This document shows, piece by piece, positions 1 through 64,000 of a stretch of 64,000 bases of DNA. The stretch spans positions 32,001-96,000 of the forward strand of contig CBDCTJ010000007.1 in assembly GCA_965222115.1 (NCBI GenBank), in the 5' to 3' direction. Every line of letters begins with the position of its first letter. The stretch's first letter is position 1. The notes beneath the pieces were generated by a model, which was given only the letters and a program-made list of their open reading frames with translations, did no database searches and was not told where the DNA came from. The translations under genes and the position numbers were made by a program. Source of the DNA: Planctomycetota bacterium. GTDB taxonomy: Bacteria > Planctomycetota > PLA2 > JAEUHO01.

Positions 1-525
1 GAAGTCGTGCCCGGTGTGATCTATCGAAGCGGCCAGTTGCACGCCAACTTGGTTGAAGAGACACTGCGTGACTACGGCATTCGCATCGTGGTGGATCTCG
101 ACGAGGACAGGCCCAACGAGCCGTCGCCCAAGGCGGAACGAGCAGCCATCGCCAATTTGCGGATTCGCTCGGTCAACGTAGAGGGTTTGGATGGCTCGGG
201 AATCGGAAGCCTCGATGCGTACGTCGTGGCCCTGCGCGAAATGAAGCAAGCTCATGACGGAAGGTTGCCCATCTTGGTTCACTGTGCGGCAGGCTCGAAG
301 CGAACGGGCGCTGCTGTCGCATTCTATCGCATGCTGGTTCAAGGCTGGGACGGACCCACAACACACGCAGAGTTCGAACGCTACATCCGCTGGCATTCCA
401 GGAGCACGCGACTGGCACGATTTATCCAGGCCTCGCTCAAGCCCCTGGCGACGAAACTCGTGGCTGCCGGAGTCCTACCTCACCTGCCTACCCATACGCC
501 GCTCTTTGAGCCCGGTACACGGTAG
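1..525 (+). CDS. Protein-tyrosine/dual-specificity phosphatase family protein (5' partial)
   Basis: Cx5R P-loop PILVHCAAGSKRTG and N-terminal EVVPGVIYRSGQ motif; the frame is open to position 1, so the true start is outside the window. Confidence 0.85.
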   Translation, partial: EVVPGVIYRSGQLHANLVEETLRDYGIRIVVDLDEDRPNEPSPKAERAAIANLRIRSVNVEGLDGSGIGSLDAYVVALREMKQAHDGRLPILVHCAAGSKRTGAAVAFYRMLVQGWDGPTTHAEFERYIRWHSRSTRLARFIQASLKPLATKLVAAGVLPHLPTHTPLFEPGTR

Positions 526-534
526 CCCGCCGAG

Positions 535-1299
535 CTAGTCGTCTTCGGTGGGCAGTGGTGTTGGCTCATTGGCGGGCGGCTCTTCCGTGGGCATGGCTTG
601 GGCCTGCGGCGGAATGAATCGGCGTAGGAAGCTCTCTGCGTCTGCTACAGTCAAATGGCGGTTAAAGACGCGGCGGTACTCGTTGGCAAGCTTGATCTTC
701 TCTTCCCGGATCGCCTCAATTGGAAGCTGTTCTTCTGCGCCACGTCGGCGCAACGCGTTGAGCTTACCACGCAGTTCTTGCCCGCGTCGAACGAGCCGGG
801 GCTTGTCTTCCTCGCTTATCTTGATACCGCTCTGTTTAATTATGGCGTCGTACCGCCTTAGCTCTTCGGCAACGGCTTCTTCACGACGAACTTCGGCGAT
901 CAAACGCTTGATCACCTTGACCGCCTCAGGGTCCGTGGACTCTTTCGTAATCAAACGCGTAATCTCAAGCTCCCGAGGCGACGGAAGACCCTTGGGTCGC
1001 TTCACACTAGCGTCGCTGCCGCCTTTGGCTTGAAGCGCCTTATGCGCCTTGTCCATGAGCTGTGCCATCTGCATTTCGAGCTGCGCGAGTTTGCGACCGA
1101 AGTGCTTGGGCGACTGCTCGCCCTCAAGCCGGCTCGACTGCAACGTCTGGAGTGCGCGAAGTTCATTTTCAAGTCGCTCAAGACGATCGGCATCGATTTC
1201 CGTAGGTGCGCCCGCGGTGGGCTCCTTGAGCGCGTCGTAGGTGAAGATTCCAGCCGCGACCAAGGCTGCGGTAAGCAGGAACGTTTGAACGAAATTCAT
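535..1299 (-). CDS. Hypothetical membrane-anchored coiled-coil protein
   Basis: N-terminal hydrophobic helix FVQTFLLTAALVAAGIFTY followed by a charged helical body; ATG 1299 has GGAG 6 nt upstream (track start 1338). Confidence 0.7.
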   Translation of the reverse strand: MNFVQTFLLTAALVAAGIFTYDALKEPTAGAPTEIDADRLERLENELRALQTLQSSRLEGEQSPKHFGRKLAQLEMQMAQLMDKAHKALQAKGGSDASVKRPKGLPSPRELEITRLITKESTDPEAVKVIKRLIAEVRREEAVAEELRRYDAIIKQSGIKISEEDKPRLVRRGQELRGKLNALRRRGAEEQLPIEAIREEKIKLANEYRRVFNRHLTVADAESFLRRFIPPQAQAMPTEEPPANEPTPLPTEDD

Positions 1300-1466
1300 G
1301 GCTGTGCTCCGCGTGGCTGCCTGGGAAGACGGGTTCACCTCCGGCAGCGTCCATTCGATATCCGTAGCCTCGCTGAAAATTACCCTAAGAAGGGGCGTCC
1401 TTCTTCGTTGAACAGATGGAACGGGCGGAACCAGGCGAGTTTTCTCGTTGTTCGGTCACCGCCTAC

Positions 1467-1490
1467 AAACCCAACACGCTCAGCTCCGTT
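1467..1490 (+). promoter_or_regulatory. Candidate ECF sigma promoter (AAAC-N16-CGTT), possibly autoregulatory
   Basis: aaac at 1467-1470, 16-nt spacer, cgtt at 1487-1490; GTG at 1499 lies 8 nt downstream; the same geometry recurs at 32258-32281. Confidence 0.5.
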
Positions 1491-1614
1491 CAGTCTAGGT
1501 GAGTCTTGATGACTCGTTGGAGGGTCTCTCGTTTCCTCGTCATCCTCACCGCCCGATATCAGCCGCCCCTCGGCCTGGATCGAAGACGCGCTTGAGCGAC
1601 TCGAGGCACCGCTT

Positions 1615-2193
1615 GTGCGCTACGCCAAGCGGCTGCTTGGCGGCGATACGGAACGGGCGCGTGACGTGGTGCAGGAGTCGTTTCTGCGACTCTGTCGTGA
1701 GGCACGACGCCTGGGGGTTGAACCCGAGCGACGCGAGCAGTTGATCAAGCATGCGGATGAGTGGCTCTACCGGGTTTGTCGCAATCACGCCATCGACATT
1801 TTACGGAAGGAGAAGCGTATGCACACGCTCACCGACGCACTACTCGTTGCGAACGAGTCGCCGACGCCGGACGCTGCGGTCTCACGATCCGCCACGTCGA
1901 TATCCTCACCACCGGGAGCACTGCTCGAAGAACAGGAACGTCGCCGAACGATTCAAGCGTCGATACGACAACTCAATCCGCGCCAACAAGAACTCGTGTT
2001 CCTCAAGTTCGAAAGCGGGCTTAGCTACAAGCAGATCGCGTCCATTACCCAGCTCTCTACGAGCAATGTGGGCTACATCCTGCACACCGCAATGCGTGCC
2101 CTACGGCAATCGCTATCGACTTCATCCGCGTCCCCACCAACATCAACTTCCATGGCCGCCGCTTCGATCGCCGCCACCGAAAGGAGTGCCTAA
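1615..2193 (+). CDS. ECF-type sigma-70 RNA polymerase sigma factor (5' end uncertain, possible frameshift)
   Basis: Region 2 (ARDVVQESFLRL, WLYRVCRNHAIDILRKE) and region 4 (LNPRQQELVFLKFESGLSYKQIASIT); TAATG overlap with the next gene; sigma-like sequence AWIEDALERLEAPL continues upstream of the GTG. Confidence 0.9.
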   Translation: MRYAKRLLGGDTERARDVVQESFLRLCREARRLGVEPERREQLIKHADEWLYRVCRNHAIDILRKEKRMHTLTDALLVANESPTPDAAVSRSATSISSPPGALLEEQERRRTIQASIRQLNPRQQELVFLKFESGLSYKQIASITQLSTSNVGYILHTAMRALRQSLSTSSASPPTSTSMAAASIAATERSA

Positions 2194-5051
2194 TGTCTCT
2201 CCCTACTAACAGTTCGCCATTCGACGACGCGCGCCTTACCGCTTATGTGCTTGGCGAGTTGAATGAATCCGATCGATCCGCTTTCGAGATCGAGTTGAAT
2301 TCGAATCCGGCGTTGCAGACAGAACTCGAAGCGATGCAGTCAATTTCTGGCGATCTGCAAGCTGTGCTTGGGCAGGCTGTGATCGGACGGGCTGTGAGCG
2401 GAACGAGCGGCGAATCGCTCGGGCAGTTACAACGTGCGTCGGTGTTGAATGAAGCTACTGTCGCGGAAGAGGCCACACCAAGAACAACCAATCCCTGGTC
2501 GTGGGTGCCCATGGCTGCCGCGGCGATGATGTTGTTCATGGTGGGTGCCGTCGCAATGCTTGCGAGTAAACAACAGTCATCTGTTTCGCGAGAGGAAGCG
2601 AGACAACAAGGCGTCTACTTCAGCGTAAACGATGGCGATGTTGAGGGGCGCGTACTTGACAGCATGAAGCTCGATGAGTTTCGCGAGGTCGACCGCGCGT
2701 TGAAATCGTCGAAAAAGGGCGGGGCTGTGATGCATGACGATTCGACGGAGGTCACCGAACAAGAGGTCGTAACCGAAGAGCCTCTAATTGAGGATGAAAG
2801 TCTGGCCGACCATCCTGAAACCGACAATGATCTCCCCTACCAAGAATCGTTTGGCGAAACGACAGGGACGGCGCCCGCCCCCTTCAATGGCCCATCGACG
2901 AATGGTGTGATTGGCGTGTCAGGAGGCAGTGGCGGCGCGTTTCAAGGACGAGGAGCAGGGCGCGCTCCAGCTGCCGACCGAAGAATTCCTACAGCAACTC
3001 GGCCTGTGGGTAAGGCGGCGCCTAACCCACACATCAACTCGGGTCCTATGCCTGCTACGACTCCCGCGCCAGGCTCATCTCCGCTTCCCCTGGGCCCGAC
3101 GACGCCTCCTGTGTCGCCTAGCCCTATGTTTCGGCGAGGGCCAGGCTCCGGATCGGGGAAGGCCGCCTCGCCCGTCGCTGGAACAATTGTGCTTGATCCG
3201 CGTTCGCAACCTGTGGAGTCAACGGTATCCACACGGGTTCTCTCTCGCCCGGTGTCTGCTCGCACCGAGACCATACCGGCCGAGTATCGAACGATTCAAG
3301 AGCGGGTGCGATTGGCTGACGGCACGTATGGGACTCGCGAGCGACAAGTCCTTGTTCGCCCTGCAAGTACTCGCCAGATTCCTATACCCGCACAGTACAT
3401 GACGATTCAAGACAGAGTCAAAGTGCAACGGGGCCTCCATGGAGGATTGTTTGTTGTAGCGCGACTTCAATCCGTGGACGGCAAGCAGGTTTGGGTGCAG
3501 CTTCCGACGCCCGTTCCTCATTCGCTCGCGGGCGAGGCTCCCGGCACCGAACAATACGATCCGATTCCGGAGTCGCCATTCGTTGACGCGAAGACGCACC
3601 ACACCTCAACGTTTAGCGTTGACGTGGATACAGCCAGTTACGCCAATATGCGCCGTTTCTTGAGCTCGGGTCGTTTGCCGCCGCACCACGCGCTGCGCCT
3701 CGAAGAGTTGATCAACTACTTCGACTACGGCTACGACGCCCCCACGGCGAAGGACAAGCACCCCTTCAATACGCATGTGCAGATCGTTACGTGCCCGTGG
3801 AATCCACGTCATCGCTTGGCGCGCATTGCCTTGAAGGGACGCGAGATTGACCGCAAGGCGCGGCCCGCCAGCAACTTGGTGTTCTTGGTGGATGTGTCGG
3901 GCTCGATGGCCGCGGCCAACAAGTTGGGCCTTGTCAAGAAGAGCCTCACCATGCTCGTCGAGCAACTCGATGAACGCGATCGCATTGCCATTGTGACGTA
4001 TGCCAGCTCGTCGGGCGTTGCACTTGCCTCCACACCGTGCAATGAGCAGGGCAAGATCATGGCGGCCATCAACGCGCTTTCCGCGGGTGGCAGCACCAAC
4101 GGCGAAGCGGGCATCAAGACGGCCTACGAGACGGCCAAAGCCCACTTCATCAAGGGCGGCACCAACCGCGTGGTGCTCGTGACCGACGGCGATTTCAATG
4201 TGGGCACCACCGACAACGACGAGTTGACCGCGCTCATCAATCGCAACGCCAATGAGAAGAAGATCTTTCTTTCGATTCTTGGCTACGGCATGGGCAACTA
4301 TCAAGATGGTCGCATGGAGGCGCTGTCCAACAAGGGTCAGGGCAACTATGCCTACATAGACTCAGTTGACGAAGCTCGCCGTGTGTTGGTTGAGAAGCTC
4401 ACCGGCACGTTGCTCACGATTGCTAAGGATGTGAAGGTACAGGTCTTCTTCAATCCACAGAAGGTGGCGTCGTATCGTTTGATTGGGTATCAGAACCGCG
4501 CCCTTGCCGCCGCCGACTTCAACAACGATCGCAAAGACGCAGGTGACGTCGGTGCGGGACATGAAGTGACGGCGCTGTATGAGTTGGTGCCTGTAGGCAC
4601 GCCCCCGCCGTCTCCGGAGGTGGATCCCAATCCTTTTGTGAATGCACCCAAGCAGGACGCCACCACGCCCGTCAAGGCCGAGAAGGACGACGCGCCCGCG
4701 CGTCCCGAAAGCTTCCGCTTGCGCCTGCGTTACAAGCTGCCCGAGAGCGACACGAGTGTGCTCATGGAGCAGGACGTAGCCGATCAGGGATTGACGTTTG
4801 ATAAGGCCGATCGTGCGTGTCAGTGGGCCGCCTCCGTGGCCTTGTTCGGTCAAGTGCTTCGCGGTTCGCGCCATGTGGGCAGCGGTGCGCTCGACGCAGT
4901 ACTCGAGACGGCTTCCGCATTAGCCGAAGACGCCGACACGCTCTACGAAGTCGCGCCGGAAGACGAATCGCTGCGCGGCAAGGGCGCCGAACTCAATCAG
5001 TTTGTCGAACTCGTGAAGCGCGCCAAGCAGCTAGGTGCAGGCAGCCGGTAG
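2193..5051 (+). CDS. Anti-sigma-like / TM / vWA (YfbK-type, DUF3520) protein
   Basis: N-terminal DARLTAYVLGEL anti-sigma-like helix bundle, a TM helix and a long low-complexity linker; then STFSVDVDTASY, EELINYFDY, MIDAS DVSGSM, TDGDFNVG, TIAKDVKVQV and DAGDVGAGHEVTALYE motifs. Confidence 0.9.
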   Translation: MSLPTNSSPFDDARLTAYVLGELNESDRSAFEIELNSNPALQTELEAMQSISGDLQAVLGQAVIGRAVSGTSGESLGQLQRASVLNEATVAEEATPRTTNPWSWVPMAAAAMMLFMVGAVAMLASKQQSSVSREEARQQGVYFSVNDGDVEGRVLDSMKLDEFREVDRALKSSKKGGAVMHDDSTEVTEQEVVTEEPLIEDESLADHPETDNDLPYQESFGETTGTAPAPFNGPSTNGVIGVSGGSGGAFQGRGAGRAPAADRRIPTATRPVGKAAPNPHINSGPMPATTPAPGSSPLPLGPTTPPVSPSPMFRRGPGSGSGKAASPVAGTIVLDPRSQPVESTVSTRVLSRPVSARTETIPAEYRTIQERVRLADGTYGTRERQVLVRPASTRQIPIPAQYMTIQDRVKVQRGLHGGLFVVARLQSVDGKQVWVQLPTPVPHSLAGEAPGTEQYDPIPESPFVDAKTHHTSTFSVDVDTASYANMRRFLSSGRLPPHHALRLEELINYFDYGYDAPTAKDKHPFNTHVQIVTCPWNPRHRLARIALKGREIDRKARPASNLVFLVDVSGSMAAANKLGLVKKSLTMLVEQLDERDRIAIVTYASSSGVALASTPCNEQGKIMAAINALSAGGSTNGEAGIKTAYETAKAHFIKGGTNRVVLVTDGDFNVGTTDNDELTALINRNANEKKIFLSILGYGMGNYQDGRMEALSNKGQGNYAYIDSVDEARRVLVEKLTGTLLTIAKDVKVQVFFNPQKVASYRLIGYQNRALAAADFNNDRKDAGDVGAGHEVTALYELVPVGTPPPSPEVDPNPFVNAPKQDATTPVKAEKDDAPARPESFRLRLRYKLPESDTSVLMEQDVADQGLTFDKADRACQWAASVALFGQVLRGSRHVGSGALDAVLETASALAEDADTLYEVAPEDESLRGKGAELNQFVELVKRAKQLGAGSR

Positions 5052-5129
5052 GGCCTTCGAACCGAATTCACAATTGGTGCCGGGAGCGAATTGTGTGAAG
5101 CGCGCCAAGCAGTTGGGTGCCGGTACCCG
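5013..5129 (+). repeat. Imperfect direct duplication of the vWA gene 3' end
   Basis: gtgaagcgcgccaagcag at 5013-5030 and 5095-5112, followed by ctaggtgcaggcagccg vs ttgggtgccggtacccg. Confidence 0.75.
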
Positions 5130-5138
5130 ACAATCTCG

Positions 5139-5161
5139 AAAAAGGTGCCGGGTGCTTTTTT
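5139..5161. repeat. REP-like imperfect palindrome with GTGCCGG core
   Basis: aaaaaggtgccgggtgctttttt; related cores at 5077, 5117, 5813 and 51267. Confidence 0.55.
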
Positions 5162-5203
5162 GCAGGACAAGCACGCGTAGACGAACGCCCCTATCATGGC
5201 GCG

Positions 5204-5722
5204 ATGCGCTACCTGCTTGTACTCGCCGGACTGTTGGTCGCCGCGTGGGCGGTACATACGTTCGTCCTAGACCGTGAGGACACAGCGAACGAGCAGAATC
5301 CGGATGCGCCGCCGGGGTATCGCAAGCATGTTGCAGTCATCGATCCGTTTGCCGGTGACCGTGCCGCAGCCGAAGCCCTGGAAGCCAGCGCGGAAGGTAC
5401 CTACTTTGGCCAAGTAATCGTTGAGGACAACGACAAGGGACGCATCACAACAAACGTTACGCTTGAGCTTCGTGCGGAGAACGGGTTTCGACTTACGACC
5501 CAACGCGCTTGGAACTCCGGGCGCGACGGCAAAGTGCTCTCGGGCAAGTGGCACTTGCGCGGCGACCACTGTCGGCTCACCTACACCCACGTAAACGGCG
5601 AACCGATGAAGGAACGCCTGTCGGTCAAGAACCCATACGAGACCGACAAGATTACGTTCCCCGACGTTCCCGGCGCCGGATCTGTCGTGTTGCGTCGAAC
5701 AAAAATTTTGAATGTTCGTTGA
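5204..5722 (+). CDS. Hypothetical exported protein (beta-rich, lipocalin-like C-terminus)
   Basis: Signal/anchor MRYLLVLAGLLVAAWAVH; TLELRAENGFRLT...GKWHLRGD pattern; TATCAT 6 nt before ATG 5204. Confidence 0.65.
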   Translation: MRYLLVLAGLLVAAWAVHTFVLDREDTANEQNPDAPPGYRKHVAVIDPFAGDRAAAEALEASAEGTYFGQVIVEDNDKGRITTNVTLELRAENGFRLTTQRAWNSGRDGKVLSGKWHLRGDHCRLTYTHVNGEPMKERLSVKNPYETDKITFPDVPGAGSVVLRRTKILNVR

Positions 5723-5810
5723 GGTCCCCCGCCGTAGCGCGCCAACGTTTGTCCCATCCCTTCCCTGAATCCGAATCCTTTGCCGAACCCTCTCCCCCAA
5801 CCCTGCAAAT

Positions 5811-5827
5811 AAGTGCCGGGTGTAAAT
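5811..5827. repeat. REP-like intergenic repeat copy
   Basis: aagtgccgggtgtaaat is identical to 51265-51281; both copies lie between convergent genes. Confidence 0.6.
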
Positions 5828-5926
5828 GTTTGGGGATTTCACGAAAAAACGCGCGACGAGCACATGCCTCGCCGCGCGTTGCTTGGGATTTCGCGCGATC
5901 ATATGCCGAGCGATTCGTCTAAATGG

Positions 5927-6130
5927 CTAGTCCTTGACGATAAAGCTGACCTTCATGTTGACGCGGTACTCGACAACTTTGCCGTCTTTGACCTCCACCT
6001 TTTGCTCGTTAATCCAGGCACCGCGAATGCCTTTAATGGTCTTGGACGCGCGGGCGATGCCCTCGTCGATGGCTTCCTGGAAGCTCTTGGGCGAGGACGA
6101 GGAAATTTCTACTACCTTGGCTACGGACAT
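5927..6130 (-). CDS. Dodecin family flavin-binding protein
   Basis: 67 aa, SVAKVVEISSSSPKSFQEAIDEGIARASKT...EYRVNMKVSF; AGGAG RBS. Confidence 0.92.
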   Translation of the reverse strand: MSVAKVVEISSSSPKSFQEAIDEGIARASKTIKGIRGAWINEQKVEVKDGKVVEYRVNMKVSFIVKD

Positions 6131-6253
6131 GCTGTCTCCTTCATTGAACTAAACCCTAAGACGCATCACTCGTGCGGAGTGAGTGACGAGACGGAACGCG
6201 CCCCTCATGCGGGGGTGCGGAAATCGTTTTGGTTGGATCGACCGGAAAGCGCT

Positions 6254-6835
6254 CTACGCGCGCTCACGGCCTTGCGTGGGGAAACCCTTCCAACGCTTGC
6301 GGCGGGTGGTAACGGTTTCGAAGTCATCATCGTCGGACGTGGTCGAGCCTCCCGAACGCGCAGAGAGCGCACGGTCGATCGATAGTGCGCCGGAACCGCG
6401 CCACATGAGGGCTACGGCCATGGCGACCGCGAGAATGTGAAACTCGATGCCGTGATCCAAGCCTTCCTTACCCATCCAGTTAATGAACAAGCCGTTGTTC
6501 CAGTGGGCAAGGTAGGCAGCGGTACCCATTGTTGCGGCGATGCCGAGCGCTGCGACGCGACCAAAGAGCCCGAAGATGAGCGCGAGGCCTCCCAACGCTT
6601 CGGCGGCGATGGCGCAATAGACTTGCCATGGCTCGAGACCATAGCTTGCCGTCATGTGCTCTACGGTCTTTTCCAGTCCCTGCTGCATCTCGGCGGGGAC
6701 ACCCGTCATACCAATCTCGTCATAGATGCCTTCAATGACTTTGCCGGCACCGTGCGCCAACATCACAACGCCCAGTCCGAGGCGCAGAATCATGGTGGAA
6801 AACTCGTTGCGGGTTCGCATCAGGGCACGAAACAT
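6254..6835 (-). CDS. DoxX family membrane protein
   Basis: LRLGLGVVMLAHGAGK, EALGGLALIFGLFGRVAAL, GIEFHIL and GSGALSID motifs. Confidence 0.9.
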   Translation of the reverse strand: MFRALMRTRNEFSTMILRLGLGVVMLAHGAGKVIEGIYDEIGMTGVPAEMQQGLEKTVEHMTASYGLEPWQVYCAIAAEALGGLALIFGLFGRVAALGIAATMGTAAYLAHWNNGLFINWMGKEGLDHGIEFHILAVAMAVALMWRGSGALSIDRALSARSGGSTTSDDDDFETVTTRRKRWKGFPTQGRERA

Positions 6836-7014
6836 GACAGCACTCCGGGACTGTGCCCGGACGATCCCGGCGCACGAAAGGCGAGGGATAACACGAATCG
6901 AGGGTCGGACCGACGTTCGCCCGATGCGGACACGCCCCAGGTGCTATGCGGGCCCCCCATCGAGCCCTGCGGAGCCAAATTCGGCCCTTCCGGATGGCGT
7001 GGGCGCTGCCTGGG

Positions 7015-8757
7015 TTAGCGCCTGGCCGGCTGCTTTTTGGGCGCGCCTGCACGCCGCGCCCGCATGCGGACAATGCGCAACTCCCCGCCTTCCACGACCC
7101 AGTTGAGGAACATGAGTCCCACCACTTTATCGGCTTCGACGACGGACGCCATGCCGTGTTTGACGCGCAGACTCACGCGGTCGTAAGGCAGGGCGCGAAT
7201 GTTCTGGCCAATCTGGCGAAATGACTCGCGACGGCTGGCGAGAGCTTTTCGTGCCGCCGCTTGGCTGGCGGCGGGAAGGTAGTTGATGGCACCGGCATCC
7301 GACGTCATGGGGAGCCCCGTAGGCTTCTTCGGATCTCTTAAGGCTTGAAACGATGCCACGAGCCAGGTGCGCAATGCGGTCGCCGTGCCTTCAAGAAACG
7401 GATCGTTGGCGTCGTTGTAGACGGCAGCTTGGTCCTTTTCCGTGGCTTTGTGCCACTTGACGAACAAGTAGGAGGGATCCCCACCGCCGATGGTGATGGT
7501 CGCATCGAGGCGAGCATTCGCAGCACCGCCCTGACTAAAGATCACATCCAACGCAAGGGTCGATGGCGCTACGCGCGACGCCCTCGGGAACACGGCTTTC
7601 ATGGGCGCAACAACATTCTCGTACTCGCCGGGCACGCGCTTGGCCTTTGAGATATGCCCAACGAGTGTGGGGCTTCCATCCAGTGCCGCGTCGAAGGCCG
7701 CTTTGAGATCTTCCGCCCAACTGCGCACCTGGGCCGAAGCCTTCTGCCGCTTGAAGACCGACACCTTATGCGTTTCAGGTCGACGCGATGCCGCTTTCGC
7801 CGATCGTGTGGCCGCAGGCAAGTCTTGCAACTCGAGCGAAAACGCGTCGGGTGAGTTGGCTCCGTGATCGGGCCACGGCGTAGCGCGAGGCTTGGCGATG
7901 GGAATCGCGCCTTCGTACTTGCCGCTGGACGCCACCACGCCTTGAACATGTAGCACGGACAACACTTGAATCTTGGGACTTGCGGGCAAGGCACCAATGA
8001 TAGTTCGAACGCCAACACATCCGCCGCGGCGCAGGTAGTCCATGACGGTCACGGCGTCTTGCAATTCACAGTTCTGAGCAAAGCGACAAACAGCCACCAC
8101 GGGGCCCAGTCCCTCCTTTGCCGCTTTCTCCACCGCGAGTTCCGCAGCGCGATAGGCGAACTTTAAGTTCGAGGGCTTCTCCTGCTTATGAAGTTTGTGT
8201 TTCTTCTTCGCTTCGGTTGTGAGATCGGCGGTCTTATCGAGCACGGTCCGTAGTCGCACCGGCAATTTGGCGCCCCGTTTGCCCGTTGCGTCCCCCGCAC
8301 CCTTGCTGGGCAGAAAGAGCGGAAAGCCATACACCTTCCCATCCCCTTCGTGTCGTACGCGAATGCCAACTCGAAATATGCCCGCGCGTTGTGCCATCAA
8401 CCGCACCTGAACGACGTGACCCCAACGATGCCGCGCTGACGCGGTAATCCATAGCGAGTGCCCCGGCGTCTTTCCACGTTCTTTGAGTAGGGCCATCAGC
8501 GCTTTGGCGTCGTGCGTTCCCGGTACGCCACCCACGCGAAACGCGCCCCACTCATCGGTACGCCCCACCATTACGTGGGTCACGTTCTCTTTGCGAAGCG
8601 GCGCGCAAGTACCCGCCACGGGCAGATCTTGCGTGTAGATGGTCGGCACGCGCTCGGCGGCGTCGGCACTTGACGGGGAGAGCACGAATAAGAGTGCCCC
8701 CATCCATGCGGCCAGCATGAGAGGTCGTCGTCCGGGGTATGGGCGTTGAACGAGCAT
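7015..8757 (-). CDS. Hypothetical secreted protein with two ExbD/TolR-like periplasmic segments
   Basis: Signal peptide (LLFVLSPSSADA); segments WITASARHRWGHVVQVRLMAQRAGIFRVGI and CRFAQNCELQDAVTVMDYLRRGG; GAGG before ATG 8757. Confidence 0.55.
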   Translation of the reverse strand: MLVQRPYPGRRPLMLAAWMGALLFVLSPSSADAAERVPTIYTQDLPVAGTCAPLRKENVTHVMVGRTDEWGAFRVGGVPGTHDAKALMALLKERGKTPGHSLWITASARHRWGHVVQVRLMAQRAGIFRVGIRVRHEGDGKVYGFPLFLPSKGAGDATGKRGAKLPVRLRTVLDKTADLTTEAKKKHKLHKQEKPSNLKFAYRAAELAVEKAAKEGLGPVVAVCRFAQNCELQDAVTVMDYLRRGGCVGVRTIIGALPASPKIQVLSVLHVQGVVASSGKYEGAIPIAKPRATPWPDHGANSPDAFSLELQDLPAATRSAKAASRRPETHKVSVFKRQKASAQVRSWAEDLKAAFDAALDGSPTLVGHISKAKRVPGEYENVVAPMKAVFPRASRVAPSTLALDVIFSQGGAANARLDATITIGGGDPSYLFVKWHKATEKDQAAVYNDANDPFLEGTATALRTWLVASFQALRDPKKPTGLPMTSDAGAINYLPAASQAAARKALASRRESFRQIGQNIRALPYDRVSLRVKHGMASVVEADKVVGLMFLNWVVEGGELRIVRMRARRAGAPKKQPARR

Positions 8758-8896
8758 GGGTGCCTCGAGTATCGGCGTTGAGAAAGTAGGGAATCGGCCG
8801 CACGGCAGCCGCCAGAGCGGACGCGCAGTGAGCAATTAGCTACTATCGGCCCGTCATGGCCGTGTTTCAACCATCGCCCAAGGGACAAAGATCTCC

Positions 8897-11407
8897 ATGA
8901 AACCCTCTCATTCGTTGCGGCCGGTGTGGCGCCGTTGCTGTGATGTTTTTGTCTTGGCCTTACTGCTCGGCCTCGCGCCGTATGCGGACGCGAAAGAGGC
9001 CCCCAAGCACGTGCCGCTGGATGCCCGCACGCGTGACTACGAGCAAAAGCACCTCGACATTCATGTACAGCCCACGATGGAACAGGGGACTGTCGCGGGG
9101 CACGTGACGATCACGTTTACGTCCCTGGTGCCCACGCTCGAGGTCTTGCGGCTGCACGCCAAAGACATGAAGATCACCGCCGTCAATGGCGACGAGAGCC
9201 AAGCGCTCAAGTCCACGCTGAAGCACGGCGAGTTGCACATCACGCTAGCGCAGCCCCTGCCGAAGGGTGAAACCAGCAAGGTCAAGATTCACTACAACGC
9301 CAAACCCACGCGCGGATTGTTCTTTCACAAGCCCAGCGATCGCCACCCCGATCGCCCGCTCTTTCTCTATAGCCAAGGACAGGGCACGGAGAACCGACGC
9401 TGGATTCCTTGCTACGACAATCCGGATGCGCGCTGCTCGTGGGATCTGCGCGTGCGCATTCCCAAGCAACTGACATCGGTGTCCAACGGCGTGGCGAAGG
9501 CATCGGAGGAGCACGCAGACGACACGCGCACGGACCACTGGCACTACGCGAGACGTGCACCGAGTTATTTGATTTCGCTCATCGTGGGTGAATTCGAAAC
9601 CGTCAAGACCCAGTGGAAACACGTGACGTTAGAGTTCAACGGTCCTAAGGGTCGTAAAGAGGAGCTCACGACGTCGCTTGCCAACACCGCCAAAATGATG
9701 GAATTCTTCGGCACCTACTTGAAGTTCGACTACCCATGGGAACGCTATGCTCAAACGTATGTGTGGGACTTCGTCTACGGTGGCATGGAAAATGTAACGG
9801 CCACCACGCTCAATATGCGCGCACTGCACTACAAACGCGCCCAACCCAACTACCGCAGCGATGGCCTTGTGGCGCACGAACTGGCCCATATGTGGTTTGG
9901 TGATCTTTTGACCTGTCGCACCTGGCAACACATGTGGCTCAATGAGGGCTTTGCCACCTACTTCACGGACCTCTTCTATGAGGATCACTACGGGAAAGAG
10001 GAATTTCTCGTTCGTCGTCGCGGCCAGAACCGCGGCTACATGGACAAGAACAAGACGCCCCACACCTTGGGACTCAAGAAGAGTCCGCGGGGCGACATTC
10101 CCCTTGAGCTCAGTGGCGGCAAGGCCTACAGCCGCGGTGCCGCCATATTGCACATGCTCCGGCGAGAGCTCGGTGACGAAGTATTTCAAACGGCCATTCG
10201 AGACTACGTAAAACGCTTTGAAGACAGCGCGGTGCGCTCCGAGGATCTTCGATTCGCCGCCGAGGCTGCCGCCGGACGTGACCTCCGCTGGTTCTTTGAT
10301 CAATGGGTCTACGGCGCGGGCTATCCACAACTCGATGTCCGCTATGACGACCGGGCCCAGCAGTTGATTGTGAGACAAACGCAGCCTGTGAAGGGCGGCC
10401 AAGGCCTCTTCCGCATACGCGTACCTATTCGCTGGGGACCCACGGGTAAGGCCCAGGAGCTTCTGATCCATCACGTGCACCACGCGTTTCCCATGAAGCG
10501 CGAAGGTAAGTTTCTGCGTTTCGGCGTGAACGGCGACTTGCTCATGCGCGTCAAGCAAGCGCAGACGCCCGCCGCATGGTCGGCCGCTCTACTTGAAGAT
10601 CCCGATTTCACCGGTCGCATGGACGCCGCGGAAGCACTTGAGTATTTTGGATCCTCGGGCCTCACGGCACTCACCTCGGCGGTGCGTCAAGATGCGTCGT
10701 GGCCGGTGCGAAAGCTTTGCGCCGAGATTTTGAGTCGCCTCTATAGCACGACATCAGCTGCGATCATCGCACCCGCACTTGTTTCTGCTGCGACCGATAC
10801 GGATCCCCGCGTGCGCGAATCCGTCATGCTGGCACTCGGCAAAGCCACCCGCAAAGAGGCCGGTCCCACATTGATGCGCGCCCTTGAGGATCCGCATCCG
10901 TACGTAAAGGCCGCGGCCGCAAAGAGTGCGGGACGACTCAAGTGTGACGGATGTTTTGACGCCCTGAAGGCACTTCTGAGCCAAGACAGTCACAATGAAG
11001 TCGTTCGCATGGGTGCAATTGAGGGACTTCGCCACTTGGGCGATCCGCGGGGATTCGATCTCGCTGTTCCCTATGTCGACTACCGCTGGGGCCGAGGAAC
11101 AAATCACAAAGTTCGCGAAGAGGCCTTGCGTTGCCTTGGTGCATTGGGCGCTGACCGACGGGCATTGCCCGATCTTGTGCGCGAACTCTTGAGCGACCCC
11201 TACCACCGCATGCGCCAGTGGGCGGCCGACACCGCAGGTAAGTACGAGTTGAAATCGCTCACACCCGAACTACGCACGCTTGCGGAGAAGGATTGGAATG
11301 GCGGTGTTCAGGGCGCCGCCAAAAAGGCACTCAAAGCGTTTGGCACGCCCTACAAACCCGAGAAGAAGGACCGCAAGAGCGACAAGAAGAAGACGTCGAA
11401 TCGTTAG
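8897..11407 (+). CDS. M1 family zinc aminopeptidase with C-terminal HEAT repeats, signal peptide
   Basis: GGMEN exopeptidase motif, HELAH-x18-E (WLNEGFATY), AYSRGAAILHMLR; HEAT-like DPRVRE/HPYVKAAAA repeats. Confidence 0.92.
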   Translation: MKPSHSLRPVWRRCCDVFVLALLLGLAPYADAKEAPKHVPLDARTRDYEQKHLDIHVQPTMEQGTVAGHVTITFTSLVPTLEVLRLHAKDMKITAVNGDESQALKSTLKHGELHITLAQPLPKGETSKVKIHYNAKPTRGLFFHKPSDRHPDRPLFLYSQGQGTENRRWIPCYDNPDARCSWDLRVRIPKQLTSVSNGVAKASEEHADDTRTDHWHYARRAPSYLISLIVGEFETVKTQWKHVTLEFNGPKGRKEELTTSLANTAKMMEFFGTYLKFDYPWERYAQTYVWDFVYGGMENVTATTLNMRALHYKRAQPNYRSDGLVAHELAHMWFGDLLTCRTWQHMWLNEGFATYFTDLFYEDHYGKEEFLVRRRGQNRGYMDKNKTPHTLGLKKSPRGDIPLELSGGKAYSRGAAILHMLRRELGDEVFQTAIRDYVKRFEDSAVRSEDLRFAAEAAAGRDLRWFFDQWVYGAGYPQLDVRYDDRAQQLIVRQTQPVKGGQGLFRIRVPIRWGPTGKAQELLIHHVHHAFPMKREGKFLRFGVNGDLLMRVKQAQTPAAWSAALLEDPDFTGRMDAAEALEYFGSSGLTALTSAVRQDASWPVRKLCAEILSRLYSTTSAAIIAPALVSAATDTDPRVRESVMLALGKATRKEAGPTLMRALEDPHPYVKAAAAKSAGRLKCDGCFDALKALLSQDSHNEVVRMGAIEGLRHLGDPRGFDLAVPYVDYRWGRGTNHKVREEALRCLGALGADRRALPDLVRELLSDPYHRMRQWAADTAGKYELKSLTPELRTLAEKDWNGGVQGAAKKALKAFGTPYKPEKKDRKSDKKKTSNR

Positions 11408-11413
11408 CGATTG

Positions 11414-12529
11414 ATGCTCTACACCCTCATCCTTCTTCTCGACGTCATTGGCCTTGCAGGCGGTGCGTGGCTGCTCTGGCGTGCCTACCCAGAGAAGCCG
11501 CGCTCGATTTTGCGAGACGTCGCATTGGGCATGCTCTGGGGTTGCTTTCTCGGTGTGATCTCAGCCGTAGCAGGCTTTGTGCTGCTGAAGTACTTCGGCG
11601 TGCCGCGGCTTTGGTGTCATGTGATCTTCTGTATCACCGCGCCGCTGATGATCGCACGTGGGTTCTGGTGGATGCGCAAGGGCAACCGCACCGGTGGCTT
11701 TATGTTGGCGCTGCTCGGCCTGCTCATGGTCGGCACCTACTTCTATGCCCGCCGTATTGAGCCCTACGCACTTGAGATCAATACCCACCATATCGCTTCC
11801 GCGCGCCTCGCCGAAGCCGGATTTGAAGAGACGGTTCGCGTCGTGATCCTGGCCGACATTCAAACCGACACCATTGGCGACTATGAGAAGCGCGTGTTTG
11901 ACGAAGTGAATCGCCTCAAGCCCGACTTGGTGTTGCTGGCGGGGGACTACCTTCAGTGTTTGACGTACGAGGCGTACAAGTCGTTGCGCCCGCAATTTCA
12001 GGAACTTTTCAAACGAATCAAACACCGACCACGGTTTGGCATGTTCGCCATTGAAGGCAATGTGGATGGCGATGATCGCCTCTTCAACAACACGCCCGTG
12101 CGCGTGCTGCACGATGAAGCCATAGCGCTTGAAGGTGCACCGATTCAAGTCCTGGGGCTGACCGACGCGACGAGTAGGTTTCCTCTAAATGAGGCGCGCC
12201 TCGCGTCAATTCGCGCATTTCACGGCCTGACCATCGTGGTTGGCCACCGCCCCGACTATCTCCTTGAATTTACGAAGTTTGGATCCGACGTTGAGTTCAT
12301 TAGTACGTCGGGCCATACACACGGGGGGCAAATTGTGATCCCCGGCGTGGGTGCAATCGTGACCCTCACGAATCTACCGCGCAAATACGTGAGCGGTATG
12401 CATCGGCTGGGCAAGGCAATACACTGCCCGAGCCGCGGTACCGGCATGGAACGAAACTATGCACCGCGCATTCGTCTATTCTGTCCGCCCGAGATTGTAG
12501 TGCTCGAGATTACGGCTGCTGCACAGTGA
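11414..12529 (+). CDS. Membrane-bound metallophosphoesterase (YkuE-like)
   Basis: Four TM helices followed by ADIQTD, GDYL, GNVD, GHRPD, GHTHGGQ, SRGTG and RLFCPPEI motifs. Confidence 0.85.
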   Translation: MLYTLILLLDVIGLAGGAWLLWRAYPEKPRSILRDVALGMLWGCFLGVISAVAGFVLLKYFGVPRLWCHVIFCITAPLMIARGFWWMRKGNRTGGFMLALLGLLMVGTYFYARRIEPYALEINTHHIASARLAEAGFEETVRVVILADIQTDTIGDYEKRVFDEVNRLKPDLVLLAGDYLQCLTYEAYKSLRPQFQELFKRIKHRPRFGMFAIEGNVDGDDRLFNNTPVRVLHDEAIALEGAPIQVLGLTDATSRFPLNEARLASIRAFHGLTIVVGHRPDYLLEFTKFGSDVEFISTSGHTHGGQIVIPGVGAIVTLTNLPRKYVSGMHRLGKAIHCPSRGTGMERNYAPRIRLFCPPEIVVLEITAAAQ

Positions 12530-13029
12530 ACCCCCCTCCCCTTCGAGTCGATCGCCGTGCATCGTTTAGTGCGGACCGCCGCTATCGCTACTCCCTTACG
12601 CGAACGTGGACCAAGGGATCGCGACTTGTAGCGGTGCTACTCAATCCAAGCGTTGCCAATGAGACCCGTGACGATCCAACCACCACATTTTGCATGCGCC
12701 GCGCGGCGGCGTGGGGCTTTGCTTCGTACGAAGCTGTAAATCTATTCGCACTGGTGGATACCGATCCGCGCGGGCTGCGAACCGTGAGCGATCCCGTGGG
12801 CCCAAGAAACAACGCCGCAATACGTCGCGCAGTACGTCGGGCCGACGCGATATTGGTTGCATGGGGTAAGCACGGAATGTTGTTGGATCGCGCCGAAACG
12901 GTGCTGGCCATGCTCGGGGATTGCGAATTGCTTTGCTTTGGCCGTAACACCGATGGGTCGCCTCGCTTTCCGCGTGCCTTGCCACGTACGATCACGCCGC
13001 AGGTGTATCGGGCCGCGCGATCGAGATAG
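12526..13029 (+). CDS. DUF1643 domain-containing protein
   Basis: YRYSLTRTW, LNPSVA...DDPT, VNLFAL..TDP, VGPRNN and ILVAWG motifs; GTGA overlap with the previous gene. Confidence 0.88.
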   Translation: MNPPPLRVDRRASFSADRRYRYSLTRTWTKGSRLVAVLLNPSVANETRDDPTTTFCMRRAAAWGFASYEAVNLFALVDTDPRGLRTVSDPVGPRNNAAIRRAVRRADAILVAWGKHGMLLDRAETVLAMLGDCELLCFGRNTDGSPRFPRALPRTITPQVYRAARSR

Positions 13030-13099
13030 TCAAGGGACCCGATCAAACGACGTGGCTGGTCGTCGTGAAGCAAATAGGGCTAAGAGCCAAAAGGAGGAC

Positions 13100-13159
13100 A
13101 AGCCAAAGAAAAAAAGCCAAAAAGAAAAAAGAAGGCGCCGGGAGGGATCCGGCACCTTC
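13100..13159 (-). terminator. Rho-independent terminator for a minus-strand transcript
   Basis: The minus strand reads gaaggtgccgg-atccctc-ccggcgccttc-ttttttcttttt: an 11-bp stem that is fully paired (one G.U) only on the minus strand, followed by a U-tract. Confidence 0.75.
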
Positions 13160-13380
13160 GACCCGGTCCATGGACTCCCTACGCCTGGACGGAGGGCGTC
13201 CCGACTACGTGAGCGTTGGTCCCATTCGTGCGCCTACGGACACACAGCGGACAAACCGCGACTGAGAACCATCAGTCAGCGGGATCCTCGACCCACCAAG
13301 GCTGCGGAAACCTTAGTGCGGCCAACCGACAACAATCCCAAAGCAAGGCCGGTGGCCGGAACAGACGACGGCGAATCAAC
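13120..13380 (-). ncRNA. Candidate structured small RNA (possibly Fur-repressed)
   Basis: No convincing CDS; successive hairpins that need G.U pairs on the minus strand; orphan terminator at the 3' end and a Fur-box-like palindrome at the 5' end. Confidence 0.5.
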
Positions 13381-13401
13381 CAAATGAGAATGAGTCTCAA
13401 T
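13381..13401. promoter_or_regulatory. Fur-box-like 7-1-7 inverted repeat
   Basis: TGAGAAT-G-AGTCTCA at 13385-13399 (one mismatch from a perfect 7-1-7) in an AT-rich context upstream of a ferredoxin. Confidence 0.6.
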
Positions 13402-13532
13402 CCCTACGGCAACGCCTCGAAAGCCCACGTAATTGCGGGCGAAGTCCACTTTCGTAGGGCACCTCGCCCTGTATGCTCCACGCGTCTCGAGCGGACATCG
13501 GTCCGCTCGCGCGTTCTCAGGAGTTCACTGAA

Positions 13533-13892
13533 ATGACACACGTCGTCACCGGCCGTTGCGTCGATTGCCGCTACACCTACTGCGTAGTGGAATGCCCCGT
13601 TGACTGCTTCTATGAGGTCAAGGATCCACACATGTTGGTGATTGATCCCGGCACGTGCATCGACTGTGAAGCGTGCGTTCCGGCGTGTCCCGTCAACGCC
13701 ATTTGGCCCGACCACGAGTTGCCCGAAGAGTACGCCGATTGGGAAGCCAAAAACGAAGAGCTCTTCGAACAGGGCGAAGTGTTTACCGAAGGTTCCGATC
13801 CGCTTGACTCCGCCAAACTGCTTGACGAGATTCAAGACGAAGAGAAGGAAAAGGGCTGGGACATTGCCGAACCGTCCAAGGCCTCGGACTAA
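13533..13892 (+). CDS. fdxA: Ferredoxin (FdxA-type dicluster) with acidic C-terminal tail
   Basis: [28 protein letters not shown] and [21 protein letters not shown]; AGGAG RBS before ATG 13533. Confidence 0.92.
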
Positions 13893-13943
13893 AACAGCGT
13901 ACGGCTACCGTCGCGTGCCGACCGGTCGCGGCACAAAAACAAC

Positions 13944-13980
13944 ACGAGGCGACGCAATCCTGCGCCGCCTCGTCTTTATT
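13944..13980. terminator. Hairpin terminator between convergent genes
   Basis: acgaggcgacgca-atcc-tgcgccgcctcgt, flanked by A-rich and T-rich sequence. Confidence 0.6.
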
Positions 13981-14009
13981 TCGACTCGTCTTAACTTCGA
14001 TACGCGAAC

Positions 14010-14732
14010 CTAGTTGGTCGTGGGGCAATCGCAGTCAAGTGCGCCACCGGGGATGGGCTTGCTAAAGATGCGGTGATCCTTGGTGCAGCCGCCAATGCCC
14101 TTACGCACCCAGCGGTAGTGACCGGGCTTATACACTTCCTTGGTCATCTTGACTTTGTACTTGGGGGGCACGTACTCGCGGCGCGTGCGCTTTACGCGCA
14201 CCTTTTCCACCACGGTCTTGTACTCGGGCGGATCTTCGACGCAGTATTCAACGCCGTTTTCACGGATCTTCTTGTTGCACCACTTGAACTCGGGCATGCG
14301 CTCTTTGTATTCCCAGCAGTTGCCACCTTCGCAGTCGCGGGCGCGCTCCCAACGGAATCCGCCGGGCTTGGTCTGCACGACTTCTTGGTTGCACGAGATG
14401 CCGGCACGCTCCACTTTGCGGCGGGTGCGGGGCTTGACGAGCACTTCCTTGGCACGCAGCTCGTACTCGTAGGAAACGCTCTTCTTCTCGCTAGCACAGC
14501 CCACACGAACGAGCTTGGGCTTGGCACGATAGGTGGGCTTCACCCACTCTTTGCAGTAACGCACACCCGGCTCGGGATCGTCGGGCAGATCCAACGGCGG
14601 TGGGGCTACTGCGACATCGTCGCGCCAAGCGCCATCAAAGACTGCGTTGTTCTGGCACGCGCAAAGCGCGCTTCCGACAAACGCCAAAAGCAACGCCGAC
14701 ACAAGCCGACCTGGAACCATCCGTTGCCGCAT
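14010..14732 (-). CDS. Cys-rich lipoprotein with P-x-Y-K-T-V beta-strand repeats
   Basis: Lipobox ALCAC; repeats PTYRAK/PEFKWC/PEYKTV/PKYKVK and PGGFRWE/PGHYRWV; GGAGGAGG RBS. Confidence 0.7.
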   Translation of the reverse strand: MRQRMVPGRLVSALLLAFVGSALCACQNNAVFDGAWRDDVAVAPPPLDLPDDPEPGVRYCKEWVKPTYRAKPKLVRVGCASEKKSVSYEYELRAKEVLVKPRTRRKVERAGISCNQEVVQTKPGGFRWERARDCEGGNCWEYKERMPEFKWCNKKIRENGVEYCVEDPPEYKTVVEKVRVKRTRREYVPPKYKVKMTKEVYKPGHYRWVRKGIGGCTKDHRIFSKPIPGGALDCDCPTTN

Positions 14733-15003
14733 GGATCCTCCTCCCGTATGAGTGTGGACAGCGTCTCACGACGCCCGAAGCCGAGCCCCCTCCCAGGCGC
14801 ACGACCCGCGGCGCTTGTGATTCAAGCCGCTGCGTAGGGCGTAAAGCTATCACGCGGGCCCCTTGCGGGAAAGCCGGGCCCGTCGCTCGCCGCCGCGCCG
14901 AGGCGCGCGCAGACGGCCAATTTCGGTCGTCTGTTACCAATTTGATAGGCCAAATTCGAATCGGCAGGCAATTCCGAAGGTAGACCCGTGACGCTCCGAT
15001 TGC

Positions 15004-16131
15004 ATGAAGGGCAGGTGTGGCGTTTTATCTCCGCCTCAGCGCCGAGACGTTCCCTGGCGCAGCCCGTCGTCCAACCACGTTTTGAGTACGCCCGTGTCGC
15101 CGATTTTCACGCTGAATCGTGAGTTTCAACTGGATGACATCTTCGCACGGCGCGAAGTGGACGTGGCCCTTGCACTCAAAACATTCGCCGACAGCTACGA
15201 AGGCCCCCAGCGCAACGACCTGCACCATGCGATTGACCACGGCGTAAAGAGTCTTGCGTCCATTGCCCTTTCCTTGGAGAGCTACCCGTCATTGAGGGAC
15301 AAAGGCACGCTCGGTCGACGCGAACGCTCCGGGGAAACGTTGATGCACAAATTGCTCGCCGCGGGTGAACACGGCATGGAATGGTCGCTCCCCACCAAGG
15401 CATTGCTTTCGCGCACCTTCGGCATCGCCAAAGTGAATTTCTGGACGGCAATGAAGTATGCGGTGCAAGCGTGTACGGATGATGAGTCGCATCCGCTCCT
15501 GGCCGACATCGAAGGCGCCATTGAAGAAGCGGTCTACACGCGACTGGCCGAAGAGCTCTACGGTTCGTTCGTCACGACCAAGACAACACCGCGTCCTATT
15601 CGATTGGCGGCCGTACAAGCGGGCATCGATTTGTGGGAAGGTCGCGTGCGATTTGCTACGCATCGATTCTGTCCCATTCTGCGTTCCGCATGGGCGGCGC
15701 GCTGTCGTGCACCGCGCACCTTTGGCACCATGATGGGTGCCTCCGAGATGTTTCAACTCATCTTTGAGGACTGCGATCCCAAGTTTGTTGAGTCGTTCAT
15801 GTCGTCGGAAGCCGATGGCGAAAAGACGCAGGCCTTTGAGGAGTTTCTCTTCGATATCTCGTTTGAAGGACTTGAACTCGTGCGCTTGCGCATGCGGGAA
15901 GACGGTAAGGCATGCATTGGTGAACGCGATGTGGCCCGTTACCTCGGCCTGCCAGGTGGCTTGCGGCCCATGGTGAATGCGCCCAAGGCGGTCTACAGCT
16001 CGTTTCGTACGCGCCGCGTAAAGGCGCAGTATCGCACCTCGACCGCTGCGCCCGGCCCCAAACGCGTAGCTGAGTCCTATATGCTCGAAACCTTGCTGCG
16101 AGAACAACTCGAACGCGACGCCGCGTCGTAA
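15004..16131 (+). CDS. Hypothetical protein of unknown function (start uncertain)
   Basis: Long ORF with typical codon usage; motif-like blocks LPTKALL, FGTMMGASE, QAFEEFLF, PGPKR. Confidence 0.7.
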   Translation: MKGRCGVLSPPQRRDVPWRSPSSNHVLSTPVSPIFTLNREFQLDDIFARREVDVALALKTFADSYEGPQRNDLHHAIDHGVKSLASIALSLESYPSLRDKGTLGRRERSGETLMHKLLAAGEHGMEWSLPTKALLSRTFGIAKVNFWTAMKYAVQACTDDESHPLLADIEGAIEEAVYTRLAEELYGSFVTTKTTPRPIRLAAVQAGIDLWEGRVRFATHRFCPILRSAWAARCRAPRTFGTMMGASEMFQLIFEDCDPKFVESFMSSEADGEKTQAFEEFLFDISFEGLELVRLRMREDGKACIGERDVARYLGLPGGLRPMVNAPKAVYSSFRTRRVKAQYRTSTAAPGPKRVAESYMLETLLREQLERDAAS

Positions 16132-16142
16132 TCTGCCGTATA

Positions 16143-16386
16143 GCCCGGATTATTCATGAACTGACGTAAATCGCGCGGTTCTCGCTGGTCTTCGTCCCCA
16201 ATCTCTTTGCGAAGAACCGCTCGACGATGCTTTGCTACATCGCCTCGGAACCTTCGCTTCGACCTTGAACCCGAATCCTTCGCGAGAACAGTCTGTAACA
16301 TGGCGAGGGACCCGAGTCTTAACGCAAGTCTCTGCTGAAGGCGAACTTCAGTTCACATCGACGCGCGCTTCATGAATAATCCGGGC
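16143..16386. mobile_element. MITE-like element, 244 bp, 18-bp terminal inverted repeats, TA target duplication
   Basis: TA-gcccggattattcatgaa ... ttcatgaataatccgggc-TA (perfect TIRs); no transposase inside. Confidence 0.8.
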
Positions 16387-16409
16387 TAGCCCGCGCGAGG
16401 AGATTAACG

Positions 16410-17072
16410 ATGCCGCTCAACTTGGATCGACTCGGCCAGCGTGTGATCGGCACGCTCATCGAAAAGGGCCTCACGGTCCCCGAAAGCTATCCTCTCACGC
16501 TCAATGCCTTGGTTGCCGGATGCAATCAAAAGAGCAATCGCGATCCCAAGATGCAGGTCGAGGACTACGAACTCGAAGGTGCGCTACGCAAACTCATGGA
16601 CGATGAATGGGTGATCCGCCGTGAACGCGCGGGATCACGCACGATGCGCTATTCCCATGCCGCCAAAACGCAACTCGGTGTGGAACGTGGCGAGTTGGCG
16701 ATCCTCTGTGAACTCTTATGTCGAGGACCCCAGGCACCCGGTGCACTCAAGACCCGCATTCAGCGCATGCACCACGTAGACAGTGTGGACGAGGTCGTCG
16801 ATTTGCTCCGTGGCATGGCATCACGGCCGGTGCCCTACGTGGTCGAACTTCCCAAGCGTCCGCGCGAAAAGGCCTGTCGCTGGATGCATCTTTTGGATGG
16901 TTCAACACCCGATGACGCGCGAAGCGCTGCGCCACAAGCCGAAACAACATCCGCATCGCCCGTAACAAGTACGCCGGCGCCACCGGCCCCTTCGCCAGAT
17001 GAACTCGATGCGTTGAAACAGCGGTTGGACGAACTCGAAGAACGCGTTCGTCATCTCGAAAACCGCGAATAA
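16410..17072 (+). CDS. yceH: YceH/UPF0502 (DUF480) family protein
   Basis: RVIGTLIEK..TVPESYPLTLNALVAGCNQKSNRDP, ELLCRGPQAPGALKTR and RWMHLL motifs; C-terminal coiled coil. Confidence 0.9.
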   Translation: MPLNLDRLGQRVIGTLIEKGLTVPESYPLTLNALVAGCNQKSNRDPKMQVEDYELEGALRKLMDDEWVIRRERAGSRTMRYSHAAKTQLGVERGELAILCELLCRGPQAPGALKTRIQRMHHVDSVDEVVDLLRGMASRPVPYVVELPKRPREKACRWMHLLDGSTPDDARSAAPQAETTSASPVTSTPAPPAPSPDELDALKQRLDELEERVRHLENRE

Positions 17073-18878
17073 CTACATGAGCGCCAACATAATGAGCGTG
17101 CTGGTGGCCACCACAAGGCTCATGCCCACGCCTACGCGCACAAAATCACGCGTTTCATAACGCCCGGCGCCCTGCACCATCAGATTGCATTGGTGGGCAA
17201 AGGGAAAGATGAACGTACACGACGCACCAAACGCTACGGACAGGAACGCCTTGTGAGGAGGCATGCCCAGCGCTTCCGCCGCCTTCCATGCAACGGGCGC
17301 CAAAATCACGGCCGTGGCTACATTGTTGCTGGTCGTACTCAGTAGCGCAGCCAGCAGGTAGAGCGCCGCCAACACGCCGAGCGTTCCGAAGGGTCCTCGA
17401 AACGCCATCACGCCGCCAGCAACGTGTTCCGCCACACCGGTTTGGTCAAGTGCCAATCCAAGCGGCAGCGTACCGATGAGCAAGAACAACACCGTCCAAT
17501 TGATGGATTGACCGGCTTGTTGCGGCGTAATGCAACCTGTCAGCACCGTCAACATGCATGCGGGAATGACGCTAACGGCCAAGGGAAGCCACCCAACCAG
17601 CGGCGGAATGAGCGCAACACATACGGCGAGTATTGCAATCGGTGCAAGGCGATAGTCCTTCTCCATTCCCCCGGCGCCAAGTGCAATGAAGTCGGTCTGT
17701 TCACGGAGTCTTCGCACGCGATCCACGGGTCCGCTTACCAGGAGGGCGTCTCCCAAGCGCAAGGGCATGGTGGATATGCCAGACGTCTTCGGCGTATCGC
17801 CGCGCCAAATCGACACCACGTTCAACCCATAGTTTTTGCGAAACTCAAGCTCCTTGAGCGTCTTACCAATCGCACCCGAGCGTGGATCCAGCGTGATCTC
17901 GGCCAGCGTGCTTCCAAAGTGAATCAACCGACGCGCCGCCTCTTGACCAACCAAACCTACATCCACCGCTTGTTCGCGCGAAAACCGCTTGACGTCCTCA
18001 TCCGCACCTTCCACATACAAGCTAAGGCCGGGCTGCATCAACATGTCGGGGCGTGGATCGCGATACTTGTGACGAACCCCGCCGCGCCGACGAATCAACA
18101 CCACTTCGAGATTATACTCTTCGCCTATCTTGGCGTTGCGGAGCGACAATCCGCTCAGCTTGGAAGCTGCACTCACATCGGCTCGATAAAGATGGGAATC
18201 AAACCCATACGCCATGGCCAAATCTTCGGGACGCCGTGCGCTAGGCGTTTGGTCTTTGGCTTCCCGCTCGGGGAGCAGTTTCCCGCCCACAAATACCATG
18301 TAGAGCGTGCCCATAATGGCGACGGGCACGCCAACTGCAGAAAACTCGAATACACCAAAACCCTCAGCGCCTCGAGCACGCAGTAAGGAGTCGAGCACCA
18401 ACTGCGGGGCAGCGCCGATCAACGTCAACGTGCCGCCGAGAATGGTCGCGTAGGCCAGAGGCAACAACAACTTGGACGGCGCCATGCCGGTCCGTCGCGC
18501 CGAGAGTGCAATGGCGGGCAACAATACCGCGAGCGTGGCCGACGTGGACGCGAAGGCGCTCAACACAATCGACACCACCATGACGAGTACGAGCACACGA
18601 AACTCGCTGCGCCTGCCAAAGCGTTCAATACCATTGCCCATCATGGTGGCCACGCCGGTTGCTTGCAACCCGGCACTCAATACGTGGATCCCCGCCAGGG
18701 AAATGACGGCTACACTGCCAAAGCCCGCAAGTACCGATTCGGCCGGATGCACCACACCAAAGGCCGCCAACACAACCGGTATGCACAAGGCTGTTACCGC
18801 CAGAGGAATCGGTTTGGTGATAAACAGCACCATCGCGACGAAAAGCACTGCCACCGCGATCCATCCGTGCATGTCCAT
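17073..18878 (-). CDS. SLC13/CitMHS family permease with TrkA-C domains
   Basis: SKLLLPLAYATILGGTLTLIG, two central TrkA-C-like domains, SNNVATAVILAPVA, HQCNLMVQGAGRY. Confidence 0.9.
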   Translation of the reverse strand: MDMHGWIAVAVLFVAMVLFITKPIPLAVTALCIPVVLAAFGVVHPAESVLAGFGSVAVISLAGIHVLSAGLQATGVATMMGNGIERFGRRSEFRVLVLVMVVSIVLSAFASTSATLAVLLPAIALSARRTGMAPSKLLLPLAYATILGGTLTLIGAAPQLVLDSLLRARGAEGFGVFEFSAVGVPVAIMGTLYMVFVGGKLLPEREAKDQTPSARRPEDLAMAYGFDSHLYRADVSAASKLSGLSLRNAKIGEEYNLEVVLIRRRGGVRHKYRDPRPDMLMQPGLSLYVEGADEDVKRFSREQAVDVGLVGQEAARRLIHFGSTLAEITLDPRSGAIGKTLKELEFRKNYGLNVVSIWRGDTPKTSGISTMPLRLGDALLVSGPVDRVRRLREQTDFIALGAGGMEKDYRLAPIAILAVCVALIPPLVGWLPLAVSVIPACMLTVLTGCITPQQAGQSINWTVLFLLIGTLPLGLALDQTGVAEHVAGGVMAFRGPFGTLGVLAALYLLAALLSTTSNNVATAVILAPVAWKAAEALGMPPHKAFLSVAFGASCTFIFPFAHQCNLMVQGAGRYETRDFVRVGVGMSLVVATSTLIMLALM

Positions 18879-18887
18879 GCGGCGATG

Positions 18888-19535
18888 CTACTCCTTCGCT
18901 GCGTCAGACTTGAGGACGCGCTCGAGTCGAATCGCAAGTTCACTGAGCGCCATTGCGGTGGCACCCCAAACAGGAAACGGACCCAGATCCATATACGGCA
19001 CGGTGCGGGTCTTCCCTTGATGGGCCCGCACCTCTACGCGCCGACGATCGCTATTCAATAGGTCTTGGAGCGGAACGGGTTGGGTCTCAACGACTTCATC
19101 GTTGGGAGGTCCAAAGGTGGTTGGGGCAGGTCCGGTGGCAATGAATACATGCAGCCACGTGTGCGTCACCGGAATATAGACCGGCGTAAGCACCCCCAGT
19201 TGCCGCGGCCAGTCCAGAGGAAGCGCAATCTCCTCACAGGCTTCGCGAATCGCGGTTTTCCATAGCGACTCGCCCGCCTCAGGACGTCCTCCTGGTAGGG
19301 AAATCTGTCCCGCATGTTCCCGAAGTGAGCTGGCGCGACGCGTGAGTGGCAACAAGAGCGTGTCATTTGACGCATAGATATAGGCCAGCGCCGCTGCGGA
19401 GCGCGGGATGGGTCCGTCTTCGGGCGGCTTTTCTCGACCGGACGGTGAAAACGCGCGTTGCGCTGCGAGCCCATCCACGTGGCCCACGTCGAAAAGACGC
19501 TCGATATGTGCGAGATCGATGTTTGGAATCTCCAT
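18888..19535 (-). CDS. NUDIX hydrolase, CoA pyrophosphatase family
   Basis: LTRRASSLREHAGQISLPGG plus Nudix box TAIREACEEI; VWGATAMAL. Confidence 0.88.
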   Translation of the reverse strand: MEIPNIDLAHIERLFDVGHVDGLAAQRAFSPSGREKPPEDGPIPRSAAALAYIYASNDTLLLPLTRRASSLREHAGQISLPGGRPEAGESLWKTAIREACEEIALPLDWPRQLGVLTPVYIPVTHTWLHVFIATGPAPTTFGPPNDEVVETQPVPLQDLLNSDRRRVEVRAHQGKTRTVPYMDLGPFPVWGATAMALSELAIRLERVLKSDAAKE

Positions 19536-19627
19536 GGTGGAGTTTCTACTCTCCGGTTCGGCAGGGTCGGAACGGGTCGGTAGACGCGCGCCGGTCAATA
19601 ATCTCACATCGCAAGACGGAGATCACC

Positions 19628-21106
19628 ATGTCCAAGATCCAGTATTCAGCAAGTCCCGCGGCAGCGTGGAAAACGGTCGAGGCCGTGCTCTTTCTCGCCC
19701 CCGAAGCCATGTGGAAGAACGGTTGGTTGGCCGATGTCTGCAGCGAAAGCTGGGCCACACCGCTCCATGCCCACGCGCGCGACGCCAAGTCGGGGAGCAA
19801 CGGCAAGTTGCTTCGTAGCCTCGGTGGCAAGGGTGAGCCCAAACACATCACGCTCGGTGTACTGCCCGACAAGCGTTCGCATCACAACACGCCCGCGCGC
19901 ACGGAAGCCATTCGCAGCTTGGTTGCCAAATCTGAGATTACGGGCCAGCGCAAGGCCGCCATCATCCTAGGGATTGACGATCCCGACTACACGCTCGCCG
20001 TCTTGCGCGGTGCCGTGTCTGCCTTGCCGATTCACACGCTTCGCGCCGATCCCAAGCCCAAGCCGTGTGCTATTCGCATTGCTGCGGCCGATAGCGACGG
20101 CGTGCGCCTCACCATTTCCAAACGCGATCGCACCACCGCCGACTTCTCGCGTTTTGCCGCGCAACTTGTGGACATGCCCACGGCCGACTTACACACACCC
20201 GACTTTGTGCGTCTAACGCGCCGCGCCGCGAAAGACATTCCTGGTTTGACCGTTTCGGTGATGTCGGGCAAAGAACTGCTCGACAAGAAGATGGGTGGCC
20301 TCCACGCCGTGGGTCGCACCGCCATTCATCCGCCCAAGCTCATGATTCTTCGTTATCGACCGGCAAAAGCCAAGCGTACCATAGCCTTGATTGGCAAGGG
20401 CATTGTGTATGACACCGGTGGTTTGAGCATCAAAGTGGGCAACAACATGCCCGGCATGAAATGCGACATGGGCGGTGCGGCGGCCGTAACGGGTGCCGCA
20501 CTTGCCCTCGCGGCAAACAAGCACAAGGATGCGATCGTTGCTGCCGTGGCCTTGGCGGAAAACGCCATTGGCCCCAACGCCTATCGACCCGATGACGTTC
20601 TCGAAATGCATTCCGGTCACAGCGTAGAGATTTACAACACCGATGCCGAAGGCCGACTCGTGCTTGCGGATGCGGCCTCCTATGCAGCGCGTAAGTTCAA
20701 GCCCGACGCCATCATCGACATGGCCACACTCACGGGCGCGCAACTCATTGCAACCGGCGTGCGCCATGCAGGCATTGTGAGCAATCGTCAAGGGCTTGAG
20801 AACGCTGCAGTTCGTGCTGGCAAGAAGAGTGGCGACCTGGTCTTCCCCATGCCCTTCGCGCCGGAGTTTTATCAAAGCAACTTCGCCAGCAAGATTGCTG
20901 ACATGAAGAACTCCGTGATCAATCGCATGGACGCGCAGTCCTCGTGCGCGGGGCAGTTCATCTACAACCACATTGACGATCTCGACATTCCGTGGCTGCA
21001 TGTGGATCTCGCCGGACCTGCGTTTCGCGATGAGCGCGGTACGGGCTTTGGTGTGGCCCTGGCTGCTCAGTTGCTTCAGGATTTGCAACGCGACGACTTA
21101 AAGTAA
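19628..21106 (+). CDS. M17 leucyl aminopeptidase family (NPEPL1-like)
   Basis: GKGIVYDTGGLSIK, MKCDMGG, NTDAEGRLVLAD, DMATLTGA; GGAG RBS before ATG 19628. Confidence 0.92.
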   Translation: MSKIQYSASPAAAWKTVEAVLFLAPEAMWKNGWLADVCSESWATPLHAHARDAKSGSNGKLLRSLGGKGEPKHITLGVLPDKRSHHNTPARTEAIRSLVAKSEITGQRKAAIILGIDDPDYTLAVLRGAVSALPIHTLRADPKPKPCAIRIAAADSDGVRLTISKRDRTTADFSRFAAQLVDMPTADLHTPDFVRLTRRAAKDIPGLTVSVMSGKELLDKKMGGLHAVGRTAIHPPKLMILRYRPAKAKRTIALIGKGIVYDTGGLSIKVGNNMPGMKCDMGGAAAVTGAALALAANKHKDAIVAAVALAENAIGPNAYRPDDVLEMHSGHSVEIYNTDAEGRLVLADAASYAARKFKPDAIIDMATLTGAQLIATGVRHAGIVSNRQGLENAAVRAGKKSGDLVFPMPFAPEFYQSNFASKIADMKNSVINRMDAQSSCAGQFIYNHIDDLDIPWLHVDLAGPAFRDERGTGFGVALAAQLLQDLQRDDLK

Positions 21107-21160
21107 TTCACGGAGATTCGACAGACCTTGTGGCGCTGAGCAACACGGAGACTTGTCCTC

Positions 21161-22504
21161 ATGACGCCCGACCCAGCATCGGCCAGTGCGCTTGAGCGAT
21201 TGCTTCGCGACGGGAGCGATGCCGATGTTGGGCGTTTCTTTCTGTTGCTTACGCCGCCCGAGATCGCCGACCTGCTTGAGACGTTAAGGAACGATGAAGA
21301 TCGCGCGCGCGCGTTTCGCGCCATTGTCTCGAAAGATCAGCCGCGTGTACTTCGTGGGCTGGAGGAGGGCGAGCGCGCGGGCCTTGTCGAGGAACTCGCG
21401 CCTGAGCGCGCCGCCGATCTCTTGGAAGCGTTGCGCACCGACGACGCAGCGGACGTCTTGCAAGAACTCGACGAATCCACCAAGGCCGATGTGTTGCAAC
21501 ATATTGAGCCGGAGGAACGCCGGGCGATTGAATGCGTCATGGACTACCCGCCGCAATCGGCGGGTGGCATCATGCAGACCGAACTCGTGCGTGTGAACGA
21601 CTTTCAAACAACGCGCGCTGCGGTCGAGGAAATTCGCCGCACGCGCGACAAAGTTGGTGAGCTCCACGAAGTCTTTGTTGTGGATCGCAACTCACGGCTC
21701 AAGGGTTGGATCAAAGCGCGTGATTTAATTCTCGCCGAAGACGACACATTGGTTGCATCCATCACGACGCCCGTGCCGGTGACCGTGCCGGTCACCGAAG
21801 ATCAAGAAGAGATTGCCTCCTTGGTGCAGGACTATGACGCCTCATCGGTGGCAGTCGTGGACCACGACGACCGACTTGTGGGTCGTATTCTGATCGACGA
21901 CATTGTGGACGTCTTGGAAGAAGAGGCCACGGAAGACATTGTGCGACTTGGCGGAACGGCGCCGGGCGAAATCTATGAACCGTCGGTAGGGATGGCGTTG
22001 CGCGCGCGATCGCCGTGGTTGGGAATCACCTTTCTCGGTGGCATTGCCGCGGCACTCATCATGGACGCGGGTGATGACTTGATCAAACACGCCGGTGCAC
22101 TGTTCGCGTTCGTCCCCGTCATATTGGGCATGGGCGGCGCATCCGCTACGCAAACGGCAACGGTCACAGTACGTAGTCTCGCCCTGGGGCGTATCAGCCC
22201 CGGTCAACTTGGCGCGGTGATCGGAAAGGAACTGCTGGTCGGCTTCGTACTGGCTATTGCCGTGGGGTCGTTGCTATTCCTTGTGACGCGTGTTGTGGAC
22301 GCCGATACAACCGTGGCATGGATCGCGAGCCTCGCCATGTTCGGCACGGTGTCATTCGGCACACTCTTTGGCGTGATTACCCCTCTCGTGCTCGACAAAT
22401 TTGGCGTGGACCCGGCCGTAGCCACCAGCCCGTTTGTCACAACGGTCAATGACCTGCTTGGTTCGGCGCTGATCTTGGGTCTCTGCTGGTTCGCCGCGAC
22501 GTAA
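21161..22504 (+). CDS. mgtE: Magnesium transporter MgtE
   Basis: MgtE-N (DDAADVLQEL), CBS pair (SAGGIMQTE), EEEATEDI, DPAVATSPFVTTVND. Confidence 0.93.
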   Translation: MTPDPASASALERLLRDGSDADVGRFFLLLTPPEIADLLETLRNDEDRARAFRAIVSKDQPRVLRGLEEGERAGLVEELAPERAADLLEALRTDDAADVLQELDESTKADVLQHIEPEERRAIECVMDYPPQSAGGIMQTELVRVNDFQTTRAAVEEIRRTRDKVGELHEVFVVDRNSRLKGWIKARDLILAEDDTLVASITTPVPVTVPVTEDQEEIASLVQDYDASSVAVVDHDDRLVGRILIDDIVDVLEEEATEDIVRLGGTAPGEIYEPSVGMALRARSPWLGITFLGGIAAALIMDAGDDLIKHAGALFAFVPVILGMGGASATQTATVTVRSLALGRISPGQLGAVIGKELLVGFVLAIAVGSLLFLVTRVVDADTTVAWIASLAMFGTVSFGTLFGVITPLVLDKFGVDPAVATSPFVTTVNDLLGSALILGLCWFAAT

Positions 22505-22717
22505 GCGGGCCGAAATCGAGGCGCCCAATTCGACTCGCGTGCAGATTCGCTCTAAAGCCCAACCTTTTGGCCTTTCGAGTCTTCATCGTTTCAAGCAACA
22601 CGCACCCGATGCCGCTGCCCTCTTGGTAACCTGAGAGGGCATGCACGCCCCGTGGCAGTCGGACCGGCCCATGCCGGGGCGATGAGTTCTCCATGGAGGG
22701 CTCAGAAAGGAAGATCT

Positions 22718-23143
22718 ATGCGCAAACTTGGACTCTCGCTGTTTACCGCGGTTGCGGTCGGCGCTATGGCTTTGTGTGCGGCGCCGACTGCCGATGCCGC
22801 TCCTATCTCCGCCAAGATGCCCACCATGGACATCTCGATTGGCTTTGGGTACAGCACAGGCTATGGCTACGCACCACCAGCCTACGCACCGCCCGCGTAC
22901 TATGCACCCGCACCCGTCTATGCAGCACCCGTATACGCTGCGCCCGTGTACTACCCGCGTTATTACCGTCCGCGGTATTACCGTCCCTACTACCCGCGCT
23001 ACTACGCGCCATCGGTTAGCTTTGGCATTGGCTACTACGGTGGCAGTCGCGGCTACTACCGCGGTAGCCGTGGCTATTACCGTGGACGTGGTTGGCGTTC
23101 GCGCTCACGCGCCGGTGGACGTGTGATTGGCCGTCGTCGCTAA
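22718..23143 (+). CDS. Secreted low-complexity Tyr/Pro/Arg/Gly-rich protein
   Basis: Signal peptide ending ADA; YAPPA/PVYAA, YYRPR and RGYY repeats; AAGGAAG RBS. Confidence 0.75.
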   Translation: MRKLGLSLFTAVAVGAMALCAAPTADAAPISAKMPTMDISIGFGYSTGYGYAPPAYAPPAYYAPAPVYAAPVYAAPVYYPRYYRPRYYRPYYPRYYAPSVSFGIGYYGGSRGYYRGSRGYYRGRGWRSRSRAGGRVIGRRR

Positions 23144-23174
23144 GCGGCACGTCAAATCACTAGTCAAACGATTC

Positions 23175-23209
23175 AACAGGTCGGCAATCGCCGGCCTGTT
23201 TTCATTTTT
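23175..23209 (+). terminator. Rho-independent terminator
   Basis: aacaggtcggc-aatc-gccggcctgtt followed by ttcattttt. Confidence 0.75.
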
Positions 23210-23332
23210 GGGTGTTTCTCGCGTGCGGCGTAGATGCGCGTGTCCGTTTCTTCGAAGTAACGAGCACGGTGCGAGGTTCTCTGACGACGCTAGCGCCCCA
23301 TTTCGGCCAAGGGTTGTGCTACGCTCGGAGGC

Positions 23333-25552
23333 ATGAAAACTGGCATCGTGTCGGCTGTGCTCTTGGCCGTGCCCGTGGCCATGATTTGGTTTGCGATGGT
23401 TCCGCGCAAATCAGCGTCGAAACACTCAATCGAGACGATCCACCGATCACAGACGCCTGCAAAGGCGAGTCCAGAACTCATCGAGACCGTGCTACGTGGC
23501 ACCAATATCATGCGCTGGCCGGTGCGAAATGAAGGACACGGCATGCCGCCGAATGGCAGCTTGGTTCTTCTACGTCAACACACTTCGGAGCATGATGGCA
23601 GCGTACCGTCGCGCGGCATCGTGCATGACGGCCACATCGTAGTCGCGGACTGGACTTCGGGATTTTGGCAAGCACGGGCCATCATCCCCGGCTTTGGCTG
23701 TGCGCTGCTTCGTGCCGTGGATCCGGGTAGACAGGGATCACCCGTCGCATTTCGACCACTGGGTTCGGTAACGGTTACGGTCAAGGCCATCACGGGCAAG
23801 CCTCTTCGCGGCGCGCGTGCCACAGTGCTTGAGACCCATGCACAGGGCATGAATCGTTTCGCTAAGACCGACGCGCAGGGTCGCGCTCACATTACCGATC
23901 TTTATAGCGGGCCCGATGCGATCGTCGCATGCCGTATTACGGGCTGGGGCAATCTACCAATCGACCGCACATTTCGAGACATTGACTTGCACATAGGAAA
24001 CGCGTCACTGGAACACATCGTTCCGGCGTTCGTTTCGATCCCACTCCACCTTCGAGTCACCGTGAATGGAGCGCCACCGCCAGCCGACTTTGATGAGCTA
24101 GCGAACATCTACATTCATCGCGCAGAGGATCCCAAGGCGAAGCAGGGCGATGATGACCAAGAGTCGTTGGAAGATGCACTCAGAGAGACACTTGAGAAGC
24201 GCGCTGACTATCCGCGGGGCAATCTGAACTGGCACGACGGGCAGCAGGTGCGGCTGCGCCCGGACAGTCACGGCGTATGTAGCTTTCGTATCACCGCATT
24301 CGCCAGTGCAAACCGCATTGAGCTGTCGTTGGAAAGCAGGCGGTATCGAGACCCAGACCTGAGCGCCTTTGAGATCAAGGACGATCAACCAGTCCAGGTT
24401 GAACTAGCGCTCGCAACCGAGGGTTCTGCGCACGTCCACGTACGCCCGCCCAAGGATGGCTTTCACTACATCACCCTTGAACGTTGGAACGACGACGCAG
24501 GCGCCTGGATGGTTGGACGTAGCCACAATGAGACGGTGGACGAGATCGTTCCCGATGCGCGTGGCCTAGCCATGTTTTGGGACCTCCCTGTCGGTCGCTA
24601 TCGCGCGGTCGATACGATTTCTCTAACTGCGTCGGCGCCGTTCGACGTGACCGCGGATGGTGGCGCTGCTAAGGCAGATCTCGATCTCAGTCAGTGCGGC
24701 TGGGCGCGCGGCGTGGTTGAAGTACCTGATGGCGGAGCGTTGGCAGCCGTACGGCTCCTCCGCAGCGACACCGTGGGCTACAAGTTCGCTATGCCGCACC
24801 GCAAATGGAAGCGTATGAGATTCAGTCGAGAAACAGGAGCGTTTCGTTGCCGCGTTCCAACGGGTCGCGCCATCGATCTCGCGGTGCGACATCCGATATT
24901 GAGCCCGCATCAAACGCAAGGATCCATTCGTATCGAGCAACCCGGAGATGACCACCGGCTTCAGCTTGTGCGCACGGCGGGTACGCTCCTTCGGTTTAGT
25001 GAACCCCTTCCTGAGCCATCCGACACACTTCGCGTGAGCAGACGACCCCGTCCCGAAGGTGCGCCCAACTGCCATGAGGTATCGCTAGTTTCACGTACGG
25101 GAGTTAGGAAGACCTCCGTCAGTTACCTCAACGCCGCTAGAGATACATTGGAGTTCGGCGCAGTGCCTACGGGCCAGTATACGATTGAGATCGACTCGCA
25201 AACAACGGCACCTATCATCGTTCCCAACGTAACGATTACCGACGGAATCAATGAGGTCGAAGATGTTCAGTGGTCACCCGGCGCCACGCTGCGCATCACA
25301 TTCACATACAGCGACTCGCGTTTGAAGAAAGAAACACCGATCCATCTACTGAGCCTCGATGCCACACCAATCAATCCGCCTCGGTTCAAGAGGTTTGGTA
25401 CGCTCACGCGTGACGGCGGCGAAATTCGTGGACTCGCTGCCGGTATGTACCGCGTATCATTTCGCGACATACTTGGCGAGCTCGATTCTCAGACCGAAGT
25501 TATCGAGTTTGACGGGAAGACAGAAATTAAGCGGAGCTTTCCCATTCGCTAG
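23333..25552 (+). CDS. Membrane-anchored protein with carboxypeptidase-regulatory-like (Ig-like) repeats
   Basis: N-terminal TM; GSVTVTV..GKPLRGARA..KTDAQGRA, LPVGRYRA, VPTGQYTI and GLAAGMYRV strand motifs. Confidence 0.7.
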   Translation: MKTGIVSAVLLAVPVAMIWFAMVPRKSASKHSIETIHRSQTPAKASPELIETVLRGTNIMRWPVRNEGHGMPPNGSLVLLRQHTSEHDGSVPSRGIVHDGHIVVADWTSGFWQARAIIPGFGCALLRAVDPGRQGSPVAFRPLGSVTVTVKAITGKPLRGARATVLETHAQGMNRFAKTDAQGRAHITDLYSGPDAIVACRITGWGNLPIDRTFRDIDLHIGNASLEHIVPAFVSIPLHLRVTVNGAPPPADFDELANIYIHRAEDPKAKQGDDDQESLEDALRETLEKRADYPRGNLNWHDGQQVRLRPDSHGVCSFRITAFASANRIELSLESRRYRDPDLSAFEIKDDQPVQVELALATEGSAHVHVRPPKDGFHYITLERWNDDAGAWMVGRSHNETVDEIVPDARGLAMFWDLPVGRYRAVDTISLTASAPFDVTADGGAAKADLDLSQCGWARGVVEVPDGGALAAVRLLRSDTVGYKFAMPHRKWKRMRFSRETGAFRCRVPTGRAIDLAVRHPILSPHQTQGSIRIEQPGDDHRLQLVRTAGTLLRFSEPLPEPSDTLRVSRRPRPEGAPNCHEVSLVSRTGVRKTSVSYLNAARDTLEFGAVPTGQYTIEIDSQTTAPIIVPNVTITDGINEVEDVQWSPGATLRITFTYSDSRLKKETPIHLLSLDATPINPPRFKRFGTLTRDGGEIRGLAAGMYRVSFRDILGELDSQTEVIEFDGKTEIKRSFPIR

Positions 25553-25588
25553 CAAGACCGCCCTTTGCAATCTGATAGACTGGCAGGC

Positions 25589-27046
25589 ATGAGGGCGGGC
25601 ATCCTATCGGTCATTCTTTCGGCCATCGTGTTGGCCATCACGTGGATGGGTATTCAGTACGGCTTCGTACCGATCCGAGATACCGCACGCACGAACGCAT
25701 CATCGACGCGGTACGGCGTCACCGATGAGTCGGTCGGTCCAGACATGGCGAGTTCGGCATTGATCGAAACGACGCTACGTGACGAAGGCGCCGTGCGTTG
25801 GCCGATCGTCAACGGAGGACACGGCATACCGCCCAATGGGTGCCTCGTGCTTTTGAGCGACCATCGAACAAGCGAGTTCGCGACTTTGCCATCGAGTGGT
25901 ATTGTGCACGATGGCCACGTCGTCGTGCCTGCATGGCCGCGTGAGATTCAGTACGCCCGGGCAATGATTCGAGGCTTTGGCTGCGCGCTTCTTGAAATAA
26001 ATGAACAGGCAACTGCGGCAAAGCCGGTGTCCTTTCGACCGTCCGGATCCGTGTTCGTAACCGTGCGGGACACTGCGGGTGTGCCGCTATCGGGCGTGCG
26101 CGTTTCGCTGTTCGAGCGCTATACGCTCGGCACCGCCTTCATGACCAGAACCGATGGCCAAGGACGCGCTCGAATATCAGATCTTTACAATGGGCCGGGT
26201 GCCCGGGTGGAGTGCCGTCTTACGGGATGGGGCAACTTGCCCATTAGTAAGCGTTTTAGGAACATCAAGCTTGATGAGGGCGACGCCGTCATTGAGCATG
26301 TCGTCCCTAAGGTTGTGACTCTTACGGTTTCACTCGACGTAACTACCAACGGCCATGTTCCATCGCGCGCTTTTACGGAACTCGCCGACGTGTATGCCTA
26401 TCGCAGTGAGGAAACCAAAGGCACCGTCGAACACGCCCTGAGAAAGGCGCACAAGTTGTATAGAGAGCGGCTTCGCTCGGTCGGCAGGTCGTTTCCTCTG
26501 GAGACGGACGTCGAGCAATTGGAGCGACTGCGCAACGTATTCGATGATTTCGGTGGATTGGACCGAATCCTCAGGGCGCGCGGCGGAGCCGTCGTACAAC
26601 TGCGACCCGATACAGACAGTGTATGCACGTTCAAGGTGCGCGCATTCGAGACGGCCGACCGGCTGCGCGTCGTCGTTCAACATGACCAATACATGTTGCC
26701 GGAGCCGTGTGATGTGGCGCTCGATGGGAAACGCCACGTACGCGCCCGCCTTGGACTCGCCACGATGGGTGTTGTCCGCGTACACGTTTCGTTACCGGAC
26801 GACGAAGAGCACGGGCTCGTACTTGAACGCTGGAATGTCGATAACGAGGAGTGGGAGGTGTGGACAGGTTCGGAGGGTTTGAATCGCCACCCGATCCGAG
26901 CCGAACGAGGCAAGGTCGCTACGTTTTGGGATGTGCGGGCGGGGCGATATCGGGCTGCCGACGCCTTGTCGGGCAAGCACTCTGCCCCGTTCCAGGTCAA
27001 CACGGTGGAGCGCCCCATCACGGTCGCTCTAGATCTGAGTGAGTGA
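25589..27046 (+). CDS. Tandem paralog of 23333-25552, C-terminally truncated
   Basis: Shared blocks RWP..N.GHG.PPNG, GIVHDGH.VV, GFGCALL, TGWGNLPI, LERWN, FWD...GRYRA; it stops where the paralog continues for about 285 aa. Confidence 0.7.
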   Translation: MRAGILSVILSAIVLAITWMGIQYGFVPIRDTARTNASSTRYGVTDESVGPDMASSALIETTLRDEGAVRWPIVNGGHGIPPNGCLVLLSDHRTSEFATLPSSGIVHDGHVVVPAWPREIQYARAMIRGFGCALLEINEQATAAKPVSFRPSGSVFVTVRDTAGVPLSGVRVSLFERYTLGTAFMTRTDGQGRARISDLYNGPGARVECRLTGWGNLPISKRFRNIKLDEGDAVIEHVVPKVVTLTVSLDVTTNGHVPSRAFTELADVYAYRSEETKGTVEHALRKAHKLYRERLRSVGRSFPLETDVEQLERLRNVFDDFGGLDRILRARGGAVVQLRPDTDSVCTFKVRAFETADRLRVVVQHDQYMLPEPCDVALDGKRHVRARLGLATMGVVRVHVSLPDDEEHGLVLERWNVDNEEWEVWTGSEGLNRHPIRAERGKVATFWDVRAGRYRAADALSGKHSAPFQVNTVERPITVALDLSE

Positions 27047-27204
27047 GGGCCGGGCGCTCCCAGTACACGGACGCGGTGCACATCGCGTCTCGATTTCGAC
27101 CAGCAATGACAACGACATCTCGTTCGATAGGGTCTTAATGTTCGATGAGAAGACCGACGTCATAGGAACGATAGACGTTCGATAACACATGTTACTGACA
27201 CGAT

Positions 27205-28215
27205 CTAACGCCGACTCCGAATGTGGCGTGAGAAACTGGCATCCATCGACGTGGCCGTTCGTGCCAACTCGTCGATGCGATAGTGATTCATGGCTTCCTG
27301 CAGTGGCAAATCGGTGTCGATCAATCCGAGTTCGTGCGCCAACTCACCGGCAAAGCCAGGCAGGAGAATACGCCAATCGAAGGGGATGCGTTTCGGGGCA
27401 AGCTCCAACACGTGGTCCACCATGTTGGTGGTGCAATTGTTTGTGAGCGTGTGGTAGTACTCGGGTTGGATACCCAATGCCGCGGCGCGCGTAAGCATGT
27501 CTACGAATAGCAAGCGCATGCGCTCGCGCGTGGTGCGGATGGGATAGAGCCATACGTCGGACTTGCGATGGTTGGTGCGTAGCCCGATTAGGTCTTGCTC
27601 GGTGCCCACGACGTAAACGAGCTCATACTGTCTGTAGAGACCAGCGAGCGGGTGGTACGACTCGCCTCGTTCGCGGCGTATCTCTACGCTAACGCAAATG
27701 TGTTGCCCATCATCGAAGCCAAAGGAAAGTAATGTGTGCGCAATGCCCTTGAACGGATGAAATCGCTCGACCATAAAATCGACGCTTGAAAGCGCATGGA
27801 GATCCAGTGTTCGCTCTTCGTAGCGCACATCAAAGTCATTGCTGCTGCGGTAGTGACAATTCCGAACGCCCGTCACGCGGAGCTGGCTCCCCACCGGAAC
27901 GAACGTCGAGACCACCTCGACATCGGGCTCCCAGTCGCGCTTCGCTTTGGGCGGAGTCAACACGAGTTCAAACACCATGCACCCGAAGCAAATCCCCAGC
28001 AGCCATGCCGCGACCACGCGCTTCCCTCGAAATAGCAATACGGGAACACCGAGGAGTAGCGCGATGGCCACGATTGAGCCGATGGGGCTTCCAACGCCTG
28101 AAAACCAACACGCGCCGATCGTCCACAGCCAGACGATCCCAAGCCCGATCCACAAGAGCCCACGCGCCATCGTGACGCCAAATCGCCTTAATCGAGGGTG
28201 CCCGCGCAGTGCCAT
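27205..28215 (-). CDS. DUF4105 (Lnb N-terminal-like) membrane protein
   Basis: AHTLLSFGF, SVEIRRERGESY, ELVYVVGTEQDL and YHTLTNNCTTN motifs after three TM helices. Confidence 0.88.
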   Translation of the reverse strand: MALRGHPRLRRFGVTMARGLLWIGLGIVWLWTIGACWFSGVGSPIGSIVAIALLLGVPVLLFRGKRVVAAWLLGICFGCMVFELVLTPPKAKRDWEPDVEVVSTFVPVGSQLRVTGVRNCHYRSSNDFDVRYEERTLDLHALSSVDFMVERFHPFKGIAHTLLSFGFDDGQHICVSVEIRRERGESYHPLAGLYRQYELVYVVGTEQDLIGLRTNHRKSDVWLYPIRTTRERMRLLFVDMLTRAAALGIQPEYYHTLTNNCTTNMVDHVLELAPKRIPFDWRILLPGFAGELAHELGLIDTDLPLQEAMNHYRIDELARTATSMDASFSRHIRSRR

Positions 28216-28361
28216 GCGCCGGTTGTAGCGCAAGCCCTCACAATCCCCACGCCACATTCGTGCGGTGCCGAGAGAAAGCAGCGAACATCCCGCCGAGCCG
28301 CGTCGTCAGCAGGAAAACACTAGAAACGAATGAACCACAGAACTGAAACGAAGTACACATC

Positions 28362-29171
28362 ATGCCCTCTACACAGGCCCTGATCGACATTGGCGTGAAT
28401 CTCACCCACCGCTCCTTTGCACAAGACCTCGACACGGTGATCGCCAGCGCCCGCGCGGCTGGCATCGTCCATATGGTGCTCACCGGCACGTCGATCGCAG
28501 GAAGTCAGCGCGCCGAAGCGCTTGCGCGCAAGCACAAAGGACTCATGTCGTCCACCGCGGGCGTGCATCCCCACGACGCCAAGTCGTGCAACGACGAGAC
28601 AATCGACGCGCTACGAGAACTATTGAAACACACCCACGTGGTTGCGGTTGGTGAGTGCGGTCTCGACTACAACCGCGACTTCAGTCCCCGCGACGTTCAA
28701 CGCAGATGGTTCGAGGAGCAACTCAAACTCGCCGTCGAAACGCAGCTCCCGATATTCCTGCACGAACGCGATGCCCACGAAGACTTCCATCGCATCCTTT
28801 CAACATACCGAGACGACCTCGTGGGCGGCGTCGTCCATTGCTTTACCGGATCCGAGCAGGCTCTCGATGCCTATCTCGCGCTCGACATGCACATCGGGAT
28901 CACCGGTTGGATCTGCGACGAACGCCGCGGCAAACACCTTTTCGATCTTGCAAAGAAGATCCCCTCGGAGCGTCTCATGATCGAGACCGACGCTCCGTTC
29001 CTCATGCCCCGCGTACCTGCGCTCAAATCCAAAGGTCGCCGCAACGAACCAGCATTCCTTCCGTATGTCGCCCAAGCCGTGGCGTCGGCGCGAAACGAAA
29101 CCGCCGAAACGATCGCTTCCACCACGACGGAAACGGCACGGGCGTTCTTCAACATTGCCACGCGAAGATAA
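28362..29171 (+). CDS. tatD: TatD family nuclease
   Basis: IDIGVNLT, TAGVHPH, AVGECGLDY, FLHERDA, VHCFTG, IETDAPF and RNEP motifs. Confidence 0.93.
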   Translation: MPSTQALIDIGVNLTHRSFAQDLDTVIASARAAGIVHMVLTGTSIAGSQRAEALARKHKGLMSSTAGVHPHDAKSCNDETIDALRELLKHTHVVAVGECGLDYNRDFSPRDVQRRWFEEQLKLAVETQLPIFLHERDAHEDFHRILSTYRDDLVGGVVHCFTGSEQALDAYLALDMHIGITGWICDERRGKHLFDLAKKIPSERLMIETDAPFLMPRVPALKSKGRRNEPAFLPYVAQAVASARNETAETIASTTTETARAFFNIATRR

Positions 29172-29193
29172 TGTGACAATCGTCGAGTTCTCT

Positions 29194-29952
29194 CTACTTC
29201 GATGCACCCGCTGCCGCGGGCGTATACGCGCGACCGCGAGTCGTTTCAGGCAAATGCTCTGTCAGCTTTGCACCAAAGGCGTGCTTTGCTCGTAGCCCTA
29301 AATCGGACTTCAACCAGTTGAGGCGATCGAGCGAGTTGCTAGTAGCCGCTGCGCCATGTACCGTGATCGAGTCTTCGTTCTTGGCAGCAATCCGAACACC
29401 ACCTAAATACTCGCCGCCATCCAACTTGTAGAGCAGTGCCTCGGCCTTCACCAACCCGGGAACAAATTTTGTTTTATCCGTTGCAAGTGCAGGGAGAACT
29501 TCTCTCTTCATACGCACCAAGAAGACATGCTTGAGTGCCAAGAACTTCTTCATGATCTTTAAGGACGGCGGCCTCGACCCAGGCTTCTCCAGCCATCGCT
29601 GAAACGACTGCAGATCATTGCGGTTTGAGCCGATCAAGATTCCAATTGGCCTGGGCTTAGATTCGAAATAGCCCAACTGCCACACTTCAGTATCACCCAT
29701 CGGCTCCTTGAGCACAACTCGTCCCAATCGCAGATCGAGTTTGGGACGTTCATGAAACCCGTCGCTCGTCAGACTGTCTCTCGATCTGGCATCGGATACT
29801 ACCTTCTTAAGTCGCTCGTGAACAATACGCAACTCGGCACGCTTCTCGCGGGCAAACTTCTTTGCGGGACTCTCCGGCTTGCCATCGCCGCCACAAGCAA
29901 TCAGAGTCATTGATGACGCGCCGACGATCAGGAGGTATACGAATCGTTTCAT
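29194..29952 (-). CDS. Hypothetical lipoprotein
   Basis: MKR plus hydrophobic stretch and lipobox LIAC-GG; TAGACT 6 nt before the ATG. Confidence 0.7.
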   Translation of the reverse strand: MKRFVYLLIVGASSMTLIACGGDGKPESPAKKFAREKRAELRIVHERLKKVVSDARSRDSLTSDGFHERPKLDLRLGRVVLKEPMGDTEVWQLGYFESKPRPIGILIGSNRNDLQSFQRWLEKPGSRPPSLKIMKKFLALKHVFLVRMKREVLPALATDKTKFVPGLVKAEALLYKLDGGEYLGGVRIAAKNEDSITVHGAAATSNSLDRLNWLKSDLGLRAKHAFGAKLTEHLPETTRGRAYTPAAAGASK

Positions 29953-30102
29953 CGCCCGAGTCTACCCTTCACTCGATGTGATGTCTTCGTGTGCGTCGAG
30001 CACTGCTTGGAGCAAGGCAGTCCACGAGATCGAACACAGCCGCCGCCACGAATTCCTAGGTTCCGCCGTGTGCGAACACCTCCGCGCACTATGATCGGAT
30101 TG

Positions 30103-30927
30103 ATGGACGTCACCCAAATTCACCCAGACGTTTCTATGGTGCTTCGTGATGTAGGCAAGCGCGTTCTACTTGGTGGGCTTGGGGATGCACCTTCGTCGGC
30201 TCGCTACAAGGCGCCCTGCGAGATCGTCACGGATGTCGATATACGAGCGGAGCGCGAGATTGGCATTGCACTCGATAAAATCACGCCCGGCATACCCATT
30301 GTGGGCGAAGAACGCGCCACCAATGAACCTAAGCTTCTCACCGACCTCGAATCGCACGAATGGGCATGGCTTGTCGATCCCCTGGACGGAACCAAACACT
30401 ATGCACAAGGGCGCGGCCCGTTCGGCACCATGCTCGCGCTACTACATCGTGGAATAGCTCACGCGTCGTGGATCCATCTTCCCCTCGAAGACACAACCGC
30501 CTTTGCGGCGACAGGCAACGGTGTCACCATCAACGGTGACGCCGTCACATTGAAATCGAAGGCACGCGCAGAACCGCAGCGCGGAGGGCTTCACACGCAC
30601 TTCATGCCCGAGCCAATGAAGTCGAACGCCGCGACGCCGAACGACTTAGAACGCACAGACGGCATGCATTCGTGCGCCGCCAAGCGCTACATTGACATTC
30701 TTCGCGGTAACGAACACTTCGCGGCGTACTGGCGAACTCTTCCGTGGGACCACGCACCGGGCGCCTTCATGATCCAAGAAGCCGGTGGCATCGCGCAACG
30801 CTTTGACGGGTCGCCGTTCGTTGCGAGCGATATCAAAGCGTCCGGATTGATTGTGGCCCAAAATGAAACTACATGGAACGCGGTCCATCGGGCCTTAACG
30901 CGGCGATCGGATGACCTGTCACGTTGA
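30103..30927 (+). CDS. Inositol monophosphatase family protein
   Basis: IVTDVD, IVGEE, WLVDPLDGTKHY and LPWDHAPG..MIQEAGG motifs. Confidence 0.9.
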   Translation: MDVTQIHPDVSMVLRDVGKRVLLGGLGDAPSSARYKAPCEIVTDVDIRAEREIGIALDKITPGIPIVGEERATNEPKLLTDLESHEWAWLVDPLDGTKHYAQGRGPFGTMLALLHRGIAHASWIHLPLEDTTAFAATGNGVTINGDAVTLKSKARAEPQRGGLHTHFMPEPMKSNAATPNDLERTDGMHSCAAKRYIDILRGNEHFAAYWRTLPWDHAPGAFMIQEAGGIAQRFDGSPFVASDIKASGLIVAQNETTWNAVHRALTRRSDDLSR

Positions 30928-30982
30928 AATTCCGGCTTGAGCGCACGAAAGCCACATGCTCCATCCGTTGGCGGAATCGAGC

Positions 30983-31867
30983 CTATTTCTTTGCCGCCTT
31001 CTCCAACGCGGAGATGGCCTCGCGATAGTCGCGCCCCTTGTCTTGGAGCAGCCCGTCCTTGAGATCTGGGCTGAGTTCGAGGGCACTGAGGTGAAGCACG
31101 AGGGCTTCGCGAGCGATCTTTAGCGCGGGCTCGTGTTTACCAAGCGCCGACAATGCGCGTGCTTCACCAAGTTTGGCGAACGCCAACATCTCTTTGGGCT
31201 CGCCCTTCACGCCGGCAAGGGGCTGAAGTCTGGTTTCAATGAACCGGATGATGGAGCGACACACGGTGAGTGCACGGGCGTGTTCGCCGCGGATCATGTA
31301 CATGTCTACAGCATTCATACCCCAGAGGGGGTAGAGCCGGGTTGGGTGGTATCGTTTCGAGGCGTCAGCAAGCGACTTCGCATAACGCATAGAGCGTTCA
31401 AAACAATCGATGGCCTCAGCGTGACGTTTCAACGCCTTCAACACCAGGCCTGCATGGTTCTCTAGCTTGCAGAGAAGACGCTCGTATTCACCAGGAGGTC
31501 CGGACGAGCCATCGATCCCATAGGCCGCAGCACGAGCCTCGTATACCGGGGCAAGAGCGTCTTCGTACTTCTCGTTTTCAAAGCAGAGGATCGAGTACGA
31601 GAATAGAGCACTGATGTACCCTGTCACCAGATGATGGTTATCGGGCGTCTTCACTTGATGGGGGCGAAGCATGTGCGCTGCCTGCTTCGCAAGTCTGCAG
31701 GCACCTTCCAAATCCTTCTTGCTGGCGAGCTCATAGGCACGGCTCATGATTTTGTCGGATTGCGATCTCGCTTCGCCCCATCCGTTCGCCTGCGCAGGCC
31801 CACCAAACGGTAGAAACAAGGCAAGGGCCAAGCAGGTCAGCGTGCTGCATCGATGTGATTTGTTCAC
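30983..31867 (-). CDS. Secreted TPR-like repeat protein
   Basis: Signal peptide ending AQA; TPR-like helices (GLVLKALKRHAEAIDCFERS, ARALSALGKHEPAL); GGAG before GTG 31867. Confidence 0.7.
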   Translation of the reverse strand: MNKSHRCSTLTCLALALFLPFGGPAQANGWGEARSQSDKIMSRAYELASKKDLEGACRLAKQAAHMLRPHQVKTPDNHHLVTGYISALFSYSILCFENEKYEDALAPVYEARAAAYGIDGSSGPPGEYERLLCKLENHAGLVLKALKRHAEAIDCFERSMRYAKSLADASKRYHPTRLYPLWGMNAVDMYMIRGEHARALTVCRSIIRFIETRLQPLAGVKGEPKEMLAFAKLGEARALSALGKHEPALKIAREALVLHLSALELSPDLKDGLLQDKGRDYREAISALEKAAKK

Positions 31868-32257
31868 GACAGGGCTCCGCGTGGTCGGCAGACAATCTGG
31901 ACCATTCAGAATCCTGAGCCGCGAAGACGGTCGAATTTCAAATTGGGTCTTCGTCCGGATCACAATGTGCGCATACTCTTCTGCCCCAGGTCGTCTAACT
32001 CACACACAAGACGACCGATCGCGCGCTCACATAGGAGACTCCAGTTAGGGGAATCAATGTACAACCCGCGTGGTGCACATCGGCCAGCGTCTCGTATCGA
32101 TTCTTTGAGTATCGACGTCATGCCCGACACACGATTCGCGAGCGACAGCTGGCGATTTCGCTTGGGAGGGATGGTATCGGTACGATTCTTCGAGCATTGG
32201 CGGTAGATGAGTAAGCCACTCACCGGCCTCCAAGTTTGTAGCCCCTTGACTGCGAAT

Positions 32258-32281
32258 GAACCTTGACCGCACGATCACGTT
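32258..32281 (+). promoter_or_regulatory. Candidate ECF sigma promoter (GAAC-N16-CGTT), leaderless geometry
   Basis: gaac at 32258-32261, 16-nt spacer, cgtt at 32278-32281; ATG 32291 lies 9 nt downstream with no SD. Confidence 0.5.
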
Positions 32282-32290
32282 CTACCCCCC

Positions 32291-32638
32291 ATGCGTAGCC
32301 TGGTTCTGATTGTCGGCGTCGTTGGGATGGCATTCGGCTCGATGTCGGTCTTTGCCACCTCAGGGACGATTGCGTCCCAGGGAATCGGTGCACTCACGCC
32401 CCCGCTTTCCTACGTCATTGGCCCCGCCGACGCGCCAACAGGCGGCGAGATCGTCATAGGGTTGTTGATACCCGAGAGCGACGGCAGATACGTAAAGGAC
32501 GTTCTGGGGCCGGCGCGCTACGAGGCGTATCTGAAACGGGAAGCCGAGATCGCCAGAAGTCCGGCCAAGGACGACCTCGGGGATGCCACGTTTGAGATCA
32601 TCGAAGAAGATGTCGCATATCACCATCGACACGAATGA
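32291..32638 (+). CDS. Signal-peptide ORF; probable N-terminal part of the downstream alpha-2-macroglobulin
   Basis: Signal-like MRSLVLIVGVVGMAFGSMSVFA; same frame as 32726, with only TGA 32636-32638 interrupting. Confidence 0.65.
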   Translation: MRSLVLIVGVVGMAFGSMSVFATSGTIASQGIGALTPPLSYVIGPADAPTGGEIVIGLLIPESDGRYVKDVLGPARYEAYLKREAEIARSPAKDDLGDATFEIIEEDVAYHHRHE

Positions 32639-32725
32639 ACTGATCGTTGGCACGCGAGTTCGCGTCAGAGACTTATCGACAGAGTTTTTGCGATTTGCCG
32701 TATTCGAGTTCGATTTGTAGAACTC

Positions 32726-35700
32726 ATGGCCTCAGAGTGTTCGTCCGTGCCGTTGCTTCTGCTACCCGACCGCAAGCTCCTCCTCCACGAACGAGTCAAT
32801 CTCGACGCCTATGTGGCTGGTGGCGGTCGTGTTGTGAGCACCCCATGGTCTCAACACGCAATTGGATCCACCGCGAATGGTCTCACGATGCAAGACGTGG
32901 TCCCAACGACCTCCTCTGCCCACGCCATTGCGCGCATGGTTGCCGAGTCGATACAAAAATCGCAACACATCATTCACATCGATTCCGATCCCACGGAGTT
33001 GATCCGTGCAAACCGTCATGGAGACGAGATAAGCGTACAACTCGCCGAGGCTCCCAATCAGGCTTTCTTAACGCGCGCCGACGGCTCACGACTCGATTTA
33101 GGGATAAAGCCTGCCCGCACGCTTCGCTTTGTAAGTCCAACGGGAAACAAGCATCCGCTTCACGTATCGCTTTGTGTCGATGCGAATCGTAACGGGGTGA
33201 TGTTTCGTCGATCCTGGACACTAGAGCAACTCGTCGGCATCACCGACGCGAGGTTCCTAGCCTCTTCGGAGGCGTACGCCGGCGGAACGTTTGCGGTTCG
33301 CGCAATCTACACCAATTCAAAGTCTAGAGCCCCCGTAGCCGGTCATAAGGAGGTGATCAAGCTGGTGCAAGCGAATCGCGTGCTTGCACAGACTGTGAGT
33401 CCATCCAACGATGCGGGCATCGTCAATGCTCGGCTATGGGTTCCTCATGACGCCAACGCGGGATCCGCCACGCTGCATGTGGGCACTGACACGCGTCCCG
33501 TCACGGTGAAACGAAGCGTTCGTGTATCCCTAGTAACCGATCGCACGCTCTATAAAGAAACCGACCGTGTGCACGCACGCGTCATGGTCCATGAAGTTCC
33601 CAGTGGACGCCCAGCGAGAGGGCGAACCGTCACGCTACGGTGTGGAAGAATCAAGAAAGACGTTGTCACTTCAAATTTTGGCATTGCATCAGCCTCCTTT
33701 GAGCTCATCAATGAATCAGTGGGAACCTCCAAAATCTCGGCCGCCGTCGATGGGGCGTTTGCGACTTCGAGTTTTCGAGTGACCGCGTATGAAACTCCCA
33801 CGTTTCGAGTCAACGTCACACCCGAGACGCTGCACCTCGACAAAGGACAAAGCGGGACAGTCGAGGTCACGGTCACGACCTTGAGTGGCAAGCCACTCGC
33901 AGGAGCTCAGGTTCACTTTGAACCCTGGTGGGGAATGCGCACCGAGAATCAGAACATGAAGACAGATCGTGAGGGCCAGACATCAACAACGGTACGTAGA
34001 GAGGGTCGGCTCCGGGACCGAGGTGTATGGGTCCATGTCACCGACGCCGATGGTCGAACGCTAACTCGCGAAGTACATGTCAGACGTGCCACCACCGCGG
34101 CGCCCATTCGCGTCCGCGCGCTCTCCGAGCTGGTAGCCGGACAACCTGGCACTTTCAGCGTGCATGCGAAGGGAAGGCGCGAAATCATACTCACGATCGA
34201 CTTCAAGAAACGGCTCCGAGTGGCACTCGATGGCGACGGGAACGGTCTGTTTGAGGCGACACCCAAATCGAACGTTGTTTTCATTGGTGGAGCGGGCTTT
34301 CGTCCTCGCTCGTTTCCTGTACACGTTGCAGACGCTGAGCGTCCAGGACCCACGTTGATGCTTGATCGACGTATCGCCAACGTGGGTGACCTACTCACCG
34401 GCAAGATCGTTGGACCCGATGGCACCGTGCTGCTCGACGTGCTTCGCGATGACGTGATCATTCGTACGCTTGCCGCGCATATCAAAGACGGACAAGCCAA
34501 GCTTTCCGTTCCCCTCGAACCTGATCTCGCGGGCCATCTCACGATTCGCGCAGCATCAACGCCCCAAAAGCGAACTCGTGGATCCCTAGTGCGCGTTTTG
34601 GTTGGCCGCGGACGAACGCTTTCCGTAGAAGCAAAGTCGCGTGCCGAGTCGTACCGGCCCGGCGAGACGGCCAGGCTCGATGTAAACGTTCGCGACCCGA
34701 GAGGCAGACCCGCACCAGGTGTACTCGGCTACTGGGCCATCGATCAAGCCGTGCTCGACCTGTCTTCGTGGAGTGATGGCAATGAATCCCGTTTTGACCT
34801 CGCTAGAGACAACGAGCAAAAGACGTTACTCAAACTGAAGGACAGTAACGATTACCGTTCGGCCGTCGTGCGCGTGCTGGGCGGTATCCAGAACCTGGAT
34901 AAGTACAACAAGGGAACGTACTCAGTCGGTCGCGTTCGCACACAACGTATCGAGGCAAGGAAGAGGAGCGTCAAGGCTGCTAGAGCATGGATGAAAGCGC
35001 TCAGAACTCGGGGGGCCGAGGCACTGGCTTCGGTGCCTCTGTCGCGATTGCGAGCAACCTATTCGTTGCGGGAAACCGTGCGTTGGCTAATTCGGCGTAG
35101 AGCGTTGGACGCAACGGCATTGATCGATCCGTGGGGCACACCGCTCTTAGTTCGAAACGCTTGGAAGAATGTTAAGATATACGACGAGCAAGGCGGCGAT
35201 CGTCCACGACAATGGTACAGCTACACATTTGAGCGCGCGTTCCCCTGCCAATCGGCCGGGCCCGATCGTCAGATGAACACGATGGATGACATACACCTCG
35301 CGTGGCATGTGTATCAACCGTGGGGCACGTGCAGCAAGGCTTTACCGGGCTCATTTTGGCGACTCATGGCGGACACCAAGCGAGCGCTCACCGAAGACCG
35401 GAAAACAGAGATTGACTCAGGTGCCATCGAGCGTGCTGGCGGGACGAATATCGGATCGTTAATGAATGGCACGATCGGTATTGGTGGCGGCTCGGGCGGC
35501 GCCTTTAAGGGCCGAGGGGGAGGTCGTGACCTGGGTACGGGTGGTGGTGGTCGCCGCAAATATGAAGAACCTGTGAAACACGTTCGTAGCAACTTCCTAC
35601 CCACGCTCTGCTTCGTGCCTGAAGCCATCGTGGGGCCCGACGGGAAGGCAGAACTCAAGATCGACCTTGCGGACAACATCACGACATGGAAGACGCGCCT

Positions 35701-37666
35701 CGTAGCATCCACAGTCGAGGGCGCGACGGGCGTTGGCTATGCCGACATCGTTGTGGAGCAACCGCTACACGCAACGCCTTGGGTCTCACCTCGTCTCACC
35801 GATGGGGACGAGTTGGAATTGCCCGTTGCCGTACGCAATGGGACCGATCAACCCATGAACGTGTCACTCCACATCGAGACGAGCGAGCCACTCGATGTCG
35901 AAGGCGATTCGCGTGCTCGAGTAAACGTCCCCGCGCGAGGGACTGGCGCTCACCGCTTCCGCATTCGTGCAAGCGGTCATGGGAAGTCCACGATCAAGAT
36001 CCGCGCACAATCGAAAGACAAAATCGACATCGCAAAGCACACCGTCACAGTTCGGCGCGATGCAAGAGAAGTAATTGCTTCCGAATCGACGCTGCTGCAT
36101 GCCGGAACTTCGTGGAAGCCTTCAATCGCGTTGTCGGGCACGGAGCCCGTTGAAATCACACTCTACCCAAGTGCCATGGCAGACGTCGTTGGTGGATTTG
36201 AGGGACTCATTCGAAAGCCAAGCGGTTGCTTCGAGCAAACGTCATCCACGCTTTATCCCATGGTGCTTGCGCTTGACTATCTGCGACGCTCCGGCCAAGC
36301 CCATGCAGGGCTTGAAGATCGCGCCCGAAAGCACGTAGCGAGTGGCTATCAACGCTTGCTTGGTTTCGAGGTACGTCGGTCACCTGGCGGGTTCTCTCTC
36401 TTCGGCCACAGTCCAGCAAGCACGTTTCTCACCGCCTATGGATTGATGGAATTTACCGACATGGCGCGCGTACACGAGATCGACGCCGATTTGCGGCCGC
36501 GCATGATCAAGTTCTTGCGGGGTCGGCAAGACAAGGACGGCTCATGGGGTCATCCGGCACGCCCCGCACATCAAGAACTCCGTTCGCACGGAAAGCATCC
36601 AAGGTTCAACAGTACGGCGTACACCGCATGGGCGATTGCCAAGGCCGGCGAATCTACGGACCGAGCACTTGAATGGATCCAAGACCGCGTAGACGAGATC
36701 ACGTCACCCTACTCCCTCAGCCTCGCTGCGCTGGCGTTTTTAGAGCGTAACCCAGCGTCGTCAACCGGTGCTACGCTCGTTTCGCGGCTCGCTGCCATGG
36801 CAAGGGCAAAGAAAGAATCAGTCACGTGGGAATCTGAATCCCCCACCGGACTTGGTGCTCGAGGTCGAGTGGCCCGTATTGAAACGTCGGCCCTCGCAGT
36901 GCAAGCCATTTTGAAAGAACAACATCACGTTGACACCGCAAACCCTGACATCGCAAACCGTGGCCTCGCCGGGCTGATTCAAGCGCGCGGTGCCGACGGA
37001 CGATTCGGAACGACACAGAGTACGATTCTCGCGCTGCAAGCATTACTTGCCGCTGATGTATCCTTCAACAAAGGAGGTTCGTGCGCCCTGAGCATTAGGA
37101 GCGGCGAACGAGAAGTCGCTAGACAGACCATGACGCCGGACACATCAGACATCATACGCATGAGTTTCAAAGCGAGTCCGGGCGAAGACGTAAGCGCAAC
37201 AACGAAGGGCACACGATCCATTCGCATGAGCGCGTCACAGAAGTCATGGGTATCGTGGAGCGAGGCTACGAGAAAGAGCGGACGTGTTTCACTCAACATC
37301 AAGTACCCCTCTCATGTGTTGGAAGTGGCCCGCCCCGCTTCTGCCCAAGTGACGATTTCGAATGTGAGCAAGAAAACAGCTTCACTCGTGACCGCCGAGA
37401 TTGGCATTCCGCCAGGGTGTGACATCGAAACTCGGAGGATTCGAGCCAGCAACCCCAACGCTCAGTTCCTAAAACGCATCGAACGAACTGAGGACGCCAT
37501 CGTGCTGTACTTGCTCAACTTAAGACCGGATCAAATACGCCAAATCAAGATCCCCTTCGTTCCGCGCCATCGACTCAACGTCAGGACCACTCCCTCCACG
37601 GCCTACGAGTACTACGTCCCTCACGAGGCCGTGATCGTGCCGCCTCAGCGCGTGCGAGCGGAGTAG
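32726..37666 (+). CDS. Bacterial alpha-2-macroglobulin family thioester protein
   Basis: MG2 (LVTDRTLYK), YRPGET..IDQAVL, VRSNFLPTLCF..DLADNITTW, thioester PSGCFEQTSS, FGTTQSTILALQAL, AYEYY.P. Confidence 0.9.
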   Translation: MASECSSVPLLLLPDRKLLLHERVNLDAYVAGGGRVVSTPWSQHAIGSTANGLTMQDVVPTTSSAHAIARMVAESIQKSQHIIHIDSDPTELIRANRHGDEISVQLAEAPNQAFLTRADGSRLDLGIKPARTLRFVSPTGNKHPLHVSLCVDANRNGVMFRRSWTLEQLVGITDARFLASSEAYAGGTFAVRAIYTNSKSRAPVAGHKEVIKLVQANRVLAQTVSPSNDAGIVNARLWVPHDANAGSATLHVGTDTRPVTVKRSVRVSLVTDRTLYKETDRVHARVMVHEVPSGRPARGRTVTLRCGRIKKDVVTSNFGIASASFELINESVGTSKISAAVDGAFATSSFRVTAYETPTFRVNVTPETLHLDKGQSGTVEVTVTTLSGKPLAGAQVHFEPWWGMRTENQNMKTDREGQTSTTVRREGRLRDRGVWVHVTDADGRTLTREVHVRRATTAAPIRVRALSELVAGQPGTFSVHAKGRREIILTIDFKKRLRVALDGDGNGLFEATPKSNVVFIGGAGFRPRSFPVHVADAERPGPTLMLDRRIANVGDLLTGKIVGPDGTVLLDVLRDDVIIRTLAAHIKDGQAKLSVPLEPDLAGHLTIRAASTPQKRTRGSLVRVLVGRGRTLSVEAKSRAESYRPGETARLDVNVRDPRGRPAPGVLGYWAIDQAVLDLSSWSDGNESRFDLARDNEQKTLLKLKDSNDYRSAVVRVLGGIQNLDKYNKGTYSVGRVRTQRIEARKRSVKAARAWMKALRTRGAEALASVPLSRLRATYSLRETVRWLIRRRALDATALIDPWGTPLLVRNAWKNVKIYDEQGGDRPRQWYSYTFERAFPCQSAGPDRQMNTMDDIHLAWHVYQPWGTCSKALPGSFWRLMADTKRALTEDRKTEIDSGAIERAGGTNIGSLMNGTIGIGGGSGGAFKGRGGGRDLGTGGGGRRKYEEPVKHVRSNFLPTLCFVPEAIVGPDGKAELKIDLADNITTWKTRLVASTVEGATGVGYADIVVEQPLHATPWVSPRLTDGDELELPVAVRNGTDQPMNVSLHIETSEPLDVEGDSRARVNVPARGTGAHRFRIRASGHGKSTIKIRAQSKDKIDIAKHTVTVRRDAREVIASESTLLHAGTSWKPSIALSGTEPVEITLYPSAMADVVGGFEGLIRKPSGCFEQTSSTLYPMVLALDYLRRSGQAHAGLEDRARKHVASGYQRLLGFEVRRSPGGFSLFGHSPASTFLTAYGLMEFTDMARVHEIDADLRPRMIKFLRGRQDKDGSWGHPARPAHQELRSHGKHPRFNSTAYTAWAIAKAGESTDRALEWIQDRVDEITSPYSLSLAALAFLERNPASSTGATLVSRLAAMARAKKESVTWESESPTGLGARGRVARIETSALAVQAILKEQHHVDTANPDIANRGLAGLIQARGADGRFGTTQSTILALQALLAADVSFNKGGSCALSIRSGEREVARQTMTPDTSDIIRMSFKASPGEDVSATTKGTRSIRMSASQKSWVSWSEATRKSGRVSLNIKYPSHVLEVARPASAQVTISNVSKKTASLVTAEIGIPPGCDIETRRIRASNPNAQFLKRIERTEDAIVLYLLNLRPDQIRQIKIPFVPRHRLNVRTTPSTAYEYYVPHEAVIVPPQRVRAE

Positions 37667-37802
37667 ATGCAGAGTCGGCGCGTCGTGCGCACACCGCCTA
37701 CGCTTGAGGGGTTGGAACGCTCAGATGGCGGATGAGATTCCCTATCCCTGATGGACACACGTTACTCCGCAATCGAGAACAAGGGACACTGAGCCCTGAA
37801 AG

Positions 37803-38271
37803 ATGATTGGCCAAGATCTAATTCGCTCTCTCGCGCCCGATTGGAGTTACCCAAAGAAGCCCCGTGCCGAAAGATGTGGATTTCGCCCTGACTCGGTATC
37901 TACCGACAATCAGATTTCGAAAGAGAGCCCTAACGGTTGAAGAAGAATTCTCCCAAGAATGGCGAGTCAATTACTATGGTTCAAAAATGACAATTCGAGA
38001 GTTTATACGAGATCACGTTGAAGTGCCTCCGCCGGTTGAGCTTCCAAGAGATGTTGTCGAGGCCCTCCGGTCTCTTCGCAAAGTCGGATCGAGTCGCTAG
38101 CGTTCACAGCTCAAGCAAGGCGCTACGAGTGGCAAACTGCGCACGGAGTACGCTCGGTTTCGGAGGATCGTTGACAGGGCTGACGTGCTCTTGAAAACTG
38201 ATTCGTACGAATTCGAGCGCTTCAATGCACGTACCGCTCTGCCAATACACCTACGAAATGCACCTGGATGA
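37803..38271 (+). pseudogene. Possible decayed gene remnant
   Basis: The ATG 37803 frame joins the 37864-38100 frame via an extra C in a CCCC run, and that frame stays open past TAG 38098 to 38271; no family recognised. Confidence 0.3.
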
Positions 38272-38325
38272 CTTTAACGCTCTCAAACGCAAAGGACGTT
38301 TTGGTGGACATCCCCCACTGGTGCT

Positions 38326-38826
38326 TCACATCAAAATCTTAGCCATCGCCAGTTCATCGACAAATGCGCCTGCAACCCGGAGTCGATCGCGGAGCACGCC
38401 TTCGACGTCGAATCCGCACTTGCGGTAGAGTCCGATGGCGGCCTCGTTATGGGCCATAACCGTCAACTGAAGACGATGAATCGCATGTTCACGTGCCCAC
38501 GCCTCTGCCGTGTGCATGAGGCGCGTGCCGTGGCCTTGGCGACAGTAGGCGGCACGAAGACCCATCACAATGGAGGCCGTTTGCCGGTTGCGCTTGTACG
38601 GCCCGCCCATGCAGACGATGTAACCGGCCAATGCTTCCTCTGAGGCCAAAACGAACATGACTTGATTGTCCGCGCTTTGCCAACCGGCGATTCGATCACG
38701 CGTCTGCTCAACAGAAGTCGTTCGTTCGCCCGGCTCCAACATCATAAATGCGGATTCGACGTCGAGGCACAGATTGAGTTCGTGCAGCGCCGCGGCGTCG
38801 TCAATGTGAATTTCACGAATGTTCAT
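38326..38826 (-). CDS. GNAT family N-acetyltransferase
   Basis: RQGHGTRLM acetyl-CoA motif; HRLQLTVMAHNEAAIGLYRKCGF. Confidence 0.9.
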   Translation of the reverse strand: MNIREIHIDDAAALHELNLCLDVESAFMMLEPGERTTSVEQTRDRIAGWQSADNQVMFVLASEEALAGYIVCMGGPYKRNRQTASIVMGLRAAYCRQGHGTRLMHTAEAWAREHAIHRLQLTVMAHNEAAIGLYRKCGFDVEGVLRDRLRVAGAFVDELAMAKILM

Positions 38827-38855
38827 GGCATCACATACTCTCAAATTTCAATTGC

Positions 38856-39680
38856 CTACATCACATTCAACCCGCGCAACATCTCAAGCCAGGCCTGCAA
38901 CGCGAGTCCGCCCGCTTGCCTCGCACCGAGCACATGGCCGGCATCGAGAACGCGAACGCGAGGGCGCTCATTCGGATCCACGATCTTGATTTCGGCGGCC
39001 ACGCCGCGTGTTTCGTCCATGCCTTCTAGCGTGGTGGCGAGCGTGGCAGACATGGCCGGGTCGTCGGCGCGATCGGGATGCTCGTAGCGCTCGACAAAGG
39101 CGAGGTAGTCGTCTTTGCTAACCTCGGCCCACACACCAATGGCCACATGATCGTCATGGTCGTGGAGTGGAATCTCGACGAGACCATGAACATAGAAGTG
39201 CGTATCGTCCATGCTGCAAAAGTCGCTTGAGATCTCGCAGCGCGATTCGCGTTCTTCGTCGGACAGCTCGAACATGGCGTCGGGCAACTGATACCCCACG
39301 TCAAGCGGCGAACCGCCATGCGCTTCGCCGCGCTCGCCACGTTCTAACTCGTCATCGGGCTCGACGACGGTTTCGCTTCGCGTCCACGGTTCACCAGGCG
39401 CATCGCGCCACGCATTCCAGCCCAAAGGAAGATCGGCCAGCTCCGCGATGGAGGCATCGTGCTTCCACATGGATTCAAGTGAAACAACTAGCGCGTCTTC
39501 AATGGTGGACGCTTCGGCCCCATGAAACTGCCACCCGCCATCGTCCGCGTCGTGCGTGACAAAGTGAATCGGTGACCTTTCCTCGATAACGGCCTTTACG
39601 GTGAAGCACGCGAGGTTCGGCGGATCCTCAAACGGCCATCCTTCGGGTGGCGGATTAGGAGCGGATTCTTGTTCAGTCAC
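38856..39680 (-). CDS. Fusion of DUF2185/Imm33-like domain and DUF2199 domain
   Basis: N-terminal VTHDADDGGWQF...LADLPLGW.AWR; C-terminal SDFC.MD..HFYVHG.VEIP...GVWAEVS...RP; AGGAGG before GTG 39680. Confidence 0.7.
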   Translation of the reverse strand: MTEQESAPNPPPEGWPFEDPPNLACFTVKAVIEERSPIHFVTHDADDGGWQFHGAEASTIEDALVVSLESMWKHDASIAELADLPLGWNAWRDAPGEPWTRSETVVEPDDELERGERGEAHGGSPLDVGYQLPDAMFELSDEERESRCEISSDFCSMDDTHFYVHGLVEIPLHDHDDHVAIGVWAEVSKDDYLAFVERYEHPDRADDPAMSATLATTLEGMDETRGVAAEIKIVDPNERPRVRVLDAGHVLGARQAGGLALQAWLEMLRGLNVM

Positions 39681-39758
39681 AACATGTCCTCCTATGTGAT
39701 GATACACGACACGTGAACAGCGGATTCGACATGTAGCTTGATCGCAAACCCGTGCTTG

Positions 39759-40532
39759 TCAAACCCCCTCGACAACTGCAATGACCGGTGCGTGATCCGA
39801 CGGTTTCTTGCCCTTGCGTTCCGGTCGATCGATCTCACATGACGTGCAACGATCCGAGATGGCCTCGGTACCGAACATGAGGTCGATGCGGAGCCCCTTG
39901 TTCTTGGGGAAACCGAGCTGGCGATAGTCCCACCACGAGTACTTTCCGGCCTCTTCGGTATGCAATCGATAGAGATCGGAGAGACCCCATTCGGTGATAG
40001 CGGTCAGCGCCTCATGTTCTTTGGGATGAAAGTGAACCTGATCACGAAACGCATCGACGTCGTATACATCGCGTTCATCGGGCGCAATGTTGAAGTCGCC
40101 CATGAGCACCAAAGGCTCGCTCGCGGTCGCGGAGTCGTTTAGGTAGTCGCGCAGCTTCGAAAGCCAATCAAGTTTGTAGACAAACTTATCGCTTTCTACA
40201 CTCGAACCATTGGGCACGTACACGCCGATCACGCGCACGCCACCCACAGTGGCGGCGATCAATCGCTTTTGATCATCGGGACCGTCGCTGGGAAATCCTC
40301 GCTGAACATCGTCCATGGGCAGCTTGCTCAGGAGCGCTACGCCGTTGTAGGTCTTCTGCCCAAATGTCTCAAGGTGATAGCCTCTCGACTCAAAGGGCTC
40401 CCGCGGGAAGTCGTCGTCCACGACTTTGGTCTCTTGCAAGCAAATGACATCGGGGTCATGGCGCTCGAGCCACGCCACGGCGCGCTCCAGGCGGACACGA
40501 ATGGAGTTGACGTTCCATGTGGCAATCTTCAT
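39759..40532 (-). CDS. xth: Exodeoxyribonuclease III
   Basis: MKIATWNVNSIR, LQETK, YVPNG, GDFNIAP, YSWWDYR, GLRID and PSDHAPV motifs. Confidence 0.95.
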   Translation of the reverse strand: MKIATWNVNSIRVRLERAVAWLERHDPDVICLQETKVVDDDFPREPFESRGYHLETFGQKTYNGVALLSKLPMDDVQRGFPSDGPDDQKRLIAATVGGVRVIGVYVPNGSSVESDKFVYKLDWLSKLRDYLNDSATASEPLVLMGDFNIAPDERDVYDVDAFRDQVHFHPKEHEALTAITEWGLSDLYRLHTEEAGKYSWWDYRQLGFPKNKGLRIDLMFGTEAISDRCTSCEIDRPERKGKKPSDHAPVIAVVEGV

Positions 40533-40670
40533 GAGGGCTCCGACAGAGAGAATCACTGCGCGTTCGACAAAAGCGACTTCGTGCGCAGGTTTCTGTATGA
40601 ACAATACGAAGATTGGCGCCGGAAGGGCTACCATCTCGGCGACCGACGCGGCCTCACCCTCCGGAGAATC

Positions 40671-42497
40671 GTGCAAGATCCGCTCACAAGCATTGCCGCC
40701 ATCCTCGCGCTGGGCGCCGCCGCCCAGTGGCTGGCGTGGCGGTTGCGGCTGCCCGGCATTCTCCTGCTGCTCATCTTTGGCTTCTTTTCGGGGACTGAAT
40801 GGCTCGGCCTGGTCGATCCCGAGGCACTACTCGGCGAGACGCTGCATCCGTTCATTGGCGCCTCCGTGGCCATCATCCTGTTCGAAGGTGGGCTCACGCT
40901 TCACTTTCGCGAGCTGAAAGACTATGGCGCCGTTGTTTGGCGCCTCTGCAGCATTGGCGCATTGGTTACGTGGGCGGGCTGCGCGTTGGCCGCGCGCTTT
41001 CTCGTTGGCATGTCGTGGGAAATCTCGATCTTACTTGGTGCGATTCTGATTGTGTCGGGTCCCACAGTCGTGCTGCCCATTCTCCGACAGATCAATGTCA
41101 AGGGCGCAGCGGGCGCCGTTCTTAAGTGGGAAGGCATCGCCATCGATCCAGTGGGAGCGGTATTGGCCGTGCTCACATTCGAAGGATTGTCGGAGGCAAG
41201 CCTCGGCGACGCAGCGGGCCATGGCGTCATTGGCATCGGCCGTACGATTGCCGTTGGGGCAATCCTTGGTGTGTTTGGTGGCTGGTTATTGATGCGCTCC
41301 ATCGAACGATACTGGATTCCCGATCATCTCGACAATCCCATTGCACTGGCGTTGACCGTGGTCGTATTCGCGGTGTCCAACTACTTCCAACACGAAAGCG
41401 GACTCCTGGCCGTCACGGTCATGGGCATCTTCGCTGCCAATCAGTCCAAAGTCAGCGTCAAACACATTCTGGAATTTAAAGAAAACGTTCGCGTTTTGCT
41501 CATTTCGAGCCTGTTTATCCTGCTCGCAGCCAACCTGAAACGAGCCGATATTGCATTGCTCAATGGCCGTCACTTGGCATTCTTGGCAGTGATCATACTC
41601 GTTGTGCGCCCCCTTGCCGTGTTGGCATCCACATGGCGCACGCCCATGACAACGAAGGATCGACTCTTCTTGGCATGGCTGTGTCCACGCGGAATCGTTG
41701 CGGCGGCCGTCGCGTCGATTTTCGCCACCGAACTCTTGAGCGCCGCCAATCCCTATGACGACGCCAAGCTGCTTGTGCCCATGACCTTCTTGGTCATCGT
41801 TGGCACAGTTGTGATTTACGGACTCACGTCAGGTCTCGTTGCGCGCAAACTTGGACTCGCTGTAAAGAACCCGCAGGGAATCCTCATGGTAGGTGCCCAC
41901 GAGTGGGCGCGGGAATTGGCACTTGCCGTGCGCGGTACAGGCGTTGACGTTGTGCTGGCAGACACAAACCGGGAGCGTGTCGCTGCCGCTCGATTGGCAG
42001 GGCTGGCTGCGTTTCATGCCAATGTTCTTGAATCGCACATGGAAGAAACACTGCCCATTCAATCCATGGGGCGCGTCTTTGCGCTCACGCCCAATGATGA
42101 AGTGAACACGCTCATCTCCATGCACTTCAGTCATGAGTTTGGTCGTGCCGAGACGTATCAGCTTGCTCGCGACGCCTCGACCAAGGACGAGGGATCCTCG
42201 CACCTTCGAGGGCGCATTCTCTTCGACGAGGAGGCCGACTATTTCGAGATCAGCCGTCGCATAAGGGACAAGCATCGCATCGTGGCGACCAAGCTCTCAG
42301 ACCAGTTCAGCTTCTCCGATTTTCTAGAGCACCATGGCGAGCAAGCTCTGCCCCTGCTGGCGATTTCCGAGGGTGGCATCGTGGACGTGTTCACCTCCAA
42401 CAGCAAAGCCAACCCACAGGCACGGCACACCATCGTCGCCGTTGTGCCGCAACGGGCGGATTCGGCGAGCAACGGGAGCGTCGAGGACGCCAATTAG
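40671..42497 (+). CDS. CPA1 (NhaP-type) cation:proton antiporter with C-terminal RCK/TrkA-N-like domain
   Basis: VAIILFEGGL, SGPTVV.P, LKWEGI.IDP.G, ESGLLAVT and PRGIVAAA motifs; GGAG before GTG 40671. Confidence 0.9.
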   Translation: MQDPLTSIAAILALGAAAQWLAWRLRLPGILLLLIFGFFSGTEWLGLVDPEALLGETLHPFIGASVAIILFEGGLTLHFRELKDYGAVVWRLCSIGALVTWAGCALAARFLVGMSWEISILLGAILIVSGPTVVLPILRQINVKGAAGAVLKWEGIAIDPVGAVLAVLTFEGLSEASLGDAAGHGVIGIGRTIAVGAILGVFGGWLLMRSIERYWIPDHLDNPIALALTVVVFAVSNYFQHESGLLAVTVMGIFAANQSKVSVKHILEFKENVRVLLISSLFILLAANLKRADIALLNGRHLAFLAVIILVVRPLAVLASTWRTPMTTKDRLFLAWLCPRGIVAAAVASIFATELLSAANPYDDAKLLVPMTFLVIVGTVVIYGLTSGLVARKLGLAVKNPQGILMVGAHEWARELALAVRGTGVDVVLADTNRERVAAARLAGLAAFHANVLESHMEETLPIQSMGRVFALTPNDEVNTLISMHFSHEFGRAETYQLARDASTKDEGSSHLRGRILFDEEADYFEISRRIRDKHRIVATKLSDQFSFSDFLEHHGEQALPLLAISEGGIVDVFTSNSKANPQARHTIVAVVPQRADSASNGSVEDAN

Positions 42498-42614
42498 TGG
42501 CCCCCAGGACGAAATCTCCAGCGCGTGTTTGGCGGTGCTGGACCCGTCGACGGTGCCCGCTACCTTGACCGACGCACGGCCACGCGCCGCCGCAGTGGCC
42601 CACGGAGCACGCCC

Positions 42615-43772
42615 ATGAGCACCGACACCAAGGTGTTGTTTGAAATCACGGAGAAGCACCTCAATACGGGGCTGCGCGGTTATCCGGTAGGGACTTGCCG
42701 CACCAGCCGCGTGGACCCAGAGCTTGGGGTCACATACGTGGGCTACACGTTGGGCACACTCAAAGATCGCCCCGCCGAAGACGTCATCTATTTGCTGCTC
42801 AACAAAGAACTTCCGAACGACGAGCAAGCGGAAGCGTTGCGCAACGACATGGCCAAGCGACGCGCGATCGATCCGGCGGTGTTTCACGCGTTGAAAGCGC
42901 TGCCCAAAGAAGGCCATCCCATGGAGTGGCTCATCACGGGCCTTTCATTGCTGGGTATGACGGGCAAAACGGGCGACTACAAGGAAGACTCGCTCAATCT
43001 CATTGCACGTATTAGCACCCTCATTGCTTCGATCTATCGCATTCGCGAGGGACTTGGCGATCCCATTGCGCCCGACAGTTCCCTGAGTTTCCACGACAAC
43101 TTCGTTCACATGCTTGGCATTGACGAGGCATCGCCCCAGTTGGCCGAACTCTTCCGCATCTTCTACATTCTTCACATGGACCACGGCGGAGGCAACCTCT
43201 CCACATTTACCGGCAAGGCCATCGCCTCGGGCAAGGCCGACATGTACAGTTCCATTGCCGGCGCCATGGCGGCGCTTTATGGCCCGCGTCACGGCCGTGC
43301 CAATCAAGAGTGCCTTAAATTTGTAAAATCCATCGGTGCTACCGACAAGAAGGAAATCGAAGCGCAGGTGCGCAAGATCCTGGCCGACGGCGGATTGGTC
43401 TACGGCTTCGGCCACGCGGTGTTGCGGCGTGAAGACCCGCGCGCAGCGATTCAATACGCGTTCGGCAAACGGCACTTTGCCGACAATGAACTCTTCCAAA
43501 CGGCCCACGCCCTGCGTGAGGTCGTTCCGACGATTCTCAAAGAGAACCCGAAGATCAAGAATCCCTATCCGAACGTCGATGCCATTTCGGGCACACTGCT
43601 TACGGCAGCGGGTTTCAACAAGCCCGACTACTACACGTTGCTCTTCGGCTGGTCGCGCGTCGCGGGCATTGCGTGCCAAATCGTTGACGAGCGCACGTTC
43701 CCGGGAAAGAAGGACGGACTCGCGATTTATCGACCCAAGTACATCGCTGCCGACCAACCCAGCCGCAACTGA
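42615..43772 (+). CDS. gltA: Citrate synthase
   Basis: DHGGGNLSTF, GPRHGRAN, GFGHAVLRREDPR and YPNVDAISG catalytic motifs. Confidence 0.92.
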   Translation: MSTDTKVLFEITEKHLNTGLRGYPVGTCRTSRVDPELGVTYVGYTLGTLKDRPAEDVIYLLLNKELPNDEQAEALRNDMAKRRAIDPAVFHALKALPKEGHPMEWLITGLSLLGMTGKTGDYKEDSLNLIARISTLIASIYRIREGLGDPIAPDSSLSFHDNFVHMLGIDEASPQLAELFRIFYILHMDHGGGNLSTFTGKAIASGKADMYSSIAGAMAALYGPRHGRANQECLKFVKSIGATDKKEIEAQVRKILADGGLVYGFGHAVLRREDPRAAIQYAFGKRHFADNELFQTAHALREVVPTILKENPKIKNPYPNVDAISGTLLTAAGFNKPDYYTLLFGWSRVAGIACQIVDERTFPGKKDGLAIYRPKYIAADQPSRN

Positions 43773-43870
43773 TCTCCTAATCTCAACGCCGCAAGCCGCA
43801 AGTAACAGGTCGATCCCGCGGAATCCTGCGCCCTTGACAGAACCGCGCTCTGCGTGCGCAATGGAGGCAC

Positions 43871-45787
43871 ATGAGGGCCGCCAACCAGTTACGGATCGAG
43901 CCGCGCACCGCCCTCCAGATTCGTCATTGCGCCATGGGGTTGTTCGAGCTCTTTCTCTTCGCGGGCTACGGGGCATTGCTTGAATACTTCGGCGCCTTTG
44001 CACCACACGACACCGTTGATTTGCTGCTCGCGTCGGCCATCGTTTGCCAACTCTTGGTCATGCGCGGCATGGTCGTGAGTGGCTGGATGCCCATCTCGGG
44101 GTGGATTGCCAAACAGGTGCGTGGCATCGGTCGGCGACTGCATCACATGTTGGCACCGCGCTACACGCTTGCGTTTCGTCGCAGCGCGCAGCACCCCACG
44201 GGGCACGATTCAATTCTGCTTGTGCCCATCGTCGTGTTGTGTGTATTGGCGTGCATCGCCATCGGTATGGGGCACGCACTGTTTCCCGCGCTCCTGAAGA
44301 TCAAAGCGATCGCGGGATACATTCCCTACATCGCGCTGCTACTCGCGTTGTGGTCGTTGTTGGGCATTGTGATTGCCTTTGGTATGGTGTCGGCGGCGCA
44401 ATGGATCCAAGACATGCAGCGTCGGCATCGACGCGAAGGCCTTTTGTTCCTTGTGAGCAGTGGCGTGTGGGTGGGCGGCCTGCTCGCGATGGCTTTGCTG
44501 CCTGGCATCGTACCGGTGCTCGCCATCGCCTACATCGGTACGCGACGCGCCTTGGCGATAGGCCGAGGAAATCACGAAACGTATTACTTCTGCCGCCGCG
44601 GCAAACAAGGTCAAGCGCGCTACATTCCGGTTCGCGCGTATTTGCGTCGGCGACTGCTGGCGGCCACGGCCTTTCTCGTATGGGTAACGGCACTGGGCCA
44701 AAGCGGACGCCTCTGGGATGCCGCGTGGCCCGAGCAACCGTTTGCATTCACCACGTGGCTGGCCCTATTGGCTTCGTTGTGTGGCCTCGTATTGCTGGAA
44801 CACGCGGGCGTTCATTTCAGGCGCATGGTCGGACGAGGCGCGCCCCTCCCGGAAGTGCCCCTCGTGCCCACACTTTGGATTCGATCGACCTCACCCACCA
44901 CCCAGACCGTACACGATGACACCACCACGTTTTGGCGGGATACCGCAACGCGCGAGGGGTGGCATGTCGTGGATGCGCAGAGCGCCCCGCGTACCGGTTT
45001 CGATCTCATGGTGGGCGATCCCAATCATCCGCAGCGACTTGAGCCGCGCGGTATTGAGGGCATTCAAGATCCGTTTGCGGTCGAGCTGTCGCCCGCGGAT
45101 GCAGCGTTTCGATTGACGCGCCGGTTTCATGTGACCAAGCGACGCATGTTCTTTCGGCGCTTGAAGACGCTCTTCAAGGCACTTCGTCATTGCGATCGCT
45201 CGGAGGGCACGGGGTTTCTATTCTGCCCCCACGTGTGGTTGATTCCCGGTGTCACGCGCGATGCCGATCCACGTAGCACCTCAACAAGTGGTCCCCAACT
45301 GCATGGGCCGCTCTATGCGGATGTGTTCAGTCATCGTATCCGGCGGTACGTGGGCGCCATGTTGCGCGACATGGATATCGACGTGATCTTCTGGGAAGAC
45401 GCCGTCGGTTTTGCCGACGTACGCCGCGTATTGCGCGTCATGTTTGAGAACCACGATCAGTCGCGAACGCCCGCGCGCGCAAGTCAGTTCGCCGGTATTC
45501 CCCGCGTACGCGTATTGATTCAATCGGAGATCGCAGACTTCAGCGCGCCCACGGACGACGTCACATCGTCGGTCGAGGACACGTCGTTTGAAGAAGCAAT
45601 GGACCATCCGACGCATCCAACGTCCATTGACGATTCGCCGCAGGGCTCTCCAGGGAGTACGACGGATACCGACGGGGCGGTCCACACCCGTCTACTCATG
45701 ATTCTGCGCGACCGCGGCGGCGAAGACGAGACCACGCCGGTGACGCCCGTCGATCACGGGCTCCGGAGTCCCGTGCTGTCGAGCTAG
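43871..45787 (+). CDS. Hypothetical multi-pass membrane protein with soluble C-terminal domain
   Basis: Seven to eight hydrophobic helices, then a ~300-aa soluble region (GFLFCPHVW, DVIFWEDAV); alternative start ATG 43934. Confidence 0.7.
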   Translation: MRAANQLRIEPRTALQIRHCAMGLFELFLFAGYGALLEYFGAFAPHDTVDLLLASAIVCQLLVMRGMVVSGWMPISGWIAKQVRGIGRRLHHMLAPRYTLAFRRSAQHPTGHDSILLVPIVVLCVLACIAIGMGHALFPALLKIKAIAGYIPYIALLLALWSLLGIVIAFGMVSAAQWIQDMQRRHRREGLLFLVSSGVWVGGLLAMALLPGIVPVLAIAYIGTRRALAIGRGNHETYYFCRRGKQGQARYIPVRAYLRRRLLAATAFLVWVTALGQSGRLWDAAWPEQPFAFTTWLALLASLCGLVLLEHAGVHFRRMVGRGAPLPEVPLVPTLWIRSTSPTTQTVHDDTTTFWRDTATREGWHVVDAQSAPRTGFDLMVGDPNHPQRLEPRGIEGIQDPFAVELSPADAAFRLTRRFHVTKRRMFFRRLKTLFKALRHCDRSEGTGFLFCPHVWLIPGVTRDADPRSTSTSGPQLHGPLYADVFSHRIRRYVGAMLRDMDIDVIFWEDAVGFADVRRVLRVMFENHDQSRTPARASQFAGIPRVRVLIQSEIADFSAPTDDVTSSVEDTSFEEAMDHPTHPTSIDDSPQGSPGSTTDTDGAVHTRLLMILRDRGGEDETTPVTPVDHGLRSPVLSS

Positions 45788-45918
45788 CTGGGCGCGATGT
45801 GCCGTCTCGCGTGAGGCACACTTCGAAGCGCATGATGCGTTGATTCGCTTGCTGTGAGGGTGCTCGCCAGGGGGCCTCTGCTGCCCCTTTCGGTAAGCTA
45901 GTCGTGGAGGTCCACTCG

Positions 45919-47541
45919 ATGTATCAACGAATCCAATTGAGCCTGCGCGGCTTGGCCCACGGCGCGGTGCTGGCGCTTACGATTCTGACCATGCCCACGC
46001 TCACGTTGGCAGACGAAGAAGGTAAAGCGCCCGTCGCAGAGAAGCCACCCGTTGCCGAGAAGAAGGCAGCAACGCGCACGATCATGCTTCCACGCGAAGC
46101 ATTCAGCATCGACCTGCCGGGAACTTGGAACTTCAATCAGTACGGTGAATCTGTATTTTCCGCAACACGGGGTGATGCTCAGATTTGGATTTACGAAAGC
46201 GATGACGACACCCGCGCTGAAAAGCAAATGGAACGATTCGTCTCGCGCCTCAATTCGGCGCGCGATCAAGAAGGCCCGCCGCTGGAGGCATCTCGTTTTC
46301 GCGCCGCGGGTGCCGAGCTTGCGTTGCAGGTGTGGTACGACGAATCCAAAGAGACGCGGGTTATGGCCGTACTGAAACGCATCGATGGCAACGCCTACCA
46401 TGTAGAAGGGCGCGTTCCGGCCGGCAACAAGAGCGTTACCGCCGACGTGCGAGCGATGATTTCGTCGATCAACCTAACGCCCTACGTCAACCCCTCACGG
46501 CACGTGGACTGGAAAGACGGCTGGACGATGGATGTGCCGGTCGAGTGGCAAATCGACGCCTCGGAAGATGACACGGCCAAATTCACGTCCCCCAAGGAAG
46601 GGCAGTGCACCATTCGCGTGTTTCCCATCGAGAGTGGCGGGGTCGGTGAAACGCCGGAAGAAATCGAAGCGCGCGCTGCCAAGATTATCGACGACGCCGT
46701 GGCTCGCTTATTGAAACGATCTATCACCATCGTGCGTGAAGGAGACCTTAAGCGCGGCGTGCAGAAGATGACGCATGGACCCGCGGGGTCGGTCCTTAGC
46801 GCCACGTACGTCGGAAGCGGCAATTTCAAGGGTAAGGTCGCGCTTAGTTTCGAGTGTGTCGTGATCGATGGCGCTGGGGCACTCACGGCAAGAGACACGA
46901 GACACAAGAACATTGCCGAGACCGCGCGCGCCATCACCCGCACACTTCGACGCGGTACGCATCCCGGCAAACGGGTTGATCTGGCCGCGCAGAGACGCGT
47001 TACGAAGTTCCCCGCCGCGTACGGTCCCGCGCTGCGCTTTGTGTTGCCCGATCGATGGAGTTTTACGCCACCCGCCAACAAGATGCGTTTGGCGCAGATT
47101 CAGATTCCCGGTCAACCGGCGCTTTGGGGAACGGCCTATTGGTTTGGCAAGGGCCAGGGCGGAGACAAGGACGCCAATATGGCGCGCTGGAAAAAGCAGA
47201 TCGGTGGCGACAACGCGCAGCACAACGAGTCCACACTTCAAATCGGGAACGGCATTGTGGCCCACACGCTCGTAGGTACGGGTACGTACCAAGCTGCCGT
47301 ACGACCCGGCGCCAAAGAACGTGAAAACAAACCCGATCATCGCATGGTGACAAGCTTCATCGAGTGCCCCAACGGACCCATCATGATTAAGTTCGTTGGC
47401 CCGACGCGCGTGGTTGCAGCCATGGAAGCCAACTACGAAGCATGGCTACGCTCATTTACAGTCGCTGACGCGTCGGCGGCGAAGAAGAATGAAGTGAAGA
47501 ACGCCCCGCCGAAGAAAGAGACAAGCGGCGCGTCAAAGTAG
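45919..47541 (+). CDS. Secreted hypothetical protein with repeated PsbP-like domains
   Basis: Signal peptide; three units starting FSIDLPGTW / WTMDVPVEW / LRFVLPDRW; the last unit has GGDKDANMARW..Q and IKFVGP. Confidence 0.65.
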   Translation: MYQRIQLSLRGLAHGAVLALTILTMPTLTLADEEGKAPVAEKPPVAEKKAATRTIMLPREAFSIDLPGTWNFNQYGESVFSATRGDAQIWIYESDDDTRAEKQMERFVSRLNSARDQEGPPLEASRFRAAGAELALQVWYDESKETRVMAVLKRIDGNAYHVEGRVPAGNKSVTADVRAMISSINLTPYVNPSRHVDWKDGWTMDVPVEWQIDASEDDTAKFTSPKEGQCTIRVFPIESGGVGETPEEIEARAAKIIDDAVARLLKRSITIVREGDLKRGVQKMTHGPAGSVLSATYVGSGNFKGKVALSFECVVIDGAGALTARDTRHKNIAETARAITRTLRRGTHPGKRVDLAAQRRVTKFPAAYGPALRFVLPDRWSFTPPANKMRLAQIQIPGQPALWGTAYWFGKGQGGDKDANMARWKKQIGGDNAQHNESTLQIGNGIVAHTLVGTGTYQAAVRPGAKERENKPDHRMVTSFIECPNGPIMIKFVGPTRVVAAMEANYEAWLRSFTVADASAAKKNEVKNAPPKKETSGASK

Positions 47542-47584
47542 TTGGCCCGGCGATGTAGTTGGCCCGGCATGGGACTGACGGCAC

Positions 47585-49117
47585 CTACGTCGGCACACGC
47601 ACTTCCCGTGATTCACAACCGCGGCGCGCGTGATCGGCCGCCGCCGAAACACCGGTGGGGCTCCACGCCACGGCTTGCACCGCGCCGAAAAAGTAGCCCG
47701 GGGCGTTGCTCTCAACGATATCGGATAGCCCGCTACTGGGATCTAGGCACAGTGTCTCGTAGACGCCGCGAATGGCCTCAAGCTCATCCACATGCCGGTC
47801 AAACGTCTCAACATGCAGCACACCATCTTCCACGTGAAGCCGTGGTCGGGCCACGCTCTCGTGTAGAGAGGTGGCCTCGCGCAACGTGTGATCTAGCACC
47901 TGCATGATTGCCGTACGAATGCGCTTGCTACCTGCCGCGCCAAGCGCAATGCGGCGACCGTCATCACAGGCGGCAATTAGCGGGCACGTCGACGTCATCA
48001 TGCGTTCGCCGGGCGTGTGGGGTTGCTCGGGATCGTAGATGTCATCTTCGCCCATGAAGTTGTTGAGATGAATGCCCGTACTGCCTGCCATCACACCCGA
48101 TCCTTCTCCCAGCGTCGTGGTGTAAGCAACCACATTGCCTTTGCTGTCGGCGGTAGAGCAATGCAGCGTTGAACCGCCGGGCGAACTGGCCACGACCCCT
48201 TCGAGAAACTCGTCATCGAAGAGCTTGCGCTCGTATTTGTCGGTGCGCAGTGACTCGCCACGCAACATGGCGTCGATCAGTACACGATGACGTCGCGCGT
48301 CGGCGTGGGAGATGCTCGTAGGCAAGGCCGCCAGGATATGCATGGATCGCGCCAATAGGCCGCTCGTAAGGCATGGCGCCCGCGGGCAGAAGATGGTGGC
48401 ATCACGGAAGGGAAACGCGAGCGCCGCCGTTTCGCGCACGCGGTAGCTCGACAAGTCGTCTTGCGTAATGCCGCCTGCGGTGGCCTCGGTCATTGCCCGC
48501 GCCGCGGCCCCTTCATAAAACGCGCCAGGCCCCTCGTGTGCCAACGCATCCAGGAGGTCGCCGAGAGCCTGATGACGATAGATCTCACCCACTTCCAACA
48601 GTCGATCGTCCACCGAGATCGTTTTCCACGTTGCGTCACTTAGCGCAAAGATGGGCTTGAGGAGCCGAATGGCGCGGCGCATATTGGTGCTGACTTCCAC
48701 ACCCTCACGGGCGGCTCGAATCGCGGGCGCCATGAGTTCCTTCATGGGCATCGACGCGTAACGCTCGTGAATGTGAAAGAGTCCGGCTACGGTCCCCGGC
48801 ACAGCACACGACCCGCTACCTGCGAAAAAGTCCTGTGCCACGCCGTCAAAGACCACTTCAACGGGTTGCATGGAGGGACGATTGCCCGTGCGACCGATTC
48901 CTGGCAACGTGGAAAAGAAGTCGATCACACGCGGCGAACCGCCATGCCAGATCGTCATGAGTCCTGCGCCGCCTACACCGGTCATGGTGGGCGCTGAGAA
49001 GCAGGCCATCCATGCAGCGGCAATGGCGGCATCGACAGCCGTGCCGCCGGCTTCCAAGATGTCGGCACCCGCACGCGTACTGTGCGGATCACCGGATGCG
49101 CACGCTGCCTCGTTCAT
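47585..49117 (-). CDS. ggt: Gamma-glutamyltransferase / Ntn amidohydrolase family protein
   Basis: AGGTAVDAAIAA, TGVGG, AVPGTVAGL, nucleophile region GSTLHCSTAD..GN, GIHLNNFMG, GSKRI, PRLH. Confidence 0.88.
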   Translation of the reverse strand: MNEAACASGDPHSTRAGADILEAGGTAVDAAIAAAWMACFSAPTMTGVGGAGLMTIWHGGSPRVIDFFSTLPGIGRTGNRPSMQPVEVVFDGVAQDFFAGSGSCAVPGTVAGLFHIHERYASMPMKELMAPAIRAAREGVEVSTNMRRAIRLLKPIFALSDATWKTISVDDRLLEVGEIYRHQALGDLLDALAHEGPGAFYEGAAARAMTEATAGGITQDDLSSYRVRETAALAFPFRDATIFCPRAPCLTSGLLARSMHILAALPTSISHADARRHRVLIDAMLRGESLRTDKYERKLFDDEFLEGVVASSPGGSTLHCSTADSKGNVVAYTTTLGEGSGVMAGSTGIHLNNFMGEDDIYDPEQPHTPGERMMTSTCPLIAACDDGRRIALGAAGSKRIRTAIMQVLDHTLREATSLHESVARPRLHVEDGVLHVETFDRHVDELEAIRGVYETLCLDPSSGLSDIVESNAPGYFFGAVQAVAWSPTGVSAAADHARRGCESREVRVPT

Positions 49118-49148
49118 GGTGATCGTCAACCTCGTAGTTGGGTGATGG

Positions 49149-49355
49149 CTACACCCGCGGACGCTCGTCGGTGAGGGCGAGGTTGTTCACGGCTTGCCAA
49201 AGCGCCGCCAGAGCCTCTCGCACGTTGGCATCCACATGGGGAGCAAGATTCTCGCGCGCAAGCATAGCCTTAAGCGATTCGTAGATTGTCAGGAGCGCCC
49301 TCTCATCGTCGGTTAACCGCGTTCCCAAAACATCGGTGCCGGGTTCGTTGCTCAT
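49149..49355 (-). CDS. Small helical hypothetical protein coupled to the CoA ligase
   Basis: 68 aa; the ATG is 2 nt after the ligase stop, with GGAG upstream. Confidence 0.75.
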   Translation of the reverse strand: MSNEPGTDVLGTRLTDDERALLTIYESLKAMLARENLAPHVDANVREALAALWQAVNNLALTDERPRV

Positions 49356-49357
49356 CG

Positions 49358-50698
49358 TTACGCTCCCTTGATCTTTCGCTCGTCCAAGACGCGCTTGGCC
49401 TTGAGTTCGAAACGCGGCAAGGCGTTGGCTTCAACCCGTTCCACGTGAATGCCTAAGCCTTCGGTGCTTTCGCTGAGGTCGGCGCGCAGGTGGTCGCGTA
49501 CACCGTCCCACTGATCTTCGTAGCCCGGACGCACTTCGCAACGCACCGCGATCTCATCGCGGATACCGTCCTTGGTCCAGAGGTAGATCTGAAACTCGTC
49601 CACCGCCGGGTACTCACGCACAATGGCTTCTACGGCGCGGGGATAAATGTTGGTGCCGCGCACCAGCAACATGTCGTCCACCCGTCCGCGAATGCCGCCT
49701 TCATAGAGATCCCACGTGCGGCCGCAATCGGAATGGGTGTGGGGCACCTTGATCACGAGGTCGCGCGTGCGGTAACGAATCAAAGGAATCGCTGTGCGGC
49801 CAAACGAAGTAACGACGCGCTCCCCCCGCTCGCCGTAGGGCACCTCTTCGCCGGTCTCGGGATTGATCACTTCTTCAATGTAGTGATCTTCAATGATGTG
49901 ACAGCCACCGGGCTGATTCCACGACTCAAACATCATGATGGTGCCGAGTTCGGTCATGCCCGCGGTGTCGGCCGCCTTGGCGCCCCACTGTTCTTCGATC
50001 ATGCGCTTGGACGCCGGAATCGAACCCGCGGGTTCACCCGAGAGAATCAAGCGCGACACCGCGCTTCCGGGTAGGTCGATGCCCAAGTTCTGCGCTTCTT
50101 GCGCAAGCCGAAGCGCATACGTGGGCGTTGCGCAGACCACCGTGGCATCCATTTTGTCAATGAGTTCGACGCGCCCCGCGGTCGTCATGTTGCCGGACGG
50201 AAGGACGAGGCAACCCATCTTTTCGCAAGCGTAGTGCGCGCCCCAGAACCCAATAAACGTGCCATAGCTAAACGCAAAGAACACGCGATCGTTGGGACGG
50301 ATGCCAAAGCCGTGAAAGCCATAACACCAACACTCGGCAATCCACTTCCAGTCGGTGCGCGAATCGAGCACGCGCAAGGGTGTGCGACCGGTTGTGCCCG
50401 ACGTGGTGTGATAGCGAATCGCTTCTTCGACGGGGCGAATCAACATGGAGCCAAACGGCGGCTGCTCGTCTTGGGCGGCCATCCACGCATCGCGGGTGGT
50501 AAACGGAAGACGCTTGAGATCGTCGTAGCCCTTGATGTCGTCGGGTTTCACGCCCGCCTGAGTCATGAGGTCGCGATGAAAGGCGCTCTCACCGAATGCT
50601 CGCTCGACCACACCTTTCAATCGATGCCCCTGAAGGCGCCGCAGATCTTCACGCGGCATGGTCTCGGTCTTGGGATTCCAATAAGGACTGACGGCCAT
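49358..50698 (-). CDS. Phenylacetate-CoA ligase (PaaK)-like acyl-CoA synthetase
   Basis: TTSGTTG P-loop, TPTYAL, SGEPAG, GMTELG, PLIRYRTRD, GRVDDM..VRGTNIYP; GAGGAGG RBS. Confidence 0.9.
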   Translation of the reverse strand: MAVSPYWNPKTETMPREDLRRLQGHRLKGVVERAFGESAFHRDLMTQAGVKPDDIKGYDDLKRLPFTTRDAWMAAQDEQPPFGSMLIRPVEEAIRYHTTSGTTGRTPLRVLDSRTDWKWIAECWCYGFHGFGIRPNDRVFFAFSYGTFIGFWGAHYACEKMGCLVLPSGNMTTAGRVELIDKMDATVVCATPTYALRLAQEAQNLGIDLPGSAVSRLILSGEPAGSIPASKRMIEEQWGAKAADTAGMTELGTIMMFESWNQPGGCHIIEDHYIEEVINPETGEEVPYGERGERVVTSFGRTAIPLIRYRTRDLVIKVPHTHSDCGRTWDLYEGGIRGRVDDMLLVRGTNIYPRAVEAIVREYPAVDEFQIYLWTKDGIRDEIAVRCEVRPGYEDQWDGVRDHLRADLSESTEGLGIHVERVEANALPRFELKAKRVLDERKIKGA

Positions 50699-50834
50699 TG
50701 ACGACCTCCTCATCGTGGGGGCGGACGCGCAAGCCTACCCCTCCCCCCTCCGCCGTCAATCGGTGCCAGGAACCGTGGGGCAACGATGCCGCGTACGACA
50801 ACATCGGACTATCTTTGCGGTCGAGGAGTACGCC

Positions 50835-51248
50835 GTGGCCTTTCATGTTTCTCTACCGGTGCGCTATGGCTCGGTGGATTTTGCGCGCATCGTCTACTAT
50901 CCGCAGTTTCTACATTTCTGCCATATCGCGATGGAGGAACTCTTTGCAGCCGAGGTGGGCATTTCGTATGCCGACGCGCTCATCAAAGAAAACGTGGGCT
51001 ACCCCACGGTGAAGAGCAACGCGGAGTTCATCGCACCGGTGCCCTATGGCACAACGCTCGGCATGTCGGTCCACGTCACGCGCATGGGCAACGCATCGAT
51101 TGACTTTGTCTACGAAGGACGACTCGAAGACGGCACGCTCGCATTTCGCGTTTCAAACACCCAAGTCGCCGTAGACATGAAGGCCTGGGCCAGCGTCCCC
51201 ATCCCCCCCACCCACCGCGCGGCCTTCGAACGTCTCTTGCAACCCTGA
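50835..51248 (+). CDS. Hotdog-fold acyl-CoA thioesterase (4HBT-like)
   Basis: VRYGSVDFARIVYYPQF motif; GAGGAG before GTG 50835. Confidence 0.88.
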   Translation: MAFHVSLPVRYGSVDFARIVYYPQFLHFCHIAMEELFAAEVGISYADALIKENVGYPTVKSNAEFIAPVPYGTTLGMSVHVTRMGNASIDFVYEGRLEDGTLAFRVSNTQVAVDMKAWASVPIPPTHRAAFERLLQP

Positions 51249-51264
51249 TTCGAATCCCGCAAAA

Positions 51265-51281
51265 AAGTGCCGGGTGTAAAT
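51265..51281. repeat. REP-like intergenic repeat copy
   Basis: aagtgccgggtgtaaat is identical to 5811-5827 and embedded in the imperfect inverted repeat ccctga..gaatc / gattcaggg. Confidence 0.6.
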
Positions 51282-51290
51282 TTGCGCGAT

Positions 51291-52112
51291 TCAGGGGCGC
51301 GTGCCCCAGACGGCGAAGAGCAGCCAGCAGCCGTAGCGCGAGGGGTCCTCGACGGCATCGGCGAGGCTATCGAACTTGGCGGCGATGGCTTCGGTGGTTA
51401 TGCCGAGTTGATTGGCTAAGAAGGCGGCATAGCCATCTCGCCAGTAGCGAAACATGGCGGCGAACGTAGCGCGGTCGGTGTTCTCGGTATCTACCGTGAG
51501 GGGACGCACGTGTACATCGGTGTATCCGAGTTCCTTGAGTTCACGCGCAGCGCCACGACCGTGCATGAGCTGCGTGCCCGTGTTCGCAACGGCCGGTGCC
51601 GCATCGTGAAATAACCGCTGGGCGCTTGTGTCAGCAGTATCAATGAGGATGCCTGCGTAGTCCTCGGCCAACACATACAACACGCCGCCGGGATTGAGAA
51701 TGCGTGTTGCTTCGTCGAGTATGACATCGGAGTCACCAATGGCTTGCAACAGGTGCCGAATCACTACGGCATCAAACGACGCATCGGTCCACGGCGCTTG
51801 GCGAGCGTCGCCTTGCACAAACTCGATGCCCAAGTCGCCATAGGCGGCACGTGCGCGGTCAAGATGAGATTCGCAGAGGTCAATGCCCGCGATCTCGAGC
51901 TTGGGCAATGCGTGTTTCAATCGACCACTAAACTCACCCGTACCACATCCCAGGTCGGCAAGACGCGTCGCGCGGTCGATGCCGATGGTCGAGAGCAGCC
52001 TTTTCTCAAGCGGCCAGATCATCTCAATCTGTGTCGCGAGTGTGCCCACCATGGAGTCGTCTTCCATGGCCGGGCGCTGCCCGTAGGTTGCATCGTCGGA
52101 CCGTTGATTCAC
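51291..52112 (-). CDS. Class I SAM-dependent methyltransferase
   Basis: LADLGCGTG motif I, GIDL, QGDA, ILNPGG; GTGA overlap with the HMG-CoA lyase. Confidence 0.88.
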   Translation of the reverse strand: MNQRSDDATYGQRPAMEDDSMVGTLATQIEMIWPLEKRLLSTIGIDRATRLADLGCGTGEFSGRLKHALPKLEIAGIDLCESHLDRARAAYGDLGIEFVQGDARQAPWTDASFDAVVIRHLLQAIGDSDVILDEATRILNPGGVLYVLAEDYAGILIDTADTSAQRLFHDAAPAVANTGTQLMHGRGAARELKELGYTDVHVRPLTVDTENTDRATFAAMFRYWRDGYAAFLANQLGITTEAIAAKFDSLADAVEDPSRYGCWLLFAVWGTRP

Positions 52113-53035
52113 GACTCGCTCGTTGGCGATGTGGGTAGCGGCGGCGCCTGATGCACGCGACTGACCAACGGACGATCGATGGCACGGGCCACGCCGCGCG
52201 ACGCGTCACGTAACGCTTCGAGATCCACACCGTGTGTTAGACCAAGACCATCTAACAGGAATACCAAATCTTCGGTTGCCAAGTTGCCCGACGCGCCCGG
52301 CGCAAACGGACAACCACCAAGCCCTCCTGCGCTTGCGTCAAAGCGCGAAATGCCAAAACGCAACGACGCCGCCACATTGGCAATCGCCATGCCACGCGTG
52401 TCGTGAAAGTGCATAACAAAGTCGGCATCGGGGAAATCGCGAAGCAACACGTCGAGCAGACGCGACACCTCGGCGGGCGTCCCCGCACCAATCGTGTCGC
52501 CAATTGAAAGTTCATCGCACCCCAGCTCAAGGAGTGCATCGCAAACGCGAGACACGGTTTCGGGTGAAATCGGCCCCTCATACGGACAGGCGATGGCGGT
52601 ACTCACGTAGCCACGAACGCGCATCGATGCGTCACGGGCGGCCTTCATGACGGGCTTGAATCGTTCGATCGACTCCTCAATCGTAGCGCCAATGTTCCGC
52701 TGATTGAACGACTCTGACGCGGCGGTGAATACCGCAATCGACGACACGCCGGCCGCAACCGCGCGTTCAAAGCCACGCATGTTGGGCACAAGGGCACTAA
52801 ACGTCACATCATCGGGTGGCGTACCGAGCAGCGCGAAGAGTTCGGCGGCGTCCGCCAACTGCGGAATGCGATCGGGCCGTACAAACGACGATACTTCGAT
52901 TTCGCGCAACCCCGCCTTGATGAGCGCACGTACAAAGCCTGCCTTGGATTCAAGAGGAATGGGCGTGGCCTCGTTTTGCAGCCCGTCGCGCGGTCCCACT
53001 TCGGTTATGCGAATCGCAGGAGATGCGGGCGTCAT
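52109..53035 (-). CDS. liuE: Hydroxymethylglutaryl-CoA lyase
   Basis: EVGPRDGLQNE, DTIG, HFHDTRG, GGLGGCPFAPGASGNLATED. Confidence 0.93.
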   Translation of the reverse strand: MTPASPAIRITEVGPRDGLQNEATPIPLESKAGFVRALIKAGLREIEVSSFVRPDRIPQLADAAELFALLGTPPDDVTFSALVPNMRGFERAVAAGVSSIAVFTAASESFNQRNIGATIEESIERFKPVMKAARDASMRVRGYVSTAIACPYEGPISPETVSRVCDALLELGCDELSIGDTIGAGTPAEVSRLLDVLLRDFPDADFVMHFHDTRGMAIANVAASLRFGISRFDASAGGLGGCPFAPGASGNLATEDLVFLLDGLGLTHGVDLEALRDASRGVARAIDRPLVSRVHQAPPLPTSPTSES

Positions 53036-53565
53036 TTTTCGGCGTCCGTCTCGAAGGTCACAAGCTCAGCGTCCTGTGACACCTGCGCCCCTTCTTGCAC
53101 AGCGACGTGTGCAATCGTTACGTCGCGAGGCGCGCGAACGACGTACTCCATTTTCATGGCTTCCACGACCACGAGCGGAGAACCCTTTGCACACACGTCA
53201 CCGCCGGCGACATGCACTTTGACCACCTTGCCGGTCATGGGGCTGCGGGCAACCGGTTCATCACTACCCGCGTCCGCGCCTTGGCTGCTGGGATCGTGAT
53301 CGGTGATCTCCCACGTATGACCGCCCAGCACCACATACGTTGTTTGGTGATGACGAATTACAACGGCGTGCAGCGTGAAATCGTCCATGCGAATCGCTAT
53401 CCGATTGCGACCGGCGCGCGCCACGTGAGCCTCCACGGGCTTGGATTCCGCTGCGTCGCCATCATCGAGCTTGGTTACAACGCTGGAGATGAGCCCCTCA
53501 CGCAATGTGGCTTCGATCTTGCGAACGACACTGCCGGCACGCACGTGCTTGCGAAGTGACTTCAT
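53032..53565 (-). CDS. Biotin carboxyl carrier subunit (split C-terminal part of MCC alpha)
   Basis: SPMTGKVV...VEAMKME biotinylation motif; ATGA overlaps on both sides. Confidence 0.88.
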   Translation of the reverse strand: MKSLRKHVRAGSVVRKIEATLREGLISSVVTKLDDGDAAESKPVEAHVARAGRNRIAIRMDDFTLHAVVIRHHQTTYVVLGGHTWEITDHDPSSQGADAGSDEPVARSPMTGKVVKVHVAGGDVCAKGSPLVVVEAMKMEYVVRAPRDVTIAHVAVQEGAQVSQDAELVTFETDAEK

Positions 53566-55097
53566 GCTGAGGTCCCTCCACTGCCCACCCGGAACCCCTG
53601 CGTGGATTCCCAAACCGGGGGTGTGGATGCTGCACCCCGGGTCGAGCGCCGTGCGCTCCCAGTGGTCACCGATCGTCCGGGCAAAAGCTCTTGTGCAACG
53701 GCCGCCAACAACACGATCTCCGTAGGATCGCCCAGCGCGGTGAGCGCCTCGACGTGCGTATCCACCGTGTCAATGTGCATCTCGGCTTGGTGAAATATCG
53801 ACTGCGATAGGAGTGTTCGCAGGAAGACGACATTGTGCCGCACGCCGACAATCGCCGTTTCCCGCAGCGCCAAGTCCAATCGCGCTATCGCCTCTTCACG
53901 CGTTTCTCCGTGGGCGATGACCTTGGCGAGCATCGGATCGTAGTGCGGCGATACCGAGAGACCGGTCGCGATGGCGCTGTCCACGCGTATACCGGGACCC
54001 GAGGGATGTTCGACCAACAAAAGTTCACCCACGCTAGGCAAGAATCCCTGACTCGGATCCTCGGCGTAGACGCGTGCCTCGATGGCGTGGCCGCGCGGCG
54101 TAAACGTTTCCTGCGCTGGTAGGGCCACGCCGGCGGCAATGCGCAACTGCCACGCAACAATGTCTACGCCGTAACACATCTCCGTGACCGGATGCTCCAC
54201 TTGCAGGCGGCGGTTAAGTTCCATGAACCAAAACGCGCCGTCGGGCGCCATCAAGAACTCAACGGTGCCCGCCCCGCGGTACTGAATCGCGCGCGCGGCA
54301 TTGGCGCCGGCTTCATGCAACTTGCGCCGCGTTGCTTCCGAGATCTCCGGTGCTGGACACTCCTCTATCACCTTTTGGTGGCGACGCTGCAGCGAGCAGT
54401 CACGTTCGCCGAGCACCACCACCGCGCCGTGGTTGTCGCAGAGAACTTGCACTTCGACGTGGCGCGCCGGCTGAATGACGCGCTCCAAATACATGCCCGC
54501 GTTACCAAACGCGCCCGCCGCCTCGCGTCGCGCCGACGCCGACGCCTCCACAAGGTCGTCCTCGTGCAACACGAGCCGCATGCCTTTGCCACCGCCGCCC
54601 GCAACCGCTTTGACGAGCAGCGGGTAGCCGGTTTCGGCGGCGGCCTCACGAAGTCGGTCGGGATGATCTTCGACAAGGTCAAGCGGACCGGGAATGGTTG
54701 GCACGCCACCGGCAGCCATCCGTCGCTTCACAACGAGTTTGTCACCCGAGCCCTCAAGCACGTCGGCAGGTGGGCCCACAAAGGTCACGCCGGCCGCCGC
54801 ACACCGCGTGGCCAACATCGGGTTCTCAGAAAGAAAGCCGTAGCCGGGGTGCAAAGCATCGGCGCCCGTCTCTTCGCAGGCTTCCATCAATCGATCGACA
54901 TTGAGATAGGACGCCGTGGCTTCGGCGGGTCCCAACAAAACGGACTCATCGGCTTCAAGGACGTGCAGCGCGTCGCGGTCGGCTTCGCTGCACACCGCAA
55001 CGGTCTGAATGCCAAGGGCGCGACACGTCTTAATGATCCGGCGCGCGATTTCACCTCGATTGGCGATGAGAACTTTCTGGAAGAGCGGCGCGGTCAT
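53562..55097 (-). CDS. liuD: Biotin carboxylase (3-methylcrotonyl-CoA carboxylase alpha-like)
   Basis: ANRGEIA, HPGYGFLSEN, GGGGKGMR, RDCSLQRRHQK, RLQVEHPVTE, YDPMLAK. Confidence 0.9.
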   Translation of the reverse strand: MTAPLFQKVLIANRGEIARRIIKTCRALGIQTVAVCSEADRDALHVLEADESVLLGPAEATASYLNVDRLMEACEETGADALHPGYGFLSENPMLATRCAAAGVTFVGPPADVLEGSGDKLVVKRRMAAGGVPTIPGPLDLVEDHPDRLREAAAETGYPLLVKAVAGGGGKGMRLVLHEDDLVEASASARREAAGAFGNAGMYLERVIQPARHVEVQVLCDNHGAVVVLGERDCSLQRRHQKVIEECPAPEISEATRRKLHEAGANAARAIQYRGAGTVEFLMAPDGAFWFMELNRRLQVEHPVTEMCYGVDIVAWQLRIAAGVALPAQETFTPRGHAIEARVYAEDPSQGFLPSVGELLLVEHPSGPGIRVDSAIATGLSVSPHYDPMLAKVIAHGETREEAIARLDLALRETAIVGVRHNVVFLRTLLSQSIFHQAEMHIDTVDTHVEALTALGDPTEIVLLAAVAQELLPGRSVTTGSARRSTRGAASTPPVWESTQGFRVGSGGTSA

Positions 55098-55903
55098 GAG
55101 CTCGCCTCCGATTCCTTCGGTGTGGCCCACGGCGGTGGCGTCTTGGCTAAGAACGCAGCCGTCCCTGCTCGCCCATCGTCACTGCCACGCGCATCGACGA
55201 TTCCGTCACAGGCAATGCGACCGCGTTGATCGGGAATCGCATCCACTATATCGAGAACGAGCTTCTTTGCGGCGCGCACGGCTTGGGGGGACCCGCGAGC
55301 AATGCGGGAAACAACGCGTGCGACGGCCGACAACAGTTCTTCCGGCGCCACCACAATGTGAACCAAGCCAAGTGCGGCCGCGCGTTCAGCGCCGAAGCGT
55401 TCACCGGTAACGAACAAGTGCCGCGCGTGACTTGCACCGATTTTCGCAATCACGTAAGGACTGATGACACCGGGAACCAGACCCAATCGAACTTCTGGAA
55501 AACCGATCTTTGCTTCAGTGGACGCTACGACGATATCGGCCACGGCCACAAGGCCCGCACCGCCGCCAAGCGCGGGACCCTGTACACGCGCCACCACCGG
55601 ATGGGGACAACGATTGATCGCATCAAAGGCGCGTTGAAACGCCTCTGCATCGGCCAAGTTTTCTTCGCGCGAGTAGGCCGCCACGCGCTTCATCCAGCCA
55701 ATGTCGCCACCGGCACAAAATGAGGATCCCTTGCCCGCGAGGACCACGGCACGAAGCGTGAGGTCGGCTGCGAGTTCCGCAAACACGTCGCATAGACGCG
55801 TGGCAAGCACGTCGTCAAACGCATTGCGCTTGTCGGGGCGGTTGAGCCAAACGGTCGCTACATCGCCGTCGCGCTCCACCAGCACATCGTTGGCACGACT
55901 CAT
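55094..55903 (-). CDS. liuC: Enoyl-CoA hydratase (methylglutaconyl-CoA hydratase-like)
   Basis: LNRPDKRNAF, FCAGGDIGWM, ALGGGAGL, PEVRLGLVPGVISPYV. Confidence 0.85.
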   Translation of the reverse strand: MSRANDVLVERDGDVATVWLNRPDKRNAFDDVLATRLCDVFAELAADLTLRAVVLAGKGSSFCAGGDIGWMKRVAAYSREENLADAEAFQRAFDAINRCPHPVVARVQGPALGGGAGLVAVADIVVASTEAKIGFPEVRLGLVPGVISPYVIAKIGASHARHLFVTGERFGAERAAALGLVHIVVAPEELLSAVARVVSRIARGSPQAVRAAKKLVLDIVDAIPDQRGRIACDGIVDARGSDDGRAGTAAFLAKTPPPWATPKESEASS

Positions 55904-55905
55904 GG

Positions 55906-57516
55906 CTACATCCGATACACCGGCGCGCGGGCCGGCGGCAGCGGGGCATTGAGCGTGGCGGCCAATGCGAGACCTAGCACATCTCGCGTTTCGCCGGGCT
56001 CAATCACGCCGTCGTCCCATATGCGCGCACTGCCATAGATTGGATGGCCTTCGCGTTCGTACTTCTCAAGAATGGGCGCTGTGAGCTCGTGTTCCTCATC
56101 GGCGGTGAGTGGTTGTTCGTTCTCGTACTCCCGCTGCATGCGCTTCACGGTGAGCAAGACCTCGGCAGCCTGACGTCCACCCATGACGCTGATGCGCGCG
56201 TTGGGCCACGTAAACAGAAAGCGCGCGTCGTAAGCACGGCCGCACATGCCGTAGTTGCCGGCACCAAAGGACGCGCCGATCACAACCGTAATCTTGGGCA
56301 CAGGCACGGTGGCCACCGCTTGCACCATTTTCGCACCGTCGCGGGCAATGCCGGCACGCTCGGCCTCACTACCCACCATAAACCCCGTAACGTTTTGCAG
56401 AAACACGAGGGGCACACCGCGCTGACCACACAGTTGAACGAAGTGGGCACCTTTTTGCGCACTCGTACTAAACAACACGCCGTTGTTGGCCACAATGCCA
56501 ACCAACATGCCGTGAATGCGGGCAAAACCTGTCACCAAGGTGGTGCCATACCGCTTCTTAAACTCTTGGAAACGGCTGCCATCCACAAGACGCGCAATCA
56601 CTTCACGCACGTCAAAGGGCTTGCTTACGTCCTTGGGCACAATGTCGAGTAGTTCGGACGGATCGAATAGGGGTAGTTCGGGGTCCGCGATGTCAGTAGG
56701 ACGAAGTGGGTCGCGATTCAACGTACTGAGAATCGAGCGTGCTTGGCGCAACGCATCGTGATCGTCTTTGGCGTAGTGATCGGCCACACCGCTTATGCGC
56801 GTGTGGACATCGGCACCGCCCAAATCTTCGGCCGACACATCTTCGCCCGTTGCGGCCTTCACCAGTGGTGGACCGGCCAAAAAGATGGTCCCGGTTCCCT
56901 TCACAATGACGGCTTCGTCACTCATGGCAGGCACGTAGGCACCGCCCGCCGTACAACTGCCCATCACGACGGCGATCTGCGGCACCTTCGCTGCCGACAG
57001 CACGGCTTGGTTTCGAAAGATGCGCCCAAAGTGGTACTTGTCGGGAAACACGTCGGCTTGAAGCGGCAAGAATGCACCGCCAGAATCCACGAGGTAGACC
57101 GTGGGCAAGCGATTCTCAATAGCGATCTCTTGCGCGCGGACGTGTTTCTTCACGGTCAACGGGAAATAGGTACCGCCCTTTACGGTGGCGTCGTTGGCAA
57201 CCACCATGACGGCGCGACCGTGTACGAGACCAATGCCGGTAATGACACCCGCTGCAGGGACGCGCGCGTCGTACACGTCGTGTGCGGCGAGGGGCGAGAG
57301 TTCCAAAAAGGGGCTGCCGGGATCCAGGAGCAGGTCGATACGGTCACGCACGAAGAGCTTGCCGCGCTTCGTGTGTTTCGCGCGAGCACGCTCGCTGCCA
57401 CCCGTGCGAATATCGGCCAGGCGAGCCCGAAGCTCACCGATGGCGGCCTGATGAAAGGATCGGCGCGCCGATTCGCCGGCGGGAGGCGCTACGTAGTCGC
57501 TCGACAGTGCCTCCAA
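55906..57516 (-). CDS. liuB: 3-methylcrotonyl-CoA carboxylase beta (carboxyltransferase) subunit
   Basis: [47 protein letters not shown]; GGAG before TTG 57516 (track start 57579). Confidence 0.92.
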
Positions 57517-57656
57517 GGGCCGTCTCCAAAAAATGTTTCGCGGACCCCGATGGGGCACTGCGGATGGGACGCGGCTCATGGTAACCAGGGGGCGAGTTCC
57601 ACGCGTGAAACGTGACGACCCCCATCGGCATCACGCCAAGTGAAAGTGCCTCCCGC

Positions 57657-58421
57657 ATGACCACCGAAGAGCCATTTGAAACTCCGAAAGGCGCCGTCGC
57701 CGTCGTGTTAGGTGGCGGTGGTGGTGTAGGCGGCGCTGTAGCGCGCGCGCTCCACGCACGTGGCGTGACACCGGTGCTTGTGGGCCGCACCGAGGATCGA
57801 TTGGCCGTGGCTGCACGAACGGTCGAAGGCGGGCTCCCCTTTCACGTGGCCGACATCACAAGTCGGCGAGACATGCGCGACGTAATTCGGACAGTTACCG
57901 ATACATCGGGACCTCCACTCCTATTGATCAATGCGGCGGGCACCGCGCGCTCGTCCCCGTTGCTGCCTCCCGACGACGATCTATGGCATATGACGCTTGC
58001 GGTAAACGTGACCGGTCCGTGGCATGCGGCTACGGAGTGTTTGCCGCACATGAAAGAAGCTGACTGGGGCTTTATCTGCAACGTCGCTTCCACTGCGGGG
58101 CTGGAGGGATATCGCTACACGGCGGCCTATGTGGCGAGCAAACATGCACTCGTTGGTTTGACGCGCGCCATGGCCGCGGATCTTGAGCGCACCAACATTC
58201 GCGTGACCGCCATCTGCCCAGGCTTTCTCGATACCGCCATGACCGATCGCACGGTCGCGCACATGATGCAGAAGACCGGGATGACCGAGGTCGAAGCACG
58301 AACTTCGCTTTCCGAGATGAATGCATCCAAGCGATTGATTCATCCTGAAGAAGTTGCCGCCGCCGTATTGCAACTTTTGGAACCGGGCGGGCGCAATGGC
58401 GCTGTTGTACGGATTGAGTAG
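57657..58421 (+). CDS. Short-chain dehydrogenase/reductase
   Basis: GGGGGVG, INAAG, NVAS, YVASK and CPGFLDT motifs. Confidence 0.9.
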   Translation: MTTEEPFETPKGAVAVVLGGGGGVGGAVARALHARGVTPVLVGRTEDRLAVAARTVEGGLPFHVADITSRRDMRDVIRTVTDTSGPPLLLINAAGTARSSPLLPPDDDLWHMTLAVNVTGPWHAATECLPHMKEADWGFICNVASTAGLEGYRYTAAYVASKHALVGLTRAMAADLERTNIRVTAICPGFLDTAMTDRTVAHMMQKTGMTEVEARTSLSEMNASKRLIHPEEVAAAVLQLLEPGGRNGAVVRIE

Positions 58422-58490
58422 TCAACGCGGCGACAGGGACGCTTCGCAGCCGTACACTTACGCGGCACTGAATGCGCGCGTGGAGACCCC

Positions 58491-59285
58491 ATGAGTGAAC
58501 GACCCTTTGGCTACGACGTAGAGGGCCACGTCGCCGTTCTCACGTTGCGACGCCCCGAGCGCATGAACGCGCTTACGTTCGAGGTTTACCGCACGCTGGC
58601 CGACACGCTCTATCAGCTTCGCAGCGAGGAATCCATCCGCGCTGTGGTGATCGCAGGCGAAGGCAAGGGCTTTTGCGGCGGTGGCGACGTCGATGAGATC
58701 ATTGGTGAACTCTTTCAGCAGGATTCGCACGACGTCCTCAAGTTCACACGCATGACCGGCGAGTTGATCGAAAACATTCGTCGCCTGGATCGTCCAGTCG
58801 TTGCTGCAGTTCACGGGACCGCCGCAGGCGCTGGCGCGGTCATCGCGCTGGCGTGTGACTTACGCGTCATGGCGGATACTGCCAAGATTCATTTTTTGTT
58901 TTGCAAAGTTGGTCTTACAGGCGCCGACATGGGCGCTGCATGGCTCTTGCCGCGCGTGGTGGGCCTTGGGAAGGCAAGCGAGTGGCTCTTGCTCGGCGAC
59001 GGCGTGGATGCCGAAGAGGCCATACAGAGTGGACTCGCCACGCGGGTTACCTCGCGTGAAAACGTGCTCGACGAAGCAAAGGCGCTTGCCAAACGCTTGG
59101 CAGACGGTCCCACCATGGCCCACGCCATGACCAAACGGCTTCTCAACTCGGAAGCAAGCATGGACCTTAGCGCGGGCATAGAAATGGAAGCCGTGGCGCA
59201 GGCCTTGCTACTGCGCGCCAAGGATCACAAGAACTTCTACGACGCATACAAGCAAAAGCAGCAGCCCACTTTTGAAGGGCGTTAG
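58491..59285 (+). CDS. Enoyl-CoA hydratase/isomerase family protein
   Basis: RPERMNALTFEVY, FCGGGDVDEIIG, AAGAGAVIALACD, LF.KVGLTGADMGA.WLLPR. Confidence 0.9.
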   Translation: MSERPFGYDVEGHVAVLTLRRPERMNALTFEVYRTLADTLYQLRSEESIRAVVIAGEGKGFCGGGDVDEIIGELFQQDSHDVLKFTRMTGELIENIRRLDRPVVAAVHGTAAGAGAVIALACDLRVMADTAKIHFLFCKVGLTGADMGAAWLLPRVVGLGKASEWLLLGDGVDAEEAIQSGLATRVTSRENVLDEAKALAKRLADGPTMAHAMTKRLLNSEASMDLSAGIEMEAVAQALLLRAKDHKNFYDAYKQKQQPTFEGR

Positions 59286-59288
59286 CCC

Positions 59289-60485
59289 ATGAATGACTCG
59301 CGCCTCGAAACGTACGCACGTCGCTACAACATCGCAAAGGACGATGCAACGTGGCAACAAACGGCTGCGACGTTTGCGCGTGATGTGTTGGGCGACCGCG
59401 TGCGCGCGGCCGACCGTGAGGGCTCGTTTCCACGTGATTGGATCCCAACACTCGGTTCCCTCGGCCTGATAGGCGCGTCACTCGTCAAGGAACGGGGTGG
59501 CGGCGGGGCCTCGCCGCTTGCCGATTGTTTGATCGCGGAAGAGATAGGCGCTGTATGTGGAAGCGTGCGCGGGTTTTTGGCCGTTCAAGGAGGCTTAGTC
59601 ATTGAGCCCATCGCCCACGACGCACCCGATGCCGTAAGGCAGCGCTGGTTGTCACCACTCATTGAGGGCAAGGCGATTGGCGCCTTCGCATTGACCGAGG
59701 CCGAGGCGGGTAGTGACGTTGGCGCAATTCGAACCCGTGCAACACGCGATGGGGATACGGTCCTATTGAACGGCGAGAAGATTTGGATCACCAACGGGGG
59801 CATCGCCGACGTGATGCTGGTGTTTGCAACGGTGGAGCCGAAGCGCCGAACCAAGGGCCTTGAATGTTACGCCGTTCCTGCCGACACACCCGGCATCACC
59901 CGCGCACCCGTTGACGGCCGAGAACTCGGTCATCGCGCTTCCGACCACGCGCGCATTCGCTTTGACGATGTACGCGTGCCCTTGGCCAACCGCGTGGGTC
60001 CGTCACGAGGCGGCTTCGAAGTTGCCATGCGCGGCCTTCGCAAGGGTCGCCTAAACGTGGCGGCGGGTGCCGTGGGCATTCAGCGCGCCTGTCTTGACCA
60101 CGCATTGGCGCACGCACGTACTCGGCGTCAGTTTGGCAAGCGGCTTGGTGATTTTCAGCAAGTGGGCGCCGCGCTGGCCGACATGCACGTGGCCTTGGAG
60201 GCGAGCCGCCAGTTGGTTCACCACGCAGCGTCCTTGCGCGCACGGGGCGAGAACGATGCGGCCGCGGTAAGCAGTGCCAAGTTATTCGCCACGGAAGCTG
60301 CCGTGAAAGCCGCCACCACGTCGTTACAACTTCACGGCAATCGCGGCTACACGGATGCTCTGCCCATCGAGCGGCACTACCGCGACGCCATTGCCCTCAC
60401 GATTTACGAAGGGTCGAGTCATATCCAACGCGTCATCCTCGCCCGGACACTGTTGGGACGCGACAAGCCGCCTTCGAAGCACTAG
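59289..60485 (+). CDS. Acyl-CoA dehydrogenase
   Basis: FALTEAEAGSD, LNGEKIWITNG, RRQFGK, QLHG..GY, YRDA...IYEGSS.IQ. Confidence 0.92.
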   Translation: MNDSRLETYARRYNIAKDDATWQQTAATFARDVLGDRVRAADREGSFPRDWIPTLGSLGLIGASLVKERGGGGASPLADCLIAEEIGAVCGSVRGFLAVQGGLVIEPIAHDAPDAVRQRWLSPLIEGKAIGAFALTEAEAGSDVGAIRTRATRDGDTVLLNGEKIWITNGGIADVMLVFATVEPKRRTKGLECYAVPADTPGITRAPVDGRELGHRASDHARIRFDDVRVPLANRVGPSRGGFEVAMRGLRKGRLNVAAGAVGIQRACLDHALAHARTRRQFGKRLGDFQQVGAALADMHVALEASRQLVHHAASLRARGENDAAAVSSAKLFATEAAVKAATTSLQLHGNRGYTDALPIERHYRDAIALTIYEGSSHIQRVILARTLLGRDKPPSKH

Positions 60486-60505
60486 CACGTAGAAAGTTGA
60501 ACGTT

Positions 60506-60955
60506 ATGCCGGAAGACTCGAAATCAGGCGCACAAGGCAGCGACAGCACGCCATGGCGCGTCGTCAATCCACCGTCACTCGCCGACCCAATCGGGTACGC
60601 ACACGCGATTGCGTCACGCGGCGGCACACGCATTGCGCTCGCGGGACAGACGGCCATGAACAAGGCGGGCGCCATTCAACATCGCGGCGACTTGCCCGCG
60701 CAATGCGGACTGTGTTTCGATCACTTGTTGGCGGTGTTGCACGAAGCCGGTGGGCATCCCCACCATCTCGTTCGGATGCGAATGTTCGTTCTGGACGCCG
60801 ACGACTACGCATCCAACGCGAAAGTGATCGGCGCGGCATACCGCAAGCGATTCGGCAAGTGGTTTCCGGCCATGACGTTGGTACAGGTGGCACGGCTGTA
60901 CGACCCGCATGCCCTGATCGAAATCGAGGCCGAGGCAGTCATCCCAGATCAATAG
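60506..60955 (+). CDS. RidA/YjgF family protein
   Basis: NPPSLA.P.GYAH, AGQ, FPAMTLVQV..L....LIEIEA. Confidence 0.9.
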   Translation: MPEDSKSGAQGSDSTPWRVVNPPSLADPIGYAHAIASRGGTRIALAGQTAMNKAGAIQHRGDLPAQCGLCFDHLLAVLHEAGGHPHHLVRMRMFVLDADDYASNAKVIGAAYRKRFGKWFPAMTLVQVARLYDPHALIEIEAEAVIPDQ

Positions 60956-61014
60956 CAGATCACGGGCACCGATTTCGTGGCGCGGGGTGTGGCCCGAGCG
61001 TTACAACGTCGCGC

Positions 61015-61836
61015 GTGAAACTCTCGCTGGTTTTCTATTTCCTGCTCCTGCGCACCGCCGTGGGCACCATCATTTCCTTGCTCCCGCTGATGCGCATGCG
61101 CGCGGCGGAACGACATATTCGTTTCAATTGCGTTTTGGGCCTCGTCTTGGCGGGAGGCGCCGCCGCACTCCACAATTCTGCCGTCGGAAACGAACCGCCC
61201 GAAGGCTGGCCTCGGGGCATCGACGCATTCCTTTCGCTCAAGGGCTCAATGCCCTTGACCGTGGTTCTTTTTTGCATCGGCTGCTTGATCGCCAATGGGC
61301 TCTTCGGCACGTTTCGACGACGGGGTGGTCGCACCCTCTTGATTGCCACGTCCATCGCGGGTGTTGCGGCAACGTTGGGGACCGCACGGTTTAGCCCCTA
61401 TGCCGGTGACCCAGGCGCCCTGACCGTCCTCACGCTCAATGGGCTGCTTGGCGGCCTGTTTATGGGCGCGATCCTCAACGCCATGACGCTGGGGCATTTC
61501 TATCTCATGATTCGCGGCTTGCCGTTGGCCGCACTCAAAAAAGCGGGCTGGTTCGTTGCCGGCGCACTCGTACTTCGCATGCTGCTGTTCGGCTTGGTGT
61601 TGCTGTTCTGGGAAGGCGCCTCCGAGTTGTTGCTTGAGCGTGAGCTCGTGTGGACGGCATGGCGTATTGCCTTCGGATTCATCGGGCCCCTAACGCTGTT
61701 GTGGATGGTGAGCGATACGGTACGACTCAAACACACACAGGCCGCAACCGGTCTGCTCTATGTTGCCGTGGGCTTCGCGCTCATGGGTGAACTGGCCGCG
61801 ATGTATCTCGAAGTTCACACGGGGCTTCCGGTATGA
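61015..61836 (+). CDS. Uncharacterised integral membrane protein ('M.LGH[WF]YL...TQ.ATG.LY' type)
   Basis: About eight TM helices; AMTLGHFYL and HTQAATGLLYV; start GTG 61015 (the track ORF is over-extended). Confidence 0.75.
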   Translation: MKLSLVFYFLLLRTAVGTIISLLPLMRMRAAERHIRFNCVLGLVLAGGAAALHNSAVGNEPPEGWPRGIDAFLSLKGSMPLTVVLFCIGCLIANGLFGTFRRRGGRTLLIATSIAGVAATLGTARFSPYAGDPGALTVLTLNGLLGGLFMGAILNAMTLGHFYLMIRGLPLAALKKAGWFVAGALVLRMLLFGLVLLFWEGASELLLERELVWTAWRIAFGFIGPLTLLWMVSDTVRLKHTQAATGLLYVAVGFALMGELAAMYLEVHTGLPV

Positions 61837-62351
61837 CGAAGCAAACGCCTTCGCCCACCGTCGAAGTTGCATGCGCCTGCAAGGACTGTGGCAGTCCGGT
61901 CGAGGGGCCCCTGCGCACCGCAGGACTCCGTTGTTCGTTGTGTTCGTTTCATACCGCGCTACCGGAGGCAGACGAAGCGCGTTCTGCGGTACCCTTCCAA
62001 CCGTGTTGCGTCTGTGGTTCAGACGATCTCTATGTGCAACGTGACTTCAATCGCACGCTCGGTCTCACGTTGGCGGCTATCGGCCTGCTGTTAGGACCCT
62101 GGACACAATGGATCAGCACGATTGTTGCCATTGGTTTGGACGCGCTCCTGTTTCTGCTCGTGCCTTCCGTGGTGGTCTGCTACGCGTGCAACGCGCAGTA
62201 TCGCGGCGTTCCCAAGGCGCAACATCCCGAGCCGTTTGAGATTGCGTTACACGACGTCTACAAGTTCAATCGACGGCATCCGCCGCGGCGTGAGTACGCG
62301 GTGGCAGGGCCCTTACAAAAACGCCTACAAAGCGAGAACACTGAGCGTTAG
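61833..62351 (+). CDS. Multi-CxxC (zinc-ribbon) membrane protein
   Basis: CKDC, CSLC, CCVC, LYVQRDFNR, two TM helices, CYAC; ATGA overlap. Confidence 0.75.
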   Translation: MTKQTPSPTVEVACACKDCGSPVEGPLRTAGLRCSLCSFHTALPEADEARSAVPFQPCCVCGSDDLYVQRDFNRTLGLTLAAIGLLLGPWTQWISTIVAIGLDALLFLLVPSVVVCYACNAQYRGVPKAQHPEPFEIALHDVYKFNRRHPPRREYAVAGPLQKRLQSENTER

Positions 62352-62540
62352 CAGGACGGCATACGAACACGACGCGTACAGGCGACCGCATCGGCCACCC
62401 AGTACGCCAATTCACAGGCGAGACCAACAGGTTCGGTCGATAGAAGGGGAGAGTGGTCGTCGTCTATCGCGCGACGACGTTTCGAAATTTCGACACGGCG
62501 CCCCGTATCGAGGCCGCGACGATACGATTGACCAGAGTTC

Positions 62541-64000
62541 ATGAGCACGCTTGGCGAGTTTGCCCTCCGGCTGTCTGAAGCCACCGATGCGTCCACGGCA
62601 GCGGTGCGTCTAGCGGAATACGCGCGTCAGTTACTTCCCAGCGGCGCAGCCATTCGCGTGTACTTGCTCGATGCCGGAGACCGATGCACGGCGTGCCCTC
62701 GTCGTGCTACGTGCCCCACGCAAGACCTATGCTTTCATCTAGAAGCGAGCTTTGGCGAGTTTGATCGACCCGCTGCCCATGATGAACGGGTGCCGCGTCA
62801 CGACACGCCATGGGGTTCGCTTCTGGATGGGCACTCCATGACGCCCATCACGTCGATACCCGAGGAGCTGGTTGGCGGACCGGATGCCGAATCGGGGTTC
62901 GCGCTCATGGCGCTCGAAGCGGGCGGCGAAAATGTGGGCATCTTGGGCATCCGTGCACACGGGGGCGAACTCGTTTCCGCCGACTCGGACCTGCGCATTG
63001 CTGCCTTCCTGACGGCCACAACGATTCGACTGCTCAGCAGTCTCAGCACATCGAGTCGCCGACTTGAACAGTTGCTCTTGGTCAATGAACTCGGCCGAAA
63101 AGTGAACTCGATCCTGAACGACGAATTGTTGTTACGTCAAGCCGCCGTGGACATCCACCGCACGTTCGGCTTTCACAACGTCATGATCTTCATGGTGGAC
63201 GAGAACCGTGCACGTGCCACGTTGCGCGCACAGGCGTCGGGGTATGCCAATCCCGCGCTGGTTCGCAAGTCCGTGGATGTGGGTGAAGGCGTGGTAGGCC
63301 GTGTACTCGAAACGGGACGCCCTATCATCATCGAAGACGTGGCGCGGGATGAAGCCTACATCAGTTGGTACCCCGATTCGCAAAGTGAGATCGCGGTACC
63401 GATTCAAAATGGCGGTGTCGTAGAAGGCGTGCTCAACGTCGAAAGCGATCAGGTCGGTGCCTTTGGGCCGTCGGATCGACTCGTGCTTGAGACGGTGGCC
63501 AACCAACTGGCCATCGCCCTGGAAAACGCGCGACTCTTTAGCATGGTGAAGGAGCGCGAAGACCGCTACCGCACGTTGGTTGAAAGTAGCCCCGGATCGG
63601 TCCTGCATTTGGATGCCGAGGGCCGCGTGATCTACTCCAACCCAGCGGCCACAACACTTACGGGCTTTGATAAGGCGTACTTCCTCACGAACGGCGCACG
63701 GTTTTCCGATCTTGCCGTGCCCGCCGATCGCGACGGGCTCATTGAGTCGGTGCAACTCGCGCTGCGGGGGATTCCGTGCCGCGATCTTGAGTTTCACATT
63801 ACCCACGCCGACAACAGTGCCCGTTGGGTGAACGCATCGCTACAGCCACTCATCGGTGAAAACGGCGATCCGCGCGGCGTGGTGGTGTTGGCCCGGGACA
63901 AGACGGTCGAGAAAGAACTGCAGGACCGGCTCAACCAATCCGAAAAGCTGGGTGCCATTGGAACGTTGGTTTCGGGTGTGGCCCATGAACTCAACAATCC
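62541..64000 (+). CDS. Sensor histidine kinase GAF-GAF-PAS-HisKA (3' partial; absent from the ORF track)
   Basis: Hand translation from ATG 62541: GEGVVGRV..SEIAVPI..VLNVESD GAF, PAS (RYRTLVESSP..LDAEGR), and H-box EKLGAIGTLVSGVAHELNNP at the window end. Confidence 0.9.
   Translation, partial: MSTLGEFALRLSEATDASTAAVRLAEYARQLLPSGAAIRVYLLDAGDRCTACPRRATCPTQDLCFHLEASFGEFDRPAAHDERVPRHDTPWGSLLDGHSMTPITSIPEELVGGPDAESGFALMALEAGGENVGILGIRAHGGELVSADSDLRIAAFLTATTIRLLSSLSTSSRRLEQLLLVNELGRKVNSILNDELLLRQAAVDIHRTFGFHNVMIFMVDENRARATLRAQASGYANPALVRKSVDVGEGVVGRVLETGRPIIIEDVARDEAYISWYPDSQSEIAVPIQNGGVVEGVLNVESDQVGAFGPSDRLVLETVANQLAIALENARLFSMVKEREDRYRTLVESSPGSVLHLDAEGRVIYSNPAATTLTGFDKAYFLTNGARFSDLAVPADRDGLIESVQLALRGIPCRDLEFHITHADNSARWVNASLQPLIGENGDPRGVVVLARDKTVEKELQDRLNQSEKLGAIGTLVSGVAHELNN

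Follow-up and report, generated by a model that had tools for sequence, protein, structure and literature searches.

A Reused Glycine-Rich Cassette in an ECF Anti-Sigma Factor, an Alpha-2-Macroglobulin and Toroid Proteins of Planctomycetota, with a Candidate ECF-Type Promoter Class

Introduction

Two loci in one stretch of Planctomycetota DNA, an ECF sigma gene with its anti-sigma gene and a gene for a thioester alpha-2-macroglobulin (A2M), carry the same promoter-like pattern and share a peptide. Do they form one circuit? The first-pass annotation had proposed that they do: the peptide in the anti-sigma factor is cut, the sigma factor is freed, and the A2M gene is transcribed from a shared AAC-N16-CGTTC promoter. 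The window is the whole stretch of 64,000 nucleotides that was analyzed, and all of its features given below are on the forward (+) strand. The genome of the window is called G000, and its relatives are labelled G003, G005, etc. The two loci are 30 kb apart with unrelated genes between them, and their counterparts in the relatives are located on different contigs, without synteny.

Results

The sigma gene and its promoter

Copies of AAC-N16-CGTTC were read directly at both loci, at 1468..1491 upstream of the sigma gene and at 32259..32282 upstream of the A2M gene; they had been reported earlier one base too far to the left (1467-1490 and 32258-32281). The bare pattern is at chance level within the window, with 4 matches against a shuffle mean of 3.30 and at least 4 matches in 41 of 100 shuffles. 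Genome-wide, on both strands, 235 matches were counted against about 123 expected from base composition. The start codon reported 8-9 nt after the pattern was verified for the A2M gene (ATG 32291). GTG 1499 was rejected as a start for the sigma gene, being out of frame with it and the first codon of an overlapping ORF of 81 codons.

The ECF sigma gene (1513..2193) has a frame open from 1513 and a first canonical start at GTG 1615, and no ATG, GTG or TTG was found in the frame between these two points. The conserved N-terminal helix of the sigma factor, AWIEDALERLEAPL, is encoded upstream of GTG 1615, and no start codon that would make the frame complete was found before region 2.1. Sigma70_r2, Sigma70_r4 and r4_2 were matched above their cut-offs, as was TIGR02937 (79.8 bits). 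The presence of only the sigma-2 and sigma-4 domains indicates an ECF (group 4) sigma-70 factor.

In 11 of 17 upstream regions of sigma orthologues, a CGTCTAAG-type (CGTC[TC]AA-type) -10 element is located 100-139 nt before the VRYA-equivalent codon. The G000 site can equally be read as (CC)AAC-N16-AGTCTAGG (1473..1499), 5 nt downstream of the first reading. This alternative reading fits the CGTCTAAG-type element by its sequence and by its spacing from the gene, with 122 nt to the VRYA-equivalent codon. The AAC-N16-CGTTC site at this gene does read CGTT, and the window's sigma factor is still a candidate A2M regulator in G000 because it is one of about 3 among 64 Sigma70_r4_2 matches of that genome with [AG]AAC-N16/17-CGT[TC] at the right distance. 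When G000 was scanned with AAC-N15-17-GTCTA[AG], other ECF sigma genes were matched and the A2M gene was not.

The anti-sigma/vWA protein

The anti-sigma/vWA protein (2193..5051) is composed of an anti-sigma domain, one transmembrane (TM) helix, the cassette that holds the shared peptide, a Pro-rich linker, vWF_A, VWA and YfbK_C (the former DUF3520). The last three are Pfam matches and the TM helix was read from the sequence. The N-terminal anti-sigma domain was matched by NF052375 at aa 15-155 with E 7e-12, below the cut-off of that model.

A sigma gene followed at +1 by an anti-sigma gene with one TM helix, vWA and DUF3520 is the arrangement of the ECF226/ECF289 type, and the window pair is likened to these groups by description. 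In the supplement of Casas-Pastor et al. 2021 (PMC7826278), the group descriptions give vWA and DUF3520 for the anti-sigma factors of ECF226 and ECF289. They give CGTCTxA as the -10 of ECF289, which resembles CGTCTAAG of the sigma orthologues, and they include Planctomycetes in ECF226, for which the paper reports no conserved promoter or genomic context. The window pair differs in the cassette of the anti-sigma linker, which the passages on these groups (PMC7826278) do not mention, and in a sigma gene that has no canonical start before its conserved N-terminal helix.

The A2M gene

The A2M gene is interrupted. Its first 115 codons (32291..32638) encode a signal anchor and the N-terminal region and end at an in-frame TGA (32636-32638, codon 116). 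The remaining frame (32639..37666) is the same one, with the next ATG at 32726, and encodes MG2, the bait-region domain, an insert, the A2M domain and TED. ATG 32291 is the ancestral start, and the signal anchor opened there aligns with the N-termini of the orthologues, which are continuous across the region of the TGA. Contigs assembled from 3 runs, which cover 2 samples, show the TGA without any difference. The window therefore does not hold one uninterrupted A2M gene that includes its export signal, and this local copy may be inactive owing to the TGA between signal anchor and body. A selenocysteine (Sec) reading of TGA 32636 is not supported: the downstream fold does not surpass shuffles (z -0.10), and orthologues do not conserve the aligned position.

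Pfam MG2, A2M_BRD, A2M and TED_complement were all matched, and together with a CxEQ motif they place the protein in the A2M/thioester family. The thioester motif GCFEQ is located at 36224..36238 (aa 1167-1171 of the ORF from 32726), with TGC at 36227-36229 as the Cys codon. The MG, bait-region and A2M domains and a TED with CxEQ are shared with E. coli YfhM/ECAM, CD109, TEP1 and A2M; among solved structures, CD109, TEP1 and A2ML1 match best, and YfhM is a weak match. The differences from known A2Ms are a 280-aa insert between the bait-region and A2M domains, a putative leaderless promoter of ECF type, the TGA at codon 116 and, in many orthologues, a TGA at the thioester Cys.

The shared cassette

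The anti-sigma cassette (2733..2978, aa 181-262) contains an acidic stretch, DHPETDNDLPYQESFGE, APFNGP and NGVIGVSGGSGGAFQGRG (core 2901-2954). Its placement after the TM helix agrees with the extracytoplasmic position assigned to the peptide earlier. Between NGVIGVSGGSGGAFQGRG of the anti-sigma factor (nt 2901) and NGTIGIGGGSGGAFKGRG of the A2M (nt 35465), 14 of 18 residues are identical, as first reported. The A2M cassette, NGTIGIGGGSGGAFKGRGGGRDLGTGGGGRRK (35465..35563), follows the Pfam bait-region domain (aa 552-679) and precedes the A2M domain (aa 963-1049). It lies directly before HVRSNFLPT, which aligns with HVRKHFPET of CD109. In all nine orthologues that cover it, the cassette is kept and its flanks are variable. 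An A2M bait is an exposed segment between the bait-region and A2M (MG7) domains. The cassette occupies this position, and exposure is predicted by a structure model in which it has pLDDT 22-31 and no secondary structure (a shallow model of 9 sequences with a mean pLDDT of 52); the cassette thus models as disordered. Unlike the variable baits of known A2Ms, this putative bait is a conserved Gly/Arg-rich cassette common to non-A2M proteins.

Three copies of the cassette were found in G000, in the anti-sigma factor, the A2M and a toroid protein (L052). The anti-sigma copy is 64% identical to the toroid-protein tether at C7:1362204-1362434 of G000, and in toroid proteins the cassette directly follows the TM helix. 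Most of the relatives searched gave cassette-only matches, located in ORFs 242 to 3537 aa long. Among the architectures are VIT-vWA-cassette-toroid and large A2Ms in which the cassette separates the bait-region domain from the A2M domain. The residues APF.GP..N..IG.GGG.GG.F.GRGG are kept across protein families. When the 82-aa cassette was searched against 5.8 billion proteins, the query alone was returned from 172 candidates, a result that is uninformative on distribution.

These comparisons indicate that the cassette is a lineage-wide, reused homologous element. Judged by its place in the domain order, it is the putative bait in two families of A2M; it also tethers toroid proteins to the membrane and serves as an internal linker in VIT-vWA-toroid proteins. 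The first-pass annotation had named a lineage-wide Gly-rich element as the alternative to a protease site. The distribution bears this out, and the conserved place at the A2M bait still allows a role in protease cleavage.

Cassette-bearing vWA anti-sigma factors are few (G000 and G003), although they may be under-counted, as several vWA loci end at contig ends. Both genomes with the cassette in a sigma-linked anti-sigma factor also have an A2M orthologue, and to this extent the suggested co-occurrence was seen; most vWA anti-sigma loci examined carry no cassette. In the loci examined for four of the five relatives with the conserved A2M promoter (G006, G008, G019 and G024), none was found by the strict pattern. 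Cassette matches adjoin vWA matches in G009:C5 and G011:C365. A search of five genomes (G005, G021, G023, G012 and G025) gave no match to a YfbK_C protein.

A promoter class of A2M and toroid genes

The A2M promoter (32257..32290) consists of TGAACC (32257-32262), N15, CGTT (32278-32281) and 9 nt before ATG 32291. In 6 of 6 A2M orthologue loci, 9 nt separate GAACC-N15/16-CGTT from an ATG at which a signal peptide begins. Five relatives (G006, G008, G010, G019 and G024) have the conserved promoter, and the A2M orthologues of this six-locus set are 37-39% identical to the window's A2M. A GAAC-like -35 and a CGT-like -10, 16-17 nt apart and conserved 5' of orthologues, make up an element of ECF type, in line with the first reading of this site as an ECF promoter. 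With 9 nt from CGTT to ATG, the A2M mRNA would therefore be leaderless or nearly leaderless.

Similarly, the motif was found upstream of toroid genes. GAACC-N15/16-CGTT has 102 matches in G000 and is upstream of 5 of its 9 toroid-family genes (L048, L052, L053, L060 and L083); a sixth toroid-family match falls inside the L084 frame. In relatives, 18 of 20 cassette-toroid genes carry the motif. Among 68 toroid loci from named Planctomycetota MAGs, a sense upstream motif was present at 58; the antisense control gave 5 of 68 and the coding-sequence control 0 of 68. The -10 reads CGTT in all 6 A2M promoters and in 18 near-start toroid motifs, and never CGTC. The toroid-gene motif is retained in G005, G023 and G012, in which no YfbK_C protein was found. 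The cassette toroids resemble SQHop_cyclase_C alpha-alpha toroid repeat proteins, with weak matches of 24-35 bits, and one toroid paralogue has a weak TED_complement match as well. They differ from SQHop_cyclase_C-like proteins in being tethered to the membrane by the cassette and in lying behind a GAACC...CGTT promoter. No thioester motif was seen in toroid protein L052.

Promoter and cassette had been taken to tie the two loci of the window specifically; this does not hold, as the promoter class would serve toroid-family genes too. The claim that the window's sigma factor drives the A2M gene fares no better, given the CGTCTAAG-type -10 of its orthologues and the CGTT of the A2M and toroid promoters listed. 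The nearby ECF sigma factor is probably not the A2M regulator. We infer from these motifs a family-wide envelope regulon under an ECF sigma factor that is probably not the window's. The term regulon stands here for motif conservation, and the promoter function is putative.

Other sigma genes of G000 were considered as regulators, and no cognate sigma factor for the GAACC...CGTT class was found. The gene at C7:2806049 (promoter GAAACG-N15-CGTTGGA) was rejected: relatives have only weak homologues of it (45% identity at most), and the motif is beside few homologue loci, in no consistent place. The gene at C7:142604 was also rejected, with the motif 560 nt upstream and within an opposite gene. 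At C3:~194.9 kb, the motif straddles the sigma gene's own stop codon, ahead of the next gene. A scan of relatives with GAACC-N14/15-CCGTTGG matched toroid genes and a few other genes, and no sigma gene.

TGA at the thioester cysteine of A2M orthologues

Of 10 orthologue loci read at the thioester Cys codon, 6 have TGA there (G-TGA-[FM]-EQ) and 4 read GC-FEQ. One in-frame TGA was found in 9 of 13 genomes with an orthologue-range match, defined as E 3.9e-32 or better to the TED piece. In 5 of 5 genomes selB was above cut-off, and tRNA-Sec scored 69-72 bits in 5 of 5. In the consensus, a hairpin with one compensatory pair lies 8 nt past the TGA, and its folding energy is no better than that of shuffles. 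Synonymous-codon identity is 0.72 in the TGA forms versus 0.45 in the Cys forms. An in-frame TGA aligned with Cys, after which the frame continues, and Sec machinery, two marks of a selenoprotein, are thus present for A2M orthologues in relatives and not for the window's copy. The thioester TGA of the orthologues probably encodes selenocysteine, which suggests an A2M with selenocysteine at the reactive centre. The words macroglobulin and thioester are absent from the main text of two 2026 selenoproteome papers, and a literature search gave nothing relevant.

Discussion

The data are best explained, with a probability of roughly 0.6, by two distinct systems that have a reused peptide cassette in common. 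One (1.5-5.05 kb) would be an ordinary ECF sigma factor with a membrane anti-sigma factor carrying vWA and YfbK_C, whose orthologues have a CGTCTAAG-type -10. The other (32291-37666) would be a thioester A2M expressed from a conserved ECF-type promoter, (T)GAACC-N15/16-CGTT. The same promoter class would serve genes of membrane-anchored toroid proteins (TED-like, SQHop_cyclase_C-like) in related Planctomycetota. Sequences, domain order, conservation and distribution were observed directly. The cassette is presumed to be an exposed, protease-susceptible segment; once it is cut, the A2M trap would fire and tethered domains would be released. A point against this explanation is that conserved baits are unusual for A2Ms, and the cassette may have a function other than that of a bait.

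The single circuit of sigma factor, anti-sigma factor and trap is by comparison quite improbable. It draws on the AAC-N16-CGTT at both G000 sites, on the rare, rightly spaced site of the window's sigma gene, on an extracytoplasmic cassette matched by one at the A2M bait, and on the joint presence of cassette-bearing anti-sigma factor and A2M orthologue in G000 and G003. Against it, the sigma orthologues use CGTCTAAG, an element that the G000 site fits 5 nt downstream, and none of the 6 A2M promoters and 18 near-start toroid motifs reads CGTC. The bare pattern is at chance, GTG 1499 is out of frame, synteny is absent in relatives, and vWA loci of four relatives with the A2M promoter lack the cassette by the strict pattern. 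The toroid promoter is also kept where no YfbK_C protein was found. The cassette could otherwise be a mere flexible low-complexity spacer spread by domain shuffling, its place in A2Ms being a quirk of the lineage. It is Gly-rich, unstructured in the model, present in many unrelated architectures and sporadic in anti-sigma factors. This is rather unlikely, as the cassette is conserved far above the surrounding insert in 9 of 9 A2M orthologues, keeps specific residues across families, which plain spacers do not, and takes the same bait position in two A2M families.

A further explanation makes the cassette a recognition site for the cell's own dedicated processing enzyme, which would mature or shed envelope proteins, with GAACC...CGTT marking an envelope-biogenesis regulon. 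Strong conservation of a fixed motif is better explained by a single cognate enzyme than by a bait for a broad spectrum of proteases, and a cut directly after the TM helix of toroid proteins would free the domain. No candidate enzyme was found linked to the cassette genes, however, and its position in A2Ms is the very one at which cuts by foreign proteases are expected; we regard this explanation as unlikely. A common trigger for the envelope is similarly doubtful. One attacking protease would then fire the A2M traps, free the tethered TED-like toroid domains and, in genomes such as G000 and G003, clip the cassette-bearing anti-sigma factor, and the sigma factor would sense proteolysis through a copy of the bait. 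This would keep the sensing half of the original proposal, whichever genes that sigma factor activates. Regulated proteolysis of anti-sigma factors is known from RseA/DegS, RsiW/PrsW and RsiV. The single-pass anti-sigma factor of the window could likewise be clipped outside and then undergo intramembrane proteolysis; unlike in those systems, a site-1 or site-2 protease was not identified here, and cleavage of the cassette is presumed.

Bacterial A2Ms are thought to guard the envelope against foreign proteases, and the baits of A2Ms usually vary. If a bait is conserved and is also found in tethers and in an anti-sigma factor, either the protease threat or a processing enzyme would be a defined one. 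The cassette would also offer a simple handle for finding protease-responsive proteins of Planctomycetota. (T)GAACC-N15/16-CGTT defines a candidate regulon with putatively leaderless members in a phylum for which, to our knowledge, almost no ECF regulon is known.

The A2M promoter and its class

The thioester alpha-2-macroglobulin (A2M) gene (32291-37666, promoter 32257-32290) was compared between this genome (G000; 4.55 Mb, 7 contigs, ~59% G+C; the window is C7:32001-96000) and its relatives, which are uncultured Planctomycetota MAGs. GAACC-N15/16-CGTT, followed by an ATG that opens a signal peptide, was found in 6/6 A2M orthologue loci (L001-L006; 37-39% protein identity). The gap from CGTT to ATG in their sequences is exactly 9 nt. 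A non-coding motif that keeps both its form and its distance to the start in genes this divergent is strong evidence that the A2M site is a real ECF-type promoter. The 9-nt spacing implies that the A2M mRNA would be leaderless or nearly so. The ATG at 32291, annotated as the A2M start in the first pass, indeed opens a signal anchor and aligns with the N-termini of the orthologues.

The same class of putative promoter is not private to A2M. GAACC-N15/16-CGTT has 102 matches in G000. One family there consists of nine membrane proteins that carry an alpha-alpha toroid domain (weak SQHop_cyclase_C matches; one paralogue also has a weak TED match). The motif lies upstream of 5/9 of their genes at apparently intergenic positions, and a sixth match falls inside the reading frame of locus L084. 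In relatives, (T)GAACC-N15/16-CCGTTGGA precedes the start by about 140-250 nt in 18/20 toroid genes bearing the glycine-rich cassette described below. Named MAGs supplied 68 toroid loci with sufficient flank; GAACC...CGTT occurs in the sense upstream region of 58 of them, on the antisense strand of 5 and in the coding sequence of 0.

Toroid-family genes are often found in tandem; one of the two has the cassette, the other lacks it, and each is preceded by a GAACC...CGTT motif of its own (G000 C7:1361934-1367307, loci L052 and L053; L161/L168 and L162/L167 in relatives). Genes for putative MoxR-type AAA ATPases, recognized by eye from a Walker A motif, start 7-8 nt after the same motif at L120 (G004:C124) and L133 (G032:C188); for one at G000 C7:2333511 the distance from a related GGAACC...CGTT site is 70 nt. 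Two adjoining genes for CarboxypepD_reg-like repeat proteins at 23333-27046 of the window are without the motif; similar proteins elsewhere in G000 (C7:2020120 and C7:1348274) stand behind it.

The sigma gene and its upstream element

The first-pass annotation had linked the ECF sigma gene (1513-2193) to A2M by AAC-N16-CGTTC. Both copies exist, at 1468-1491 and 32259-32282, one base to the right of where they had been placed. The bare pattern is nothing special in the window: 4 matches were found vs 3.30 expected, 41/100 shuffles reach 4, and G000 has 235 matches. The GTG at 1499, taken as the sigma start, is in another frame, where it begins an overlapping ORF of just 81 codons. The sigma frame is open from 1513, with GTG 1615 as the first canonical start codon in it. 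The AWIEDALERLEAPL segment lies upstream of 1615 and is kept in the 16 sigma orthologues examined, which puts the true start in doubt. Between 1513 and 1615 there is no ATG, GTG or TTG ahead of the conserved N-terminal helix. Possible explanations are a non-canonical start and a damaged or decaying gene. At 1558 the gene has ATC where orthologues have their ATG.

G000 has 64 Sigma70_r4_2 matches (57 over cut-off). Only about 3 of these 64 genes, the window's sigma included, have [AG]AAC-N16/17-CGT[TC] at a plausible distance. What is conserved upstream of the sigma orthologues, at a distance of 100-139 nt from the gene, is CGTC[TC]AAGA or an element close to it (11/17 regions by a loose pattern). 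The G000 region fits this element as CCAAC-N16-AGTCTAGG; it then lies 122 nt from the gene, 5 nt further downstream than the annotated CGTTC. All 6 A2M promoters and the 18 toroid motifs near a start have CGTT, and none has CGTC. Other G000 ECF sigma genes (C3:445635, C7:1461572, C3:~195.0 kb) have upstream AAC-N16-(C)GTCTAA or GCCTAAGA elements, and therefore the CGTCTAAG-type -10 is common among sigma-gene promoters in this genome. In PMC7826278, the ECF classification study, vWA+DUF3520 anti-sigmas accompany both ECF226, which occurs in Acidobacteria, Planctomycetes and Verrucomicrobia and has no conserved promoter, and ECF289, a group of Proteobacteria whose -10 is CGTCTxA.

YfbK_C (DUF3520), a domain of the anti-sigma (2193-5051), had matches in 0/5 genomes (G005, G021, G023, G012, G025; completeness 82-94%), and the cassette-toroid gene in G005, G023 and G012 still has the upstream GAACC...CGTT motif. 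In G006, G008 and G019 the A2M orthologue is not on the contig that has the sigma pair. In G000, 30 kb of unrelated genes lie between the two (M1 and M17 aminopeptidases, MgtE, citrate transporter, TatD and others). Searches of G000 and relatives found no cognate sigma of the GAACC...CGTT class.

The glycine-rich cassette

The peptide likeness between anti-sigma and A2M was confirmed at 14/18 identical residues. It is the core of a ~75-aa cassette, which runs from an acidic stretch through DHPETDNDLPY.ESFGE to APF.GP..N..IG.GGG.GG.F.GRGG. G000 has 3 copies, in the anti-sigma, the A2M and the toroid protein L052. In the L052 copy, the N-terminal half matches the anti-sigma (64% identity) and the C-terminal tail matches the A2M. 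Cassette-bearing ORFs in relatives (242-3537 aa) have TM-cassette-toroid, VIT-vWA-cassette-toroid and cassette-VIT architectures, or are large bMG-type A2Ms, in which the cassette likewise separates the bait-region and A2M domains. In L142 (G006:C15) and L148 (G008:C5) the cassette follows VIT and vWA domains, a pairing also seen in inter-alpha-trypsin-inhibitor heavy chains, and in L148 it is itself followed by a toroid-domain match.

Conservation within the insert of the window's A2M family, which is otherwise variable, is highest over the cassette (9/9 sequences covering it). The cassette is tentatively modeled as unstructured (pLDDT 22-31, in a model from 9 sequences with mean pLDDT 52). 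It lies directly before the segment aligning with HVRKHFPET of CD109, a motif that follows the bait in human A2M as well. Applied to 34 vWA loci in 24 relatives, with several of the loci truncated by a contig end, the strict pattern found the cassette only in G003 and G001:C114; matches in G009:C5 and G011:C365 suggest weaker copies beside vWA. On this distribution the cassette is a mobile element; its copy in the anti-sigma is a recent, local acquisition of the toroid-type tether.

In-frame TGA codons in A2M genes

The signal-anchor ORF (32291-32638) and the A2M body (to 37666) share one frame, with a TGA at 32636-32638 between them; orthologues read through this region. Contigs from one study (three runs, two samples) have the same letters here, at depths of 3-5. 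The remaining 1,675 codons are open, which points to a recent nonsense mutation or putative read-through.

The thioester Cys codon is TGA in 6/10 orthologue loci (G-TGA-[FM]-EQTS.AVCPMV): L002 nt 5002 (-), L003 nt 4855, L004 nt 5041, L006 nt 4399 (-), L007 nt 696 (-) and L010 nt 2293, equivalent to 36227-36229 in the window. The Cys is kept in 4/10, G000 among them (GCFEQTS.T[LV]YPM). A Cys 4 residues upstream (CPHG) is found in 5/6 TGA forms and a Cys 9 residues downstream in 6/6, where Cys forms have Tyr. Of the order's 40 genomes, 13 have an orthologue-range match to the TED piece (E 3.9e-32 or better), and 9 of these have one in-frame TGA in it; weaker matches (ORFs of 477-1787 aa) have it in 0/10. 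Synonymous-codon identity after the site is 130/180 in TGA forms vs 29/65 in Cys forms. Ahead of the site the figures are 80/143 and 17/45, respectively; part of the gap thus reflects the closer relatedness of the TGA forms to one another. A hairpin located 8 nt past the TGA includes a single compensatory pair and is no more stable than shuffles. Both selB and tRNA-Sec were found in 5/5 genomes, and G000 has both. The TGA-bearing orthologues probably carry selenocysteine at the A2M reactive centre. A literature search did not find this in print, and a term search found neither "macroglobulin" nor "thioester" in the main text of the 2026 selenoproteome papers PMC13188914 and PMC13326102.

Implications for the proposed circuit

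It had been proposed that a protease clips the cassette in the anti-sigma and that the freed sigma induces the A2M trap. The underlying observations are real, but the comparative evidence does not show that circuit, and a cut in the anti-sigma cassette is unlikely to signal proteolysis. As read from these comparisons, the window holds a sigma pair of an ordinary ECF226/289-like kind, an A2M whose promoter falls in a wider conserved ECF-type class, and a reused bait or tether cassette.
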